Shown here: positions 1 through 48,495 of the stretch, one piece after another
How the letters are laid out: each line of letters opens with the position of its first letter
Numbering within the stretch: the first letter of the stretch is position 1
NCBI GenBank assembly: GCA_036384015.1
Contig: DASVNF010000232.1
Location: forward strand, 1-48,495
Direction of reading: 5' to 3'
Source of the DNA: Burkholderiales bacterium
Lineage (GTDB): Bacteria > Pseudomonadota > Gammaproteobacteria > Burkholderiales > JACQAP01
DNA length: 48,495 nt
Position numbers and translations under genes: made by a program
Notes under the pieces: model-generated
Seen by the model: the letters and a program-made list of their open reading frames with translations, nothing else
The model's database searches: none
Told to the model about the DNA's origin: nothing

Positions 1-672
1 GCGGGAGATGAGCCGGCCCATGCGCGTGGCGGCCTTCCAGTCGATCTGGCGCTGCGAATCGCCCTCGCGATACTCGCGCAGCTGGTGGAAATCCAGGCCT
101 TCGCCGCGCCGCCGCCGCTGCAGGACGCCGATCTGCGACAGGCGGTTGTCGGTGGCCAGCACCGCGAACTTGGTCAGTTCGGAAAAGTCCGGATAAACGC
201 GCACCACCTGCGGCTCGCCGGCCGTACGGCTTGCCTGCCACAGTCCGAACTGCGAGTTCAGGCGCAACTCGATCGAACCGAACTTTGCATCGCCGCGCTC
301 GATCGGGCGCAGGCGATAGCGCAGTTCGGCCCAGCCTTTCGCCGGCACGACGACAGGCTGCGGCTGGCCTTCGACCTGCGCGGCGGGCGGATGATGATCG
401 TGCACGGTAACCCGCAATGCCAGCCTGCCGCCGTTGGCCAGGCGGATGCCGACATCGTGTCCCACGCCCAGTGGCAGCGAACCCGGCACCACTCTATGCG
501 CTGCCGGGGTCTGCATGTTCAGCGCGAGGACCGCATCGAATGCAGCGGCCGCCAGCAGCACCGCCGCCGCGGCGATCCAGACCGTTGCCAGGGCCGGCAT
601 GAAGGACACGCCGATGCCCGCGACGGCCAGCAGCGCAGCGAGCAGAAGTAACCGGCGTGAAGGGATCAGCAT
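1..672 (-). CDS. DUF58 domain protein (usual MoxR partner), C-terminus cut by window edge
   Basis: Absent from the ORF track because it runs off the window. A reverse-strand ATG at 670-672 opens a frame that stays open to nt 1: MLIPSRRLLLLAALLAVAGIGVSF...GLDFHQLREYREGDSQRQIDWKAATRMGRLISR. It has two N-terminal hydrophobic helices and the DUF58-type LREYxxGDxxRxIDWKA block. It lies directly downstream of a MoxR ATPase. Confidence 0.8.
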   Translation of the reverse strand, partial: MLIPSRRLLLLAALLAVAGIGVSFMPALATVWIAAAAVLLAAAAFDAVLALNMQTPAAHRVVPGSLPLGVGHDVGIRLANGGRLALRVTVHDHHPPAAQVEGQPQPVVVPAKGWAELRYRLRPIERGDAKFGSIELRLNSQFGLWQASRTAGEPQVVRVYPDFSELTKFAVLATDNRLSQIGVLQRRRRGEGLDFHQLREYREGDSQRQIDWKAATRMGRLISR

Positions 673-681
673 CGGGAAATG

Positions 682-772
682 CCGTGACGAACGTGACGGC
701 GTGACGATCGTGGCGGGGCTCTGGAGCCGTCTTGTGCTGTTACGGCCGTCACGATCGTCACGTTCGTCACGG
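682..772. repeat. Hairpin repeat copy A (unit GTGACGA), between moxR stop and DUF58 start
   Basis: Left arm CCGTGACGAACGTGACGGCGTGACGATCGTG (682-712). Right arm CCGTCACGATCGTCACGTTCGTCACGG (746-772). Each arm has three GTGACG/CGTCAC units, and the outer 17 nt are perfectly complementary. Edges +/-3 nt. Confidence 0.7.
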
Positions 773-775
773 TCT

Positions 776-1756
776 TTAGACCCTCGGTGCCTGGACTTTT
801 TCCAGCAGCGCCTTGATCAGCGTGTCGCTGGTGTGGCCTTCGATCTCGAGTTCCGGCGCCGGCGTGACGCGATGCCTGAGCGCGGGCAGGGCCATGCGCT
901 TGACGTCGTCCGGGGTGGCGAAGCCCCGCCCTTCCATGAGGGCGCAGGCTCGGGCGGCGCGCACCAGCGCGATGCCGCCACGCGGTCCGGCGCCGGACGC
1001 GACGCCATTCCAGGTGCGGGTTGCGCGCACGACGCGCACGACATAGTCCTGCACGGCATCGTCCATGGCCACGGCCGCTGCCATGGCCTGCAGTCCGACC
1101 ACGTGCTGCGGCTGGATCAGGCTGCCGACCTGGTCGACGTTGAGTTTCTCGCCGACCTGGCTGGAGGTGATGCGCTTGAGCATCGCGACTTCCTCTTCCA
1201 GGGGCGGATAGTCGATGCGCACTTTCAGGAGGAAGCGGTCGAGCTGCGCTTCGGGCAGGGCGTAAGTGCCTTCCTGTTCGATCGGATTCTGGGTCGCCAG
1301 CACCATGAAGGGCGGCGCCAGCACATGCGACATGCCTTCGATGGTGACCTGTCCCTCCTGCATGACTTCGAGCAGCGCGGCCTGGGTCTTGGCGGGGGCC
1401 CGGTTGATTTCGTCGGCCAGCAGGAGCTGGGTGAACACCGGTCCGCGCCGTGTCGTGAATTCGCCGCTGCGCTGGTCATAGAGCGTATGGCCGGTGACGT
1501 CCGCCGGCATCAGGTCGGGCGTGAACTGGATGCGTGCGTAACTGCCGCCGAAGGTTTTCGCCAGTGCGCGCACCAGCAGCGTCTTGCCCAGGCCGGGCAC
1601 GCCTTCGATCAGCACATGGCCGCCGGCGAACAGCGCGGCCAGAACCTGGTCGACCGTCTCCTCCTGGCCGACCACGGCGCGCGCGATCTGCGTCCGCATC
1701 GCCGTGCCGATGTCGAAGGCCTGCTTGAGCTGCGAATCCGAGAGACTCGTTGTCAT
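776..1756 (-). CDS. MoxR-family AAA+ ATPase
   Basis: ORF 776..1918 trimmed to the ATG at 1756 (MTTSLSDSQLKQAFDIG...). Walker A GVPGLGKT and Walker B LLADEINR are present, with MoxR/AAA_3-like sequence throughout. ATGA overlap with the upstream gene stop at 1753-1756. Confidence 0.9.
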   Translation of the reverse strand: MTTSLSDSQLKQAFDIGTAMRTQIARAVVGQEETVDQVLAALFAGGHVLIEGVPGLGKTLLVRALAKTFGGSYARIQFTPDLMPADVTGHTLYDQRSGEFTTRRGPVFTQLLLADEINRAPAKTQAALLEVMQEGQVTIEGMSHVLAPPFMVLATQNPIEQEGTYALPEAQLDRFLLKVRIDYPPLEEEVAMLKRITSSQVGEKLNVDQVGSLIQPQHVVGLQAMAAAVAMDDAVQDYVVRVVRATRTWNGVASGAGPRGGIALVRAARACALMEGRGFATPDDVKRMALPALRHRVTPAPELEIEGHTSDTLIKALLEKVQAPRV

Positions 1757-2910
1757 CGTGTTTTCCTTGAGGGTACCCGCGCCTTGAGCGCGAGCTGTTC
1801 GTGCACTGCCTGGTAGAGACCGATCGCTTGCAGGAAATCCATCATCTTCGCCGCGTTGGCGGGGGCGAGCAGTTGCCGCACGCGCGGCTCGGGCCAGCCG
1901 AGGATTTCGGCCAGCCACCGCGGTCGTTCCGCGTCGGAAATCGCCAGGAAGTCAGGATGCGCCCGGGCGATGCGGCGCAGGCAGGAATCACGCGCGGCAT
2001 CGAGCATGCGTTGTGCGCCGCCGCTGGACCAGAGAAAGCGTCCGCTGGCGCGCAGGTGGTCGAGCAGCCGGCGGCGGTTGCGCGCCGGATCCGGGGCGAT
2101 GGGGCCGAGCCGCGGCGCAACGGACCAGAGCCACAGCAGCAGCAGAACGGCACCTCCCGCCAGCGGCGCCCAGGCATTTTCCTGCAGCCAGTCGCCGAGC
2201 GAGAGCCTGCCGGCGTTGCTGAACAGCAAAACCGGCCTGTCATCGGGAACGATCGAAACCATCTGCCAGAGGAACTGGGCGTGCTGTTCCTCGCCGATGG
2301 ACGGATTGAAGGCGAATTCCAGTTCGTTGAGAACCATGACCAGGCCGTTGCCATGCTCTACCAGCAGCAGGGCCTTGCCGGAGCCGTCGTCGAAATGGTA
2401 TTCGGCAGCCGGCGCCTCCAGGCGCATGCGTCGCGACAGTTGCACCCTCGAGGCCGAGTCGCTTCCCGGCAGCCTCACTTCGACCGGCTCGTTGGAATCC
2501 TTCGAGCCGCGCGGGCGCCTGACGGCATGACGCTGCACGCGCAGCGCCTCGAGCAGGGGATCGGATTGGCCGGGCGGCTCAGCCTCGACGATCAGGTACC
2601 CGCCGTTGGCGACCCACTCCAGGATATCCAGCTGCAACGACTGGCTCAGGATGGTCCGTCGCGCGGGCAGCACCAGGGTCGCCGGTGCCGGCAGGGTTCG
2701 CAGTTCCGGTATGGACCGCAGGGTCGAGGCCTTGGCGCCCAGGCGCAGCAGCAGGCGTTCCGCGGCGAGGAAAGGATTGCGCAGGGCAGGACCGCGATAT
2801 CCCGTATGCACGGTCTCCGTAACCTCCTCGAAATTCCTGAAGAACCAGGCCGCGCCCGCAGCGATTACGGCCAGCAACAGGACGCCGACGAGAACCTGGA
2901 CCCGGCTCAT
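1753..2910 (-). CDS. DUF4350-like membrane-anchored protein
   Basis: ORF 1753..3078 trimmed to MSRVQVLVGVLLLAVIAAGAAWFF... (ATG 2910), which gives an ATGA overlap with the upstream stop at 2907. N-terminal TM helix, a second TM (AVLLLLWLWSV) and a C-terminal helical region are typical of the DUF4350 member of MoxR/DUF58 clusters. Family call is from memory. Confidence 0.6.
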   Translation of the reverse strand: MSRVQVLVGVLLLAVIAAGAAWFFRNFEEVTETVHTGYRGPALRNPFLAAERLLLRLGAKASTLRSIPELRTLPAPATLVLPARRTILSQSLQLDILEWVANGGYLIVEAEPPGQSDPLLEALRVQRHAVRRPRGSKDSNEPVEVRLPGSDSASRVQLSRRMRLEAPAAEYHFDDGSGKALLLVEHGNGLVMVLNELEFAFNPSIGEEQHAQFLWQMVSIVPDDRPVLLFSNAGRLSLGDWLQENAWAPLAGGAVLLLLWLWSVAPRLGPIAPDPARNRRRLLDHLRASGRFLWSSGGAQRMLDAARDSCLRRIARAHPDFLAISDAERPRWLAEILGWPEPRVRQLLAPANAAKMMDFLQAIGLYQAVHEQLALKARVPSRKTR

Positions 2911-4385
2911 GCTTGCGCCTGTCGGGCAAAGTGCAGCGGCCAGTTGTTGCAGAGTTGTTCCACGCCTGCGGGCGCCGGCGTCTGCGCGGCATAGGCCACG
3001 CCCTGCCATGCCGCCACCAGCTCGCGGAAGTAAACCACGCCGGCTTCCGGCAAGGAGGCGCCCGCGGCGCGCACGCAATCGCCCTCCGTATATCCCGCGA
3101 GCAACGGAATTTCGTACCTGTGGACCAGCGCGGAAAGGGCGCCGCGATACAGGAGGGACAACGCTTCCCGCATGCGCCCCTCACGGGCCGCCGCCGCCGC
3201 CGCGGCGGCAACGTCTTCAGGCAGGGATTCAGGCGCGACATCGAGGCCGAACAACGCGTCCGGCGGCCGGTAGGCCTGCCTGCGCAGGCGCGGCTCGGGC
3301 ATGAACCGGCGCAACGCATACAGGATCAGCAGAAGCGCAACGATCGCCAGCACCCAGAGCAGGCCCTGCGAAATGTCCGAAATGAACCGGATGAAATTGA
3401 TCATCGAGTCGGAGATCGTGCGCGGCTTGCCTTCCGGCTGGTCGAACTCGCCGATGTAGCGCCAGCGCTTCACCTCGCGTTCCGAACCGAAGTCGGGACT
3501 GGCGAGGACCTCGGCGATTTCGCGTTGCGGGGATTTTGCGCTTTGCTGGGCCATGGCCGGCTGCGGCCCGCCGATTGCAACCGCTGCAGCGGCGGTCACC
3601 GCTAGAAACAGAACCGCCGCCTTTGCCATGCCCCGCAGGCGTTCTTCGAGACGCCGCAACTGCACTTCGATGTCCCAGCCCTCCAGGATGGTGCGGCGGT
3701 TCAGGTATAGCGCGAAACCGGCGGTGACGTAGAACGGCTCGACCAGCGACACGGCCAGCACGTAGTGCAACACGTCCTTGATGCCCCAGGTCGTCATTTC
3801 GCGAAGTGCCGAGCGCATGTCGTCGGCGTAAGCCTCGTCGGGCACCAGGTCTGCTGCCGAGGGTTCGAGCATGGCAAGGACGACAAGCGTCGCAAACAGG
3901 GCAACCCCTTCAATGCTCTGGCAGACCACTGTTAGCCAGACGGCGTTCCCCCGGGTACGCACGCCCAGCGCGTTGCGCCTTTTTCGCGCCGCGGATCCGG
4001 ACTGTTTCTCCAGCGTCGACACCGGCAGCATGAACGAGCGCGCGAAATCGAAGCGGCCGAACGTCAGCGAACCGATCAGTCCCGGCCGCAACCATTCCCC
4101 GGACGCGCGGAGCGTCGCCATGACGCCGCATTCCTCGCCGAAGACGGCGCGGCTGGCGGCATGCAGCACCGCCCGATCGAACAGCGGCTTCAGCCACAAC
4201 AACACCAGCACGGCGTAGAACTTGTTCTGGAAAACGATCAGGAGCAACGCCGCCGCCGGCAGGTAAAGCGCCAGCCAGACACCCCAGATCGGCCGCCACC
4301 ATGCGCGCGCCATCTGGAAGCCCAGATCCAGGGCCTCCCATTGCGAACGTGGCCGCAGCGCCACCGCGATGCGGTCAAGTTCCAC
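2907..4385 (-). CDS. Multi-pass membrane protein with C-terminal DUF4129-like domain
   Basis: GTG start at 4385 (MELDRIAVALRPRSQWEALDLGF...). Several TM segments. C-terminal block LSLLYRGALSALVHRYEIPLLAGYTEGDC resembles DUF4129. Overlaps the upstream gene end by 11 nt. Confidence 0.6.
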   Translation of the reverse strand: MELDRIAVALRPRSQWEALDLGFQMARAWWRPIWGVWLALYLPAAALLLIVFQNKFYAVLVLLWLKPLFDRAVLHAASRAVFGEECGVMATLRASGEWLRPGLIGSLTFGRFDFARSFMLPVSTLEKQSGSAARKRRNALGVRTRGNAVWLTVVCQSIEGVALFATLVVLAMLEPSAADLVPDEAYADDMRSALREMTTWGIKDVLHYVLAVSLVEPFYVTAGFALYLNRRTILEGWDIEVQLRRLEERLRGMAKAAVLFLAVTAAAAVAIGGPQPAMAQQSAKSPQREIAEVLASPDFGSEREVKRWRYIGEFDQPEGKPRTISDSMINFIRFISDISQGLLWVLAIVALLLILYALRRFMPEPRLRRQAYRPPDALFGLDVAPESLPEDVAAAAAAAAREGRMREALSLLYRGALSALVHRYEIPLLAGYTEGDCVRAAGASLPEAGVVYFRELVAAWQGVAYAAQTPAPAGVEQLCNNWPLHFARQAQA

Positions 4386-5358
4386 GGCCGCGGCCCGCGA
4401 ACAGGAAATAGAGCAGCAGGATGAGCCATATCGCCAATCCGACGGCGTACTTCGTCGAAGGCGGAAAGGTCTTGAGCGGCGACCAGAAACCCTCGATGAA
4501 GGCGGCGATCAGGAACATCAGCGCCGCGCCATACATGATTTTCACGGCGGGACGTCCGGCTGCAACCAGGGCGGCTTTGCGCGAGAGCCCGCGCGGCGAG
4601 ATGAGGGCGCCGCCGAGTTTCAGGCCGGCGGCGCCTGACAGCACGATGGCGCCCAGCTCCATGGCGCTGTGGCCGGAAACGAAAGACCAGAAAGGCACGC
4701 CATGGCCGACGGCGGTGAGATAACCCGCGACCGCGCCTATCGTCAAGCCGTTGGACAGCAGATAGAAAATCGTGCCCAGCCCGAACGCCATGCCGGTCGC
4801 GAAAGTCTGGAAGCCGATCTTCACGTTGTTCCAGATGTAATACGCGAACATCATCACGTTGTCATCCGCGTCGCGCATGCCCACGCGCGTGTTCGCCGGA
4901 TCGTACATCTCCTGGAACTGGGCGATATGCCGCGGATCGAGCAGGTGATAGATGAAATCCGGATGCGCGATCAGCGCGGCGATCATCGCCAGCAGGGGTC
5001 CGAAGAACAGCACCATGCTGGCAACCACAAGCCGCCATTCGTCGCGCACCATCCCGGGAAAATCCGCGGCGAGGAACCGCAACACCCGGGCGGAGTGTCC
5101 GCCCCGCGCGCCGTAGAGCAGATGATGTCCCCTGAGCACGAGCTGGTTCAGGCGGTCGACAAGATCGGGGCTGTATTGACGGTCGCGCGCAAGCGCAAGG
5201 AGCTGGCAGATGCGCCGGTAAACCGCCGGCATTTCCACGTCCGGCAGCGCGTTCACCGCCCGGGTGCGGTCGCGCCTGCCTGCCTGCTTGTGCTCCAGCC
5301 ACCTTTCGAACCGGCCGATTTCTTCACCATGACGCTGCTCGAACACGGCCTGTCTCAT
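4375..5358 (-). CDS. SpoIIM-like (stage II sporulation protein M / DUF95 family) integral membrane protein
   Basis: 327-aa ORF with a cytoplasmic N-terminal helical part (FERWLEHK...YRRICQLLALARDRQYS) followed by about 5 TM helices. ATGA overlap with the RDD gene stop at 5355-5358. Confidence 0.6.
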   Translation of the reverse strand: MRQAVFEQRHGEEIGRFERWLEHKQAGRRDRTRAVNALPDVEMPAVYRRICQLLALARDRQYSPDLVDRLNQLVLRGHHLLYGARGGHSARVLRFLAADFPGMVRDEWRLVVASMVLFFGPLLAMIAALIAHPDFIYHLLDPRHIAQFQEMYDPANTRVGMRDADDNVMMFAYYIWNNVKIGFQTFATGMAFGLGTIFYLLSNGLTIGAVAGYLTAVGHGVPFWSFVSGHSAMELGAIVLSGAAGLKLGGALISPRGLSRKAALVAAGRPAVKIMYGAALMFLIAAFIEGFWSPLKTFPPSTKYAVGLAIWLILLLYFLFAGRGRGT

Positions 5359-6038
5359 CGTCGTCCGATCAGGTGGTTTGCCAGCGCCACGAGTCGCCCG
5401 GTGGCGGCGTCGCCCGAGCGTCCGGCGGTCAGGGAAGCTGCAATCTCGGCGAGTTCCGCTGACCGCTCAGGCGTCAGGCGCGCGGACCGTTCGGCGAAGT
5501 CGAGCACGGTGCGCTGCTCCGCGGCCGACATCTGGAACGGCGGCGCAACAGGCGGGGCTTCGGGAATTTTCAGGGTGCGCGGCTTTTCCTCGCGGTATAC
5601 CACCAGCGTATCGGCAGCGAGATCGCCCAAGCGCTTGAAATCGCGATTGGACACCATGGCGCAATAGCCGAGGAAATACATGAAGGGCAGGAAGTCCAGG
5701 GCTCGCAGCAGATTGCGCGTGAGTGCCGCGGACCAGCGCACCGGCGTGCCGTCGTCGTGCAGGACCATGAGGCCCATCGCGCGCTTGCCCGGCGTCGCAC
5801 CGCTCCAGTTGACTTCGAACCAGGCGGGATAGAGCCATTCGAGCAGGAACATCGACAGCATCATGATCGCTGCGCCGAATTGCCCGAGGGCGCCGGCGCC
5901 GAGACCGATGATCACGAGAATGACCGCGCGGATCAACAGGTCCAGCACCCAGGCCAGCGCGCGCGGCACCGGACCCGCCACCCGCAGCGTCAGTTCGATG
6001 CCTTCCGGCGTACCGATGCGGGCGGTGGTGTCGAGCAA
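5355..6038 (-). CDS. RDD family membrane protein
   Basis: ORF track gives 5355..6188, but that start overlaps the upstream gene by 128 nt. An in-frame TTG at 6036-6038 (LDTTARIGTPEGIELTLRVAGPVPRALAWVLDLLIR...) lies 22 nt after the upstream stop. The TM pattern plus PGKRAMGLMV motif is RDD-like. The start is uncertain. Confidence 0.65.
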   Translation of the reverse strand: MLDTTARIGTPEGIELTLRVAGPVPRALAWVLDLLIRAVILVIIGLGAGALGQFGAAIMMLSMFLLEWLYPAWFEVNWSGATPGKRAMGLMVLHDDGTPVRWSAALTRNLLRALDFLPFMYFLGYCAMVSNRDFKRLGDLAADTLVVYREEKPRTLKIPEAPPVAPPFQMSAAEQRTVLDFAERSARLTPERSAELAEIAASLTAGRSGDAATGRLVALANHLIGRR

Positions 6039-6060
6039 AGGGCGGGCTAACCTGGCCGTG

Positions 6061-6834
6061 TCAGGCCGAGTAGAAGATATCCCGGTAGCTTGTATACAGG
6101 GATGCGAGCGCGACCGGTCCGAGCAGCAGCCAGCCCAGCCCGAGCGGGATGGAAGCGAGGATGGCCAGGACGAACACGACGATGCCATAGACCAGAAACG
6201 GCACGATATTCTTCAGGCATGCGAAGAAGCTGGTCCTGAGGGCCTGGCCGACGGTGAAATCGTTCAGCGCGATGAGCGGGTAGCTGAACCAAACCGCCAT
6301 GTAAAGCGGGATGCTGAGGGCCATCATGATCAGGACCGCGAGCAGCATCGTCATGCCCATGGCCGCGGCAGCCGCCGGATCGCTCGTGCCACCCATGAAC
6401 ATGCCCGCAATCGCCGCGCCGAAGATCACCGCGAGGATGGCGAATATCGCAATGTAACCGAGCACCAGAAATGCGCCGACGCCGGCAAGCCTGCCGGCGT
6501 TCTTGCTGAAGCCCGCGAACAGGTGACCCACGGTCAGCGGTTCACCCCTGCGCAAGGCATCGCAGCCGAGCATGACGCCGCCCAGCAGGATCGGGCTGAT
6601 GATGTTCAGCGCCAGCGGGCCCAGGAAAGGGATGAAACTGAGGACGATCACGATTACCACGAAGACCAGGAACAGGCCGATCCAGGTACCCAGGTTCGGT
6701 TTTACGAGCGCCCATGCCTCGGTCACCCAGGACCAGCCGCTGCTGGCGGCGCGACCTTCGGCTATGAAATTCTCGCTGCGGGATGGCGTATCGGCGACGT
6801 GCGACTTGGGTGCGGCGTACGGATCAATGGACAT
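6061..6834 (-). CDS. Multi-pass membrane protein (BPSS1780 / DUF2189-like)
   Basis: ORF 6061..6912 trimmed to MSIDPYAAPKSH... (ATG 6834), preceded by AAGGGGAG. About 6 TM helices; the block LSFIPFLGPLALNIISPILLGGVMLGCDALRRGEPLTVGHLFAGF resembles that family. Product name is tentative. Confidence 0.5.
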   Translation of the reverse strand: MSIDPYAAPKSHVADTPSRSENFIAEGRAASSGWSWVTEAWALVKPNLGTWIGLFLVFVVIVIVLSFIPFLGPLALNIISPILLGGVMLGCDALRRGEPLTVGHLFAGFSKNAGRLAGVGAFLVLGYIAIFAILAVIFGAAIAGMFMGGTSDPAAAAAMGMTMLLAVLIMMALSIPLYMAVWFSYPLIALNDFTVGQALRTSFFACLKNIVPFLVYGIVVFVLAILASIPLGLGWLLLGPVALASLYTSYRDIFYSA

Positions 6835-6983
6835 GGTTCGGCTCTCCCCTTGTGACGTTGCTGTGCTGGCGCAACGTAGCGCAAGGGTAGAGGAGCGGGG
6901 CAACGCTGGCAAGCCGGGCGGGATGTCAATCCGCTGTCATATTGACGGCTTGCAGGACATGGTTTCCGCCGCGAGGCGGCAAT

Positions 6984-8261
6984 TCAGGCCGCGTTCCTGC
7001 GGCTCGCGCCGACCGGTCGTTCGAGCAGGGTGGAACTGCCGTCGCGGGCCAGTCGTATGCCCGAAAATTGCCAGCGCGCAGTGGCGGGAAAGAAATTGCG
7101 GTAAGTGGTCCGGGTATGGCCCGCCGGCGTGGCGCACGAGCCGCCGCGCAGGACGTACTGGTTCACCATGAATTTGCCGTTGTACTCGCCGAGCGCGCCT
7201 TCGGGAGAGCGGAACCCGGGATAGGGGCTGTAGCTCGATTGCGTCCATTGCCAGGCTTCGTCCGCGGTTTGGCGCAGCGTTTGGCCGGCAGCCGCGTTCT
7301 CCCATTCCGCTTCCGTGGGTAGCCGCGCGTCCGCCCAGCGCGCGTAGGCATCAGCCTCGAAATAGGAAATGTGGATCAGCGGCCGCTCCGGATCCAGCCT
7401 CCTCTGGCCGGCGAGCGTGAATTCGCTCCATCCTGCATCCGTGGATTCCCAGTAGAGCGGCTGCGCCAGCGCGTTGGCGCGGATCCAGTCCCAGCCCTCC
7501 GAAAGCCACAACTCCGGACGGTTGTAGCCGCCGTCCTCGATGAAGCGGAGGTAGTCGCCATTGGTTACGAGGCGGGATGCCAGGGAATAGGGCTGCAGGT
7601 ATTGCCGGTGCCGCGGCAGTTCGTTGTCGAAACAGAATTCATTGCCGTCGTGGCCGATTTCGGCGATCCCGCCGTCGAAGCCGGCCCATTCCAGCGCGCC
7701 GGCCGGCGCGGACGGCTCCCGCTCCTGGCCGCCATAAGGCGGCTTGAGCGGATTCAGCGATAGCAGGTGCTTGATGTCGGTCAGGATGAGTTCCTGGTGC
7801 TGCTGTTCGTGATGCAGTCCGAGCTCGACCAGCAGGCGGAAACTTTCCTCGTGGCCGTGTTTCTCGAACATCGCCTCCATGCGTTCGTTCACCCTCTTGC
7901 GGTAAAGGTGGACCTCGTAGAGCGCGGGACGGGTCAGCATGCCGCGTTGCGGCCGCGGATGCTTTTCGCCGATACCGTTGTAGTAGGAATTGAACAGGAT
8001 GCGGAACGCCGGCATGAAGGGCCGGAAGCCGGGCTCGTATTTTTCCAGCACGAAGGTTTCGAAAAACCACGTCGTGTGCGCCAGGTGCCATTTGGCCGGG
8101 CTTGCGTCGGGCATGGACTGCACGCAGCAATCTTCCTCCGACAGCGGCCGGACCAGATCGATGGTGTGCGCCCGCACCCGGCCGAAGTGCTTCCGAAGGC
8201 GCGGGCCGCGATCGGCGTCGATCCGGGCTTCCTCGACTTCCAGCCGTCGCGTATCGTTCAT
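6984..8261 (-). CDS. egtB: Ergothioneine biosynthesis sulfoxide synthase EgtB (DinB_2 + FGE-sulfatase domains)
   Basis: 425 aa. The N-terminal DinB-like region has WHLAHTTWFFETF and HHEQQHQELI metal-binding motifs. The C-terminal FGE-like region has NVWQW-type AWQWTQSSYSPYPGF and RGGSCATP. Adjacent to egtD, with a 1-nt stop/start overlap at 8261. Confidence 0.85.
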   Translation of the reverse strand: MNDTRRLEVEEARIDADRGPRLRKHFGRVRAHTIDLVRPLSEEDCCVQSMPDASPAKWHLAHTTWFFETFVLEKYEPGFRPFMPAFRILFNSYYNGIGEKHPRPQRGMLTRPALYEVHLYRKRVNERMEAMFEKHGHEESFRLLVELGLHHEQQHQELILTDIKHLLSLNPLKPPYGGQEREPSAPAGALEWAGFDGGIAEIGHDGNEFCFDNELPRHRQYLQPYSLASRLVTNGDYLRFIEDGGYNRPELWLSEGWDWIRANALAQPLYWESTDAGWSEFTLAGQRRLDPERPLIHISYFEADAYARWADARLPTEAEWENAAAGQTLRQTADEAWQWTQSSYSPYPGFRSPEGALGEYNGKFMVNQYVLRGGSCATPAGHTRTTYRNFFPATARWQFSGIRLARDGSSTLLERPVGASRRNAA

Positions 8262-9343
8262 CAGCCTGCGGAGGCGTAGCAGACGGCGAACCAGTTACGC
8301 TGGTCGGTCCAGGAGCTCACGTTGCGGAATCCGGCGTGTTGCAGCATGAGGCTGAAGTCCTCGAGACGGTACTTATAGCTGTTCTCGGTATGGATGCGTT
8401 CCCCGGCCTCGAAACGGCGCGATCCGCCGGGCCAGGTGACAACGACCTCGAGCCGCGTCTCGACGTGCATTTCCACGCGGGACAATTCCGCATCGAAGAA
8501 TCCGCAATGGCGCCAGTCGCGCAGGTCGAAATCAGACCCGAGCACCGCATTGACATGACTCAGCGCGTTCAGGTTGAACGCCGCGGTCACGCCCAGCGTA
8601 TCGTCGTAAGCGGCATCGATGATCGACTTGTCCTTGACCAGATCCACGCCGATCAGCAGGCCGCCATCGTCATCGCATTGACCACGCAGGCCGGCCAGGA
8701 ATTCCTGTGCGTCCTCGGGCGTGAGATTGCCGATCGACGATCCCGGAAAAAAGAACAGGCGTTTTCCCGCCGGGACGCTGCCGGGCAGCGCAACGCCGGC
8801 GGACATGTCCAGTCCCAGCGCGGTCATGGCGATCTCCGGATGGCGATGCTGCAGGCAGGAAAGGGCATCGCGCAGGTAATCGGCTGAAATGTCCACGGCA
8901 ACGTATCGCGACGGCCGCAGCGCGCCGAACAGCGCCCTGGCTTTCTCGCAGTTGCCGGCGCCGAGGTCGATCAATGTTGCCCCGGTACCGGTGGCTTGCG
9001 CGATTTCGCCGGCATGCCGCGCGAATATCGAAGCTTCGGTGCGGGTCGGATAGTACTCGGGCAGATGGGTGATGGCCTCGAACAGGCGCGAGCCGAGCGA
9101 ATCGTAAAAATACTTGGAGGAAATCCTGGCCGAGGGTGCGCTAAGGCCTGCGATCAGGTCCTGCCGTTCGTCCGCCGAGATCCGTTCCGCATCGACTGCT
9201 CGCACCCCCGATTCGTCGGTGCTCCTGCGGCCGGCGATCGGCGGCTGTTCCGCCCTGCGCCTTACCTGGCTGAAATATTTGCGGACGCCGTTTTTCTTGT
9301 GGAGGAGGGCAACCCGGCCTTCCCCTTGTTTCTCCTGCATCAT
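8261..9343 (-). CDS. egtD: L-histidine N-alpha-methyltransferase EgtD
   Basis: KYFYDSLGSRLFEAITHLPEYYPTRTE, LIDLGAGNCEKA (SAM motif) and FFPGSSIGN are EgtD hallmarks. AGGAG lies 8 nt upstream of the ATG at 9343. The N-terminal ~50 aa extension leaves an alternative internal start possible. Confidence 0.85.
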   Translation of the reverse strand: MMQEKQGEGRVALLHKKNGVRKYFSQVRRRAEQPPIAGRRSTDESGVRAVDAERISADERQDLIAGLSAPSARISSKYFYDSLGSRLFEAITHLPEYYPTRTEASIFARHAGEIAQATGTGATLIDLGAGNCEKARALFGALRPSRYVAVDISADYLRDALSCLQHRHPEIAMTALGLDMSAGVALPGSVPAGKRLFFFPGSSIGNLTPEDAQEFLAGLRGQCDDDGGLLIGVDLVKDKSIIDAAYDDTLGVTAAFNLNALSHVNAVLGSDFDLRDWRHCGFFDAELSRVEMHVETRLEVVVTWPGGSRRFEAGERIHTENSYKYRLEDFSLMLQHAGFRNVSSWTDQRNWFAVCYASAG

Positions 9344-9787
9344 CTGGTGGCTCCTTGCATGTTGTTGTCGAGCCGGGCAACCGACATGTTAGACCTTCCC
9401 GCGGAGTGCGTCTGCCCGAACCTGACCGCTCCCGTCATATGACTTATGTCCCGATACAACCACACTGATGAAGCCGGGATGCCATGTGTTGTACTGCTTT
9501 GCTCTGGTTGCTTTCTGACACCCTTCCGGCGGACCGGTTCGGAAAACTTTCGCCGTGCTCGAAATGCCACGGTCGCCCGGATGTGCCTTGTATTTTTGTC
9601 GTAAAAACGAGACGGCGGTTCGGGCAAATCGGTAAAACCGGCAACCGGACCGGCAATTTCAGGCATGAATTGCAAAGGGTCGCGCCGGGTGAGGAGAAGG
9701 GGGAAAGGGAAAGGGGAAAGGACTGACGGGCCGGTAAGACGCGCCAGCCGGCCGGTTGCCCTTCTCAGCGTACTTGCAAAGCTTGCG

Positions 9788-10186
9788 TCAGTCCGGGGTG
9801 AAGTTCATTGCCACCCCGTTGATGCAGTAGCGCAGATGAGTCGGCGGAGGGCCGTCCTCGAAGACGTGGCCGAGGTGGCTGCCGCAGGTCGCGCAATGGA
9901 CTTCGGTCCGGATCATGCCGTGCGATCGGTCGACCGTGGATTCCACGGCGCCCTCGATCGGATCGTCGAAACTGGGCCAGCCGGTTCCGCTTTCGAATTT
10001 GCGCTTGCCCTCGAACAGGGGGGTATTGCAGCCGGCGCAGGAGAATCTGCCGGGCCGTTTTTCCCTGAGCAACGCGCAGCTGCCGGGCCGTTCGGTGCCG
10101 TGCTCGCGCATGATGTAGAACTGCTCCGGCGTGAGAATGCGCTTCCACTCTTCGTCGCTATGGGTGACGGCGTATGCTTTTTCCAT
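9788..10186 (-). CDS. msrB: Peptide-methionine (R)-S-oxide reductase MsrB (cytoplasmic)
   Basis: MEKAYAVTHSDEEWKRILTPEQF..., two CxxC pairs (CAGC, CATC), GTGWPSF and RYCINGVA. The ORF-track TTG start at 10204 overlaps the GGAGG Shine-Dalgarno sequence, so the ATG at 10186 is preferred. Confidence 0.9.
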   Translation of the reverse strand: MEKAYAVTHSDEEWKRILTPEQFYIMREHGTERPGSCALLREKRPGRFSCAGCNTPLFEGKRKFESGTGWPSFDDPIEGAVESTVDRSHGMIRTEVHCATCGSHLGHVFEDGPPPTHLRYCINGVAMNFTPD

Positions 10187-10235
10187 GTCTGATGTTTCCT
10201 CCAACTGCTATTTTAGCGTCCGACCCGGCGCCCGA

Positions 10236-10727
10236 TCAGCCCGGGCCGGGCGTGAACGTCATCGCGATGCCGTTCATGCAATAGCGCAAGCCGGTCGGTG
10301 GCGGACCGTCGTCGAAGACGTGCCCGAGATGGCCGCCGCAGCGGCGGCAATGGACTTCCGTGCGCTTCATGCCGAACAGATTGTCTTCCGAGGTGCGGAC
10401 AGCGTCGTCGATGGGGGCCCAGAAGCTGGGCCAGCCGGTGCCGCTATCGAATTTCGTCCTGGATGAGTACAGGGGCAGCTTGCATCCGGCGCAGGCAAAT
10501 GTCCCCGCCCGGTGCTCCTTGTCGAGCGGGCTCGAGAAGGGGCGTTCCGTATTCTGCTTCCTCAGAACAGCGTATTGCGCCGGCGAGAGCAACTTGCGCC
10601 ATTCGGCGTCGGGGCGAGAAATTTCGAAGGATTCCGCCGCAGCTTCGGAGGGATTCATCCCGTGCTGCCTGGCAGCCAGGAATCCCAGGCCTCCCAGTCC
10701 GGCGAGCAGGAAATATCTTCGTTGCAT
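10236..10727 (-). CDS. msrB: MsrB paralog with N-terminal twin-arginine-type signal peptide (predicted periplasmic)
   Basis: ORF 10236..11534 trimmed to MQRRYFLLAGLGGLGFLAARQHG... (ATG 10727). RRxFLL plus a hydrophobic stretch resembles a Tat signal. The mature part has CAGC/CRRC, GTGWPSF and RYCMNGIA. Confidence 0.85.
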   Translation of the reverse strand: MQRRYFLLAGLGGLGFLAARQHGMNPSEAAAESFEISRPDAEWRKLLSPAQYAVLRKQNTERPFSSPLDKEHRAGTFACAGCKLPLYSSRTKFDSGTGWPSFWAPIDDAVRTSEDNLFGMKRTEVHCRRCGGHLGHVFDDGPPPTGLRYCMNGIAMTFTPGPG

Positions 10728-10891
10728 GGGCGTCGGGTCCTTCCTGAAAATCAACGGGTTCGGCGATCGGGGCCAACAGTCCCCTATACGTAAGGGCAGA
10801 TGCCCCGGATTCAACGATCTACCCGCCCTCAACCGGACCTTTTCTCTTTCCTCTCGTCTCTTTTCTCCGGGTCGCGGCCTCCGCCCCGCGA

Positions 10892-11644
10892 CTAGTACGT
10901 CGCCCGCCCGCCGCTGATATCGAACACCCCGCCCGTGGTGAAGGAACACTCTTCCGAGCACATCCACGCGACCATCGCCGCGAGTTCGTCGGTGGTGCCC
11001 ATGCGGCCCATCGGCGTCTGCTCGAGGATGTAGTCCACCGTTTTCTGCGGGAACGACTTGACCATTTCCGTATGGACGGCCGTTGGCGTGATGCAGTTGA
11101 CGATGACGCCATCCTTCGCGAGATCCTTGCCCAGCGCCTTTGTAAATCCGATCACCGCCGCTTTCGACGTGGAATACGGCGTGAGCGACGGGTTGCCGTT
11201 CTTGCCGGCGATCGAGGCCAAATTGACGATGCGGCCGTACTTCTGCGCGATCATGACCGGGATTACCGCGCGGCTGCAGAGATAGACGCCGTCGACGTTG
11301 ACCGCCATGATCTTGCGCCACTCGTCGAGCGGGTACTCCCAGCTGCGGCGGACGATGCCGGAGACGCCGGCGTTGTTGACCAGGATGTCGATGCGGCCAA
11401 GGGTTTTGTGCGCCGTCGCTGCGGCGGATTCGACCTGCGATTCGTCTGCCACATCGACGACGGCGGTAGTAACCTTTCCCTTCGCCTGCAGGCGCATCGC
11501 CTGCTCCTCCAGGCCCTTCCGTTCCGTGTCCCACATCGCGACGGCGGCGCCGGAGTCGAGCAGGCGTTCGGTGATGGCGAGGCCGAGGCCGCGCGCGGCG
11601 CCGGTGACGATGGCGACCCGGCCTTTCAGATCGATGCTGTTCAT
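10892..11644 (-). CDS. SDR family oxidoreductase
   Basis: ORF 10892..12094 trimmed to MNSIDLKGRVAIVTGAARGLG... (ATG 11644). TGxxxGxG, NNAG and YxxxK (YSTSK) motifs are present. 250 aa. Confidence 0.9.
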   Translation of the reverse strand: MNSIDLKGRVAIVTGAARGLGLAITERLLDSGAAVAMWDTERKGLEEQAMRLQAKGKVTTAVVDVADESQVESAAATAHKTLGRIDILVNNAGVSGIVRRSWEYPLDEWRKIMAVNVDGVYLCSRAVIPVMIAQKYGRIVNLASIAGKNGNPSLTPYSTSKAAVIGFTKALGKDLAKDGVIVNCITPTAVHTEMVKSFPQKTVDYILEQTPMGRMGTTDELAAMVAWMCSEECSFTTGGVFDISGGRATY

Positions 11645-12288
11645 CAGAATTTTCCGAACTTGAGATAGGCTTCCTGCGGATCCATGCCGCCGAGGATCGC
11701 CTTGCGCACCGTGCTCTCGGTCTTGAGCACCTGCTCGGTCTTGGTCACCACTTCTTCCGCGATCCTGCCAGGGATGATCACCACGCCATCCCGATCGGCG
11801 AGCAACCAGTCGCCCGTGCTGATGGTGACGCCGCCGATGGTCAACGGCTCGCCGAACCGGTCCGGCACCCAGCGGCCGACGATGTCCGCCGGTGTGTTGA
11901 AGCTGCAGAAAACCGGAAATCCCAGCTTGAGGATGAAATCCGTGTCGCGGCAGCCGCCGTCCACGACATAGCCGAGCACGCCCTTGTGGTGCAGCGTCTC
12001 GGCGGACAATTCGCCCATCAGCGCGACCATGTGCGTGTTCGGCTGGCACACCATGACTTTTCCCGACGGCGCCTTCGACAGCAACCCGGTCCACTGCACC
12101 AGGGTGTCATGCGCGTCGCGGGTCTGGTCGATGAAGCCGCTGACGGTATAGATCTCGCCGGCCAGTTTCTTCGTCGGGTCGAGGGGCTTGATGGTGTGGG
12201 GCAGCACGCAGTTCGGGTGGCCCATTGCCCGCAGCACGTCGTGGACGGCGGCGGCGTAGCATTTTTCGAGTCTTTTCGTCAGATCCAT
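11644..12288 (-). CDS. RraA family protein (HMG/CHA aldolase-like)
   Basis: 214 aa. The blocks GELSAETLHHKGVLGYVVDGGCRDTD and GDWLLADRDGVVIIP are typical of the RraA/demethylmenaquinone-methyltransferase-like fold. Confidence 0.75.
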   Translation of the reverse strand: MDLTKRLEKCYAAAVHDVLRAMGHPNCVLPHTIKPLDPTKKLAGEIYTVSGFIDQTRDAHDTLVQWTGLLSKAPSGKVMVCQPNTHMVALMGELSAETLHHKGVLGYVVDGGCRDTDFILKLGFPVFCSFNTPADIVGRWVPDRFGEPLTIGGVTISTGDWLLADRDGVVIIPGRIAEEVVTKTEQVLKTESTVRKAILGGMDPQEAYLKFGKF

Positions 12289-12327
12289 ATTGTTTTTCTC
12301 CTCCAGATAGCTACTGCATGTCTACAT

Positions 12328-12366
12328 TTCACCGCGAAGGCGCAAAGGAAGGCGAGAAGACAATGG
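12328..12366. repeat. Hairpin-repeat left arm B (unit GCGAAGG/GCAAAGG); partner arm decayed or absent
   Basis: TTCACCGCGAAGGCGCAAAGGAAGGCGAGAAGACAATGG matches the left-arm architecture of copies C-H. Only a weak remnant (CGTGTTTGCGTGGATAGG, about 12470-12487) is seen where a right arm would be. Confidence 0.5.
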
Positions 12367-12901
12367 TACAGATTTCGGCGGTGCGGCGAATTCAAGGGCT
12401 CCACGCAATGGAACCGGAAAGACTATGCTGAATCAATATTGCAACTACCGGGCCTGGCGGGGCATCATCGTGTTTGCGTGGATAGGAGAGGGCATATCCA
12501 CTCGTCTTGATGACGATGACAAAAAACTGAAAGGCGGCACTAGTGTGCATAGGCTGACGCCTCACCACCGGTTCGAGAACAAAGCTGGATGGCGTTACGT
12601 ATAGGCGCAGCAATGGCTAACCTTCGGCCAAGCGTGACCAGCGTGCCTCACGCGAAGTAGTTCCCCGTCAGGTCGAAAACCAATTGCCCCCAGGCGCAGA
12701 GCATGCGGTCGGGAATGCGCCCATCCAGGAACTGTCCTCAAAAAATCCGTAAGCGATCTGTAATGCCCCTGCCGGTAGCTTGTCAGGGTCCGGTCGTGCG
12801 CACGCGATCGCTTGACGTAACCAGCGGTTTTCCGGGGATTTAGGGTTGGCCGGGCCCGTGGTTGCAGTGGATGGAAGAAGACTTCTCTAAAGAGGCCTCG
12901 G

Positions 12902-13204
12902 ATGAAATGGGTATGGACCTGGAGCGGCAAGTATTTCGGATACATCGATGGCGACAATCTCTGGACTTACGACGGGAAACACGTCGGACAACTTTCGGGT
13001 GACGAGATCTACGGGCCCGACGGCAGTTACCTCGGCGAAGTCATGAACAAGAACCGGCTGATTACAAACCGTGCGAAGAAATCGTCGCGCGGGCCGGTGT
13101 TCGTTCCGTACGAGAGGCGGGATGGCTTCGGCAAGTCCACGGATGACAATTGCTATCCGGTGTACCGGGACCATGAGGATTTTCCACCGTCTGAAAGGTT
13201 CTGA
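12902..13204 (+). CDS. Small hypothetical protein, possibly of the 4-fold beta-flower type
   Basis: 100 aa, with repeated G-x-hydrophobic-G / IYGxDGxYLGE hairpin-like motifs (GKYFGYIDGDNLWTYDGKHVGQLSGDEIYGPDGSYLGEV). It is the only plausible ORF in a lower-GC patch. Family assignment is from memory only. Confidence 0.4.
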   Translation: MKWVWTWSGKYFGYIDGDNLWTYDGKHVGQLSGDEIYGPDGSYLGEVMNKNRLITNRAKKSSRGPVFVPYERRDGFGKSTDDNCYPVYRDHEDFPPSERF

Positions 13205-13442
13205 GCGAAGCTATCCTCCATTGCGGATATAGCCCGCTTCTGCAATCTTTCGGCGGTATTCGAGTTCGCCAGACTTAAAATGCGGAATCCGGCGTATGCC
13301 GAACCGCAGTTCGTTTGGCGGATCGCCTGAGATCGTACGCTGTCCCTTCCTTTGGCCAGACCGGCCTATACTTTCCAGTAGGCTCGGGCCGTGTTCAACA
13401 GCGGCACAGAGTGTAGTGCCAAAACCTGATTGGAATCCGCCC

Positions 13443-13976
13443 ATGAGTGTTACGAGCATCCGGGAAGCCATTGAAAATGTCAGTGCTGCCATTTCCACCG
13501 ACCCCTCCAAGGCTCGATCGAAGAACGCGCCGGCAACGGCGCGCCTGACTGCCGGCCTGCAGTGCGAAGTAAGTGGCCCGCATAACGAACGCCTTGTCAC
13601 CGATATGCCCCCGGCGATGGGAGGGGCAGCTTCCGGTCCGAATCCCGGATGGCTGCTGCGGGGTGCGCTGGCTTCCTGTACCGCGACCGTCATTGCGATG
13701 CGAGCGGCGAAGCTCGGAATGGTTCTGAGCAGTCTCGAAGTCACGGTCGAAAGCGATTCCGACAACCGCGGCATCCTCGGACTCGACGAGGACGTCTCGG
13801 CGGGACTCGCGAGCGTGCGCATGAAAGTGAAGATCGGCGCGCCGGAAGCATCTCCCGCAACCCTGCGGGAAATCGTGGCATGGGCCGACGCCCATTCTCC
13901 GGTCGGGTGCACGATGAGGCAGGCACCGGGATGTTCGCTTGATGTCGAGGTCGTGAGTGTCGAGGATTCAAATTGA
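13443..13976 (+). CDS. OsmC family peroxiredoxin-like protein
   Basis: ORF 13296..13976 trimmed to MSVTSIREAIENV... (ATG 13443). GPNPGWLLRGALASCTATVI and HSPVGCTM carry the two conserved Cys of OsmC/Ohr-like proteins. Confidence 0.8.
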   Translation: MSVTSIREAIENVSAAISTDPSKARSKNAPATARLTAGLQCEVSGPHNERLVTDMPPAMGGAASGPNPGWLLRGALASCTATVIAMRAAKLGMVLSSLEVTVESDSDNRGILGLDEDVSAGLASVRMKVKIGAPEASPATLREIVAWADAHSPVGCTMRQAPGCSLDVEVVSVEDSN

Positions 13977-14021
13977 GCTGGCACGGCCAGGCGCCATGTA
14001 CCTGCATAGACGGATAAGCTC

Positions 14022-14825
14022 ATGAGTCCCCCTGCACCCTTCTTCCGCGAAGCTGGAACCGGTTCCGGTGTTGTCTGCATCCACTCGAACGCGAGCACCT
14101 CGGGACAGTGGCGGGGACTCATGGATCTGCTCTCTCCGAAGTTCCACGTCCTTGCGCCCGATTCCTACGGTTCCGGCAAGAGTCCGGAATGGCCGTCGGA
14201 TCGGACGATCACTCTTCGCGACGAAGTGGCGCTCATCGAGCCGGTGCTTGCCGAAGCCGGTTCACCGCTGGCGCTGGTGGGCCATTCCTATGGCGGGGGG
14301 GTCGCGTTGGTTGCGGCGGTGATGAATCCCGGGCGGATTCGCGCTCTGGCGCTGTACGAACCGACATTGTTTGCTCTCATCGAACAGCAGGGCCCGTCGC
14401 CGAATGATGCGGACGGCATTCGCAACACCGTGGCGAACGCCAGCGTCGCGCTGGATGCGGGGAACCAGGACACCGCAGCTGAGTATTTCATCGACTACTG
14501 GATGGGCGCCGGAGCCTGGAAGCAAACACCGGATGCCCGCAAGCCGGCGATCGCCGCTTCGGTTGCAAACGTGCGCCGGTGGAAGCACGCATTGTTCACC
14601 GAGCCCACGTCGCTGGAGACCTTCCGGTCGCTCGATATTCCGGTGCTCTACATGGTGGGGAAGCGTTCGACAGCCGCAGCGCATGGCGTGGCGCGTCTTC
14701 TGACGGCTGCGTTGCCGCGAGTGGAAGTCATGGAGTTCGAAAAGCTCGGTCACATGGGACCGATCACGCATCCGGACCCGGTGAATGAAGCCATCGCCCG
14801 TTTCCTGGAACGGACCTCCGGCTAA
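14022..14825 (+). CDS. Alpha/beta hydrolase
   Basis: 267 aa. Nucleophile elbow GHSYGG, HSNASTSGQW N-terminal block and C-terminal GHMGP histidine motif. Confidence 0.85.
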   Translation: MSPPAPFFREAGTGSGVVCIHSNASTSGQWRGLMDLLSPKFHVLAPDSYGSGKSPEWPSDRTITLRDEVALIEPVLAEAGSPLALVGHSYGGGVALVAAVMNPGRIRALALYEPTLFALIEQQGPSPNDADGIRNTVANASVALDAGNQDTAAEYFIDYWMGAGAWKQTPDARKPAIAASVANVRRWKHALFTEPTSLETFRSLDIPVLYMVGKRSTAAAHGVARLLTAALPRVEVMEFEKLGHMGPITHPDPVNEAIARFLERTSG

Positions 14826-14864
14826 GCTGACGAAGTGCGGGATGCCTGGCCTGAGCGCGTCAGT

Positions 14865-15071
14865 TCAACCGACGATCCGGACGAGGCTTTTCAAGCTCTC
14901 GACGGATTTCCCGCCATTGGGCCATTCGACGCAGGCGCGATCCCCATATACCGCCTCGACCACCCCGTCCATCCGCTCCGGGCCGCCGAAGCTGCCTATG
15001 AGGTTGACCCGGGCGCGGGTCACGATTTCAGGACGGCGGGTGCTGATCACCGCCCGAAGTTTGGCAAGCAT
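14865..15071 (-). CDS. Hypothetical small protein (68 aa)
   Basis: ATG ORF with GC-rich third positions, 6 nt downstream of the DUF3563 gene. No Shine-Dalgarno sequence and no recognised family. GVVEAVYGDRACVEWPNGGKSV suggests a small beta-barrel. Confidence 0.3.
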   Translation of the reverse strand: MLAKLRAVISTRRPEIVTRARVNLIGSFGGPERMDGVVEAVYGDRACVEWPNGGKSVESLKSLVRIVG

Positions 15072-15077
15072 GCGCGA

Positions 15078-15233
15078 TTACCAGAAATTGGTGGAACGGG
15101 AATCCAGCGATCGCAATCGGCGTTCCAGGTCCGCCACGTTCTGCGATTCCGCCAGGTAGGCGTCGCGACGTTTTGCATCCAGTTCGCTGAAGAAATTCTC
15201 GATCGAGATGAAGACTTTCTCTAGCACGTTCAT
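15078..15233 (-). CDS. DUF3563-like small protein (51 aa)
   Basis: ORF 15078..15293 trimmed to MNVLEKVFISIENFFSELDAKRRDAYLAESQNVADLERRLRSLD... (ATG 15233), with GGAG 6 nt upstream. The DAYLAxSxxxxDLERRxRxL block resembles DUF3563 of Burkholderiales. Confidence 0.55.
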   Translation of the reverse strand: MNVLEKVFISIENFFSELDAKRRDAYLAESQNVADLERRLRSLDSRSTNFW

Positions 15234-15576
15234 GGTATCTCCAGTCAGTAAATGATGCTGCGCACCATCCGAGACGAAAGCGATCCTGCGCATTCAGTTC
15301 TGCAGCTCCTACTCCGGATCTTCTCAATGAAACTTTAAAAATCATGAGCTAAACAAATTGCACACGCGCTTGACGGTCTCGTCTGGCCAACAGCCTGATA
15401 CATTGTGCAACAAAATTTGACGCAACGCAATAAATGTTTGCCTATCAGGGGTTTGAAGCGCCGGAGGAGCCGGTTCGAAGAGAAAAGAGAAAAGAGAAGG
15501 GGCCACCACAAGCAGGGCAGGACCGCAGGCACGGGTTGGAGACAGCAACTCATTTCACATAAGTGGGGAGGGGTGC

Positions 15577-17148
15577 ATGGATACGGATGTCCTGGTCGTC
15601 GGCGCCGGCCCGACCGGCCTGATGCTCGCCAATCAGCTTGTGCGCCGCGGCATCCGGGTGTTGATCATCGACCGGCATTCCGGACCGGCGCAGCAGAGCC
15701 GGGCGCTTGGTGTGCAATCGCGCACGCTCGAAATTTACGCAAAACTGGGGATCGACCAGAAAGCCATCCAGCTCGGCAAGATCGGCACGGGCGCGAATGT
15801 CTGGGCACGGGGTAAACGCATGGCCCGGGTTCCCCTTGGCGATGCCGGCAAGGCAGTAACGCCCTATCCCTACATCCTGATCCTGGGACAGGACGACAAC
15901 GAGTTCATCCTGGGTGAGCGGTTGCGCGGGCAGGGCATGGAGGTGCAGTGGAATACCGAGCTGATCGCACTGGACCAGAAGCCGGATCGCGTCGAAGCCA
16001 CGATCAAGCTGCCGGATGGTTCGTCACGCAATGTGGCTGCGGCCTGGATCGGAGGATGCGACGGCGCGCGCAGCGCGGTGCGCGAGCTGAACGGCATCAC
16101 TTTCCCGGGCGCGCCCTATGAGCATGTCTTCTTCGTTGCGGATACCGAGGCGACGGGATATATGGTGCCGGACGAAGTGAACGTCTACCTGCTCAAGGAA
16201 GGTTTCCATCTGCTGTTCCCGATGCGCGGCAAGGATCACTGGCGCGTCGTGGGCATCCTTCCGCCGGAATTGCGCAACAGGCCGGACCTGAAATTCGAGG
16301 AAGTGATTCCGGCGTTGCGCACGGAAGCCGGGTCGAATCTCGACTTCAAGGCCTGCTCCTGGTTCTCCACTTATCGCATCCATCATCGGGCCGCGTCCGA
16401 ATTCCGCAAGGGCCGCTGTTTTGTGCTCGGCGACGCCGCGCATGTCCACAGCCCGGTCGGGGCGCAGGGCATGAACACCGGCCTGCAGGATGCCTACAAC
16501 CTGGCCTGGAAGCTGGCACTGGTCGTGCAGGGCGGGGCCGATCCGGGATTGCTCGACACCTACCAGGAAGAGCGCCTCCCGATAGCGCAGCGCCTGTTGA
16601 ATACCACCGACCGCGGGTTCCAGCTTGCCGTATCCGGTAGTTCTTTAGCCGGGCTCTTCCGCACGCAGGTGATGGCCAGGATCGCCGCCGTACTGATGAG
16701 CCTGAAAGCGATCCAGAAAGTGGCTTTTCGCACCGTGTCCCAGACGGGCATCCACTATCGGTGGAGTTCCCTGTCCCGATCGATCGACGCTCCGGCCGGT
16801 GAAGCGCCCCAGGCAGGGGATCGTTTTCCGTGGCTGCACATAAGGTTTTCGAAGTCCGGTCCAGTCGAGGATTCATTCCAGAAGTTCGACGACAGGGCAT
16901 TCAACCTGGTGGTGATCGGGCAGCCTGCTCCCTCGGGAGATTCCGGGCTGGAAGAGTTGCTAACCGTCCATGCGATTCCGGAAGATCCGTTCAACGACAA
17001 GGAACTCGCGCGCGCGCAGATCCCGCGGCCATCCTTCTATCTTGTCCGGCCCGACGGCTATGTCGGGCTTTGCGGGGGGCGGGTTGATGCCGCGGCAATC
17101 TCGCGTTACGCCTCGGAGCGGCTGCGCACCGTGACGAGAAAGACCTAG
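15577..17148 (+). CDS. FAD-dependent aromatic-ring monooxygenase (PheA/TfdB-like)
   Basis: 523 aa. Motifs VLVVGAGPTGLMLA (GxGxxG), GDAAHVHSPVGAQGMNTGLQDAYNL and a C-terminal thioredoxin-like domain. GGGGAGGGG lies upstream of the ATG. Confidence 0.9.
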   Translation: MDTDVLVVGAGPTGLMLANQLVRRGIRVLIIDRHSGPAQQSRALGVQSRTLEIYAKLGIDQKAIQLGKIGTGANVWARGKRMARVPLGDAGKAVTPYPYILILGQDDNEFILGERLRGQGMEVQWNTELIALDQKPDRVEATIKLPDGSSRNVAAAWIGGCDGARSAVRELNGITFPGAPYEHVFFVADTEATGYMVPDEVNVYLLKEGFHLLFPMRGKDHWRVVGILPPELRNRPDLKFEEVIPALRTEAGSNLDFKACSWFSTYRIHHRAASEFRKGRCFVLGDAAHVHSPVGAQGMNTGLQDAYNLAWKLALVVQGGADPGLLDTYQEERLPIAQRLLNTTDRGFQLAVSGSSLAGLFRTQVMARIAAVLMSLKAIQKVAFRTVSQTGIHYRWSSLSRSIDAPAGEAPQAGDRFPWLHIRFSKSGPVEDSFQKFDDRAFNLVVIGQPAPSGDSGLEELLTVHAIPEDPFNDKELARAQIPRPSFYLVRPDGYVGLCGGRVDAAAISRYASERLRTVTRKT

Positions 17149-18029
17149 ACCGCGACAGGCGGCGCCTGCCGCATGCCGACAACGTGGTTCACGACCAGCG
17201 CGCCGATGACGATCCCGCCGCCCACCAGCGCGGCATTGCTCGGCCGTTCCCCGACGAACAACCAGGTCGACACCACGCCGAAGATGATCTCGAGGATGGT
17301 GATCAGCGCAATCTCCGCGGAAGACAGATGCGGCACGGCCAGCATGTACAGCAGCAGCCCCAAACCGAGCTGGATCACGCCCATCGTCGCCAGCAGTCCG
17401 AGGTCGCCCGCGCTCACGGTAAGAGGCAGGGCGAACGGCAGCGTCATGATCATTGAGAAAATTCCGGCAAGCAGTATGGAAGGGATGAGATCCAGCGTGG
17501 CATGGTGTTTCCGGAGCAGCACGACGTTGCAGGCGAAGGCGATGGGAATGCACAGCGCGATCAGGTTGCCCGTGCCGCCGCCCCCCGACAGCGAGTCATA
17601 GAACATCACGATGACGCCACCCAAGGCCGCGATCATCGCGAACCACGTGCGCGGCGCCACCGCTTCCCGAAGGAAAATCCTGGCAGCGAGCGCGGCGACG
17701 AAAGGCGAGATGCTGCCCAGCACCAGCGTGTTGGCTACGGTGGTGCGCGACAGTGCAAGGATGAAGGAAATGAACATCAGGGCGAACATCGCCCCCGACA
17801 TCACGCCCGGCCATCCCATTGCGCGGATGCGCTGGAACAGCCGGCCTCCATGCTGGAACGACAGCACGATCAGCAGGAAGACCGCCATGAACAACGAGCG
17901 CCAGAACGTGATCTTCCAGCCGTCGTGCACCTCCATGTTCCGCACCAGCACGCCGGCACTGGCCCAGCACACGCAGGCCCCGACGAGCAGGACTACGCCT
18001 TTTCTATGCTGCGCTATGGGCGAAGCCAT
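17145..18029 (-). CDS. DMT superfamily (EamA) transporter
   Basis: ORF 17145..18146 trimmed to MASPIAQHRKGVVLLVGACVCWASAGV... (ATG 18029). About 10 TM helices. The 39-aa ORF-track extension is a translation of repeat copy C. Confidence 0.85.
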   Translation of the reverse strand: MASPIAQHRKGVVLLVGACVCWASAGVLVRNMEVHDGWKITFWRSLFMAVFLLIVLSFQHGGRLFQRIRAMGWPGVMSGAMFALMFISFILALSRTTVANTLVLGSISPFVAALAARIFLREAVAPRTWFAMIAALGGVIVMFYDSLSGGGGTGNLIALCIPIAFACNVVLLRKHHATLDLIPSILLAGIFSMIMTLPFALPLTVSAGDLGLLATMGVIQLGLGLLLYMLAVPHLSSAEIALITILEIIFGVVSTWLFVGERPSNAALVGGGIVIGALVVNHVVGMRQAPPVAV

Positions 18030-18035
18030 GACTTC

Positions 18036-18218
18036 TTCACCGCAGAGGTGCGGAGGCGCAGAGAAGGACGCGCTGAGAAATACAACATGGGGATCTGAAA
18101 TTCGAAAAGTGGTGGGCCAATGGAGGTCTGCCGGGTGACCATGCATGCAATCCTTTCACCTGACACACATATTTTCTTTCTCTGCGTTTCCTCTGCGCCT
18201 CCGCGCCTCTGCGGTGAG
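18036..18218. repeat. Hairpin repeat copy C (units GCAGAGG/GCGGAGG)
   Basis: The left arm is TTCACCGCAGAGGTGCGGAGGCGCAGAGAAGGACGC.... The reverse complement of the right arm is CTCACCGCAGAGGCGCGGAGGCGCAGAGGAAACGCAGAGAAAG. About 26 of the first 27 nt are identical. The core is about 90 bp and unique. Confidence 0.8.
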
Positions 18219-18268
18219 ATCTAGGCGATTGCCTTGGGTGCGGCAACGCCGAGCTTCTCAATCCAGGG

Positions 18269-19282
18269 TTACAGCGACGGCAGGATGCTCGGGTAAAGCT
18301 CGATGCCTTCCTTCAATTGCTTCTCGCGGCGCCTCAATCCCGATTCGCCCGGAAGGCGGACGCGGTCGAAGCCGGGCCGCGGCGGCGTGGTGCGGCAGGC
18401 GTTCGCGATGTGTTCGGTCTGGCGGGTGAAATCTTCGATGCCGCCGAACAGCGCCGGGTCGAACACCTGCACGCAGACGTTTGCCGCCCAGCCTTCGATC
18501 GGATCCGCGCGGCCGTGGCCCGACAAACCCTGGGTCAGCGCTTCAACCAATAGTCCGAGCGCGTAGCCCTTGTGGCCGTGATCGAGGCCGCCGATCGGCA
18601 GCAAACCGCCCTTGGGCTCATTGAATACCACCGCGGGATCGTCGGAAGGAATGCCGTGGCCATCCAGCACCCACTGGCCAGGGAGCTTGCGGCCTTCCTT
18701 GTTCAACCGGCCGGTCAGCCCATGCGTGGTGATGGACATGGAGACATCGATCATCACCGGATCGCCCCTGGTGGGCCATCCCGCGGCAATCGGGTTCGGC
18801 GTGTGGGTGCCCGTTCCCTTGCCGCCGTGCGGAACCACGCCGCCCACTTCCGGCCCGGACGAAATCACCATCACCATCATGCCTTGATCGGTGACGCGTT
18901 TGAGGTACGCGGCGAGGCAGGCGATGTGATGGCTGCGGCGGATGGCGACCGTGCAGGTGCCGTATTTCTTGGCACGCTCGAGCGCCATGTCGATCGCCTT
19001 CGCGGTCAGCCACGTTCCGGGCAGACGCATGCCGTCCCATGTCACCGCCGCCGGAAAGTCCGCGATGACCTTCGGCGCCCCGGTTTTGGTCATGCCGCCT
19101 CTCTCCAGATCGTTCAGATAGGGCGCAAGCAATTGCAGGCCGTGGGTGGAATGTCCAAGCAGATCGCCCTCGACCAGGATCTCGGCAACGATTTTCGATT
19201 TGTCGGATTCGAGTCCTGCCTTGTCGAGCAGGCCGGTGGCGAAGCGCACGAGCTCTTCGGCTTGGTAGCGTTGTGTTGTCAT
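18269..19282 (-). CDS. Ldh_2 family (malate/L-lactate/ureidoglycolate-type) dehydrogenase
   Basis: 337 aa. The blocks GHSTHGLQLLAPYL, IRRSHHIACLAAY and GLDHGHKGYALG are typical of the Ldh_2 family. Confidence 0.85.
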   Translation of the reverse strand: MTTQRYQAEELVRFATGLLDKAGLESDKSKIVAEILVEGDLLGHSTHGLQLLAPYLNDLERGGMTKTGAPKVIADFPAAVTWDGMRLPGTWLTAKAIDMALERAKKYGTCTVAIRRSHHIACLAAYLKRVTDQGMMVMVISSGPEVGGVVPHGGKGTGTHTPNPIAAGWPTRGDPVMIDVSMSITTHGLTGRLNKEGRKLPGQWVLDGHGIPSDDPAVVFNEPKGGLLPIGGLDHGHKGYALGLLVEALTQGLSGHGRADPIEGWAANVCVQVFDPALFGGIEDFTRQTEHIANACRTTPPRPGFDRVRLPGESGLRRREKQLKEGIELYPSILPSL

Positions 19283-19294
19283 TATCTAGATCTT

Positions 19295-19406
19295 TTCACC
19301 GCAGAGGCTGGATCGGACCACCGAGTATGCGGCAGCCGATTATCTCCTGCCCATTTCCAGGCTTTTCTCTGCGTAACCTCTGCGCCCTCGCGCCTCTGCG
19401 GTTAGG
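19295..19406. repeat. Hairpin repeat copy D (left arm truncated to 14 nt)
   Basis: Left arm is TTCACCGCAGAGGC only. Right arm is full: CTTTTCTCTGCGTAACCTCTGCGCCCTCGCGCCTCTGCGGTTAGG. Confidence 0.65.
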
Positions 19407-19412
19407 GATTGA

Positions 19413-20537
19413 TCACATCATTATTATCTGGCGGACGGTGTGGCCGGAGGCGAGGCGGTCGAAGCCGACGTTGATGTCCTCCAGCTTGATGTGGTCGCTC
19501 ATGAGCTTGTTGACCGGCAGCATGCCGCGGCGGTAGAGGTCGATGTAGCGCGGAATGTCGCGAGTCGGCACGCAAGAGCCGACATAGCTGCCCTTGATGG
19601 TGCGTTCCTCGGCAACCATGTTGACGTGTTGCAGCGGCCAGCGATGGTCCGGATGCGGCAGGCCCGCCGAAACAGTGGTGCCGCCGCGGCGGGTGATGCG
19701 GTAGGCCAGTTCCATGGCCTGGATCGATCCGGCCATTTCCAGCGCGAAGTGCACGCCGCCGCCCGTCATCTCCTTGACTTTCTGGATGGCGTCCGGATCT
19801 TTTGCGTTGATGGTATCGGTTGCGCCGAGCGCTTTGGCGAGCTTCAGCTTGTCGTCGTGCAGATCGATGGCGACGATCTGCTGCGCTCCCGCCACGATGG
19901 AACCGAGCAGCGAGTTCAAACCCACGCCGCCGAGGCCGAGGACCGCGACCTTGGAGCCGGGGAACACTTGCGCCGTATTGAACACCGCGCCGACGCCGGT
20001 GAGCACCGCGCAACCGAACAGCGCCGCTTCGTCGAACGGCAGGTCCTTGTCGATCTTGACGACCGATCCGCGATTCACCACGCAGTACTCGGCGAAGGCC
20101 GAAACGCCGACGTGGTGATAGACGTCCTTGCCATGCTGGTGCAGGCGCATGCCGGCATTGAGGAGCTTGCCGGAACCGTTGGCCTGCTGGCCCGGCTCGC
20201 AGCGGCCAGGATGGCCTTCGATGCAGGAAATGCACTGGCCGCAGCTCGGCGCGAACACCAGCGCCACATGGTCGCCGACCTTCAGGTCGTTGACGCCAGG
20301 GCCGACTTCCTGGACGACGCCAGAGGCTTCGTGGCCAAGGATCATCGGCATGGGCCGGGGGCGGTCGCCGTTGACTGACGACAGGTCCGAGTGACAGAGG
20401 CTGGCCGCCTTGACCTGGATCAGCACCTCGCGCTCGCCGGGTTTGTCGAGGTCGACTTCCTCGATGACGAGCGGCTTGCTGTCGGCGTACGGTTGCGGCA
20501 AACCCATCTGCCGGATCACTGCGGCTTTCATCTTCAT
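19413..20537 (-). CDS. Zinc-dependent alcohol dehydrogenase family protein
   Basis: The 737-aa ORF 19413..21626 is trimmed to MKMKAAVIRQ... (ATG 20537, 374 aa). Motifs are CHSDLS, GHEASGVV, the structural-Zn Cys cluster CGQCISCIEGHPGRC, and GLGGVG. Confidence 0.9.
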   Translation of the reverse strand: MKMKAAVIRQMGLPQPYADSKPLVIEEVDLDKPGEREVLIQVKAASLCHSDLSSVNGDRPRPMPMILGHEASGVVQEVGPGVNDLKVGDHVALVFAPSCGQCISCIEGHPGRCEPGQQANGSGKLLNAGMRLHQHGKDVYHHVGVSAFAEYCVVNRGSVVKIDKDLPFDEAALFGCAVLTGVGAVFNTAQVFPGSKVAVLGLGGVGLNSLLGSIVAGAQQIVAIDLHDDKLKLAKALGATDTINAKDPDAIQKVKEMTGGGVHFALEMAGSIQAMELAYRITRRGGTTVSAGLPHPDHRWPLQHVNMVAEERTIKGSYVGSCVPTRDIPRYIDLYRRGMLPVNKLMSDHIKLEDINVGFDRLASGHTVRQIIMM

Positions 20538-20566
20538 TGGAGTGCCTTTATAGTTTTTACCAATCA

Positions 20567-21316
20567 CTAGTAAGTCGCGCGTCCGCCGGAAAGGTCGAAC
20601 GTCGCGCCGGTGGTGAAGGAGCAATCCTCGGTGCACGCCCAGGCGACGGTCGCCGCGATTTCCTCGACCAGGCCGAAGCGGCCCATCGGGATCTTGGACA
20701 GCATGTAGTCGATGTGGCTTTGCGCGACCTGGTCGAAGATCGGCGTTTTGACGGCGGCGGGGGTCACGCAATTGACGGTAATGTTGTTCTTCGCGAGTTC
20801 CTTGCCCAGCGATTTGGTGAGGCCGATTACGGCGGCCTTGGAGGAACTGTAGGCGGATGCGTTCGGGTTGCCTTCCTTGCCAGCCACGGAGGCGATGTTG
20901 ACGATGCGCCCGTAGTTGTTCTTGATCATGTGCGCGGCCACGGTGCGGCAGGTGTAGAAGGTGCCGTTCAGGTTGATGTCGTGGACGCGGATCCATTCGT
21001 CGACCGGATAATCCACGACCACCGCGTTCTTGCCGGCGACGCCGGCAGAATTCACCAGCGCATCGACCTTGCCGAATGCCACCAGGGTCGACTTGAAGGC
21101 CGCTTCGACCTGGTCGATCTTGCTTACGTCGACTTTCGCGGTATGCGTCCTGGGCGCGCCCAGGGACTTCGCGGCATCGGCCATGGTCTGTTCGTTGAAA
21201 TCCCAGATGGCGACGTTGGCGCCCGACTGTGCAAGCCGCCTGGCGATGGCCAGGCCGATGCCCGAGGCCCCGCCGGTGACGATGGCGCTGCGGCCCTTCA
21301 TGTCGAGTTGGTTCAT
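20567..21316 (-). CDS. SDR family oxidoreductase (paralog of 10892-11644)
   Basis: 249 aa, MNQLDMKGRSAIVTGGASGIG..., NSAG, YSSSK. Same C-terminus (SGGRATY) as the other SDR. AGGAGGAG lies upstream of the ATG. Confidence 0.9.
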   Translation of the reverse strand: MNQLDMKGRSAIVTGGASGIGLAIARRLAQSGANVAIWDFNEQTMADAAKSLGAPRTHTAKVDVSKIDQVEAAFKSTLVAFGKVDALVNSAGVAGKNAVVVDYPVDEWIRVHDINLNGTFYTCRTVAAHMIKNNYGRIVNIASVAGKEGNPNASAYSSSKAAVIGLTKSLGKELAKNNITVNCVTPAAVKTPIFDQVAQSHIDYMLSKIPMGRFGLVEEIAATVAWACTEDCSFTTGATFDLSGGRATY

Positions 21317-21408
21317 TGCACTCCTCCTTATTATTCTGGTCGGTAAGCCGGACGGCCGGACAGCCTGACTCGGAAGGGCGCCATTTTAGCAGCCCGAAGG
21401 CCTGACCC

Positions 21409-21603
21409 TTAACCGCAAAGGCGTGAAGGCGCAAAGAAGACCACGCAAAGGAGAGCAACATCGGAGGACGGATTCGATGCCACTTATTGCCGCTGAGGGA
21501 CAAAGTTCGAGATAGGCTCCGCGAACTGTTCACGGTCGATGTCCGAAATTTCGCTTTCCGTTTTCCTTTGCGCTTCCTTTGCGCCTTCGCGCCTTTGTGA
21601 GAG
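21409..21603. repeat. Hairpin repeat copy E (units GCAAAGG/GTGAAGG)
   Basis: The left arm is TTAACCGCAAAGGCGTGAAGGCGCAAAGAAGACCACGCAAAGGAGAGC. The reverse complement of the right arm is CTCTCACAAAGGCGCGAAGGCGCAAAGGAAGCGCAAAGGAAAAC. The right arm ends at the stop codon of the downstream flavoprotein gene. Confidence 0.8.
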
Positions 21604-22770
21604 TTAGACGACCTGGCCCGCGGCAAAGCCGGAGGCCCAGGCCCACTGGAAGTTGTAGCCGCCGAGGTGGCCGGTGACGTCGACGACTTCGCCGATGAAG
21701 TACAGCCCCGGCTGGTTGCGGGCCTCCATGGATTTCGAGGAAAGCTCGCGGGTGTCGACGCCGCCTAGAGTCACCTCGGCCTTCTTGTAGCCGACCGTGC
21801 CGCTTGGCCGGATGCGCCAGTCGTGCAGGCGGGTTGCGATCTCGCGCAGGCGGGGCATGTTGAATCGCTTGACGGGCTGGTTCTGGAAATTGGATTCGAC
21901 CCAGCGTTGCGCGAAGCGCTGCGGCAGGAATTCACCCAGCACGTTGGCGAGGAGTTTTTCCGAATCCTGCGCGGCTTCGAGCAATGCCGAGGCATCTTGA
22001 TCGGGCAGCAGGTTGATCGAAATGTCCTGGCCGTGGCGCCAGTACGAGGAGATCTGCAGGATGGCCGGGCCGGACAGGCCGCGATGGGTGACCAGCAGGT
22101 TTTCGCGAAAGCTCGCGCCGTTGCAACTGACCACGGCGTCGAACGAGAGGCCGGAGAGGTCCTCGAACTGCTTCAATTCGGCGGGGGCGAACGTGAGTCC
22201 GACCAGCGCGGGATGCAGTTCGGTAACATTGAGGCTGAACTGTTCCGCAATGCGATAGCCGAACGGGCTGGCGCCGATCTGCGGAATCGACAGTCCGCCG
22301 CTGGCGATGACCAGGGACTGGCAATCGAATGCGCCACGATCCGTGGCGACTTTGAACCGCACGCTTTTTTCGACAGAATTCACCTTCGCCGGCATGCACC
22401 ATTGCACGCCCGCGGCGTCGCACTCGGCCTTCAGCATGTCGATGATCTGCTGCGCGGAGCCGTCGCAGAACAACTGGCCGAGTTTTTTCTCGTGCCAGGC
22501 GATCCCATGCTTTTCCACAAGTGCGATGAAATCGCGGGGCGTGTAGCGCGCCAGCGCGGAACGGCAGAAATCGGGATTCGCGGACAGGAAGTTCTCAGGC
22601 CGTGCGCCGGTATTGGTGAAGTTGCAGCGTCCGCCGCCGGAGATGCGGATTTTCTCACCCAGTTTTCCGGCGTGATCGATCAACAGCACACGGCGTCCGC
22701 GTTTTCCCGCTTCGATCGCGCACATCATGCCGGCTGCCCCGGCGCCGATGATGATGACTTCGGCGCTCAC
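21604..22770 (-). CDS. BaiN/RdsA (HI0933/YhiN-like) FAD flavoprotein
   Basis: ORF 21604..22923 trimmed to the GTG at 22770 (VSAEVIIIGAGAAGMMCAIEAGKRG...). GGGRCNFTN motif and C-terminal GEVVDVTGHLGGYNFQWAW. Confidence 0.85.
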   Translation of the reverse strand: MSAEVIIIGAGAAGMMCAIEAGKRGRRVLLIDHAGKLGEKIRISGGGRCNFTNTGARPENFLSANPDFCRSALARYTPRDFIALVEKHGIAWHEKKLGQLFCDGSAQQIIDMLKAECDAAGVQWCMPAKVNSVEKSVRFKVATDRGAFDCQSLVIASGGLSIPQIGASPFGYRIAEQFSLNVTELHPALVGLTFAPAELKQFEDLSGLSFDAVVSCNGASFRENLLVTHRGLSGPAILQISSYWRHGQDISINLLPDQDASALLEAAQDSEKLLANVLGEFLPQRFAQRWVESNFQNQPVKRFNMPRLREIATRLHDWRIRPSGTVGYKKAEVTLGGVDTRELSSKSMEARNQPGLYFIGEVVDVTGHLGGYNFQWAWASGFAAGQVV

Positions 22771-22786
22771 CGCGCCGGCCCGCTCT

Positions 22787-23353
22787 TCACCGGAAAAAAT
22801 ACAGGACGGCCAGGAGGATGAGGATTCCGCCCAGGGCCCACAACCACCCCGGCACCGTCGCGCGATGCGCAACCGGGGCGGCTTCCGGCAATGCCGCGGC
22901 CGGCACCGCCCCCGCTGGCGCAACCGTGCTGTTGAAGCGCGCGAAGAAGTCGTCGGACATCTTTTTCGCCACGCCGTCGATCAGGCGCGATCCGATCTGC
23001 GCCAGCTTGCCGCCGACGCTTGCTTTGGCCTTGTAGGTCAGCAGCGTATCGCTGCCGTCCGGCCGCAGGGCGACTTGCGCCGTTCCCTTGCCGAATCCAG
23101 CCGCGCCCCCCGAGCCTTCGAACGCGAGCGAATAGGAGTTCGGCGGATCCAGGTCCGACAACAGCAGCTTGCCGCTGAATTTCGCCTTCACCGGGCCGAC
23201 CGCTGCGATCATCGCCACCTTGTATTCATTGTCGGAAACCCGCTCGATGCTTTCGCAGCCCGGGATGCAGGCCTTGAGGATCTCCGGATCGTTAAGCGCC
23301 TCCCAGACACGTTGTTGCGCAAGAGGGATCCGTTGCTCGCCGCTCATTTCCAT
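22787..23353 (-). CDS. coxG: CoxG-like SRPBCC protein with C-terminal TM anchor
   Basis: 188 aa. MEMSGEQRIPLAQQRVWEALNDPEILKACIPGCES... is CoxG-like. The C-terminal WLWALGGILILLAVLYFF is a hydrophobic anchor. Confidence 0.8.
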   Translation of the reverse strand: MEMSGEQRIPLAQQRVWEALNDPEILKACIPGCESIERVSDNEYKVAMIAAVGPVKAKFSGKLLLSDLDPPNSYSLAFEGSGGAAGFGKGTAQVALRPDGSDTLLTYKAKASVGGKLAQIGSRLIDGVAKKMSDDFFARFNSTVAPAGAVPAAALPEAAPVAHRATVPGWLWALGGILILLAVLYFFR

Positions 23354-23491
23354 GGTGGGTCTTCTTTCCTGGATATTCTGATGGGTTCATGCGCCGCGTT
23401 GGGACGGCATTGGGATTATGCGCCCGCTTGGCGGCGTTCAAGCGCGAAATGCGGGGCATGACTGTCACCGCAGTCGGCGATGACAACGACT

Positions 23492-24658
23492 TCATATTTG
23501 CTTGATCGCAGTCGCGCCGGCGGGCCTGGCCAGGGCCCGGGTCAGATCGAGCAGGCTTCCCACGTTGTGGACCGGCAGGAATTCATCGACATGCGGCAGC
23601 ATGGCCTTCACACCGGTGGCGCGTGGTTCGAAGCCCTCGAAACGCAGGAGCGGATTGAGCCAGATCAGCCGGTGGCAGGATTTGTGCAGGCGTTCCATCT
23701 GCTCCGGCAGGTCTTCGCCTGCATCGCGGTCGAGTCCGTCGCTGATCAGCATGACCACCGCGTTCTGTCCGAGTACCCGGCGCGACCAGCGCAGGTTGAA
23801 CTCCTTCAGCGTCGCACCGATGCGCGTGCCGCCTGACCAGTCGGCCGCAGCTTGCGACACCGCGCCGAGCGCCACGTCGACGTCGCGATGCCGGAGATGC
23901 CGCGTTACATTGGTGAGCCGGGTGCCGAAGACGAAGCTGTGCACGCGGTCGCGGTCGTTGGTGATGGCGTGCAGGAAATGCAGGAACATGCGCGAATAGC
24001 GGCTCATGGAGCCTGAGATGTCGCAAAGCACGACCAGTGGCGGAGGGCGGCGGCGATGCGAGCGGCGGCGCAGCGGGATGATGTCGGCGTTCCCGCGCAA
24101 TCCGGCACGCAGGCTCGCGCGCAGGTCCACCTGTCTGCCATGCGGGTCGGGATGCAGGCGCCGCGTGCGGATCTGCGGGATCGGCAGGCGCAGTCCGGCG
24201 ATCAGGCGCTTGGCCTGTTCCAGCTCTTCGGCGGTCATGGTCTCGAAATCCTGTCGCTGCAGGCGCTCGATTTCGGAGGCGCTCAGCGCGGCGTCGGGCT
24301 CCACGTCCTGCTTTTCCGCCCGCATCGCCACTTTCCTGGTAAGGCCGAGGGCTTCGGCAATGCGGTTCGGGGTCTGGTCCTGCGGGTTCTTCGCCGGCGT
24401 GGCCTGCCCGGATTGCAGCAAAGCGCGGTCGAGCAGATGGCGTTCGCGCCAGAACAGGCGGAAGGCCTGGTCGAACAGTTCGAACTGCTCGTGCCGGGAA
24501 AGGAACACCGACGCCAGCGTCCAGTAGAAGTCCTCCCGCTTCTCGATGCCGGCAAGCTCCAGCGCTCGCAGGCCATCCAGCACCCGATCAGGCCCGACCG
24601 GCACGCCCGCTTTGCGCAGCGCGCGGGCGAAGTGGACAACGTTCTCAGCGAGGTTCAT
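23492..24658 (-). CDS. coxE: VWA domain protein, CoxE family
   Basis: 388 aa. It has a CoxE-like N-terminus (FARALRKAGVPVG). The C-terminal VWA domain has a MIDAS-like LCDISGSM and WLNPL. Confidence 0.85.
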   Translation of the reverse strand: MNLAENVVHFARALRKAGVPVGPDRVLDGLRALELAGIEKREDFYWTLASVFLSRHEQFELFDQAFRLFWRERHLLDRALLQSGQATPAKNPQDQTPNRIAEALGLTRKVAMRAEKQDVEPDAALSASEIERLQRQDFETMTAEELEQAKRLIAGLRLPIPQIRTRRLHPDPHGRQVDLRASLRAGLRGNADIIPLRRRSHRRRPPPLVVLCDISGSMSRYSRMFLHFLHAITNDRDRVHSFVFGTRLTNVTRHLRHRDVDVALGAVSQAAADWSGGTRIGATLKEFNLRWSRRVLGQNAVVMLISDGLDRDAGEDLPEQMERLHKSCHRLIWLNPLLRFEGFEPRATGVKAMLPHVDEFLPVHNVGSLLDLTRALARPAGATAIKQI

Positions 24659-24671
24659 TCAGATCAAAGTC

Positions 24672-24829
24672 CATCACAGAGATACAGAGGATACAGAGGA
24701 AACCAAAGTGGATCGAAAAGCGAATGACACAGTACGCATTTTGCGACCCCGTCAATCGTGATGCCGCTCAAACGCCAGTTAGTTGTTCCCCGTTCTCGCC
24801 TTCAGTTTTTCTCTGTGTCGTCTGTGAGG
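24672..24829. repeat. Hairpin repeat copy F (unit ACAGAGG)
   Basis: The left arm is CATCACAGAGATACAGAGGATACAGAGGAAACC. The reverse complement of the right arm is CCTCACAGACGACACAGAGAAAAAC. AGATCTAAG, which contains the coxL stop codon, follows directly. Confidence 0.7.
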
Positions 24830-24834
24830 AAGAT

Positions 24835-27138
24835 CTAAGCAGCCTGGGACTTATTGATCGCCCGCCAGACCTTCTCGGGCGTTGCGGGCATTTCGATCTG
24901 TTTTACGCCCAAAGGACGCAGGGCATCGATCACGGCGTTCATGACGGTGGGCGTGCCGCCGACCGTGCCGAGTTCGCCGACGCCCTTGGCGCCGAGGGGA
25001 TTGATCTTGCAGGGCGTGGTTTCGTCAGTGAAGGTGGTGAAATTGGGCAGGTCGTCAGCGCGCGGCAGGCAGTAATCCAGCAGCGAACCGGTGACCAGCT
25101 GGCCGCTCTCGGGATCGTAGTGGGTGTTTTCCAGCAGCGCCTGGCCGACGGCCTGCGCGATGCCGCCATGCACCTGGCCGGCAACGATCAGGGGGTTGAT
25201 GACACGACCCACGTCGTCGACCGTCGTGTAGCGCACGATCCGGGTGACGCCGGTTTCCGGATCGATCTCCACTTCGCAGACGTGGCAGCTGTTCGGCCAG
25301 GAAGGTCCGTCCACTTTTTGCAGGGTCGTGATGGCAATGCGCTTTTCCGGCTGCTTGGCGGCGAGGTAGAACAGACCGATGTCCAGGTCCGTTCCGGCCA
25401 CTTTGAATCGACCGTCGCGGTATTCGATGTCCTGGCCCGCGGCTTCCAGTGCGTCGGCGGCAAGCTGCCGGCCTTTTTCAATAGTCTCCTTTGACGCGGT
25501 CAGCATCGCCGAGCCGCCGATGTACAGCGAGCGGCTGCCCATGCTGCCGATGCCCTGGGCGATGTCGCTGTCGCCCTGGACGATGACGATGCGATCCGGG
25601 TCGATATCAAGGGTTTCGGAAATGATCTGCACATAGCTGGTCTCGATGCCCTGGCCCATCGCCTGCATCGCCGTATAGACGAGCACCCTGCCATCGGCCT
25701 CGATGTGCAGGTTGACGGTTTCCTCGTGCACCACGCCCGTCCATTCCAGGAACGTGGACAGGGCCCTGCCGCGCAGCCTGCCGCGCTTCTTGGATTCGTC
25801 GCGGCGCGCGGGATAACCCTTCCAGTCCGCGGCTTCGAGGATGCGATCGAGCATGTGCGGGAAATTGCCGCTGTCGAATTTCTCGCCCATCGGGGTCTTG
25901 TAGGGCATTTGCGAGGGCTGGATGAAATTGCGCCTGCGCAGTTCCGCCGGATCCATTTTCATCTCCGCCGCCGCCTGATCCATCAGGCGTTCGAGCAGGT
26001 AAATGGCTTCCGGCCTTCCGGCGCCGCGATAGGCGCCAACCAGGTTGGTGTTGGTCATCACGGCGGTGCCGCGCAGATGCAGCGCCGGAACATGGTAGAC
26101 GCCGGTGATGACCTTGGGCCCGACCGCAACGACGATCACCGCGCCCGGACCCGTGGCATGAGCACCGATGTTGCCGATGATGTTTACGCGCAAACCGAGG
26201 ATCTTGCCTTCCGCATCGAAGGCCAGTTCCGCCTCGTTGATCTGGTCGCGGCCGTGGTTGCCGCCGAGGAATTCCTCGCTGCGGCTGGCGCGCCAATGCA
26301 CGGCGCGCTTGAGCTTGCGCGCAGCCCAGGCGCACACCACGTCCTCGGCGTACAGCTGCGTCTTCATGCCGAAGCCGCCGCCGACATCGCCGACGACGAC
26401 GCGCACGTCCTTCATCGGAACCTTCAGGCAGCCTTCGGCCAGCGTCTTCTGCAATCCGGCGGGGTTCTGGCAACTGGTACGCAGAATGGTGCGTCCGGTC
26501 TTCGCATCGAATTCGGCGATGCTGCCGCGCGGCTCCATGCTTACCGGCACCAGGCGCTGGTTGTAGAGGGAGAGCTTGGTGATGTGCTGGGCCTTGGCGA
26601 AAGCGGCGTCGCACAAGTCCTTCTTGCCGAATTCCGTCTGCGCGGCAATATTGCCCGGCGCCTTGTCCCAGAGCAGCGGCGCGCCCTTGGCGATCGCGGC
26701 CGCAATGGTCACGACCGCGGGGAGTTCCTTGTAGTCCACCATCACCTGTTCGGCTGCATCTTCCGCCTGGATGCGGGTCTGGGCGAATACGGCAGCCACC
26801 GGCTCGCCTACATAGCGTGCTGCATCGGTAGCGAGTGCGTAGTGGGGAGCGCCGCACATGGCTTCGCCGTCGGCGCGCTTCAGGCCCGCGCCATCCGGCA
26901 ACGGACCTATCCCGTCGGCAAGCATGTCAGCGCCGGTCAGCACCGCCGCGACGCCCGGCATGGCTTTTGCAGCGCTGGCGTCGATCGAGGCTATTCGGGC
27001 GTGGGCGTGCGGGGAACGCACGAAGGCGACGAAAAGTTCGTTGCCGGCCGCCACGTCATCCACATATTGCCCGGTGCCGAGGAGGAGTCGAAGGTCTTCC
27101 CTGCGGGTCAGCGCCTGACCGATGCCGAACTTTGCCAT
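24835..27138 (-). CDS. coxL: Molybdopterin-binding large subunit of a xanthine-dehydrogenase-family enzyme, form-II CoxL-like
   Basis: 767 aa. The active-site loop AYRGAGR is encoded at 26014-26034, checked by translating the reverse strand. That is the form-II signature, not the AYxCSFR of bona fide CO dehydrogenases. Confidence 0.9.
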
Positions 27139-27337
27139 GCTTTATCCTTTTTCTATCAGTGTGCGCCGCGAACGGGGATTGAAGTCCGGGCGCTGCTATT
27201 TGGGCAATGTCCGGGAATTTTACGCCAGCCTTCCGGCGGACGTCCGGTCCGCTTTCGGTTGTGTCAGGGGCTGTGGTTGTCTAGGATTCCGGTTTGGCCG
27301 GCAATGCCGGCGTTCACCGTCGAAGAAGGGAAGACCC

Positions 27338-27802
27338 ATGCCAGTCCGGTTGACCATGACCGTAAACGGAAAGCCCGTGAGCGCGGAAGTCGAGCCGCGC
27401 CTGCTGCTGGTGGATTTCATCCGGGACACGTTGCGCCTCACCGGCACGCACATCGGCTGCGATACTGCCCAATGCGGCGCCTGTACGATCCACATGAACG
27501 GAAATGCGGTGAAATGCTGCAACATGCTGGCGGTCCAGGCGCAGGGCGCCCAGATCGTTACCATTGAAGGCCTCGCCAAGGCCGACGGCACCATGCATCC
27601 GATGCAGGCGGCATTCCGCGATCACCATGGCCTGCAGTGCGGCTATTGCACCCCCGGCATGGTGATGAGCGCGCTGGACCTGGTAAAGCGGCATCCCAAT
27701 CCCAGCGAAGAGACGATTCGCGCGGAACTCGATGGCAACCTGTGTCGCTGCACCGGTTACCACAACATCGTCAAAGCCGTGCAAGCCGGCGCCAAGGCCT
27801 GA
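27338..27802 (+). CDS. coxS: (2Fe-2S)-binding small subunit, CoxS-like
   Basis: ORF 27122..27802 trimmed to [14 protein letters not shown]... (ATG 27338), with GAAGGGAAG upstream. [10 protein letters not shown] and CGYCTPGM...CRCTGY cluster motifs. Confidence 0.9.
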
Positions 27803-27813
27803 GGCATTATGCC

Positions 27814-27861
27814 CAACGCAAAGCGTTGCGACCTTCGCGTTCTTCGCGCCTTGCGTTGAGG
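27814..27861. repeat. Compact hairpin-repeat copy I (unit GCAAAGG/GCGAAG) in the coxS-coxM spacer
   Basis: CAACGCAAAGCG pairs with CGCCTTGCGTTG. The right arm CCTTCGCGTTCTTCGCGCCTTGCGTTGAGG has the same unit style as copy H. There is no separate core. Confidence 0.45.
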
Positions 27862-27880
27862 TTTAACTGAGGGTTAGAAC

Positions 27881-28684
27881 ATGCATGAATTCAATTATCA
27901 CAAGGCGTCGAGCGTCGCGGACGCCGCCGCAAGGATCGCCTCCTCCTCCGATGGCAAGCTGCTCGCCGGGGGACAAACACTGATTGCCGCCATGAAAATG
28001 CGCCTTGCGGCGCCGGCGGATATCGTCGACCTCGGCGGGATCGCCGACTTGCGGGGCATCAAGGTCGAAGGCGGCGGCATCGTAGTCGGCGCCATGACCA
28101 CCCATGCCGAGGTTTCCGCGTCGAAGGACGTGCAGAAGGCCATTCCGGCGCTTGCGGTTCTGGCCGGCAGCATCGGGGACCGCATGGTCCGCAATATGGG
28201 CACGCTCGGCGGATCAGTCGCCAACAATGATCCCGCGGCGGACTATCCCGCGGCCCTGGTGGCTTTGGGCGCTACGGTCATTACCAGCAGGCGCAAGCTC
28301 GCGGCGGACCAGTTTTTCACCGGCATGTACGAAACCGCGCTGGAAACCGGCGAGATCATCACCTCGGTCTCATTTCCGGTACCCAAGCGCGCCGGCTACA
28401 TGAAATTCAAGAACCCGGCATCGCGTTACGCGATGGTCGGCGTATTCGTGGCTGACACGGCAAGCGGCGTCCGCGTTGCCGTCACCGGCGCGGGCCCCAG
28501 CGTATTTCGCGTGGCTGATATGGAGAAGGCCCTGGCCAAGTCGTTTTCTCCAGATGCGGCCGCCAATGTGAAAGTCTCCGCGAACGGCTTGAACACCGAC
28601 ATCCACGCCAGTGCCGAATATCGCGCGCATCTGGTCTCGGTAATGGCGAAGCGCGCGGTGGAGCAGGCTCTTGCCGGAAAATAA
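27881..28684 (+). CDS. coxM: FAD-binding medium subunit, CoxM-like
   Basis: 267 aa. LLAGGQTLIAAMKMRL, GGSVANNDPAADYP and a CO-dehydrogenase flavoprotein C-terminal domain. Confidence 0.9.
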   Translation: MHEFNYHKASSVADAAARIASSSDGKLLAGGQTLIAAMKMRLAAPADIVDLGGIADLRGIKVEGGGIVVGAMTTHAEVSASKDVQKAIPALAVLAGSIGDRMVRNMGTLGGSVANNDPAADYPAALVALGATVITSRRKLAADQFFTGMYETALETGEIITSVSFPVPKRAGYMKFKNPASRYAMVGVFVADTASGVRVAVTGAGPSVFRVADMEKALAKSFSPDAAANVKVSANGLNTDIHASAEYRAHLVSVMAKRAVEQALAGK

Positions 28685-29594
28685 ACAGGCGCTGCCTCAG
28701 TCCATCGACGCAACCCTTGAGCTGTTGGCGCGCGGCGAATACGTCGCGGAACGTTCGCTTGCCACCGCCGTGTTCCTCGCCCTGCGCATGGGCCGGCCGC
28801 TGTTCCTCGAAGGCGAAGCCGGCGTCGGCAAGACCGAGATTGCCAAGGTCCTTTCCGGCACACTGGGCCGGCCGCTGATCCGCTTGCAATGCTACGAGGG
28901 CCTGGACATCGCCTCGGCGGTGTACGAATGGAATTATCCGAGGCAGATGATCGAGATTCGCCTGGCGGAAGCGGGCGGCGCGGGTTCCAAGGAAAGCCTG
29001 GAGAAGGACATCTTCAGTGAACGCTTCCTGATCCGCCGTCCGTTGCTGCAGGCGCTGGATTCTTCGAATGGCGAGCCTCCCGTGCTCCTGATCGACGAAC
29101 TGGACCGCACCGACGAGCCGTTCGAGGCCTACCTGCTGGAAGTCCTGGCGGATTTTCAGGTGACCATTCCCGAGATCGGCACCATCAGGGCGGCGCAGCC
29201 GCCGATCGTCATCATCACGTCGAACCGCACGCGTGAAATCCATGACGCGGTGAAGCGTCGTTGCCTCTACCATTGGGTGGACTATCCCGTCGCGGCACGC
29301 GAACTCGAGATCGTCAAGCGCAAGGCCCCCCGGGTTGCCGAAAAGCTGTCGGGGGAGGTCGTGGCTTTCGTGCAGAAGCTGCGGGCCATGGACCTTTTCA
29401 AGCGCCCCGGTATAGCCGAGACGATCGATTGGGCCAAAGCCCTGGTCGAACTGGACCGCCAGTCGCTGGATGCGGGCACAGTCAACGATACCCTCGGCGT
29501 GCTGCTCAAGTACCAGGACGACATTTCCGCCGTGCGCGGCAGCGAGGCGGCGCGCATCCTCGAGGAAATCCGGGCCGAAGTCGCTGCGCACTGA
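28671..29594 (+). CDS. coxD: MoxR-class AAA+ ATPase, CoxD-like
   Basis: 307 aa. Walker A GEAGVGKT and Walker B LLIDELDR. TTG start at 28671 overlaps the coxM end by 14 nt, so the start is uncertain. Confidence 0.85.
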   Translation: MPENKQALPQSIDATLELLARGEYVAERSLATAVFLALRMGRPLFLEGEAGVGKTEIAKVLSGTLGRPLIRLQCYEGLDIASAVYEWNYPRQMIEIRLAEAGGAGSKESLEKDIFSERFLIRRPLLQALDSSNGEPPVLLIDELDRTDEPFEAYLLEVLADFQVTIPEIGTIRAAQPPIVIITSNRTREIHDAVKRRCLYHWVDYPVAARELEIVKRKAPRVAEKLSGEVVAFVQKLRAMDLFKRPGIAETIDWAKALVELDRQSLDAGTVNDTLGVLLKYQDDISAVRGSEAARILEEIRAEVAAH

Positions 29595-29612
29595 ATGTGG
29601 GACCTACACCCT

Positions 29613-29762
29613 TTCACCGCAGAGGCGCAGAGGACGCAGAGAAAAACCAATGACAATACGTGAGACGTCGTATTGGCACACCGGCAGGCAAGCGCCTGCC
29701 ACGAGCGTTGAACCAGTCTGACCCTGGATCTTGTTTTCCTCTGTGTCCTCTGTGCGTGGTGG
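29613..29762. repeat. Hairpin repeat copy G (unit GCAGAGG / ACAGAGG)
   Basis: The left arm is TTCACCGCAGAGGCGCAGAGGACGCAGAGAAAAACCAA. The reverse complement of the right arm is CCACCACGCACAGAGGACACAGAGGAAAACAAG. The core contains two further perfect 7-bp hairpins (29654-29675 and 29683-29700). Confidence 0.8.
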
Positions 29763-29782
29763 ATGGAAAGATGCAGAAGGGT

Positions 29783-29816
29783 GAAAAAAAAGCCCCGGCA
29801 AGCCGGGGCTTTTTTG
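29783..29816. terminator. Bidirectional intrinsic terminator
   Basis: An A-run, then stem AGCCCCGG (29791-29798), loop CAAG, stem CCGGGGCT (29803-29810), then a T-run. It lies between the convergent coxD transcript and the 40-aa gene. Confidence 0.8.
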
Positions 29817-29832
29817 GTGTGTTCCGGGTGGA

Positions 29833-29955
29833 TTACTTGTACTTCGCCCAGAGTTCCTCATTGAGTTTCGCCTGTTCCTTGCCGAGAGACATCACCCAGT
29901 AGAGGCAGCCGATGACGACGGTGAGCGGACCCAGAAGCAGAATTGCGGAAGTCAT
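29833..29955 (-). CDS. Small membrane protein, 40 aa (below ORF-track cutoff)
   Basis: The reverse-strand translation is MTSAILLLGPLTVVIGCLYWVMSLGKEQAKLNEELWAKYK*. TAGGAGT lies 7 nt upstream of the ATG. The gene has GC-rich third positions. The strong terminator starts 17 nt after its stop. Confidence 0.6.
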   Translation of the reverse strand: MTSAILLLGPLTVVIGCLYWVMSLGKEQAKLNEELWAKYK

Positions 29956-30116
29956 GCCTTGTTACTCCTATTTTTGGGAAGAGTCGCCGAAGGTCGCGAC
30001 AGGCTAAGCGGAGCTTTTGGCTCGGGCCTGAATAAGACCGGGAAGCACGGCGGCGGCGAATGATACCCGATACGCGGACGGAAGTTGCTGCAGTTTGTTA
30101 CGGCAGGGTGAGCCCC

Positions 30117-30303
30117 CAACCGCAAAGGCGCGAAGACGCAAAGGGGTCGCAAAGAAAGGCAATGAAAACCGGGAAGGAGCGCGGATCATCATTCGCGCGA
30201 CTATTGTCGCTGGTGGAATAAAACTCACGCAGACTACCCATCACGCCGTTTTTTTTGTCCTCCTGTGCGCTTCCTTCGCGTCCTTTGCGCCTTTGCGGTG
30301 AGG
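30117..30303. repeat. Hairpin repeat copy H (units GCAAAGG/GCGAAG)
   Basis: The left arm is CAACCGCAAAGGCGCGAAGACGCAAAGGGGTCGCAAAGAAAGGCAATG. The reverse complement of the right arm is CCTCACCGCAAAGGCGCAAAGGACGCGAAGGAAGCGCACAGGAGGAC. The right arm ends 6 nt before the stop of the DpgC-like gene. Confidence 0.8.
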
Positions 30304-30309
30304 TTGACT

Positions 30310-31728
30310 CTAAAGCTTGCGGCTCTTGGCGTTCCAGTGCATTTCGAGGTTGGAGATCAGCGCCGGGCTGAAATGGCAGTAGGCCTGTTCGAGCGCGTAG
30401 GTGGCGAAGTAACGGCGGAACAGGTCGAGGGGCTCCTGGGATACGCGCATGGCGCGCCGGTTCGAGGCCGAGCTGACGACGCCCGACCCGGTGAAATTTT
30501 CGACTACACGGTCGATCGCCGCATCCATGTCGCCGGGGTCGACGATTTCATCGCAGATCAGCATGCCTTCCGGGCTGTCGCATTCGAGCCGGCGCTGGTA
30601 CATGATCGCCTGGCGTGCGATGCGTTCACCCGTGAAGCGGGGCAGGCGCATGTTGGCCGCGCCGGGGATGATGCCTTCCTTGCGCGCGGGCAAGCTGAGA
30701 AACGCACCGCGCGCGGCCAGTACATAGTCCATGGTCAGCAGGTACTGGCAGTGCCCGCCGATGGCGAACTCCTCCACCACGCTGATCCAGGGTTTTTCGA
30801 TGGTCTGTCCGTGGACGTCGTCGGGCACCATGTTTTCACGCGCCACGCCGCGGTAGAACTTGTTGACGATGCCCAGGTCGCGCTGCAGGTACCAGATGAA
30901 TGGGATCTTGCCGTAGTAAAGGTGCGTCAGGTTGATGCCGCTGCCGAGCATGCGACGGCCGTCGTACTTGCCCCCTTGCACAGGGTCACCGCGCAACACG
31001 CCGATCTGCGTGTCGGGATCGAGGATCGCGATGTCGACCGCGATTTCCGCCGCATCGATCGTGGTGTCGTCTTCTGCGTTCAGGTGGCGCGGATTCTTCT
31101 GGATCACATAGGCAGCGTTGCCTTTGCGGAAAATCTCGGCCGCGCCGAGGTCCAGCCGGCCGCTGCCGCGGAATTCGGGCAGCCGTTCGATCGCCTCCGG
31201 GCGGGGCAGCAGCATGGCGTGGCAAAGGTGCATTCCCGTCTCGGCGTTGGCCAGCACGCTGCTGACGAAGATGCCCTGGTCGATCTCGAACCCGTCCTTG
31301 TCACGCTGCATCAGCGCCGATTCGATGTCGACCTGGGCCTGGGTGGGGGTCAACCCCGGGACCAGGGCGGCGGCGTCATAAATAAGGTTCTCGACGCGCA
31401 CGAACTTTGAACGGTTGCGCGTGAGCTTGTCGTAGACCACCATCGCATGCGCGCGAAGGAAGGCGGTGCGCGCCTCGCGCGCAACCCGCTTGATCTGCTC
31501 CGCGGCTTCCGCCTGCAAGGCGTCGCGCGCGGGCTTCGCCGGCAGCCTCGCCAGGATCTGTGCGCTGGTCTGCCAGAAACGGGAATAACGAATGCAATCG
31601 CCGGCGAAATCGGCGGTATCGGCCGGGGCCGTCGCATGCCAGGCTTCGATCGCGTCATCGCTGATCTGCGCACGGCGCAGGCTTTCGGTTTCCTGAACGA
31701 GGGGTTTGATTGCGGGTGCCGCCACCAT
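30310..31728 (-). CDS. Crotonase-fold protein resembling DpgC, the cofactor-independent (3,5-dihydroxyphenyl)acetyl-CoA 1,2-dioxygenase
   Basis: 472 aa. An N-terminal helical region of about 200 aa precedes an enoyl-CoA hydratase-like core. That core includes LNAEDD...AVDIAILD...GVLRG, GSGINL, KPWISVVEEFAIGGHCQYLL and SLPARKEGIIPGAANMRL. The domain layout and motifs match my recollection of DpgC. AAAGGAG overlaps the paaK stop. Confidence 0.55.
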   Translation of the reverse strand: MVAAPAIKPLVQETESLRRAQISDDAIEAWHATAPADTADFAGDCIRYSRFWQTSAQILARLPAKPARDALQAEAAEQIKRVAREARTAFLRAHAMVVYDKLTRNRSKFVRVENLIYDAAALVPGLTPTQAQVDIESALMQRDKDGFEIDQGIFVSSVLANAETGMHLCHAMLLPRPEAIERLPEFRGSGRLDLGAAEIFRKGNAAYVIQKNPRHLNAEDDTTIDAAEIAVDIAILDPDTQIGVLRGDPVQGGKYDGRRMLGSGINLTHLYYGKIPFIWYLQRDLGIVNKFYRGVARENMVPDDVHGQTIEKPWISVVEEFAIGGHCQYLLTMDYVLAARGAFLSLPARKEGIIPGAANMRLPRFTGERIARQAIMYQRRLECDSPEGMLICDEIVDPGDMDAAIDRVVENFTGSGVVSSASNRRAMRVSQEPLDLFRRYFATYALEQAYCHFSPALISNLEMHWNAKSRKL

Positions 31729-31736
31729 TGCTCCTT

Positions 31737-33044
31737 TCAGTTCCGGGTCCGTCTGTCGATGACCCGCACGGCCTTGCCTTGGGAGCGTTGCACCGTGCCG
31801 GGCTCGACCACCCGCACCTTCGTGCTCACGCCGATGAAGCCTTTTATCAGGCGCTCGACCTCCTGCTCGACAGTGTTTCGCGCGACGCTGGACAGGGGCC
31901 CCGGGATCTCCTCCCGCCGTTCGACCAGCACGTCAAGCTCGTCGAGGTGCCCCTCGCGACGGATCTCCAGCACGTAATGCGGCGACAGGCTGGCCTGCTT
32001 GACCACGATTTCCTCGATCTGGGAAGGGAAGACGTTCACGCCGCGAATGATGAGCATTTCGTCGCTACGCCCCGTCACGCGGTTCATGGTGCGCATGCTG
32101 CGCTTGCTGCCCGGGCGCAACAGGGTCAGGTCGCGGGTCCGGTAGCGGATTACCGGCATGCCTACCTTGGTCAGTGAAGTCAGGACCAGTTCCCCGGTCT
32201 CGCCATCGGGCAGCACTTCGCCGCTCAGCGGGTCGATGATTTCCGGAAAGAAATGGTCCTCCCAGATCGTGAGTCCGTCGCGCGTATCGATGCATTCCGC
32301 GGCCACACCCGGTCCGATCACTTCGGAAAGCCCGTACAGATCGAGCGCCGCGATGCCGAAGCGCCTCTCCAGTTCCGCCCGCATGCTTTCGGACCATGGC
32401 TCGGCCCCGAAAATGCCCACCCGCAACGAGGTGTCTGCAGGGTCCAGCCCCTGGCGGGCGAACTCATCGGCGATCACCAGGAGATAGGAGGGCGTGGACA
32501 TGATGATGCCGGGCTTGAAGTCCCGGATCAGCTGCACCTGGCGCTCGGTCATTCCGCCGCTGACGGGGATTACGGTGGCGCCCAGCATTTCCGCACCATA
32601 GTGCGCGCCCAGTCCGCCGGTGAACAGTCCGTAGCCGTAGGCGACGTGCACGATGTCCGTGGAACGCCCCCCGGCTGCGCGCAGCGAGCGCGCCATGACC
32701 GTGGCCCAGGTCTCGATGTCCTGTTTCGTATAGCCGACGACCGTGGGCTTGCCGGTGGTGCCGCTCGACGCATGCACGCGCACGATGTCCTGCATCGGGG
32801 TCGCGAACATTCCGAACGGATAATTGGTCCGCAATTCCGATTTGGAGGTGAAGGGGAACTTCGCCAGGTCCTCCAGATTCCGCAGATCGGCGGGTTTGAC
32901 GCCGGCGGCATCGAACGCGCCGCGGTAATGGGGCACGTTGTCGTAGGCGTGGCGCAGGCTCCATTGCATGCGTTGCAGTTGCAGCTCACGCAGCTCGCCG
33001 ACGCCGGCATTCTCGATCGGTTCGGGCTGGTCCAGCGTAACCAT
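31737..33044 (-). CDS. paaK: Phenylacetate-CoA ligase family protein (PaaK-like)
   Basis: ORF 31737..33191 trimmed to MVTLDQPEPIENAG... (ATG 33044), with AGGAGGAAGG upstream. 435 aa. SSGTTGKPTVVGYT AMP-binding motif and YGLSEVIGPGV. Confidence 0.8.
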   Translation of the reverse strand: MVTLDQPEPIENAGVGELRELQLQRMQWSLRHAYDNVPHYRGAFDAAGVKPADLRNLEDLAKFPFTSKSELRTNYPFGMFATPMQDIVRVHASSGTTGKPTVVGYTKQDIETWATVMARSLRAAGGRSTDIVHVAYGYGLFTGGLGAHYGAEMLGATVIPVSGGMTERQVQLIRDFKPGIIMSTPSYLLVIADEFARQGLDPADTSLRVGIFGAEPWSESMRAELERRFGIAALDLYGLSEVIGPGVAAECIDTRDGLTIWEDHFFPEIIDPLSGEVLPDGETGELVLTSLTKVGMPVIRYRTRDLTLLRPGSKRSMRTMNRVTGRSDEMLIIRGVNVFPSQIEEIVVKQASLSPHYVLEIRREGHLDELDVLVERREEIPGPLSSVARNTVEQEVERLIKGFIGVSTKVRVVEPGTVQRSQGKAVRVIDRRTRN

Positions 33045-33075
33045 TGCGCCTTCCTCCTGGCGTGGAGCCGGTAGT

Positions 33076-34182
33076 TTAATCCCGCAGCAGCTCGCGTACG
33101 TGCCCTGAGATCGCCAGGGACGCCGTAAGGCCCGGCGATTCGATGCCATACAGGCTGACCAGGCCGGCAACACCATGATCTGCCGGCCCATGAATGATGA
33201 AGTCGCCGGCAGGCTCGGAGGGCCCCGCTACCTTCGGCCGGATGCCCGTATACCCCGGCTGCAACTGGCCGTCCTTCAACCCAGGGTAGTACTTGCGGAT
33301 CGCTTCGTAGAACAGCGGTTCGCGCGAATGATCGAAGCTGTAGTCGACGCCGTCCACCCAGCTGACGTCAGGGCCGAATTTTACCTGCCCGCCGAGATCG
33401 ACCGTCACATGCACGCCGAGATGGGCGTGGCTTGCCACCGGATAAACCAGGCGCCGGAACGGCGGTTTTCCCGACAGGGTGTAGTAGTGCGCCTTGGCGA
33501 AGTACTGCGGCGGGATGCTTTGCACCGGCACGCCCCGGACGGACCGGGCAACATCCTGCGCGAACAGGCCGCCGCAATTGACCACCGACTTGCAGAGGAT
33601 GCTCATGGGTTCGTCGCCGCCGACGTTCAGCAAAATGCCGTCGCTGCGGACCTCGCCCGAACGGATCGGGCTCTTGAACACCACGACGGCGCCGCGGTTC
33701 TCAGCGTCGCCCTGGTACGCCAGCATGAGCGCATGGCTGTCGACGATGCCGGTCGATGGGGACAGGAAGCCGGCGACGCATTCCACCGCGGGTTCCAGAT
33801 CGCGCAATTCCTCCCGCGACAGCCAGCGCAGATCACGTACGCCGTTGGCTTCGGATTTCGCCGTGTAACTCTGGAGCGTGGCGATTTCGTCTTGGTCCAC
33901 GGCGACGATTATCTTGCCGATATTGCTGTGGGGCACGCCGCGGTCCGCGCAATAGTCGTAGAGCATCCGCTTGCCGCTCACGCAGAAGCGCGCCTTCAGC
34001 GAACCCGGGGTGTAGTAAAGGCCGGCATGAATGACCTCCGAGTTGCGCGAACTGGTGTGGGTGCCGATGGCCTCCGCGGCTTCGAGTACTATGACTTCAC
34101 GGCCCGCGAGGGCGAGCTCCCGCGCGACGGCGAGTCCGACGACTCCGGCCCCGACCACGGCGCAATCCATTTTTTCGATCAT
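33076..34182 (-). CDS. FAD-dependent oxidoreductase (L-2-hydroxyglutarate oxidase/dehydrogenase-like)
   Basis: 368 aa. The blocks CAVVGAGVVGLAVARELA, SSRNSEVIHAGLYY and LYGIESPGLTASLAI are typical of the LhgO/YgaF-like DAO family. Confidence 0.75.
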   Translation of the reverse strand: MIEKMDCAVVGAGVVGLAVARELALAGREVIVLEAAEAIGTHTSSRNSEVIHAGLYYTPGSLKARFCVSGKRMLYDYCADRGVPHSNIGKIIVAVDQDEIATLQSYTAKSEANGVRDLRWLSREELRDLEPAVECVAGFLSPSTGIVDSHALMLAYQGDAENRGAVVVFKSPIRSGEVRSDGILLNVGGDEPMSILCKSVVNCGGLFAQDVARSVRGVPVQSIPPQYFAKAHYYTLSGKPPFRRLVYPVASHAHLGVHVTVDLGGQVKFGPDVSWVDGVDYSFDHSREPLFYEAIRKYYPGLKDGQLQPGYTGIRPKVAGPSEPAGDFIIHGPADHGVAGLVSLYGIESPGLTASLAISGHVRELLRD

Positions 34183-34246
34183 GACGCTTGTGCTGGCTGG
34201 CTATACTGCAAAAACGCATGGTACCCGAACGCACTCCTGTCCCCGC

Positions 34247-35095
34247 ATGGCCGACTTCTGGAACACCGACTGGCTGACCGGCGAAATGTTCGCGCCGCTG
34301 CGCGCGGCCGGCGCAGGACTGCCGGCGATCGGTTGGCCGGATACCGCGCTGCTCAATTCGCTTGTGGAAGATGCCGGCCGGATCGTCAACGCCCGGGGGC
34401 AACAGTTGCGCTTCGTCGGGCAGGTTGGGAAACCGGAAAGCTTCGAGGAAAGTTTCGAGGTACGCGCGTTCCTGAAGGGCGAAGTGCAGGTACGCCCGCT
34501 CGACTGGCATGACCTGTTCAACGCCCTGGTGTGGATGACCTTCCCGACGGCCAAGGCCGCGATCAATTCGCGGCATTACGAATCGATGGCGGCCGAAGAA
34601 GGCGGGCGGCGTCCTCCGGAGCGCGATGCGCTGACGCTCTTCGACGAAGACGGCATCGTCGTCTTGTCCTCCGATCCGTCGCTGCTGGAAATGATCAGGG
34701 AGTTCCGCTGGAGAGACTTGTTCTGGAATCGGCGCACGGATGTAAGGGAAAACATGCGCTTCTTCCTGTTCGGTCATGCCCTTTATCAAAAGGCGCTGAA
34801 TCCCTTCATCGGCATGACCGGCAAAGGCATCCTGCTGGACGTGCCGGCACCACTCTTCGGCCAGCCGCTTCCGGTGCAGATCGCCGAAACGGACCGCCGG
34901 CTCGCACTGCACGTCTGGGATCGGGGAAGGCTTGGCAAGGGCAGGGATCTGGCGCCGGTTCCCGTGCTCGGCGTGCCAGGCTGGTGGCGGGGCAACGACG
35001 TCGCGGAGTTCTACGACAACACGAACTATTTCCGATCCGGCCGGCGGCCCGATCCGGATCAGGCGCTGCCCGCGCCCGCGCCTTCGTCGATGTAG
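34247..35095 (+). CDS. DUF3025 domain protein
   Basis: ORF 34031..35095 trimmed to MADFWNTDWLTGEMFAPL... (ATG 34247). WHDLFNALVWMTFPTAKAAINSRH and LFGHALYQK blocks resemble DUF3025. Confidence 0.65.
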   Translation: MADFWNTDWLTGEMFAPLRAAGAGLPAIGWPDTALLNSLVEDAGRIVNARGQQLRFVGQVGKPESFEESFEVRAFLKGEVQVRPLDWHDLFNALVWMTFPTAKAAINSRHYESMAAEEGGRRPPERDALTLFDEDGIVVLSSDPSLLEMIREFRWRDLFWNRRTDVRENMRFFLFGHALYQKALNPFIGMTGKGILLDVPAPLFGQPLPVQIAETDRRLALHVWDRGRLGKGRDLAPVPVLGVPGWWRGNDVAEFYDNTNYFRSGRRPDPDQALPAPAPSSM

Positions 35096-36138
35096 GCGAC
35101 GACTTTGTTGCGGCCCTTTTGCTTGGCGCGATACATGGCCTTGTCGGCCTTGTCGAGAATCACTTCCAGGTTGCCGCCGTCTTCCGGATAGCTCGCCACG
35201 CCCAGGCTGGCGGTGACGTTGGTGTCCCCGCCGCGGATGTCGAAACGCGAGATCTCGATGGCTTTGCGGATGCGCTCGGCCATTTCCTGCGCGCCCTTGT
35301 TGTTGGTTTCGGACAGCAGCACGATGAACTCGTCGCCGCCGAAGCGCGCCATGACATCGGATCCGCGCAACTGCTCGCGGATGCAGCGGACCAGATGCTG
35401 CAGCAGCCGGTTGCCGGCGTCGTGGCCGTGCTTGTCGTTGATCTGCTTCAGGTTGTCCGAATCGATCATGACCACCGACATCGAATGTCCGTAGCGCACC
35501 GATTGCTTGAACGCGCGCTGCAGCATGCTCGAGAACGCGCGCATGTTGTACAGGCCCGTCAGGTCGTCGGTGTCCGACACCTGCTTGATCTTGTCCACCG
35601 CATAACGGATATCGGCCGCCAGCATGGTGGTGATGTAGGCGACCAGGATGACCGGCGCGGAAAGCGCCAGCAATTCGCCCCAGTAGACCAGCGACATGAT
35701 CGGCTTGGCCCTGGGATCGTAGGAGAAGAACATGAAGCAGCCGATGATCGCCCCCATTTGGATCGCGGTAGCGACCTTGCCGAAGATGAGCGCGCTGGCG
35801 ATGATCGGCAGCAGGTAGAGATTGAGCAGCGGGCTCTGGATCCTGCCGGTGTACCAGACCACCCAGGTGATGAACAGGATCATGGTCCAGGTCTCGAGCA
35901 TGAGCTTCGGCCTGGATTCGAGCTTGTTGAAGTTCAGGTAATGCAACCCCAGCACGATGGCGCCGAAAAAGAACAGCGACATGCTGACGGCGATCGTGCC
36001 GACTTCGCCGGGAGCGCCGGCGAGCAGATACACCAGCACCAGGACGACAAGCAGCCACTCGATTTCCGCGATGGTGCGCGAAAACCCCTTGAGCTCGTCC
36101 TGTTCGATGGTGAGGCCGATGTTGGTTCTTGTTAGCAT
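35059..36138 (-). CDS. Membrane-anchored diguanylate cyclase (GGDEF)
   Basis: ORF 35059..36303 trimmed to MLTRTNIGLTIEQ... (ATG 36138). Has 5-6 TM helices followed by DDLTGLYNMRAF...RFGGDEFIVLL, with GGDEF intact. Confidence 0.85.
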   Translation of the reverse strand: MLTRTNIGLTIEQDELKGFSRTIAEIEWLLVVLVLVYLLAGAPGEVGTIAVSMSLFFFGAIVLGLHYLNFNKLESRPKLMLETWTMILFITWVVWYTGRIQSPLLNLYLLPIIASALIFGKVATAIQMGAIIGCFMFFSYDPRAKPIMSLVYWGELLALSAPVILVAYITTMLAADIRYAVDKIKQVSDTDDLTGLYNMRAFSSMLQRAFKQSVRYGHSMSVVMIDSDNLKQINDKHGHDAGNRLLQHLVRCIREQLRGSDVMARFGGDEFIVLLSETNNKGAQEMAERIRKAIEISRFDIRGGDTNVTASLGVASYPEDGGNLEVILDKADKAMYRAKQKGRNKVVAYIDEGAGAGSA

Positions 36139-36513
36139 GGGGTATCCGGAAGCCCTTCTTATACGTACACGGATATCGTGACAATCGATGCCGTAAAACG
36201 CGATAAGCCTAAACGGTTTCCGCGCCCAGTTCCAGCAAAACGCGGGCCCGGTGAGCGGCGCGCGTTGAAGGGAATACGAGGCAGTTGCGAACTCATCCAG
36301 CATTCTCGGTGTGCCGGCGGCACTTCCGTTTCGAGAGTTTTTTTCTTGCCCAAGTCATCGCTCGATGCCCTGCTCGACCGCCGCATGGCGTCACTTTTGC
36401 GCGCGATCTGATTTGCATCGGCACGCGTTGCCCGCCATCGAGGATGTCTTCCGCGGGGGGCTGCGCATCGAAGCCTGCAAGGGGCGCCTGCGGGATGCCG
36501 AGCCCGGACGAGG

Positions 36514-36542
36514 TTGACTTGATCGAAATGGTTTCCTATACT
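36514..36542 (+). promoter_or_regulatory. Sigma70-type promoter of the rubrerythrin operon
   Basis: TTGACT (36514-36519), a 17-nt spacer, then TATACT (36537-36542), about 100 nt upstream of the rubrerythrin ATG. Confidence 0.55.
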
Positions 36543-36552
36543 CAATTTACAG

Positions 36553-36569
36553 ATTAGATTTAGTCTAAT
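36553..36569. promoter_or_regulatory. Palindromic operator candidate overlapping the predicted transcription start
   Basis: In ATTAGAtttagTCTAAT the 6-nt arms are perfect reverse complements. It also reads as a 7-1-7 element, TTAGATT-t-AGTCTAA (6/7), and fits T-N11-A. It starts 11 nt after the -10 box. Confidence 0.4.
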
Positions 36570-36639
36570 TCCTGTTCCGAAGACGGCTCCCTTGGGAGCG
36601 CCGGATCCAGCATTAATATGTAAAATCAAGGAGGTCAAC

Positions 36640-37062
36640 ATGAAAGCACTAAAGGGGTCCAAGACTGAAACCAGCCTGAAGGAAGCGTTCGCAGGCGAAT
36701 CCCAGGCGAACCGCCGTTACCTCTACTTCGCAGCGAAGGCCGATGTGGAAGGCCAGAACGACGTCGCGGCAATCTTCCGTTCCACCGCGGAGGGCGAAAC
36801 CGGCCATGCCCACGGCCACCTTGAATATCTCGAGACGGTCGGCGACCCGGCCACGGGACTGCCCATCGGCAAGTCGCGGGAAAACCTCAAGGCCGCGATC
36901 GCCGGCGAGACCCACGAGTACACCGACATGTATCCCGGCATGGCCAAGAATGCGCGTGACGAAGGCTTCGACGAAATCGCCGACTGGTTCGAGACGCTGG
37001 CGAAAGCCGAACGCTCCCATGCCAACCGTTTCCAGAAGGCCCTCGACGCCCTGGCCGACTGA
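36640..37062 (+). CDS. Rubrerythrin-family diiron protein (no rubredoxin domain)
   Basis: ORF 36592..37062 trimmed to [27 protein letters not shown]... (ATG 36640), with AAGGAGG upstream. ExxH pairs [10 protein letters not shown] and ERSHANRF. 140 aa. Confidence 0.85.
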
Positions 37063-37065
37063 TTT

Positions 37066-37154
37066 CCTGTGAAGGGTTCCTGTGAAGGTTTAAAGTGAAG
37101 GGGGAAGGGTTCAGGCTTCCCCCGGAATCGTATTCGCCCCTTCACGCCTTCATC
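37066..37154. repeat. Hairpin repeat copy J (unit GTGAAGG) between rubrerythrin and the Fe-S gene
   Basis: Left arm is CCTGTGAAGGGTTCCTGTGAAGGTTTAAAGTGAAGGGGGAAGGG. Right arm is CGCCCCTTCACGCCTTCATCAG. An inner perfect 8-bp hairpin is formed by GGGGGAAG (37100-37107) and CTTCCCCC (37116-37123). Confidence 0.55.
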
Positions 37155-37162
37155 AGCCGCAA

Positions 37163-38506
37163 ATGACCGTCCGCGAAGGTTCCCTCGAGGCCCCGACCCG
37201 GCACCCGATCGACTGGCAATCGCCTGATTTTCATAATCAGGAAAAGCTGTTCGGGGAAATGCACCGCGTCTTCGACATCTGTCACGGCTGTCGGCGCTGC
37301 GTCAATCTCTGTACGTCGTTTCCGACTTTGTTCGACCTTATCGACGAGGGCAAGACCGGTGAACTCGACGGGGTCGAAAGCCAGGATCTCTGGAAAGTCG
37401 TCGACAAGTGTTACCTGTGCGACATGTGCTACATGACCAAGTGTCCGTACGTGCCGCCGCATCCCTGGAACGTGGATTTCCCGCACCTGATGCTGCGGGC
37501 CAAGGCGGTCAAGTTCCAGAAGGGTGAGACGACGTTTCGCGACAAGTTGCTGACCAGCACGGATGCGGTCGGCAGGCTCGCCTCCATTCCCGTGGTAGTG
37601 CAGGTGGTCAACAAGGTCAACAAGACCCCGGCTGCCCGCAAGATGCTGGAATCCGCCCTCGGCGTGCATCACAAGCGCGAACTGCCCGAATACTCCAGCG
37701 CGAAATTCCGCAGCACCGCGAAGCCGGATCCGTCGTTTCCGGTGCGTGACGGAAAGAGCGCCCCTGGCAAGGTCGCGGTGTTCTCGACCTGCTACATAAA
37801 CTACAACGAGCCCGGGATCGGTCATGACCTGCTGACGGTCCTCGCCCACAATGAAGTGCCCGCCATCGTCGTCGAGAAGGAGGCCTGTTGCGGCATGCCC
37901 AAGCTGGAACTGGGCGACCTCGAGACGGTTAAAAAGCTCAAGGATGCGAATATTCCGGTGCTGGCGAAACTCGCGAAGGAGGGCTATGCAATCCTGACCG
38001 CGGTGCCGTCCTGTACGTTGATGTTCAAGCAGGAGCTGCCGCTGATGTTTCCGGACGACCCGGACGTCAGGGCGGTGCAGGAGGCGATGTTCGATCCCTT
38101 CGAGTACCTGATCATGCGCAAGCGCGACGGCATGCTGAAGACGGACTTCAAGCAGCCGCTGGGCAAGGTTTCGTACCATATCCCCTGCCACCTCCGGGTG
38201 CAAAACATGGGGCAGAAGACCCGCGAAGTTCTGGAGCTGGTGCCCGGCACGCAGGTCAACACCGTGGAGCGCTGTTCCGGACATGACGGCACCTGGGGCG
38301 TGAAAGCGGAGTACTTCGATGAATCCATGAAAATCGGCCGGCCGGTATTCCGGCAGATGGCGTCGGTTGAACCGGACTACGTGAGTTCCGATTGCGCAAT
38401 TGCCGGCCGCCACATCAAGCAGGGCATCCGCGATGGCGGACTGGATCAGGGCAAGGGTGAGAAGCGGCACCCGCTGACGCTGATCCGGCTTGCCTACGGA
38501 CTCTAG
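37163..38506 (+). CDS. HdrD/GlpC-like iron-sulfur protein with CCG domains
   Basis: 447 aa. It has two ferredoxin-type Cys clusters ([11 protein letters not shown] and [13 protein letters not shown]). It also has cysteine-rich CCG-type motifs ([28 protein letters not shown]). Confidence 0.85.
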
Positions 38507-38522
38507 ACGGGAGCGGGCGAGC

Positions 38523-39104
38523 GTGATCACTGCCGAGAGCCTGATGTCCCTGGAGCAGTATTCCAAGGCGCGCAAGGAATTTCGCGCGAAAGTCCTGGCG
38601 CACAAGAAACACCGGACAATCCCGCTCGGCAATCATGTCACCCTGGTATTCGAGGACGAGCTGACCATGCGCTACCAGGTGCAGGAGATGCTGCGGGTCG
38701 AGCGCATTTTCGAGGAGGAGGGCATCCAGGATGAACTGGAGGCCTACAATCCCATGGTGCCGGATGGCAGCAACTGGAAGGCAACCATGCTCATCGAGTA
38801 CCCCGACATACAGGAGCGCAAGGTCGCGCTGGCCCGGATGATCGGCGTCGAGGACCGGGTCTGGGTCAGGATCGGCAACCACCAGAAGGTGTACGCCGTC
38901 GCCGACGAGGACCTGGACCGCGAAAACGACGAAAAGACCTCGGCGGTGCATTTCCTGAGATTCGAGCTCGATGCTGCAATGAAGCAGGGGCTGAAATCGG
39001 GGCAGGAGCTCGCTCTCGGCGTGGACCACCCGGCCTACTCGGCCGTGCGCGACCCGGCGCCGGCGGAAACCCGGCTGTCGTTGCTGAACGACCTGGCTTT
39101 TTAG
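38523..39104 (+). CDS. DUF3501 family protein
   Basis: ORF 38490..39104. The GTG at 38523 (VITAESLMSLEQYSKARKEFRAKVLAHKKHRTIPLG...) is preferred because it follows the upstream stop at 38506. The sequence resembles DUF3501, which commonly follows rubrerythrin plus Fe-S genes. The start is uncertain. Confidence 0.65.
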   Translation: MITAESLMSLEQYSKARKEFRAKVLAHKKHRTIPLGNHVTLVFEDELTMRYQVQEMLRVERIFEEEGIQDELEAYNPMVPDGSNWKATMLIEYPDIQERKVALARMIGVEDRVWVRIGNHQKVYAVADEDLDRENDEKTSAVHFLRFELDAAMKQGLKSGQELALGVDHPAYSAVRDPAPAETRLSLLNDLAF

Positions 39105-39128
39105 TTTCAGCTTCCCTGCAAGTACAAT

Positions 39129-39162
39129 AACGGCAGCTCGGCGCGTGAGCTGCCGTTTTCGT
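39129..39162 (+). terminator. Intrinsic terminator after the DUF3501 gene
   Basis: Stem AACGGCAGCTC, loop GGCGCGT, stem GAGCTGCCGTT, followed by TTCGTC (short U-tract). Confidence 0.6.
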
Positions 39163-39185
39163 CAAACGACATCAGAAGGGATGAG

Positions 39186-40391
39186 ATGCTGGAAGCCCGC
39201 ATGATTGGCATGCTCGAGGACCGCGTGAAGCGCCTCCAGCTGCCGCTCAGCCTGACGCTCTGGAACGGTCGCACCATCCGCACCGGGGACAATCCGTCGC
39301 TGGAACTGACGGTGCGCTCGCCGCAGGCCCTCATGTCGCTCGCCAATCCCAGCCTGGGCCAGCTTGCCAGGGCCTATGTCGAGGGGGACCTCGACCTCGG
39401 CGGCGACATCCGCCAGACCATTAAGGCCGGCGAGGAACTGGTCGCCGGCGATTCCACGACCTACCGGAAGCGCTCCAATACCTGGAAATGGTGGCGGCAT
39501 ACCAAGCCGGCCGACCGCAAGGCGATCCAGCACCACTACGACGTCAGCAACGAGTTCTATGGCCTCTGGCTCGATGCCAACCGGGTCTATTCCTGCGCCT
39601 ATTTCAGGGCGGGGAACGATTCTCTGGATCTGGCGCAGGAACAGAAGCTCGAACACATCTGCCGCAAGCTCGATCTCAAGCCGGGGGAACGCTTCCTCGA
39701 CATAGGCTGCGGCTGGGGCGGGCTGATTCTTTGGGCCGCGCGCAATTTCAATGTCCGGGCGCTGGGCATCACCCTGTCGGACGAGCAGCATGCCTATGTC
39801 ACCCAGCGCATCAGGGAGCTGGGCCTGGAAGGGCGGTGCGCAGTTGAGCTGATGGATTATCGGGACATCCCGGAAGAGCAGCCCTTCGACAAGATCGCGA
39901 GCGTCGGCATGTTCGAACATGTCGGCAAGCGCAACCTGCCGGCCTACTTCGGCAAGATCCACCGGCTGCTCCGGCCTGGAGGCGTGGTCCTGAACCACGG
40001 CATCACCACCAATTCCCTCGAAGACGCGGAACTGGGCAGCGGGATCGGCGAGTTCGTCGACCAGTACGTGTTTCCCGGCGGTGAACTGGTGCATGTGGCG
40101 CGCGTGCTGGCGGAGATGTCGAGCCAGGGCCTTGAGCCCTGGGACGCCGAATGCCTGCGCCCCCACTATGCGAAGACCTTGTGGCACTGGGTAAGCCGGC
40201 TGGAGGCGCGCCAGGAGGAGGCCCGCAGGATCGTCGGGGAAAGGCTGTACCGCATCTGGCGGATCTACATGGCCGGGTCGGCGCATGCGTTCGACCGTGG
40301 CTGGATTTCGATTTTCCAGATCCTGGGCGCGCGTCCGCTTGCCGACGGTTCCCTGCCTTATCCGTTGACGCGGGAGCACGTTTACCGATGA
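39186..40391 (+). CDS. cfa: Cyclopropane-fatty-acyl-phospholipid synthase family methyltransferase
   Basis: 401 aa. HYDVSNEFYGLWLD, LDIGCGWGGL (SAM motif), SVGMFEHVG and HYAKTLWHW. Confidence 0.85.
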   Translation: MLEARMIGMLEDRVKRLQLPLSLTLWNGRTIRTGDNPSLELTVRSPQALMSLANPSLGQLARAYVEGDLDLGGDIRQTIKAGEELVAGDSTTYRKRSNTWKWWRHTKPADRKAIQHHYDVSNEFYGLWLDANRVYSCAYFRAGNDSLDLAQEQKLEHICRKLDLKPGERFLDIGCGWGGLILWAARNFNVRALGITLSDEQHAYVTQRIRELGLEGRCAVELMDYRDIPEEQPFDKIASVGMFEHVGKRNLPAYFGKIHRLLRPGGVVLNHGITTNSLEDAELGSGIGEFVDQYVFPGGELVHVARVLAEMSSQGLEPWDAECLRPHYAKTLWHWVSRLEARQEEARRIVGERLYRIWRIYMAGSAHAFDRGWISIFQILGARPLADGSLPYPLTREHVYR

Positions 40392-40930
40392 GCGCGGTCC
40401 GCGCCGTCGTATTGCTGTCGCTGCTACTGGGTTCCGGTTGGGTGATGGGTGCGCAGCGAGGCATGCCGGAAGATATCGGCGGCGTTCCCGAGGAAAAGAT
40501 TTTCAAGGAGGAGGCGCTGATGCTGCCGCCGTATCCGGGAGAGACGGGCCTTATCGAATTCGAGCTGCGAGGAGCCTCGAAAAACCGCTATTTCATCGAT
40601 CACGATTCGGTGTCGCTCGGCGAGGACCGGGTGGTGCGCTACTCGATGGTGATCAAGACGGCCGGCGGCGCCACGAATGTCAGCTACGAAGGCATGCGCT
40701 GCAAGACTTCCGAGTACAAGGTCTACGCATTCGGCACGCGCGATGGCAAGTGGGTGGAAGCGCGTGATCCGAAATGGAAGGACGTCGGCTTGAGCGCCTC
40801 GAACTTTCACTATGGCCTGTGGGTGGACTACCTGTGCAACAGCGAAGCCGTGAATGGCAGCGACGCGCAGGACCTGATCGCCAACCTCAAGGGCAAGGCG
40901 CCCTACCAGTCCAATACAACAAAGAACTGA
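40388..40930 (+). CDS. CNP1-like secreted protein
   Basis: ORF 40151..40930 trimmed to MSAVRAVVLLSLLLGSGWVMG... (ATG 40388), giving an ATGA overlap with the cfa stop. Signal peptide present. The blocks RYFIDHDSVSLGEDRVVRYSMV and YEGMRCKTSEYKVYAFG resemble the CNP1-like family. Confidence 0.6.
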   Translation: MSAVRAVVLLSLLLGSGWVMGAQRGMPEDIGGVPEEKIFKEEALMLPPYPGETGLIEFELRGASKNRYFIDHDSVSLGEDRVVRYSMVIKTAGGATNVSYEGMRCKTSEYKVYAFGTRDGKWVEARDPKWKDVGLSASNFHYGLWVDYLCNSEAVNGSDAQDLIANLKGKAPYQSNTTKN

Positions 40931-41015
40931 ACTGCGGTCAAAGCAGGATTGGGTTCCGGAAGCTTGGCCTGTCACCGTTTGCGAACCGGTCAGCCTGCAC
41001 CGCAAACTTGTGCCG

Positions 41016-42134
41016 CTACAACAGTACCAAGTTATCCCGGTGGATGAGCTCGGGCTCGTCGATGTAGCCCAGCCGCGCTTCGATTTCCTGGCTGGGTGAC
41101 TTGAGGATTTTTGCGGTTTCCACGGCGCTGTAGTTGACCAGGCCGCGCGCGATTTCCCGGCCCTGCGGATCGAGGCAGCTCACCACCTCGCCGCGCTCGA
41201 ACTGGCCGCCCAGTTCGTAGACGCCGATCGGCAGCAGGCTCTTGCCGTCGACTTTCAGCGCCTTCACGGCACCCTCGTCCAGGCTCAATTTCCCACGCAC
41301 CTGCAAATGGTCCGCAAGCCATTGCTTGCGGGCGGCGAGGGTCATGGTTTCGGCCAGGAGCTGCGTGCCTATCGGCTCACCCTGCGCCAGCCGCAGCAGC
41401 ACGTCCGGCTCGCGTCCCGAAGCGATGATGGTCGCCGCGCCGCTGCGTGCGGCCCGCTTGGCGGCCAGGATCTTGGTGAGCATTCCGCCGCTGCCGACAT
41501 GGCTGCCGACGCCGCCGGCCATTTTTTCCAGCGCCGGGTCGCCGGCTTTGCCCTCATGAACGAATTCCGCGTCCTGATGGCGCCTCGGGTCCCGTGTATA
41601 GAGACCCGGCTGGTCGGTGAGGATGACCAGGGCGTCGGCCTCGATCAGATTGGTAACCAGCGCTGCGAGCGTATCGTTGTCGCCGAAGCGGATCTCGTCG
41701 GTGGCGACGGTATCGTTTTCGTTGATGATCGGGACCACATTGAGTTCCAGCAGCGTGCGCAGCGTGGAACGGGCGTTGAGGTAGCGCTTGCGGTCGGACA
41801 GGTCCTCATGGGTCAGCAGGATCTGTGCCGTATGCAGGCCATGTCTGCGGAAGCAGGATTCGTAGGCTTCCACCAGGCCCATCTGCCCAACGGCCGCGGC
41901 GGCCTGGAGTTCGTGCAGCGCATTCGGGCGCCGTTTCCAGCCGAGGCGCTGCATGCCTTCGGCTACGGCGCCGCTCGAAACCAGCACGACCTGTTTCTTG
42001 CGATGCTTGAGTTCGGCGATCTGTTCCGCCCAGCGGGCGAGCGCCTGGTGGTCGAGTCCCTGGCCGGCGTTGGTGACCAGGCTGCTGCCGACCTTGACGA
42101 CAAGGCGGCTAGCGGAGGCGGCGACGGAGTCCAT
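41016..42134 (-). CDS. proB: Glutamate 5-kinase
   Basis: 372 aa. [30 protein letters not shown] and a C-terminal PUA domain. Confidence 0.92.
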
Positions 42135-42142
42135 GTGTCAGG

Positions 42143-43210
42143 TCAGGCTTTTTCTTCGTGTTCCGTGGTTTCCGCGTCTTCGGCGCGGGCGTTGGCCTGC
42201 AGGTAGTCCATGATCGCGAACACCAGCGCGCGCGTGCCTTCGCCGGTGAGCGCCGAGATGGTAAATGTCTTCTCCGGTTCGCCGACGGCCTTGCGATAGC
42301 CGGACAGGAATGCATCGATCCTGGCGGCGCGGTCCTCCTCGTCTGCGAGGTCGACCTTGTTGAGGATCAGCCAGCGCTGCTTATGATAGAGCGCCTCATC
42401 GTACTTGCGCAGTTCTTCGATTATCGCCGCGGCATCGTGCACGGGGTCCGCCGACTCGTCCAGCGGAACGATGTCCACCAGGTGCAGGAGCACGCGCGTG
42501 CGCTGCAGGTGGCGCAGGAACTGGTGCCCCAGTCCGGCGCCTTCGGCCGCGCCTTCGATCAGCCCCGGGATGTCGGCAACCACGAAGCTGCGGCCTTCGT
42601 CCACCCGCACCACCCCCAGGTTGGGGTGGAGGGTGGTGAAGGGATAGTCCGCGACTTTCGGCCGGGCGGCGGAAACGGAGCGGATGAAAGTCGATTTGCC
42701 GGCATTCGGCATGCCCAGCAGGCCCACGTCGGCGAGCACTTTCAATTCGAGCTGCAGATTGCGGCTTTCGCCCGGCGTGCCCGGCGTGAATTGGCGCGGG
42801 GCGCGGTTGGTGCTGGACTTGAAGTGGATGTTGCCAAGGCCGCCCTGTCCTCCCTTCGCAATCGTCGCCGTCTGCCCGTCGCGGGACAGGTCGGCGATGA
42901 CTTCTCCGGTATCCAGGTCGCTGATGGTGGTGCCCACGGGGACGCTTAGCGTTATGTCATCGGCGGCGGCACCGTAGCAATCCGAGCCCCGGCCCTTTTC
43001 GCCGTTGCGGGCGCGGTGGATGCGCTTGAAGCGGTATTCGACTAGGGTGTTGATGTTGCGGTCCGCGACGGCATGGATGCTGCCCCCCCGGCCGCCGTCG
43101 CCGCCGTCGGGTCCGCCGCGCGGGACGAATTTCTCGCGCCTGAACGAGGCGATGCCGTCCCCGCCTTTGCCGGCGTGGACCTCAATCCTGACTTCGTCGA
43201 TGAATTTCAT
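42143..43210 (-). CDS. obgE: GTPase ObgE/CgtA
   Basis: [28 protein letters not shown], a glycine-rich Obg fold, and G motifs [17 protein letters not shown] and NKVD. Confidence 0.95.
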
Positions 43211-43260
43211 TTGAGGATCAGTTTAGCCACATGAACGCTGCGCCCTCTGTGGCCAGGCGG

Positions 43261-43292
43261 AAACAAAAAAGCCCTACCGGTTCCGATAGGGC
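43261..43292 (-). terminator. Intrinsic terminator/attenuator between rpmA and obgE
   Basis: The reverse strand reads AGCCCTA-TCGGAACCG-TAGGGCT followed by TTTTTTGTTT. Confidence 0.65.
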
Positions 43293-43313
43293 TTCTGCTT
43301 GAAGCGGGAAACC

Positions 43314-43571
43314 TTACACCGGCACGACGCTGACCATTTTCTTCTTTGCCGGACCCTTTACCGAGAAGTTCACCGTGCCGTCCACTTTCGCGAACAGGGT
43401 GTGATCCTTGCCGATGCCGACATTGGTGCCGGGATGAACCTGGGTGCCGCGCTGGCGCACGATGATGCTGCCCGCCGAAATCACCTGCCCGCCGTAGCGC
43501 TTGACGCCGAGGCGTTTGGCATTGGAATCGCGGCCATTGCGCGAGCTGCCGCCTGCTTTTTTATGTGCCAT
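43314..43571 (-). CDS. rpmA: 50S ribosomal protein L27
   Basis: [29 protein letters not shown]... is unmistakable. Confidence 0.97.
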
Positions 43572-43582
43572 GAGTGTGCTCC

Positions 43583-43894
43583 TTAAGCCGAGATCGAGCC
43601 GATCTGGATCTCGGTGTAGTTCTGCCGGTGGCCGCCGTGTTTCTGGTAGTGCTTGCGGCGGCGCATCTTGAAGATGGTGACCTTGTCATGGCGGCCATGT
43701 GCCACGACCGTTGCCTGTACCTTGGCGCCGGCCACCAGGGGAGCCCCGACCGAGACCTTGTCGCCATCGGCGACGAGGAGCACCTGGTCCAGGGTGATCT
43801 GGCTGCCCACGTCTGCAGGTATCTGTTCTACTTTGATTTTTTCGCCAGAAGCAACGCGATACTGCTTGCCGCCGGTTTTTATGACCGCATACAT
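43583..43894 (-). CDS. rplU: 50S ribosomal protein L21
   Basis: [25 protein letters not shown]...[10 protein letters not shown]. Confidence 0.97.
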
Positions 43895-43930
43895 GATGAA
43901 ACCCTCGATACGCTTTTGAGGAAGCCGGGC

Positions 43931-43959
43931 ATACTACAAAAAAAGAAGGGCTTAGTAAA
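43931..43959 (-). promoter_or_regulatory. Candidate sigma70 promoter for rplU-rpmA
   Basis: The reverse strand reads TTTACT, a 17-nt spacer (T-rich), then TAGTAT, about 35 nt upstream of the rplU ATG. Confidence 0.35.
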
Positions 43960-44052
43960 GCCGGAAGGAGGAGGGGAGCCGGCACGGACGAGCGGTGCGA
44001 CAATGCAAGTCATACCGGGCATCCGGCTGAACGCCCCGGCCGGATCGGATTC

Positions 44053-44082
44053 TTGACACCCCGGTGGCCGGGTTTCTACCAT
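44053..44082 (+). promoter_or_regulatory. Candidate sigma70 promoter for ispB
   Basis: TTGACA (44053-44058), an 18-nt spacer, then TACCAT (44077-44082), 37 nt upstream of the proposed GTG start. Confidence 0.4.
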
Positions 44083-44118
44083 CGCGCACTTTTGCCCGGC
44101 ATTTCCCAGGTTTCCGCC

Positions 44119-45087
44119 GTGATTCCAGACCTTCTCAGAAACCTGATCGCCAGCGACATGACCGCGGTCGACGGCGTCATCCGGGACCGCCTGCATTCCG
44201 AAGTCATGCTGGTCCGCCGGGTCGCCGAGTACATCATCGGCGGCGGCGGCAAGCGCCTGCGGCCGGCCCTCGTGATTCTGTCCGCCGGGGCCTGCGGCTA
44301 CAAGGGCAGCCATCACCACGCGCTCGCCGCGGTTGTCGAATTCATCCATACGGCCACCCTGCTGCACGACGACGTGGTGGACGATTCCGGCATGCGCCGC
44401 GGCCGCGCCACCGCCAATTCCGCATTCGGCAACGCGGCGGCAGTTCTCGTCGGCGATTTCCTCTATTCGCGCGCCTTCCAGATGATGGTCGAAGTTCAGA
44501 ACATGCGCGTGATGGAAGTGCTTGCGCAGGCCACGAATACGATAGCCGAAGGCGAGGTGATGCAGTTGCTGCACGTCCACAACGCGGACGTGGACGAGCA
44601 GGCCTACCTGCGCGTGATCCGCTCCAAGACCGCCAAACTGTTCGAGGCCGCGGGACGGCTGGGCGCCATCGTTTCCGGGGGACCCCGCGAGCACGAGGAT
44701 GCGCTGGCCGAATACGGCATGCAGCTCGGAACGGCGTTCCAGCTGGTCGACGACATCCTCGACTATTCGGGCGACCTGGTGAACACGGGCAAGAACCTTG
44801 GCGACGATCTCGCGGAAGGCAAAGCCACGCTTCCGCTCATATATGCCATGCACAAGGGCAGCCGGGAGCAGGGCGCGCTGATCCGCAAGGCCATCACGGA
44901 AGGCGGTTTGGGCGACTTCGGGCCGGTGATGGCAACAATCAAGCAAACCGGGGCGCTGGACTACGTGCGCGCCCAGGCGCAGGCCGCCGCCGACCGCGCC
45001 CGCGAGGTCCTGAAGGTGTTGCCGAATTCAAAATACAGGGATTGTTTGTTAGAATTGGCGGCCTTTGCGGTGACCCGCAATTATTGA
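44119..45087 (+). CDS. ispB: Octaprenyl-diphosphate synthase
   Basis: ORF 44053..45087 trimmed to the GTG at 44119 (VIPDLLRNLIASDMTAVDGVIRDRL...), giving 322 aa. The two polyprenyl synthase Asp-rich motifs are LLHDDVVDD and DDILD. Confidence 0.88.
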   Translation: MIPDLLRNLIASDMTAVDGVIRDRLHSEVMLVRRVAEYIIGGGGKRLRPALVILSAGACGYKGSHHHALAAVVEFIHTATLLHDDVVDDSGMRRGRATANSAFGNAAAVLVGDFLYSRAFQMMVEVQNMRVMEVLAQATNTIAEGEVMQLLHVHNADVDEQAYLRVIRSKTAKLFEAAGRLGAIVSGGPREHEDALAEYGMQLGTAFQLVDDILDYSGDLVNTGKNLGDDLAEGKATLPLIYAMHKGSREQGALIRKAITEGGLGDFGPVMATIKQTGALDYVRAQAQAAADRAREVLKVLPNSKYRDCLLELAAFAVTRNY

Positions 45088-45102
45088 AGTGCCACTCACC
45101 GT

Positions 45103-45179
<77 letters not shown>

Positions 45180-45229
45180 ACAATTCATTCGGCCGCCTGC
45201 TAGGCGCCCGACCTAACGCCGGAGCCCGC

Positions 45230-45484
45230 GTGGCCAAGCTGCTCCTCGTAGTCGCAGTCTTCACAGTGGTCTACCTGATCCTCCGCAGCTACAAGAGGAA
45301 AATCGACAAGGCGCCGCCACCGGGCCAGCCGAAGCATGGCGATTCGAAGCACGGCGAGGACATGGTGCGCTGCCGGGTATGCGGCATCCATTTGCCGAAG
45401 AGCGAGGCGATCACGTCGCGCGGCGAGATATTCTGCACCCGCGAGCACCTGCAGCTCGCCGACCGGGAAAGCGACGGTCGCTGA
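45230..45484 (+). CDS. PP0621 family small membrane / zinc-ribbon protein
   Basis: 84 aa with a GTG start. It has an N-terminal TM helix and a C-terminal CRVCGIHLPKSEA...FCTREH motif. It sits in the usual position upstream of pilS-pilR. Confidence 0.6.
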   Translation: MAKLLLVVAVFTVVYLILRSYKRKIDKAPPPGQPKHGDSKHGEDMVRCRVCGIHLPKSEAITSRGEIFCTREHLQLADRESDGR

Positions 45485-45505
45485 CCTCGGGCGAGGCGGG
45501 CACCG

Positions 45506-47140
45506 ATGAGCAGCGTTCTCTCCCTCGATGCACCCGCCCTCGAGCGCCGCCAGTACGGTGACGCCTTCTGGCGTTCCCTTTTCTATTTCAATCTCTATCG
45601 GCTTGGCGCGGCACTGATCCTGTTCATCGCCGTGACGGTGCTCGGCGAGGACATTCCCTTCGGTTCCTACAACCGCGCGCTGTTCCTGTACACGTCCATA
45701 GGCTACATCGCGTTCAGCCTGCTCTGTTTCGCGGCCATCATTCCGCGCAGACCGCATTTCGCGCTGCAACTCACGGTACAGATCTGCGCCGACATCCTGT
45801 TCATCGTGGTCATGATGTATGCGAGCGGCGGCATCGGCAGCGGACTGGGCACGCTGCTGTTGATTTCGCTGGCGGCGGTGGGACTGATCAGCCGCGGCCG
45901 GCTCACCCTGTTCTTCGCCGCGCTGGCGACGCTGGCGGTGCTGGTCGAGCACACCTATCAGGTGTTGTTCCTTTACAGCTCGACCGCCCAGTACGCCCAG
46001 GCGGGCATGCTCAGCATCGGGTTTTTCGCCACGGGCTGGCTGGCCCATTCGCTTGCCAAGCGGGCGGTCGCAATCGAGGCGATTGTCGCCCAGCGCGAAG
46101 TGGATCTGGCCAACATGGCGCAGGTGAACCAGCTGGTGATCCAGGACATGCAGGACGGCGTGCTGGTCGTCGACGAGAGCGGAGTGATCCGCCAGATCAA
46201 TTCCCGGGCCGAGGCCATCTTCGGGCCGGTTCCGCGCAGCAGTCGTGATGTGTTCCTGAAGGACTATGCGCCGACGCTCGCGGCGCGCATGGACCAGTGG
46301 CTCGAGGATCCCAAATCCGCCTTCGACCCGTTGCGCACCATGCTCACCCACAAGCCGACCGCAGCCCGGTTCGTGCCCGTCGGCAAGACCCGTAATGTCG
46401 GCGTCGTCATTTTCCTGGAAGACCTCACCCGCATCCAGCAACAGGCGCAACAGCTTAAGCTGGCTTCGCTGGGCAGGCTGACCGCCAACATCGCGCACGA
46501 GATCCGCAATCCGTTGTCGGCCATCAACCACGCCACGGAACTGCTGCTGGAGGAAACGGCGATGCGCACGCCCTCCCAGGCGCGGATGCTCCAGATCATC
46601 CACGACAACAGCCAGCGGCTGGACCGGATGGTCCAGGACGTGCTGAAGCTGAACCGGCGCGATCAGGCGCTGCGCGAGCACTTCAACCTGGTCGATTACC
46701 TGCGTAACTTCGCCATGGAGTTCTGCGAGATCGAGAAAGTGCCGGCGGAGATCATCCGGGTCGAGGTGGACACGGGCGCGACGGGCAAGCCCGACCCCGT
46801 CGTCAGTTTCGACCGCAGCCACCTCAACCAGGTGATGTGGAACCTGTGCCGGAATGCGCTGCGCTATTGTCAAAAGAAGGCCGGCAGCATATCCCTGAAC
46901 GTGCGGACCGGTCCGCGGAAGGGTACGATAGAGCTGAGTGTGCGCGATGACGGCAGCGGCATCGCAGAATCGCTGCGCGGCCATCTGTTCGAGCCGTTCT
47001 TCACCACCGCTTCGAGCGGCACCGGCCTCGGACTTTATATTGCCAGGGAAATCTGCGAAGCGAACGGCGCGACCCTCGACTACGTGGAGCGACCGGTCGG
47101 GGCGCAGTTCAGTCTGATCTGCAGAGGAGCGTCGACGTGA
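45506..47140 (+). CDS. pilS: Sensor histidine kinase, PilS-like
   Basis: 544 aa. It has about 6 N-terminal TM helices and a PAS-like segment. The H-box is LTANIAHEIRNPLSAI, with N, G1 and G2 boxes (NLCRNALRY, DDGSGI, GTGLGL). Confidence 0.8.
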   Translation: MSSVLSLDAPALERRQYGDAFWRSLFYFNLYRLGAALILFIAVTVLGEDIPFGSYNRALFLYTSIGYIAFSLLCFAAIIPRRPHFALQLTVQICADILFIVVMMYASGGIGSGLGTLLLISLAAVGLISRGRLTLFFAALATLAVLVEHTYQVLFLYSSTAQYAQAGMLSIGFFATGWLAHSLAKRAVAIEAIVAQREVDLANMAQVNQLVIQDMQDGVLVVDESGVIRQINSRAEAIFGPVPRSSRDVFLKDYAPTLAARMDQWLEDPKSAFDPLRTMLTHKPTAARFVPVGKTRNVGVVIFLEDLTRIQQQAQQLKLASLGRLTANIAHEIRNPLSAINHATELLLEETAMRTPSQARMLQIIHDNSQRLDRMVQDVLKLNRRDQALREHFNLVDYLRNFAMEFCEIEKVPAEIIRVEVDTGATGKPDPVVSFDRSHLNQVMWNLCRNALRYCQKKAGSISLNVRTGPRKGTIELSVRDDGSGIAESLRGHLFEPFFTTASSGTGLGLYIAREICEANGATLDYVERPVGAQFSLICRGAST

Positions 47141-48495
47141 AACGCAAGGACCAGGCAACGGGAGCCACTTCCCGGTCGGTACTCATAGTTGACGACGAGG
47201 AGGACATCCTCGAACTCATTGAACTCACCCTGTTGCGCATGGGGCTCGACGTCGAGCGCGCCACCACGGTCAAGGGGGCGATCGAAAAAGTCCAGGCGGG
47301 CGGCTATGACCTTTGCCTGACCGACATGCGCCTGCCCGATGGCGAGGGGCTCGAGCTGGTCCAGTTCATTTCCGACAACGTGTCGGACCTGCCCGTTGCG
47401 GTGATCACGGCCCATGGCAACACCGAGAATGCGGTTGCGGCGCTGAAGGCCGGCGCGTTCGACTATCTTGCCAAGCCGGTATCCCTGGAACAGCTGCGCA
47501 CGCTCGTCAAGTCGGCGCTGTCGCTGCCGCAACCCTCGGCAACCTCGAAGTCGTCGAACGAACAGACGCTGCTGGGCGAATCCGGCGCCATCCAGCAGGT
47601 GCGCGAGCTGATCGAGAAGCTGGCGCGCAGCGAGGCGCCGGTGCACATCACCGGAGAATCGGGCAGCGGCAAGGAACTCGCTGCCCGGCTGCTCCACCAG
47701 AAGGGCGCCCGGCGCGGCCAGCCTTTCATCCCCGTCAACTGCGGCGCCATCCCCGAAAACCTGATGGAGTCGGAGTTTTTCGGCTACAAGAAGGGCGCTT
47801 TTACCGGTGCCGATACCGAGCGCGACGGATTCTTCCAGGCCGCGAGCGGCGGCACGCTGTTCCTGGACGAAGTGGCCGACCTGCCGCTCGCCATGCAGGT
47901 CAAGCTGCTGCGCGCGATCCAGGAGAAAAAGGTCCGCAAAGTGGGTTCGACCCAGGAGGATCCGGTCGATGTGCGCCTCATCAGCGCCACCCACCAGAAG
48001 CTGGGCGAATGCGTGGAAGCGGGCAAGTTCCGCCATGACCTCTATTACCGCCTCAACGTGATCGAATTGCGCATGCCGGCGTTGCGCGAGATGCGGGAGG
48101 ACGTTCCCCAGTTCGTCAATGCGCTCCTGGACAAGCTGGCGCGAACCGGCGGGGGGAGGAAGCCCGAGGTGAGCGCCGAGGCGCTGGAAGAACTGAGCCG
48201 CTACGATTTCCCCGGCAACGTGCGCGAACTGGAGAACGTGCTGGAACGGGCAATGGCTTTGTGCAGCGACGGCAAGATCACCGCCGACGACCTGCAGCTC
48301 ACGCCGCAGGACTTGCCCGAACAGGCCACCGCCGCCGGCAACGACAGCAAGGCGCCGCTGCAGGACTATCTGGACCGGATCGAGAAGGAAGCCATCCTGG
48401 AAGCCCTGGAAAAGACCCGCTTCAACCGCACCGCCGCAGCCAAGCTGCTTGGCATTACTTTCCGCTCGATGCGCTACCGCATGGAGCGCCTGGGT
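47137..48495 (+). CDS. pilR: Sigma54-dependent response regulator, PilR-like (3' end cut by window)
   Basis: Not in the ORF track because there is no stop in the window. The GTG at 47137 forms a GTGA overlap with the pilS stop. It has a receiver domain (VLIVDDEEDI...TDMRLPDG) and a sigma54 AAA+ domain (GESGSGKE, GAFTGA, ESEFFGY). A Fis-type HTH (AAKLLGITFRSMRYRMERLG) lies at the window edge. Confidence 0.88.
   Translation, partial: MKRKDQATGATSRSVLIVDDEEDILELIELTLLRMGLDVERATTVKGAIEKVQAGGYDLCLTDMRLPDGEGLELVQFISDNVSDLPVAVITAHGNTENAVAALKAGAFDYLAKPVSLEQLRTLVKSALSLPQPSATSKSSNEQTLLGESGAIQQVRELIEKLARSEAPVHITGESGSGKELAARLLHQKGARRGQPFIPVNCGAIPENLMESEFFGYKKGAFTGADTERDGFFQAASGGTLFLDEVADLPLAMQVKLLRAIQEKKVRKVGSTQEDPVDVRLISATHQKLGECVEAGKFRHDLYYRLNVIELRMPALREMREDVPQFVNALLDKLARTGGGRKPEVSAEALEELSRYDFPGNVRELENVLERAMALCSDGKITADDLQLTPQDLPEQATAAGNDSKAPLQDYLDRIEKEAILEALEKTRFNRTAAAKLLGITFRSMRYRMERLG

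Follow-up and report, generated by a model that had tools for sequence, protein, structure and literature searches.

The stretch of Burkholderiales DNA analyzed here (the window, 48,495 nucleotides in length) carries ten copies of a hairpin element, and we regard it as an even bet that these are gene-less, non-autonomous foldback cassettes of the type known from rRNA intervening sequences (IVS), placed just after stop codons. The hairpin cassette is spread over at least 14 bacterial phyla and is not private to this genome. The IVS build of 23S rRNA is known; of the dispersed family, no published account was found in the open-access literature. The copies are listed below in their order along the window. 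No strand is assigned, because a hairpin shows its purine-rich arm first on either strand; the '+ strand' architecture described in a first-pass annotation of this DNA is therefore uninformative.

Copy A, 680-777: hairpin with GTGACGR (GTGACGA) units; arms 682-706 and 747-772, loop of about 40 nt, 24/25 positions paired.
Copy B, 12327-12366: solo left arm, TTTCACCGCGAAGGCGCAAAGGAAGGCGAGAAG, without a partner arm.
Copy C, 18036-18218: GCAGAGG/GCGGAGG units; arms 18037-18089 and 18168-18217, 43/50 paired.
Copy D, 19294-19404: left arm cut to one unit (19294-19308); three-unit right arm (19375-19404).
Copy E, 21409-21603: GCAAAGG/GTGAAGG units; arms 21416-21452 and 21564-21597, 32/33 paired.
Copy F, 24670-24830: ACAGAGG units (TCACAGAGATACAGAGGATACAGAGG); 18/19 paired.
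Copy I, 27811-27861: compact; truncated left arm (27811-27824), right arm of three units (27832-27861).
Copy G, 29612-29762: left arm with three GCAGAGG units (29612-29647), right arm of ACAGAGG type (29733-29762); best-paired arms 29625-29647 and 29733-29755, 20/23 positions.
Copy H, 30117-30303: GCAAAGG/GCGAAG units; arms 30119-30169 and 30248-30299, 40/51 paired.
Copy J, 37066-37154: degenerate; left arm with three GTGAAGG units, right arm with about two complementary units.

The arms of the window copies are 20-50 nt long and pair at 78-97% of their positions; each arm consists of three to four units that recur every 8 or 9 nt. The architecture claimed by the first-pass annotation, i.e. 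arms of about three tandem purine-rich units (8-9 nt), unrelated loops and an intergenic location, is borne out: the loops have in common only chance matches of 7-8 nt, and all copies lie between protein-coding genes. Its unit core, GYRRAGG, came close, but the consensus measured on 120 elements reads R-C-r-G-A-G-r plus 1-2 spacer bases (period 8 or 9). The window alone contains at least five unit types (GCAGAGG, GCAAAGG, ACAGAGG, GTGAAGG, GTGACGA), and the unit class of copies A (GTGACGA) and J (GTGAAGG) is not that of copies B-I. The units of copy A resemble those of the arms that flank four-helix-bundle genes, and a tandem GTGACRA run in locus L203. In copy G the two arms are of different unit types (GCAGAGG versus ACAGAGG), which results in G.T pairs, and the terminus of copy I reads AACGC...GCGTTGAGG.

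The genomic neighborhood of the copies is varied. Copy A makes up the whole spacer that separates two genes on the minus strand, from the start codon of one at 672 to the stop codon of the other at 776, and copy B lies upstream of an RraA-like gene on the minus strand (11644-12288). Copy C is placed between the ancestral stop codon of an Ldh_2 gene (TAG, 18222-18224) and the start codon of an EamA gene (18029-18027); copy D has a Zn-ADH gene and the Ldh_2 gene as neighbors. A stop codon at 21604 directly adjoins the right end of copy E. Copy F is found between the stop codon of a coxL-like gene (24835) and the start codon of coxE (24658), copy I between a Fer2_2 (coxS-like) and a FAD_binding_5 (coxM-like) gene. 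Copy G begins 18 nt past the stop codon of an AAA gene (29594), and copy H ends about 10 nt from a stop codon at 30310. Copy J separates a rubrerythrin gene from a CCG-domain gene; the equivalent spacer of L109, a metagenome-assembled genome from Solibacteraceae, contains a GCAGAGG-type element. The best DNA match of the window is a Solibacteraceae metagenome-assembled genome with 77% identity, while a search for proteins identical to the product of one window gene gave no hit.

Eight hairpins and the solo arm were confirmed where the first-pass annotation had located them, and copy J is weak. In the folding check proposed there, the copies were folded as RNA and compared with 100 dinucleotide shuffles, and z-scores amount to -8.0 (C), -7.7 (A), -6.8 (G), -6.3 (H), -5.6 (E), -4.2 (I), -3.8 (F), -2.7 (D and J) and +0.1 (B); D, J and B make weak hairpins. 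Counting ungapped inverted repeats that are 18 nt or longer, complementary at 85% or more of their positions and contained within 250 nt, we observed five in the window versus 0.23 in shuffles, and four of these five are listed copies. A profile scan of the window revealed no further copies.

The arm motif TTCACCGCAGAGGNGCRGAGG is present in more than 119 genome contigs, with about 14 phyla among the matches listed. The 21-nt arm pattern has more than 119 exact matches, while about 2 are expected by chance in 596 Gb. Partner arms exist for 66 of 124 arms, the element length being either 64-230 nt or 435-500 nt, and the consensus of the termini is (A/T)TTCACC(G/A)C...G(C/T)GGTGAA(A/T). When an nhmmer profile is derived solely from arms of other genomes, it recovers the window copies B (E 1.5e-4), C, D, G (E 2e-8) and H, and misses A and J. 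Arms of the same kind occur beyond the window; the implied notion of a genome-specific repeat without known relatives is contradicted by their presence in about 14 phyla, by their role as the usual flanks of GxxExxY and four-helix-bundle genes, and by the like build of the Coxiella IVS. Nested copies (L001, L042, L201, L208), tandem arrays and solo arms also occur among the elements, and the arrangement of a gene with arms exists in cultured isolates as well (Bacteroides finegoldii, Gemmatirosa, Sphingomonas).

In other genomes, versions of 430-650 nt possess a gene within the loop. These loop genes match TIGR04256 / PF13366 (GxxExxY; E 1e-41 to 1e-46) or, in a second kind, TIGR02436 / PF05635 (E 8e-28 and 3.5e-22), and their product is a 125-aa PD-(D/E)XK nuclease or a four-helix-bundle protein, neither of them a known transposase. 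Out of 78 GxxExxY genes, sampled independently by protein similarity alone, 51 are flanked by RCRGAG-type arms, and in 39 of the 51 the gene lies in the loop. GTGAAG-type arms surround all of the five related proteins' genes that make up the four-helix-bundle sample (PF05635, 23S rRNA intervening-sequence protein). The cargo family is linked to the arm class: GTGA-type arms are found at 5/5 four-helix-bundle genes versus 0/51 GxxExxY genes (Fisher p 2.6e-7). A PF05635 gene lies between tandem-unit arms in the related elements L097 and L213-L218. In 19 cases the cargo gene points the same way as the host gene upstream, in 2 the opposite way. In one element of 126 nt, a deletion derivative, about 20 codons from the start of a GxxExxY gene survive. 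Within the window there is neither a cargo gene nor a transposase, so that a trans-acting factor is hypothetical for this genome; cargo-gene remnants are likewise absent from the window loops. Sequence searches in the PDB returned no relative of GxxExxY, the AlphaFold model (pLDDT 47) is too poor for use, and PADLOC includes neither cargo family among its defence systems. Phages and plasmids were rejected as vectors: GxxExxY genes are absent from phage records and rare on plasmids (8 of 72,556 records).

In 62 of 120 elements, one end lies within 20 nt of a stop codon, compared to about 10 by random placement; some reside inside housekeeping operons, e.g. cox, fab and radA. The right flank is rich in A (88% of elements at position +1, 76% at +2). 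Of the orthologous ADH-to-Ldh_2 and Ldh_2-to-EamA spacers examined, each contains an element, with the exception of the ADH-to-Ldh_2 spacer of the closest relative, L212, which measures 67 nt and is without an element. The former spacer (copy D) is occupied in six taxa other than L212, including L200, L202, L203, L209 and L210; the element orthologous to copy C is present in L200-L204, L208 and L211. The SDR-to-ADH spacer, depending on the taxon, is empty or holds a solo arm or a full element. In three taxa the ADH-to-Ldh_2 arms (19 + 31 nt) are identical, while four-fold sites of the flanking gene are 53-58% identical; one whole spacer is 86% identical versus 65% at the four-fold sites of its flanking gene. 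One compensatory pair change, from C:G to G:C, was observed. The conservation of arms in the operon spacers of relatives whose synonymous sites are near saturation demonstrates long vertical persistence under constraint, accompanied by occasional gain or loss and by nesting of elements.

The closest known systems include the IVS. Where rRNA intervening sequences come from and what purpose they serve has been a standing question since about 1990. In the IVS of the Coxiella 23S rRNA, RNase III cuts a terminal stem of 28 bp, the loop is occupied by an S23p ORF of the four-helix-bundle family (PF05635), and the 5' arm contains two to three tandem GACAGAT heptamers, whose copy number depends on the strain; the sporadic distribution of this IVS type suggests horizontal transfer (PMC4990558). 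The elements described here share with the Coxiella/Leptospira type the terminal inverted repeats, which pair into a long stem, the tandem short purine-rich repeats in the arm and, in relatives of the window elements, the PF05635 protein between tandem-unit arms. Unlike IVS, the window copies lie between protein-coding genes and not in rRNA helices 9, 25 or 45 (the window contains no rRNA gene, and Rfam finds only a tRNA), they lack an ORF for an S23p or four-helix-bundle protein, and most belong to the class whose cargo is the PD-(D/E)XK nuclease instead of S23p. Furthermore, cleavage by RNase III is demonstrated for the Coxiella IVS and is a prediction for the window copies. The likeness to Drosophila foldback (FB) transposons, with their long inverted arms of tandem short repeats around a variable, unrelated center, is confined to architecture; FB transposons belong to eukaryotes, are of much greater size and have no kinship with our elements in either sequence or proteins. 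Correia elements, the MITEs of Neisseria, possess a conserved core, a TA target duplication and a distribution confined to one genus, whereas the loops of our elements are unrelated, no target duplication was found and the arms are internally tandem. In other respects Correia elements have similar properties: they are 100-150 bp long, have terminal inverted repeats and reside in intergenic spacers, and their transcripts form hairpins bound or cleaved by RNase III, which alters the expression of neighbors (PMC2649163). Of the features that characterize MITEs, terminal inverted repeats and a presence/absence polymorphism between relatives are found here, a target-site duplication is not; 86 elements gave no direct-repeat signal, whatever the offset or length tried, and thus no direct trace of transposition. 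Rfam was silent on the elements at the gathering threshold, at E up to 5 (17.9-30.4 kb) and, for 11 related loci, at E up to 0.1; the hits that did appear were noise resembling terminators or miRNA hairpins.

How far can other explanations account for these observations? Inverted repeats that arose by chance, or slippage of simple sequences in spacers rich in GC, might produce the poor hairpins D, J and B, but this reading is refuted for practical purposes by the excess of inverted repeats over shuffles, the folding scores, the profile from other phyla that finds window copies and the count of pattern matches. There is only a very slight chance that we are dealing with a REP/REPIN family mobilized by a RAYT (REP-associated tyrosine transposase, an IS200-like Y1 enzyme). 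REPs are extragenic palindromes downstream of genes which persist for long, and their definition asks for a palindrome of 20-40 bp that has a GTAG or CGTC tag at one end (PMC3733652). Our elements resemble REPs, BIMEs and REPINs in being palindromic and extragenic, after genes and between same-direction or convergent ones, in being old and vertically persistent, and in being non-autonomous, possibly reliant on a protein encoded elsewhere; moreover, the L078 locus has an IS200-like gene between inverted repeats. The repeats of L078 differ in sequence, however, and the termini TTCACC...GGTGAA carry neither tag. The arms are tandem arrays of 25-50 nt and not one conserved palindrome, the copies of one genome differ in sequence while one motif is common to about 14 phyla, and the genes that accompany the arms belong to PF13366 and PF05635 instead of encoding HUH Y1 transposases. 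No RAYT or Y1 transposase gene is present in the 48.5-kb window, and the contrast with REP/BIME drawn in the first-pass annotation agrees with these results, which largely refute the REP/RAYT reading.

What is more challenging is a possible role for the host. The elements could be intercistronic RNA or DNA structures selected for mRNA processing, 3'-end protection, termination or insulation, with small genes lodged secondarily in existing hairpins; we consider this rather unlikely. The occupied orthologous spacers (save that of L212), the arms without a single change beside near-saturated synonymous sites, the spacer more conserved than four-fold sites, the abutted stop codons and the residence in cox, fab and radA operons are what such a role would predict. 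On the transcribed strand, however, stem mismatches exhibit no excess of G.U over A.C (42:36 and 42:42), hence nothing to suggest that an RNA stem is under selection, and an intrinsic terminator is rejected, as no U-run follows the stem and the right flank reads GGTGAA(A/T). (A true terminator at 29786-29817 differs from the elements in appearance.) Unit positions R0, C1, G3, A4 and G5 are kept and paired at 95-99%, whereas the degenerate positions 2 and 6 differ between arms and concentrate the mismatches; a sequence motif accounts for this pattern better than pairing alone does. Solo arms, nested copies, arrays in tandem and one presence/absence case are reminiscent of mobile DNA, and a near-identical motif in 14 phyla would call for one shared host factor, with none identified. 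Insertion into pre-existing hairpins is not a general explanation either, because complementary outer flanks were found in just 12% of elements versus 2% of controls. The same constraint at motif level, the symmetry of G.T and A.C mismatches and the match between unit class and cargo family would suit inverted arrays of binding sites for a protein acting on duplex DNA or cruciforms, comparable to gyrase or IHF at BIMEs or to subterminal transposon repeats, with the hairpin being incidental. We judge this quite improbable, given that the candidate protein is hypothetical, that GxxExxY proteins and unit subtypes do not co-vary (identity 63.1% within versus 62.4% between subtypes, p 0.09), that a period of 8-9 bp does not correspond to the helical repeat, and that the published IVS homolog is processed as RNA.

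In the foldback-cassette model, each arm is an inverted array of three to four copies of an 8-9-nt motif. One class combines the motif R-C-r-G-A-G-r and the termini TTCACC...GGTGAA with the GxxExxY PD-(D/E)XK nuclease as cargo, the other the motif GTGA(A/C)G with the four-helix-bundle '23S rRNA intervening-sequence' protein. Full-length members have one small loop gene oriented with the host operon, and the elements are located in spacers inside operons, right after stop codons. A transcribed stem of 25-50 bp is a substrate of RNase III; by analogy to the identically built Coxiella IVS, the window copies would be processed by this enzyme, and such processing would allow an insertion to be tolerated within a transcription unit. 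We infer that proteins of the cargo type recognize the repeated motif and maintain or mobilize copies in trans, and that gene-less copies arose through loss of the cargo gene. Several observations run counter to this model: arm conservation at fixed loci is unexpected for a purely selfish resident; the window offers no cargo gene, transposase or loop remnant, and the elements no target-site duplication; arm subtype and protein do not co-vary within GxxExxY, and there is no G.U excess. In addition, GxxExxY is rare on plasmids and absent from phages, which speaks against these as routes of spread between phyla, and the evidence on four-helix-bundle genes comes from five related proteins.

A broader proposal is somewhat doubtful, and we put it forward tentatively: a single unnamed class of foldback cassettes, with TTCACC...GGTGAA termini and arms of tandem 8-9-nt motifs, may pervade bacteria, be the source of ORF-bearing 23S rRNA IVSs and the native context of GxxExxY (PF13366) and PF05635, and have its gene-less copies maintained by those proteins. 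If true, this would constitute a second partnership of the REPIN/RAYT kind, built on different enzymes, and gene-less copies would be long-lived, sequence-constrained residents of operon spacers. The family is a candidate source population for rRNA IVSs, with genome-wide copies outside rRNA available for testing. Both cargo families are very large (all of the 8,000 scored candidates lay above the threshold), and their uncharacterized proteins would gain a DNA or RNA partner motif that makes biochemical tests feasible. Because gene calling on the arms yields false ORFs and recurring pseudo-peptides, a family model would improve genome annotation across many phyla. Finally, the conserved arms beside saturated synonymous sites bear on the choice between a parasitic and a domesticated nature of palindromic repeats.

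The intergenic elements at 682-37154 of the window (copies A to J) are inverted repeats whose arms contain about three tandem purine-rich units, as the first-pass annotation had described, and their loops are unrelated between copies, sharing chance matches of 7-8 nt at most. Its mention of the plus strand for all copies carries no information, because any such hairpin presents its purine arm first on either strand. Pairing was counted from a gapped alignment of left versus right arm.

Paired positions between the two arms of a copy, from the gapped arm alignment.
Copy A: 24 of 25 positions paired
Copy C: 43 of 50 positions paired
Copy E: 32 of 33 positions paired
Copy F: 18 of 19 positions paired
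Copy G: 20 of 23 positions paired
Copy H: 40 of 51 positions paired

In copies D and I the right arm has three units and the left arm is truncated; copy J is degenerate, and copy B is a solo arm. When the minimum free energy is compared with 100 dinucleotide-preserving shuffles per copy, the long stem expected of each element is borne out for A (z = -7.7), C (-8.0), G (-6.8), H (-6.3), E (-5.6), I (-4.2) and F (-3.8); the expectation holds weakly for D and J (both -2.7) and not for B (+0.1). Five ungapped inverted repeats (18 nt or longer, 85% or more complementary, within 250 nt) occur in the window versus 0.23 in shuffles, and four of the five are among copies A to J.

The possibility that the family is private to one genome is refuted by arm-pattern matches in many phyla. 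The exact arm pattern TTCACCGCAGAGGNGCRGAGG is found in more than 119 genome stretches among the matches listed, and about 2 are expected by chance (19.5 specified bases, 596 Gb, both strands). According to the record titles, the matches listed include Acidobacteriota, Planctomycetota, Pseudomonadota (alpha, beta, gamma), Desulfobacterota-type deltaproteobacteria, Binatia, Gemmatimonadota, Bacteroidota, Chloroflexota, Verrucomicrobiota, Goldiibacteriota, Sumerlaeota, Abditibacteriaceae, FCPU426 and Spirochaetes. A complementary partner is present for 66 of 124 arms among these matches, which gives elements of 64-230 nt or, in a minority, of 435-500 nt. Matches and comparative loci are mostly from metagenome-assembled genomes; the cultured isolates Bacteroides finegoldii, Gemmatirosa kalamazoonensis and Sphingomonas parapaucimobilis have the same arrangement. 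A profile of 168 foreign arms only recovers five copies (B, C, D, G, H) at E < 0.1 and three (E, F, I) weakly, and it detects nothing else in the window. No Rfam family matches the elements, and the dispersed family is undescribed in the open-access papers searched. Curators of the GxxExxY and four-helix-bundle protein families, which the longer elements encode, may have noted flanking repeats.

The loops of elements of 435-500 nt encode GxxExxY proteins (TIGR04256 and PF13366, PD-(D/E)XK nuclease superfamily; E 1e-41 to 1e-46), for which structure prediction gave a model of too low confidence to use (pLDDT 47). Eighty metagenome genes of this type were picked by protein similarity alone, and 51 of the 78 that are testable have complementary tandem-unit arms within 130 nt, 39 of them lying in the loop and 12 between two hairpins. 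One Verrucomicrobiales element carries instead a four-helix-bundle gene (TIGR02436 and PF05635, '23S rRNA-intervening sequence protein'), and four further genes of this family, picked from a protein search, all have tandem-unit arms on their flanks. GTGA-type units characterize five of five four-helix-bundle arms versus none of 51 GxxExxY arms (Fisher p = 2.6e-7). The four-helix-bundle sample is small and made up of related proteins, so a broader one is needed here. By the unit criterion, copies B to I fall into the GxxExxY-type class, and A and J are similar to the four-helix-bundle class. The cargo points the same way as the upstream host gene in 19 cases, the opposite way in 2, and is convergent in 5. 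The lengths of the elements are bimodal (59-233 nt and 430-650 nt). One element of 126 nt keeps the first ~20 codons of a GxxExxY gene; hence, some of the short copies, at a minimum, arose by deletion.

Some loci contain a tandem array and nested copies (L098 6031-7064, L001 3555-3790, L042 353-690): the array comprises three to four elements, one with a GxxExxY gene, and a GCAAAGG element clearly lies within the loop of a GCAGAGG element. In two proteobacterial genomes (L214 and L218, 1-1366), GTGAAG arms flank a four-helix-bundle gene located between a SNF2-family helicase gene, whose ORF end is overlapped by the left arm, and a DUF4391 gene; this neighborhood may be of a restriction or defence type.

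The anatomy of the arms was measured on 120 paired elements. Their termini read (A/T)TT-CACC(G/A)C ... G(C/T)GGTG-AA(A/T), the unit period is 8 nt in 149 cases and 9 nt in 73, and the unit is R0 C1 n2 G3 A4 G5 r6 n7. The fractions paired with the other arm at positions 0 to 7 are 0.96, 0.99, 0.74, 0.95, 0.99, 0.97, 0.70 and 0.81; thus, mismatches concentrate at the two degenerate purine positions and the spacer. This is the pattern expected if each arm preserved the motif on its own; for a stem preserved for pairing alone, evenly spread mismatches are expected. If the stems were maintained as RNA of the transcribed strand, G.U should exceed A.C mismatches, and there is no such excess relative to the cargo gene (42 versus 36, p = 0.57) or to the upstream host gene (42 versus 42). 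These counts argue against strong selection on an mRNA stem and fit a constraint at the level of the motif. They do not alter the expectation, which follows from established knowledge of RNase III, that this enzyme would accept near-perfect 25-50-bp stems as substrates once they are transcribed.

Within the window, the copies sit in the spacers of ordinary metabolic operons and fill them: they start 0-18 nt after the upstream stop codon, and the next start codon often follows a few bases past their end. Copies E, D and C lie before and within a run of SDR, Zn-ADH, Ldh_2 and EamA genes, F, I and G in a cox-type cluster, and J in the spacer between a rubrerythrin gene and a CCG-domain gene. An in-frame TAA (18269-18271) in Ldh_2 is due to a nonsense mutation or to a sequencing error; homologues (352-354 aa) continue for 16 further codons, to the TAG at 18222-18224, and this ancestral stop is 4 nt from copy C. 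On the minus strand, the ORF at 17145-18146 has a spurious extension across the arm of copy C (...SAPPHLCGEEV) ahead of the true EamA start at 18029; at many loci the arms produce such recurring fake peptides (SAPLRLCGE, LCASAV) in ORF calls. Between copies G and H lies a classic bidirectional intrinsic terminator (aaaaaagccccggcaagccggggctttttt, 29786-29817), adjoined by a minus-strand ORF of ~40 codons (region 29786-29957); every weak match to Rfam leaders or sRNAs in a scan of 17.9-30.4 kb at E up to 5 is explained by this terminator. Directly after solo arm B, a stretch of lower GC (0.585; 12366-14122) includes two ORFs, one with a beta-flower domain (12902-13204; PF21784, E 1e-6) and one unannotated (303 aa, 13211-14122); the stretch may be of foreign origin and have displaced B's partner arm. 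The sole Rfam match of the window at gathering threshold is a tRNA gene at 45103-45176 (RF00005, 63 bits).

The SDR/ADH/Ldh_2/EamA run is kept in eight related metagenomic taxa (Ldh_2 82-92% identical). An element is present at all C-sites (Ldh_2-to-EamA spacer) examined and at all D-sites (ADH-to-Ldh_2 spacer) except that of L212, the relative closest in Ldh_2 (90% or 92% in two measurements), whose D-site is a 67-nt spacer without element. That spacer (L212 170-236) contains a short GC-rich hairpin, CCCTCTCC...GGAGAGGG, with a purine-rich run, GCAGAAGAGCAAGAGCAAA, after it. This structure may be what is left of a former element or the forerunner of one. Unit types vary by taxon (GCAGAGG, ACAGAGG, ACGAAGG, GCAAAGG), and loops are mostly unalignable. 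In three taxa the D-site arms are identical over 19 + 31 nt, and in the adjacent gene identity at four-fold degenerate sites is just 53-58%; a fourth taxon keeps the unusual terminus (ACGC...GCGTTGAGA) with GCAAAGG units changed to GCAGAGG on both arms. The C-site element common to L201 and L208 is 86% identical, with a single compensatory C:G to G:C exchange and, in one arm, an insertion of 32 nt; it is nested in what is left of an older element. The window has no element in its SDR-to-ADH spacer, where L203 and L204 carry a solo tandem run and L200 a complete element. The spacer that copy J occupies contains, in a Solibacteraceae genome, an element with other units. Overall, the elements are long-standing residents, constrained in their arms and free in their loops, and subject to occasional turnover, nesting, gain and loss.

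Among known systems, the intervening sequence (IVS) of the Coxiella burnetii 23S rRNA is a close match to the build of these cassettes: it is 428 nt long, is excised by RNase III, has the S23p ORF (four-helix bundle) in its loop, and carries in its 5' region two or three tandem GACAGAT heptamers and one GACAGAA (PMC4990558). The GACAGAT copy number varies between strains, the 5' cut of RNase III is at the start of the first repeat, and the origin of the IVS is unsettled, a mobile-element source having long been suspected (PMC4990558). The window copies share the stem and the tandem repeats of an rRNA IVS, but not its location or its ORF. The studied family has terminal inverted repeats and presence/absence variation like MITEs, but no target duplication in 86 elements, and the genes of its longer members (PD-(D/E)XK nuclease or four-helix bundle) are not known transposases. 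In mode of action, the nearest analogue is the Correia elements, co-transcribed hairpins acted on by RNase III (PMC2649163).

The window copies lack the GTAG/CGTC tag and the sequence uniformity of REP/REPIN elements (PMC3733652), and their assignment to a REP/RAYT family, which fails direct tests, is very improbable. The 48.5-kb window contains no GxxExxY, four-helix-bundle or IS200/RAYT-like gene. An IS200-like Y1 transposase gene in a Sumerlaeota genome (L078 1986-2516; NF033573, E 1.5e-17), has on its flanks a perfect inverted repeat of 22 nt, AGCCCTGAAAGGGCGAAAGGAT; the two resemble a RAYT/REP pair and are distinct from the studied family. Chance inverted repeats likewise fail direct tests and can practically be discounted. 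The main rival is that the host has adopted the copies as a cis-element of its operon spacers; it is favored by conservation at fixed loci, and we consider it possible, if rather doubtful. A protein-binding array acting at the DNA level, which overlaps with both this and the cassette reading, seems unlikely.

With the architecture, distribution, match of cargo family to arm class, position and evolutionary dynamics observed directly, we propose, in about equal measure of belief and doubt, that the window copies belong, as non-autonomous members, to a family of IVS-type foldback cassettes. They would be processed by RNase III and would depend on proteins of the cargo type whose genes lie in other parts of the genome.

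Follow-up and report, generated by a model that had tools for sequence, protein, structure and literature searches.

A series of inverted repeats lies between the genes of a contig from a Burkholderiales bacterium. The two arms of each copy match each other, while the repeated unit changes from copy to copy. The question is what keeps the arms of a copy alike. A preliminary description of positions 18036-30303 of the window (the whole 48,495-nt stretch of DNA analysed) offered two mechanisms, selection on secondary structure or hairpin-templated repair or conversion, and argued against recognition of one fixed sequence. Mobile elements with lineages were a possibility absent from its readings.

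Anatomy of the elements

Ten foldback elements lie between genes of the window, and seven of these fall within 18036-30303 (Table 1). Copies are at the positions given by the preliminary description, with F, G, H, D, A and J read directly, and the short copy K is additional (model score 19.0 bits, E about 0.001). Copy A is also matched by model R1. The layout consists of two inverted arms of 3-5 tandem 8-9-nt units around a centre unrelated between copies. A short terminus, (T/C)NACC (TCACC, TAACC) or CCCAAC, is followed by RC-N-R-AGG units, each with 1-2 spacer bases, and these by a locus-specific centre of 50-130 nt and the inverted copy of the arm. The window copies are 49-193 bp in size and contain no ORF, and their arms are 17-45 nt long and 85-96% complementary. 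An arm, made of purine-rich direct tandem units, is not complementary to itself. The unit core is invariant, with C at unit position 2 and A-G at positions 5-6 (columns 8, 11 and 12 of the mini-hairpin alignment). Within 18036-30303, each copy begins 1-9 nt past a stop and leaves 7-20 nt up to the next start codon. Downstream of copy G, at 29787-29815, there is a separate canonical terminator.

Table 1. Foldback elements of the window, with arm composition, gene context and fold z-score
Copy	Position	Arms and units	Context	Fold z
A	677-777	CGTGACGA units on both arms, short centre	Between two minus-strand genes; outside 18036-30303	-5.4/-8.5
B	12327-12361	Lone purine arm TTTCACC-GCGAAGG-C-GCAAAGG..., without partner arm	Upstream of RraA-like gene	
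C	18037-18217	Arms 18037-18080 and 18175-18217, TCACC-GCAGAGG-N-GCGGAGG-C-GCAGAG...; 26/27 match	Between Ldh_2 and EamA (both minus), 3 nt past ancestral Ldh_2 stop, 7 nt ahead of EamA ATG	-8.1 (-91.9 kcal/mol)
D	19295-19404	Intact arm 19364-19404, reverse complement TAACC-GCAGAGG-C-GCGAGGG-C-GCAGAGG-TTAC-GCAGAG; second arm reduced to TTCACCGCAGAGG (19295-19307)	Between ADH and Ldh_2	
E	21410-21602	TAACC-GCAAAGG-C-GTGAAGG-C-GCAAAG... and complement ending CCTTTGTGAG; 21416-21436/21577-21597 match 20/21	Begins 1-2 nt past stop of HI0933-like gene; left flank TGACCCTTAACC found again in L134	-5.3
F	24673-24829	ACAGAGG units: ATCACAGAG-AT-ACAGAGG-AT-ACAGAGG / CTCTGTGTCGTCTGTGAGG	Between CoxE-like and MoCoBD genes	-2.5
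K	27812-27860	Short degenerate CAAC...GTTG subtype (CCCAACGCAAAG / CCTTCGCGTTCTTCGCGCCTTGCGTTGAGG)	Just past stop codon 27800-27802, before FAD_binding_5 gene	
G	29604-29776	CTACACCCTTTCACC-GCAGAGG-C-GCAGAGG-AC-GCAGAG / CCTCTGTGTCCTCTGTGCGTGGTGG	Begins 9 nt past stop of AAA (MoxR/CoxD-like) gene	-6.1
H	30116-30302	CCAACC-GCAAAGG-C-GCGAAGA-C-GCAAAGG-GGTC-GCAAAG / ...CCTTCGCGTCCTTTGCGCCTTTGCGGTGAGG	7 nt past stop of gene 30310-31728 (minus)	-6.5
J	37066-37152	Three GTGAAGG units facing CCCTTCACGCCTTCA	Outside 18036-30303	-3.5

The unit flavours had been described correctly: GCAGAGG/GCGGAGG in C, GCAAAGG/GYGAAGG in E, ACAGAG in F, GCAAAGG/GCGAAG in H, GTGACG in A and GTGAAGG in J. The unit-by-unit matching given for these copies holds less evenly. 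In H, GCGAAG is the second unit of one arm and the third of its partner; D lacks most of one arm; and F and J pair weakly, with fold z-scores of -2.5 and -3.5 vs -5 to -8 for A, C, E, G and H. Arrays related to J, with 3-13 GTGAAGG units, occur in L139-L144, and unit flavours in other genomes are very diverse.

That the purine arm comes first on the transcribed strand is true but trivial, because the reverse complement of a purine arm followed by a pyrimidine arm is again purine arm first. The non-trivial part is that the polarity is never reversed, with 55 purine-first elements and no pyrimidine-first element in 629 kb. The suggestion that the pyrimidine arm sequesters Shine-Dalgarno-like or CsrA-site-like motifs finds no support and is contradicted by flavours that lack GGA or AGG, namely GTGACGA, ACAGAGA, GATATGA and CACAAAAG.

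Partner arms match within a copy

For seven copies of the window alone, partner-arm identity is 0.795, with an exact permutation value of 1/5040. With relatives added to give 49 non-redundant elements, identity is 0.861 within a copy vs 0.654 between copies, so the shared flavour of the two arms of a copy is confirmed. The partner arm is the best match in 39 of the 49. Thirty terminus-anchored mini-hairpins have 87.3% of cells paired vs 66.8 +/- 0.9% when shuffled (0/500) and a covariation score of 0.604 vs 0.242 shuffled, and slid controls give 38-52%. The arms co-vary between copies with layout and pairing kept, as had been proposed, and no single fixed recognition sequence is conserved. In 74 elements from many phyla, recruited by a single arm, 193/222 free R positions match those of the partner arm (odds ratio 41, p = 8e-29).

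Arm flavours pair as GGG/GGG 32 times, AAA/AAA 17 times and AAA/GGG twice. The exceptions are chimeric copies with differently flavoured arms (L010, L080, L095 and the element at the D position in L143). Mosaic arms are mirrored in register in only 2/12 cases. The covariation works at the level of whole elements.

Insertion polymorphism and spread

The relatives are all metagenomic contigs, and orthology is therefore inferred from synteny. In relatives whose neighbouring Ldh_2 protein, of the lactate dehydrogenase family, is 81-96% identical, the same junction is either empty or holds an element of different flavour. The Ldh_2|EamA junction occupied by copy C is empty, with stop and start overlapping in TGATG, in L124, the closest relative (96% aa), relative to which the window has ~196 extra bases there. 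It is also empty in L132, L136, L137, L141, L143, L145 and L147, and in other places carries elements of five different flavours. The reverse holds for the adh_short|ADH junction, which lacks an element in the window and has one in L120, L123, L125, L126, L129 and L130. One element is nested inside another in L002, and solo (half) arms occur too. A single 24-nt arm pattern is found at >119 loci, spread over Betaproteobacteria, Verrucomicrobia, Planctomycetes, Acidobacteria, Bacteroidota, Cyanobacteria and further groups.

Several observations bear differently on mobility. The flanks of C, E and the L126, L129 and L139 elements contain no consistent direct repeat of the kind left by target-site duplication, and the empty sites are too diverged to reconstruct the target. 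Centres are unique to each locus, with none common to two non-orthologous copies, so that recent whole-element transposition of the gene-less copies is putative. Some junctions are still occupied at 63-70% protein identity, a pattern that a host-selected structure would also give. Among orthologues, arms are conserved over 0.83-0.95 of their length vs 0.54-0.78 for centres, which such a structure would predict likewise.

Exchange between arms

Two pairs of elements, each lying between the same genes in the same gene order, match better in opposite orientation. L120:8481-8695 and L123:4423-4635 have 173/213 matches as reverse complement vs 151 on the same strand, and L139 and L140 have 152 vs 136. 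These orthologous elements have been inverted in place; therefore, their arms recombine with each other. Unit counts also vary between orthologues (3 vs 6 for GCAAAGG; 3, 5 and 13 for GTGAAGG), and orthologues with a common centre can differ in flavour (L123 vs L138/L145). Given the in-place inversions and the turnover of unit number and flavour, hairpin-templated repair or conversion is the better fitting of the two mechanisms first proposed.

Position-by-position compensation under selection on RNA structure fares poorly. Besides the rarity of in-register mirroring, one orthologous series contains at least four one-sided changes vs one double change, the latter compensated (L129 vs L142). 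Arm mismatches on the sense strand comprise 48 of G.U type vs 59 of A.C type, plus 73 transversions, with no G.U bias. Fold z-scores are alike on both strands and with DNA parameters. In an Rfam scan of the window, only a tRNA passed the gathering threshold and the elements had no match. The T-run of an intrinsic terminator is absent after the 3' arm of C, D, E, F, H and K on either strand. A few private variants are mirrored in register (L123/L126 unit 3, L129 unit 2), and this counts against the DNA-exchange explanation.

A nuclease gene between the same arms

In gene-bearing relatives, the identical arm type stands on both sides of a ~125-aa GxxExxY / PDDEXK_3 (PD-(D/E)XK) nuclease gene, with a span of ~0.45-0.7 kb. 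All seven GxxExxY ORFs in L001-L202 (~1.4 Mb) abut arms. Among six independent loci recruited via the protein, five have arms on both sides and one on the left only. One composite element has 84% nucleotide identity at two different junctions, and the similarity ends at its CAAC...GTTGAG ends. Nuclease protein clades track unit flavour, not junction or locus. The 48-kb window itself contains neither a GxxExxY gene nor any transposase.

The protein matches PF13366 (E = 4e-41) and TIGR04256 (E = 1e-41), and its catalytic residues D72, E82 and K84 (D...E.K) are invariant or nearly so. The best PDB neighbours of its AlphaFold model (pLDDT 89.6) are Cas4 and lambda-exonuclease-like nucleases, weakly (E = 3e-3). 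The predicted alpha-beta-beta-beta-alpha-beta core with D...(D/E)xK places it in the PD-(D/E)XK nuclease superfamily. PF13366 is listed as 'Unknown' in a survey of that superfamily (PMC3424549). One search scored more than 7,900 GxxExxY homologues. The link that we infer between this nuclease and the foldbacks appears to be undescribed. We know of no citable precedent for a transposase that consists of a 125-aa nuclease alone, and the nuclease could equally be cargo lodging in hairpins.

Origin of the matching arms

On balance, the elements probably belong, as gene-less MITE-like forms, to a widespread family of small mobile foldbacks, their arms being kept alike by DNA-level copying and arm-to-arm recombination. 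The observations that support this are the pairing and covariation, the insertion polymorphism, the arms in common with nuclease elements, the tracking of flavour with nuclease clade, the in-place inversion, the change in unit number and the lack of sense-strand wobble bias. Both arms would derive from one element lineage, of which the flavour (GCAGAGG, GCAAAGG, ACAGAGG, ACGGAGG and so on) would be the mark. The GxxExxY protein may mobilise the elements, possibly through recognition of a hairpin or cruciform rather than of one sequence, and the position right past stop codons may be where insertions are tolerated or targeted. After insertion, recombination between the arms would flip the element and could be accompanied by arm-to-arm conversion, and slippage would gain, lose and spread units. 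A further proposal, which we make tentatively and hold to be possible but doubtful, is that the GxxExxY/PDDEXK_3 proteins are the mobilising nucleases of very small, phylum-spanning selfish elements whose ends, the 8-9-mer hairpin arrays, are recognised by structure or by a co-evolving unit specificity; on this view their MITEs would be the gene-less foldbacks, hundreds to a genome, with pairing kept by arm-to-arm recombination.

It is unlikely that the elements are instead host-selected structured RNAs in operon mRNAs (stabilisers, RNase III processing sites or modulators of translational coupling), with stems held by compensatory substitution. The strong covariation statistics, the placement tight between stops and starts, the very low RNA fold energies (z = -5 to -8), the greater conservation of arms than of centres among orthologues, the occupation of the ADH|Ldh_2 junction across deep divergence and the one compensated double change would all suit such RNAs. 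However, the sense strand shows no excess of G.U over A.C, in-register mirroring is rare, the closest relatives have empty sites with their genes intact, chimeric and half copies persist, and neither an Rfam family nor a U-tract past the stems is found. Inversion in place spares the stem yet shows DNA exchange between the arms, and the same arms flank a nuclease gene.

Two other readings do without an RNA function. Each locus might have evolved its own unit in place, from a small inverted repeat after a gene that grew by replication slippage and fold-back template switching, with no transposition at all. The unit-number polymorphism among orthologues, the flavour turnover at one orthologous site, the locus-specific centres and the diversity of flavours in other genomes agree with this, but we consider it quite improbable when many loci across many phyla share one terminus and one 24-mer, the polarity is invariant, a bounded composite has the same ends at two different junctions, flavour tracks the nuclease clade and copies are nested. 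A fixed 8-9-nt period, an invariant unit core and arms that outconserve centres would also be expected of binding-site arrays, operator- or iteron-like, for a host DNA- or RNA-binding protein, the flavours serving paralogous binders and the inverted layout being needed for binding. That is highly improbable: the 48-kb window has at least five flavours and no associated regulator genes, unit number and spacing vary freely, and close relatives do without the sites.

Comparison with known repeat families

Bacterial MITEs such as Correia, Nezha and Chunjie are short and non-coding, lie between genes, have terminal inverted repeats, show insertion polymorphism and have larger gene-carrying relatives with the same ends. 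The foldbacks share all of these features, being under about 500 bp, non-coding and polymorphic in presence. They differ in that their flanks show no consistent target-site duplication, copies have no internal sequence in common, the tandem-unit ends vary by lineage and the partner gene lies outside known transposase families.

REPINs are REP doublets mobilised by RAYT transposases (Bertels and Rainey 2011, PMC3116915). Like them, the foldbacks are short, abundant and intergenic, form a long hairpin from two inverted conserved arms with a less conserved spacer, and are probably non-autonomous, relying on a separately encoded protein. REPs, however, are self-palindromic with a GTAG/CGTC head, whereas the arms here are purine-rich tandem 8-9-mers, and the associated gene here is a PD-(D/E)XK GxxExxY gene inside the element. 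When held against the definition of a REP arm (a 20-40-nt imperfect palindrome with a GTAG or CGTC head), the arms prove to be direct tandem units with TCACC, TAACC or CCCAAC termini. No RAYT (IS200-like Y1 transposase) occurs among the 44 window ORFs scanned or beside any copy inspected.

Intergenic tandem 7-nt purine-rich units are also known from the GGGAATC heptamer arrays of Xanthomonas, in convergent inverted pairs, and from cyanobacterial heptamer repeats (Rehm et al. 2015, PMC4692102). Inverted pairs on opposite strands number 70-75 per genome in that work, and repeat length varies by species with the repeat type kept (PMC4692102). Those arrays are read as G-quadruplex formers, with no mention of a nuclease link, mobility or flavour covariation (PMC4692102). 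G-quadruplex repeats need at least four runs of three or more G; the units here lack such runs, GCAGAGG, GCAAAGG and ACAGAGG having at most two consecutive G.

In large palindromes and inverted repeats, such as plastid inverted repeats and Y-chromosome palindromes, arm-to-arm recombination keeps the arms alike. As in the foldbacks, the intervening segment inverts and the two arms evolve in concert, but with arms of kilobases vs 30-45 nt here.

Significance

The elements are a variant of the MITE/REPIN-like class. They call for caution in covariation-based RNA discovery: foldback DNA yields very strong 'compensatory' statistics with no sign of RNA-level selection. Foldback elements also break metagenome assemblies. 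The elements sit 1-9 nt past stops within operons, with fold energies of -50 to -95 kcal/mol, and so their acquisition, loss or inversion likely alters mRNA processing and translational coupling between close strains. If the nuclease link holds, it would give a function to the large orphan family PF13366 and explain a very common kind of intergenic 'junk' across many bacterial phyla.

Foldback Elements and Their Surroundings

The window has a G+C content of 63% and an ordinary complement of metabolic and housekeeping genes, including a cox-like cluster, Ldh_2, EamA, short-chain and zinc dehydrogenases, obg, proB and a pilS-like gene. No transposase, RAYT or GxxExxY gene was found among the 44 window ORFs scanned. 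Ten foldback elements, tabulated below, lie between the genes. Each arm starts with a short terminus (TCACC, TAACC, CCAACC or CCCAAC), followed by 3–5 tandem units of the form RC-N-R-AGG with 1–2 spacer bases. The unit period varies from 7 to 9 nt, and the regularity fades toward the element interior. The centres, of 20–130 nt, are unrelated between copies. All copies between 18036 and 30303 start 1–9 nt past a stop codon, counted for copy C from the ancestral Ldh_2 stop, and none of them is followed by a T-run.

Foldback elements in the window, by position
Copy	Coordinates	Remark
A	677–777	
B	12327–12361	solo arm
C	18037–18217	
D	19295–19404	
E	21410–21602	
F	24673–24829	
K	27812–27860	short copy
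G	29604–29776	
H	30116–30302	
J	37066–37152	

Folded as RNA, the window copies have energies between −49 and −92 kcal/mol. The z-scores are −5 to −8 in A, C, E, G and H, and are weaker in D, F and J; values are alike on either strand and with DNA parameters. A scan of the window against Rfam gave no match to the foldbacks, its sole match being a tRNA gene at 45103–45176. A covariance model built from mini-hairpins (R1) cannot cover centres of 100–130 nt and was not used for the inventory; it recovered only A and K, missing C, E and H.

Ldh_2 (minus strand) has a TAA stop at 18269–18271, a codon that is CAA (Gln) in all relatives. The frame stays open for 16 codons beyond it, to the ancestral TAG at 18221–18223, which is 3 nt away from element C, and the protein is 337 aa long versus 353–354 aa in homologues. 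A nonsense mutation or else a sequencing error accounts for the TAA. An exact-protein look-up with this prematurely stopped Ldh_2 found no database match, and megablast of 17.0–31.5 kb against plasmids gave distant gene matches only. A canonical bidirectional intrinsic terminator, AAAAAAAAGCCCCGGCAAGCCGGGGCTTTTTT, stands at 29787–29815, directly past copy G, and is followed by a minus-strand ORF of ~40 codons (29835–29957) resembling a small membrane peptide. A perfect heptamer array (AAGAGAA three times, 15478–15498) lies upstream of the FAD_binding_3 gene and lacks an inverted partner. At 6984–9343 (minus strand), an FGE-sulfatase/DinB_2 gene adjoins a histidine-specific methyltransferase (Methyltransf_33) gene, a pair that resembles EgtB/EgtD of ergothioneine synthesis.

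Matching of Partner Arms

The preliminary description held that the two arms of a copy match each other, as they do: 26 of 27 positions in C and 20 of 21 in E. Within the window, partner-arm identity is 0.795, and of the 5040 possible permutations the true pairing scores highest. When the window is taken together with its relatives (49 non-redundant elements), arms are 0.861 identical within copies versus 0.654 between copies, and the best match is the element's own partner arm in 39. With 30 mini-hairpins aligned without gaps and anchored at the terminus (A5), 87.3% of cells are paired versus 66.8 ± 0.9% with partners shuffled (0/500), and the covariation score is 0.604 versus 0.242 shuffled; sliding the registers leaves 38–52% paired. 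An independent sample comprised 74 elements of many phyla that had been retrieved by a single arm; here the three free R positions are the same as in the partner arm in 193/222 (odds ratio 41, p = 8e-29). Given these tests, the matching of arms is real and general. The exceptions are chimeric copies with arms of unlike flavour, found in L010, L080 and L095 and at the D position of L143 (L numbers designate loci on relatives' metagenomic contigs).

It had also been noted that the purine arm comes first on the transcribed strand. For an inverted repeat this is automatic; the genuine regularity lies in the polarity, which is never reversed (in 629 kb, 55 copies are purine-first and none is pyrimidine-first). 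The suggested sequestration of Shine-Dalgarno or CsrA sites fails, since some flavours are without GGA or AGG.

Insertion Polymorphism and Distribution

The best relatives of the window are uncultured Burkholderiales-like contigs. Syntenic loci came from a metagenome scan with Ldh_2 (protein 81–96% identical). The relatives are metagenomic contigs throughout, with orthology taken from synteny and partial centre similarity. The Ldh_2–EamA junction, which holds copy C, is empty in the closest relative, L124 (96%), where TGATG holds the overlapping stop and start codons, and in seven further contigs. Compared with L124, the window has ~196 extra bases exactly at this junction. The elements of other relatives there have units GCAGAGG-C, GCAGAGG-AC, GCAAAGG, ACAGAGG, ACGAAGG or ACGGAGG. 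The adh_short–ADH junction is occupied in six relatives and empty in the window, and between the window and L123, with genes at 84–89% nucleotide identity, all shared junctions differ in presence, flavour, period or terminus. An element is nested in the loop of another in L002, and solo arms are also found. A by-eye check of several occupied/empty pairs for target-site duplication gave no consistent result. Judged by the differing junctions, the nested copy and the solo arms, the foldbacks are mobile or recently mobile DNA.

A 24-nt arm pattern, expected by chance less than once per 596 Gb as estimated from its degeneracy, matched more than 119 loci from Betaproteobacteria, Verrucomicrobia, Planctomycetes, Acidobacteria, Bacteroidota, Cyanobacteria, Lentisphaerae and others. 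Searching these loci without regard to flavour showed this architecture built from many further units, among them GCCGAGG, CACGAAGG, GTGAGGA, GCGAGAG, CACAAAAGG and GATATGA.

A different hairpin family (CCCTCTCC...GGAGAGGG) lies within a foldback loop at L132:40–150 and takes the place of most of the foldback upstream of Ldh_2 in L147, the pyrimidine arm being first in both cases; it is also listed for L001 and L015. Other small repeats seem to use foldback loops as landing sites. At the right boundary of the C-position element (L139:1455–1500, L140, L142 and L144), GGTGAGCGCTGTGTT, consisting of the element's last 5 nt and 10 nt of flank, is duplicated in tandem with a 3-nt spacer, which could mark an insertion, excision or slippage event at the end of the element. 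Upstream of Ldh_2 in L141, units of the GTGACGA type, as in window copy A, form direct arrays flanking a small palindrome, GAATCAATGCTATTGATTC, not inverted arms.

Origin of Arm Matching

Four results point to DNA-level causes of arm matching over selection for RNA structure. The R-position combinations number 32 GGG/GGG, 17 AAA/AAA and 2 AAA/GGG, so the covariation is element-wide; where an arm has one unit of odd flavour, it is mirrored in register in only 2 of 12. Over 1714 aligned arm positions, the sense-strand mismatches comprise 48 of G.U type, 59 of A.C type and 73 transversions. Centre likeness is seen between orthologous junctions only. In two independent cases, the flanking genes are the same and the entire element has been flipped in place: L120:8481–8695 matches L123:4423–4635 at 173/213 as reverse complement versus 151 on the same strand, and L139 matches L140 at 152 versus 136. 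Partner arms therefore recombine with one another, and such recombination would also offer a route for arm-to-arm conversion. Unit number differs among orthologues (GCAAAGG 3 versus 6; GTGAAGG 3, 5 and 13), and L123, which has a centre in common with L138 and L145, differs from them in the flavour of several units in each arm. These changes would fit unit variants spreading through slippage or conversion. For in-place events, numbers are small.

A role of the foldbacks at the host level, as RNA or DNA, appears improbable. In the orthologous series L142/L144/L139/L129/L140/L130/L123, one compensated double change stands against four or more one-sided changes or truncated arms. Such a role nevertheless keeps some small likelihood because arms are conserved over 0.83–0.95 of their length among orthologues versus 0.54–0.78 for centres, and because the ADH–Ldh_2 junction (copy D) is still occupied in relatives at 63–70% protein identity.

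Relation to Known Repeats

REPINs are closest in behaviour, and compensatory changes have been reported in their hairpins (PMC3116915), but the foldback arms are not of the REP type and no RAYT gene was seen. In published architecture, the nearest counterparts are the GGGAATC heptamers of Xanthomonas, whose convergent arrays were read as G-quadruplex formers (PMC4692102). The foldbacks resemble MITEs except that a target-site duplication was not found and the partner enzyme is putative. Intrinsic terminators (T-run absent), integron attC sites (no GTTRRRY core, no integrase), G-quadruplex repeats (G-runs absent) and CRISPR (regular spacers absent) were ruled out. Literature searches of incomplete coverage found no paper describing the foldback arms (six 15-mers) and none tying GxxExxY, PF13366 or TIGR04256 to repeats.

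Association with the GxxExxY Nuclease

In larger relatives, a gene between the arms encodes a GxxExxY protein (~125 aa; TIGR04256, PF13366 PDDEXK_3), of a family listed with unknown function. All seven such ORFs in L001–L202 (~1.4 Mb) directly adjoin arms, and in four the right arm begins 0–30 nt past the stop. A protein-first sample gave six independent loci (L203 group, L212 group, L222, L223, L225 and L227), of which five flank the gene with an arm on either side and one has the left arm only; the flavour common to both sides is GCAAAGG, GCAGAGG or ACAGAGG. The D...E.K motif is invariant. The structure model is confident (pLDDT 89.6) and weakly resembles Cas4 and lambda-exonuclease-type nucleases, the Foldseek matches being weak and supporting a general nuclease fold only; a PDB sequence search with the protein gave nothing meaningful.

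The composites at L138:121–762 and L143:268–860 have the layout (left arm-centre-right arm)-gene-(right arm), with the right arm in two direct copies. Recombination between these copies would reduce the composite to a plain foldback without the gene; one of this kind occupies L138's junction in L145. A 37-nt insert, TACCCTACG(T/G)GCGTAGCACGTCGGAGTACCCTTTTAGG, lies between arm units at L123:7096–7135 and recurs in both arms of the L212 element as a perfect inverted pair (~1130–1170 and ~1590–1625). It may be a smaller secondary mobile sequence or a sign of arm-from-arm copying.

The L138 (ADH–Ldh_2) and L143 (AAA–VWA_CoxE) composites are 84% identical in nucleotides, and the similarity ends exactly at the CAAC...GTTGAG ends. 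GxxExxY protein clades track flavour, not junction: identities are 78–86% within the GCAAAGG group, 78% between the two GCAGAGG proteins and 65–75% for other pairs, and the nearest relative of each ADH–Ldh_2-junction copy is a copy at the other junction. Gene and arms therefore travel together, and we infer that the GxxExxY protein may mobilise the foldback elements.

Follow-up and report, generated by a model that had tools for sequence, protein, structure and literature searches.

Phenylacetate serves as a hub in the catabolism of aromatics (phenylalanine, styrene, and lignin- and plant-derived compounds), and textbooks give bacteria two routes for it, the aerobic PaaABCDE epoxidase and an anaerobic molybdoenzyme. 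Does the locus described here encode another? In a 48,495-nucleotide stretch of DNA from a Burkholderiales bacterium (contig DASVNF010000232.1; hereafter the window), a gene for a phenylacetate-CoA ligase lies directly upstream of one for a relative of DpgC, a cofactor-free dioxygenase of glycopeptide producers. The original prediction joined these two, with a neighboring flavoprotein, into a route from arylacetates to arylglyoxylates that is distinct from paaABCDE. Our analysis upheld the ligase, the DpgC homology and the paaABCDE-independent route as a plausible reading, and parted with the flavoprotein as a pathway member. We propose that the two remaining genes probably form a module that would convert an arylacetate (phenylacetate or a close relative) to its CoA thioester and then, with O2, to the arylglyoxylate, with the flavoprotein as an older neighbor.

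Layout of the locus and identity of the two enzymes

The locus lies on the minus strand. Leading the probable transcript, a gene at 33076..34182 encodes a 368-aa FAD-dependent oxidoreductase of the DAO family with an LhgO-like N-terminal part; its TAA stop (33078-33076) is followed by a 31-nt spacer (33045..33075) that contains the ribosome-binding site AGGAGGAAGG and leads to the ATG at 33044 of the PaaK gene (31737..33044, 435 aa). The TGA of this gene (31739-31737) and the 8 nt AAGGAGCA precede the ATG at 31728 of the third gene (30310..31728), whose 472-aa product is a DpgC-family crotonase-fold protein and putative cofactor-independent arylacetyl-CoA 1,2-dioxygenase. Reading of the sequence agreed with the prediction on three co-directional genes separated by 31 and 8 nt. 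The Shine-Dalgarno sequence of the third gene, said to overlap the stop codon of the second, abuts that codon with its AAGGAG core, any overlap being limited to the core's last two bases. Beyond a 354-nt spacer (29956..30309) lies a conserved gene for a 40-aa single-helix membrane peptide (29833..29955), the final gene ahead of an intrinsic terminator (29784..29815) that starts 18 nt past its stop codon and consists of an A-tract, the GC stem-loop AGCCCCGG-CTTG-CCGGGGCT and a T-run. The terminator was found by reading the sequence and was not listed by a consensus scan, which also gave no terminator-like site between the three genes; a promoter scan found no promoters in 29500-34500. Physically, the flavoprotein, PaaK and DpgC-like genes would probably make up one transcription unit. 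The host is a soil betaproteobacterium without the usual phenylacetate ring-opening enzymes, and the sequencing runs listed are of soil and rhizosphere DNA only, with no RNA.

The ligase, predicted to be PaaK-like, falls within the canonical clade of phenylacetate-CoA ligases rather than in a non-arylacetate one. It scores 695.8 bits against the TIGR02155 profile (cut-off 646.3), has the PaaK architecture of AMP-binding (PF00501) and AMP-binding_C_2 (PF14535) domains, and matches PaaK2 (PDB 2Y4O, E 1.7e-185, C-terminal GK motif aligned) and PaaK1 (PDB 2Y27, E 5.5e-179) of B. cenocepacia. No other protein of this genome exceeds the TIGR02155 cut-off. The PaaK2 match is to a kinetically characterized enzyme.

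The assignment of the 472-aa protein as DpgC-like stood as homology and did not extend to DpgC proper. The protein aligns with the solved DpgC structures (PDB 5KAG and 2NP9) at E 1e-95 over residues 56-453 of the query and 26-421 of the chain, a near full-length match spanning the N-terminal helical domain and the crotonase core. Against the DpgC profile NF042432 it scores 410.9 bits over positions 3-403 of 412, compared with at most 56 bits (E 1e-8 at best) for ordinary enoyl-CoA hydratases, and the whole DpgC architecture is retained at ~43% identity. Its score nevertheless stays short of the NF042432 cut-off of 530, which P0142, representing true DpgC, exceeds at 576 bits. In the family tree the protein falls in a clade of PaaK-adjacent proteins, with true DpgC and PglA/VisG on the far side of the basal split. 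Judged by its sequence, it is a full-length DpgC homologue, yet not DpgC itself.

Accounts by Widboom 2007 and Fielding 2007 reportedly place DpgC Ile235 and Gly296 in the oxyanion hole and assign roles to Arg254, Glu189 and Gln299, the latter Arg/Glu/Gln triad being said by Fielding et al. to contact a phenolic hydroxyl of the DpgC substrate. By alignment these five residues correspond to I265, G325, R283, E219 and Q328 of the 472-aa protein, preserving the oxyanion-hole positions; among 46 diverse relatives, R283, Q328 and G325 do not vary and E219 is at least 90% conserved. Near the active site, the clade and the DpgC group part ways, the clade having T268 for Lys238, R349 for Ala320 and N460 for a lysine, probably Lys428. 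DpgC numbering was anchored on F315, A329 and loop 318-322, as named in PMC4618494, where the O2 entry sites of DpgC are described.

Genomic context and recurrence of the pair

As predicted, DpgA/B/D machinery is missing: the Dpg cassette context present at P0142 (DpgA, DpgB/D, aminotransferase, NRPS) is not found among the window's neighbors, and the 90%-complete genome gave no match to a DpgA-type type III polyketide synthase (Chal_sti_synt_N). PaaA was found at E <= 1e-30 in none of the 31 genomes of the genus, this one included, nor in five other carriers; the best match to PaaA (TIGR02156) in the host genome reached 92.6 bits, the cut-off being 280, and BoxB was not found there. With PaaA not found in these 36 carrier genomes, a route separate from paaABCDE is therefore plausible. 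No dedicated downstream enzyme is linked to the pair in the window. Candidates elsewhere in the genome were set aside for the next step, namely a benzoylformate-decarboxylase-like gene (C173) that scored below cut-off in an unrelated neighborhood, and genes of the 2-oxoacid:ferredoxin oxidoreductase type (C155) and for a Rieske oxygenase (C49) that are unlinked to this contig.

The pairing itself recurs in other genomes. Among 80 alpha- and betaproteobacterial loci (Burkholderiales, Xanthobacteraceae, Reyranella and Stellaceae), 62 have a PaaK gene within 8 kb of the DpgC-like gene, directly adjacent and on the same strand at about 32-36 of them, and 18 have none within that distance; the arrangement was present at all nine genus loci checked. 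The locus search was built on a 12-sequence alignment; genome loci number at least 592 and protein clusters run to thousands. Since the pair recurs at 9/9 genus loci and across two proteobacterial classes, we reject chance juxtaposition: the conserved unit is the PaaK and DpgC-like pair. In one fusion, a complete PaaK (60% identical) and a DpgC-like domain share a single 863-aa ORF, and an AMP-binding plus ECH_1 protein has been reported in B. cenocepacia H111 (PMC13186573). Two further apparent fusions were discarded as probable frame errors or merged neighbors: P0271, with a PaaK N-domain and ~100 unalignable residues before the DpgC-like part, and P0273, in which the DpgC-like part comes after a truncated ThDP enzyme, with a low-complexity linker. 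Recurrent neighbors at the 80 loci include a TctC-type solute receptor, a MarR regulator and decarboxylases, and in Xanthobacteraceae the pair is followed by genes for a UbiD-type decarboxylase and a UbiX-like flavoprotein. In a plasmid collection, the search turned up actinomycete DpgC/PglA types and Tistrella and nothing else.

The flavoprotein has a different history. It scores 208.5 bits against PF01266, matches the LhgO profile NF008726 over residues 6-272 only (216 bits, cut-off 299), and has as its closest structure an uncharacterized B. pertussis protein (PDB 3DME, E 1.4e-143). Of 151 genomes of the order, 46 carry an orthologue, most of them lacking the pair, and the flavoprotein adjoins the pair only in the 6 closest of the 80 loci; genome G027 has the flavoprotein and no DpgC-like gene, and in G034 and G037 the two are on different contigs. 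The usual flanks of its gene are DUF3025 and the 40-aa peptide gene; short 50-aa "DUF3025" matches proved to be an artifact of a spurious N-terminal extension of the query that overlaps, on the opposite strand, with the flavoprotein gene. Genomes lacking the pair have the peptide gene directly 3' of the flavoprotein gene, whereas here it lies 3' of the DpgC-like gene. By tblastn the peptide gene is present at 7 of the 9 genus loci and at L016, L017, L019, L099 and L106, with a mean pN/pS of 0.32 over 12 distinct sequences and an invariant IGCLYWV core. The final ~115 nt of the 354-nt spacer are homologous to the peptide-gene leader of L099, a genome without the pair (blastn of the window against L099, 243-529 versus 331-622, 72% identity). 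Because the flavoprotein and peptide genes directly adjoin where the pair is missing, the two-gene module appears to have been inserted, in this genus, into an older flavoprotein/40-aa-peptide unit, and the flavoprotein is probably a pre-existing neighbor rather than the dedicated pathway enzyme first suggested.

Proposed chemistry and competing readings

In the proposed route, PaaK would adenylate phenylacetate or a near-related arylacetate and form the CoA thioester, which the DpgC-like enzyme would bind in its crotonase oxyanion hole through the backbone NH groups of I265 and G325. Following deprotonation of the alpha-carbon, the resulting enolate would react with O2 without a metal or cofactor, and the peroxide would attack the thioester carbonyl and collapse, releasing phenylglyoxylate, the 2-oxo acid, together with CoA. 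Overall, the reaction would be that of the anaerobic phenylacetyl-CoA:acceptor oxidoreductase, with O2. The module would probably be co-transcribed with the flavoprotein and 40-aa peptide genes, and its chemistry would need no flavoprotein. The dioxygenase activity, the substrate, and the downstream steps and fate of the product are predictions. DpgC is itself reportedly weakly active on phenylacetyl-CoA. PglA offers a precedent for this thioester as a DpgC-family substrate: in the phenylglycine operon of S. virginiae, the gene at the pglA position encodes a DpgC-family protein 41% identical to the 472-aa protein, and PglA is described as oxidizing phenylacetyl-CoA (PMC7089894).

The same two-enzyme chemistry might act on a ring-hydroxylated or heteroaromatic substrate (3- or 4-hydroxyphenylacetate, homoprotocatechuate or indole-3-acetate) instead of phenylacetate, which we consider unlikely. 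The UbiD/UbiX-type genes after the pair in Xanthobacteraceae are consistent with such a substrate, as the usual substrates of these enzymes are (hydroxy)aromatic or heteroaromatic acids, and the equivalents of DpgC Arg254, Glu189 and Gln299, which reportedly bind the phenol in DpgC, are kept, so the substrate could be ring-hydroxylated. However, the triad is family-wide, including the PglA/VisG-like branch assigned to unsubstituted phenylacetyl-CoA, and therefore does not discriminate between substrates. PaaK1 of B. cenocepacia takes phenylacetate derivatives (PMC9493321), but the ligase here exceeds the phenylacetate-CoA ligase cut-off and is very close to enzymes with phenylacetate as native substrate. 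Quite improbable, in our view, is a three-enzyme pathway in which the flavoprotein is a dedicated partner that feeds the arylglyoxylate pool by oxidizing an amine or a 2-hydroxy acid of the mandelate type. The 31-nt gap without a terminator, the gene order kept within the genus and the resemblance of the flavoprotein's N-terminal 270 residues to L-2-hydroxyglutarate oxidase/dehydrogenase would suit it, but the flavoprotein's adjacency in only 6 of 80 loci, its many genomes lacking a DpgC-like gene, its separate contigs in G034 and G037 and its normal flanks argue against a dedicated role.

The DpgC-like protein may, alternatively, have lost, or never had, oxygenase activity and act as a thioesterase, hydratase or isomerase on the ligase-made acyl-CoA; the crotonase superfamily is mechanistically diverse, and the score falls under the DpgC equivalog cut-off. 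Clade-specific changes are also found close to where O2 is described as entering DpgC (PMC4618494). This is very improbable, as the DpgC architecture and family-invariant active-site residues are kept at ~43% identity and a ligase with a plain thioesterase would form a futile cycle. Every characterized or genetically studied family member is biosynthetic, and the pair might supply arylglyoxylate for an arylglycine of a natural product, as with DpgC and PglA. We find this barely credible: no aminotransferase, NRPS, MbtH or PKS gene adjoins the pair in this genome or recurs as a neighbor across the 80 loci, and the recurrent TctC-type receptor, MarR regulator and decarboxylases suit uptake and catabolism.

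We thus favor the two-gene arylacetate module. More tentatively, and with some doubt, the widespread module may be an aerobic counterpart of anaerobic phenylacetyl-CoA alpha-oxidation in soil alpha- and betaproteobacteria without PaaABCDE; our literature searches found no description of a PaaK/DpgC-like route. If it exists, it would be a third phenylacetate route, based on a cofactor-free dioxygenase, and would mark the first catabolic role for the small family of DpgC enzymes, taking cofactor-independent dioxygenation beyond antibiotic biosynthesis into bulk aromatic catabolism. Genome-based prediction of phenylacetate use would change, as PaaA and PaaC serve as pathway markers (PMC13186573) and carriers of the pair would therefore be missed. 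Simple enzymes for making arylglyoxylates and arylglycines would also be on offer, and the route is directly testable with two recombinant proteins.

Comparison with known systems

DpgC, the (3,5-dihydroxyphenyl)acetyl-CoA 1,2-dioxygenase of glycopeptide producers, shares with the 472-aa protein the two-domain architecture, the oxyanion-hole and triad equivalents and the proposed chemistry. The window protein differs in its score below the equivalog cut-off, its place across the basal split and its clade-specific substitutions, and the DpgA/B/D, HpgT and NRPS context of true DpgC is missing around it. DpgC receives its substrate from a polyketide synthase, whereas the 472-aa protein would receive one made by a ligase from the free acid. 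PglA/VisG of S. pristinaespiralis and S. virginiae, which serves streptogramin B L-phenylglycine formation, is likewise a DpgC-family protein (41% identical in S. virginiae) and is assigned to the conversion of unsubstituted phenylacetyl-CoA to benzoylformyl-CoA or phenylglyoxylate (PMC7089894). Its place in the tree, however, is in the half with actinomycete DpgC; it is supplied with phenylacetyl-CoA by the pyruvate-dehydrogenase-like PglB/C, from phenylpyruvate, and not by PaaK, and its gene is followed by thioesterase and aminotransferase genes inside an NRPS cluster.

The anaerobic route of Thauera/Aromatoleum uses the ligase PadJ, the phenylacetyl-CoA:acceptor oxidoreductase PadBCD and the phenylglyoxylate:acceptor oxidoreductase PadEFGHI. 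Its net conversion, from phenylacetate through phenylacetyl-CoA to phenylglyoxylate and CoA, is the one proposed here. The oxidizing Pad enzyme is a membrane molybdoenzyme that takes oxygen from water, whereas the present route would rely on a soluble crotonase-fold enzyme that depends on O2 and needs no cofactor; genes of the PadEFGHI type are not linked to the pair, the genome having one unlinked gene of the 2-oxoacid:ferredoxin oxidoreductase type. With the aerobic hybrid pathway (PaaK, PaaABCDE and PaaG/Z) the locus shares an orthologous first enzyme, PaaK, but PaaA over the cut-off was found neither in this genome nor in its 30 congeners or the five other carriers. The hybrid pathway attacks the ring, whereas the PaaK and DpgC-like route would attack the side chain.

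Three close-set genes and their enzyme families

The window derives from a Burkholderiales genome assembled from a soil metagenome (3.3 Mb in 239 contigs, 90% complete). Its minus strand encodes a flavoprotein (33076-34182, 368 aa), a PaaK (31737-33044, 435 aa) and a DpgC-like protein (30310-31728, 472 aa), and in all three ORFs third-position GC is high, as in real genes. The original prediction had taken them as one operon that could convert an arylacetate to an arylglyoxylate, and the sequence and ORF positions confirm the close spacing it described: the 31-nt gap between the flavoprotein and PaaK genes holds AGGAGGAAGG, and the 8-nt gap before the DpgC-like gene, AAGGAGCA, abuts the TGA stop. 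A scan of the region found no terminator-like site between the three genes; a canonical terminator (29784-29815) lies downstream of a fourth small gene, encoding a 40-aa peptide.

The 435-aa protein has an AMP-binding plus AMP-binding_C_2 architecture, scores 695.8 bits against the PaaK model TIGR02155 (cut-off 646.3 bits) and aligns from end to end with the structures of B. cenocepacia PaaK2 and PaaK1 (E = 1.7e-185 and 5.5e-179). This score and these matches support its assignment as an arylacetate ligase over one from a non-arylacetate clade, and it is the sole PaaK above the TIGR02155 cut-off in its genome. For the 472-aa protein, the best NCBIfam model is DpgC (410.9 bits, profile positions 3-403 of 412), followed by DpgD at 56 bits, with ordinary hydratases lower. 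Residues 56-453 match solved DpgC structures at E = 1e-95 versus 9e-9 for the best ordinary enoyl-CoA hydratase structure, so the proposed kinship to DpgC holds.

We take DpgC Ile235 and Gly296 to form the oxyanion hole and Arg254, Glu189 and Gln299 to be the phenol-contacting triad, roles that reportedly go back to Widboom 2007 and Fielding 2007. A check of the oxyanion-hole residues, suggested at the outset, found both equivalents present as I265 and G325, and the triad Arg254, Glu189 and Gln299 corresponds to R283, E219 and Q328. None of R283, Q328 and G325 varies among 46 diverse relatives, and conservation of E219 is 90% or higher. DpgC numbering was anchored on F315, A329 and loop 318-322 as named in PMC4618494.

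The protein belongs to the DpgC family without being DpgC itself, and it falls below the DpgC equivalog cut-off of 530 bits. A tree of 69 family members splits at its base into two halves (SH-aLRT 99), with the window's 472-aa protein in one and, in the other, a true DpgC representative (P0142) and the PglA/VisG-like protein of S. virginiae. P0142 reaches 576 bits on the DpgC model in a DpgD-DpgA-DpgB-DpgC-aminotransferase-MbtH-NRPS context; no type III PKS match was found in the 90% complete genome of the window, in agreement with the predicted absence of DpgA-type polyketide machinery. The window's protein lies in a 20-member clade (support 98) that takes in all PaaK-adjacent proteins. Residues 223, 268, 349, 383, 444, 451, 456, 457 and 460 are constant among the PaaK-adjacent proteins and set them apart from the DpgC half; these clade substitutions include T268 for Lys238, R349 for Ala320 (within the 318-322 loop) and N460, which replaces a Lys (probably Lys428) where the main O2 entry of DpgC has been described.

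The pair as a conserved unit

A search for the family of the 472-aa protein yielded at least 8000 candidates, all at E <= 1e-20, the best 120 of which are 73-91% identical; at E <= 1e-30 the family forms 288 clusters at 50% identity. Of at least 592 genome loci, we examined neighbourhoods in the best 80 (Burkholderiales, Xanthobacteraceae, Pseudolabrys, Reyranella and Stellaceae MAGs). In 62 of these 80 the DpgC-like gene has a PaaK homologue (50-82% identity) no more than 8 kb away, directly adjacent and on the same strand in about 32-36 of the 62; the pairing thus recurs in other genomes. The two partners also occur in a single 863-aa ORF on a 406-kb metagenomic contig (L138:6001-8592), in which a complete PaaK (60% identical) is fused to a DpgC-like domain. 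A B. cenocepacia H111 protein (I35_5581) combines AMP-binding and ECH_1 domains (PMC13186573). The conserved unit is the PaaK and DpgC-like pair.

No PaaA (TIGR02156) exceeded the cut-off in the window's genome (best 92.6 bits versus 280), and BoxB was not found there. Searches at E <= 1e-30 recovered no PaaA from the genus (31 genomes, 21 high-quality) or from five further carriers, among them assemblies of 7.2 and 6.0 Mb. In alphaproteobacterial loci a TctC-type receptor gene often lies upstream of the pair (20 loci); downstream, Xanthobacteraceae-type loci carry genes for a UbiD decarboxylase (16 loci) and for a UbiX-like flavoprotein, a family III CoA-transferase and MarR (7 loci each). 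Examples of such neighbours are L037:11225-12808, L045:15488-16123, L039:11215-12396, L031:6386-6958 and L050:4157-5155. Such a gene set is consistent with an aromatic acid being taken up and catabolised, and the Xanthobacteraceae-type neighbours hint at a longer aromatic-acid pathway.

A literature search found no paper on the pairing, and a 2026 survey of the paa pathway, which chose ligases by PaaA/PaaC context, does not mention DpgC (PMC13186573). The pair is plausibly a known kind of enzyme in a new metabolic setting, its function being read from homology and context; it is widespread and readily testable.

A probably older neighbourhood around the flavoprotein

The flavoprotein, which had been proposed as a pathway partner, belongs to the DAO family. 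Over the first ~270 residues it is similar to L-2-hydroxyglutarate oxidase (216 bits versus a cut-off of 299), and the nearest solved structure is 3DME, an uncharacterised protein from B. pertussis (E = 1.4e-143). The partnership is not upheld by its distribution: outside the genus and the six closest of the 80 best loci, it is not seen beside the pair. Of 151 genomes from the order, 46 have an orthologue, among them G027, which lacks any DpgC-like match. In G034 and G037 the flavoprotein and DpgC-like genes are on separate contigs.

What does accompany the flavoprotein gene is a divergent DUF3025 gene (34247-35095, plus strand in the window, start codons 64 nt apart), found in at least 14 of 29 flavoprotein-orthologue loci across several Burkholderiales families. 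The 40-aa peptide (29833-29955, minus strand), a single-helix membrane peptide with an invariant IGCLYWV core (pN/pS averages 0.32 across 12 distinct sequences), has its gene directly 3' of the flavoprotein gene in two loci that lack the pair, L099 and L106. The genes for DUF3025 and the 3DME-type flavoprotein make up a conserved two-gene unit, of three genes when the peptide is counted. About 115 nt upstream of the window's peptide gene are homologous to the matching leader in L099, and in L019 the flavoprotein and peptide genes come first, then 2.3 kb, then the PaaK and DpgC-like genes. The simplest reading of these arrangements would have the PaaK and DpgC-like genes inserted immediately past the flavoprotein stop codon. 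The flavoprotein promoter probably reads through into the pair; we regard this coupling as regulatory and not as a sign of a common pathway, and the flavoprotein as the pair's older neighbour.

On its other side the operon faces a convergent Cox-like molybdenum hydroxylase cluster (22787-29594; L, E and G on the minus strand, S, M and D on the plus strand), whose best NCBIfam matches are glyceraldehyde dehydrogenase subunits, all below cut-offs. Because the cluster adjoins the pair in none but the nearest relatives, L002 and L017, its adjacency implies no functional link.

Proposed chemistry and precedents

PaaK would convert phenylacetate, or a close arylacetate, to its CoA thioester, which the DpgC-like enzyme would enolise in a DpgC-type oxyanion hole. 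Enolisation would permit O2 addition, and a dioxetanone-type collapse would release the arylglyoxylate and CoA. Because the phenol-contacting triad is kept family-wide, either phenylacetate or a close arylacetate may be the substrate.

Candidates for the steps after the arylglyoxylate lie elsewhere in the genome, unlinked to the pair: a benzoylformate-decarboxylase-like gene in an unrelated neighbourhood (422 bits versus a cut-off of 493), one 2-oxoacid:ferredoxin oxidoreductase gene, one Rieske oxygenase gene and a benzoate-CoA ligase family gene next to an aryl-CoA hydroxylase-like gene. At locus L129 (G000:C45:7069-10005), a 978-aa open frame, either a true fusion or two genes with no stop between them, combines a salicylyl-CoA 5-hydroxylase-like FAD monooxygenase part with one of the benzoate-CoA ligase family (527 bits versus a cut-off of 375), and an OYE-type reductase gene lies nearby (2311-3387); this may be an aryl-CoA hydroxylation route.

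The anaerobic PadBCD enzyme carries out the same net reaction as that proposed for the pair. Within the DpgC family, PglA/VisG offers a precedent for a substrate with an unsubstituted ring. In S. virginiae, the pglA/visG position (L137:6920-8317, plasmid NZ_CP107872.1) is occupied by a gene annotated only as enoyl-CoA hydratase/isomerase family. Its product belongs to the DpgC family, shares 41% identity with the 472-aa protein of the window and makes up a separate branch with P0148, sister to all others in the DpgC half. After this gene come those for E1-alpha, E1-beta, a hydrolase, MbtH and an aminotransferase, and the pristinamycin operon has the same gene order as this phenylglycine operon (PMC7089894).
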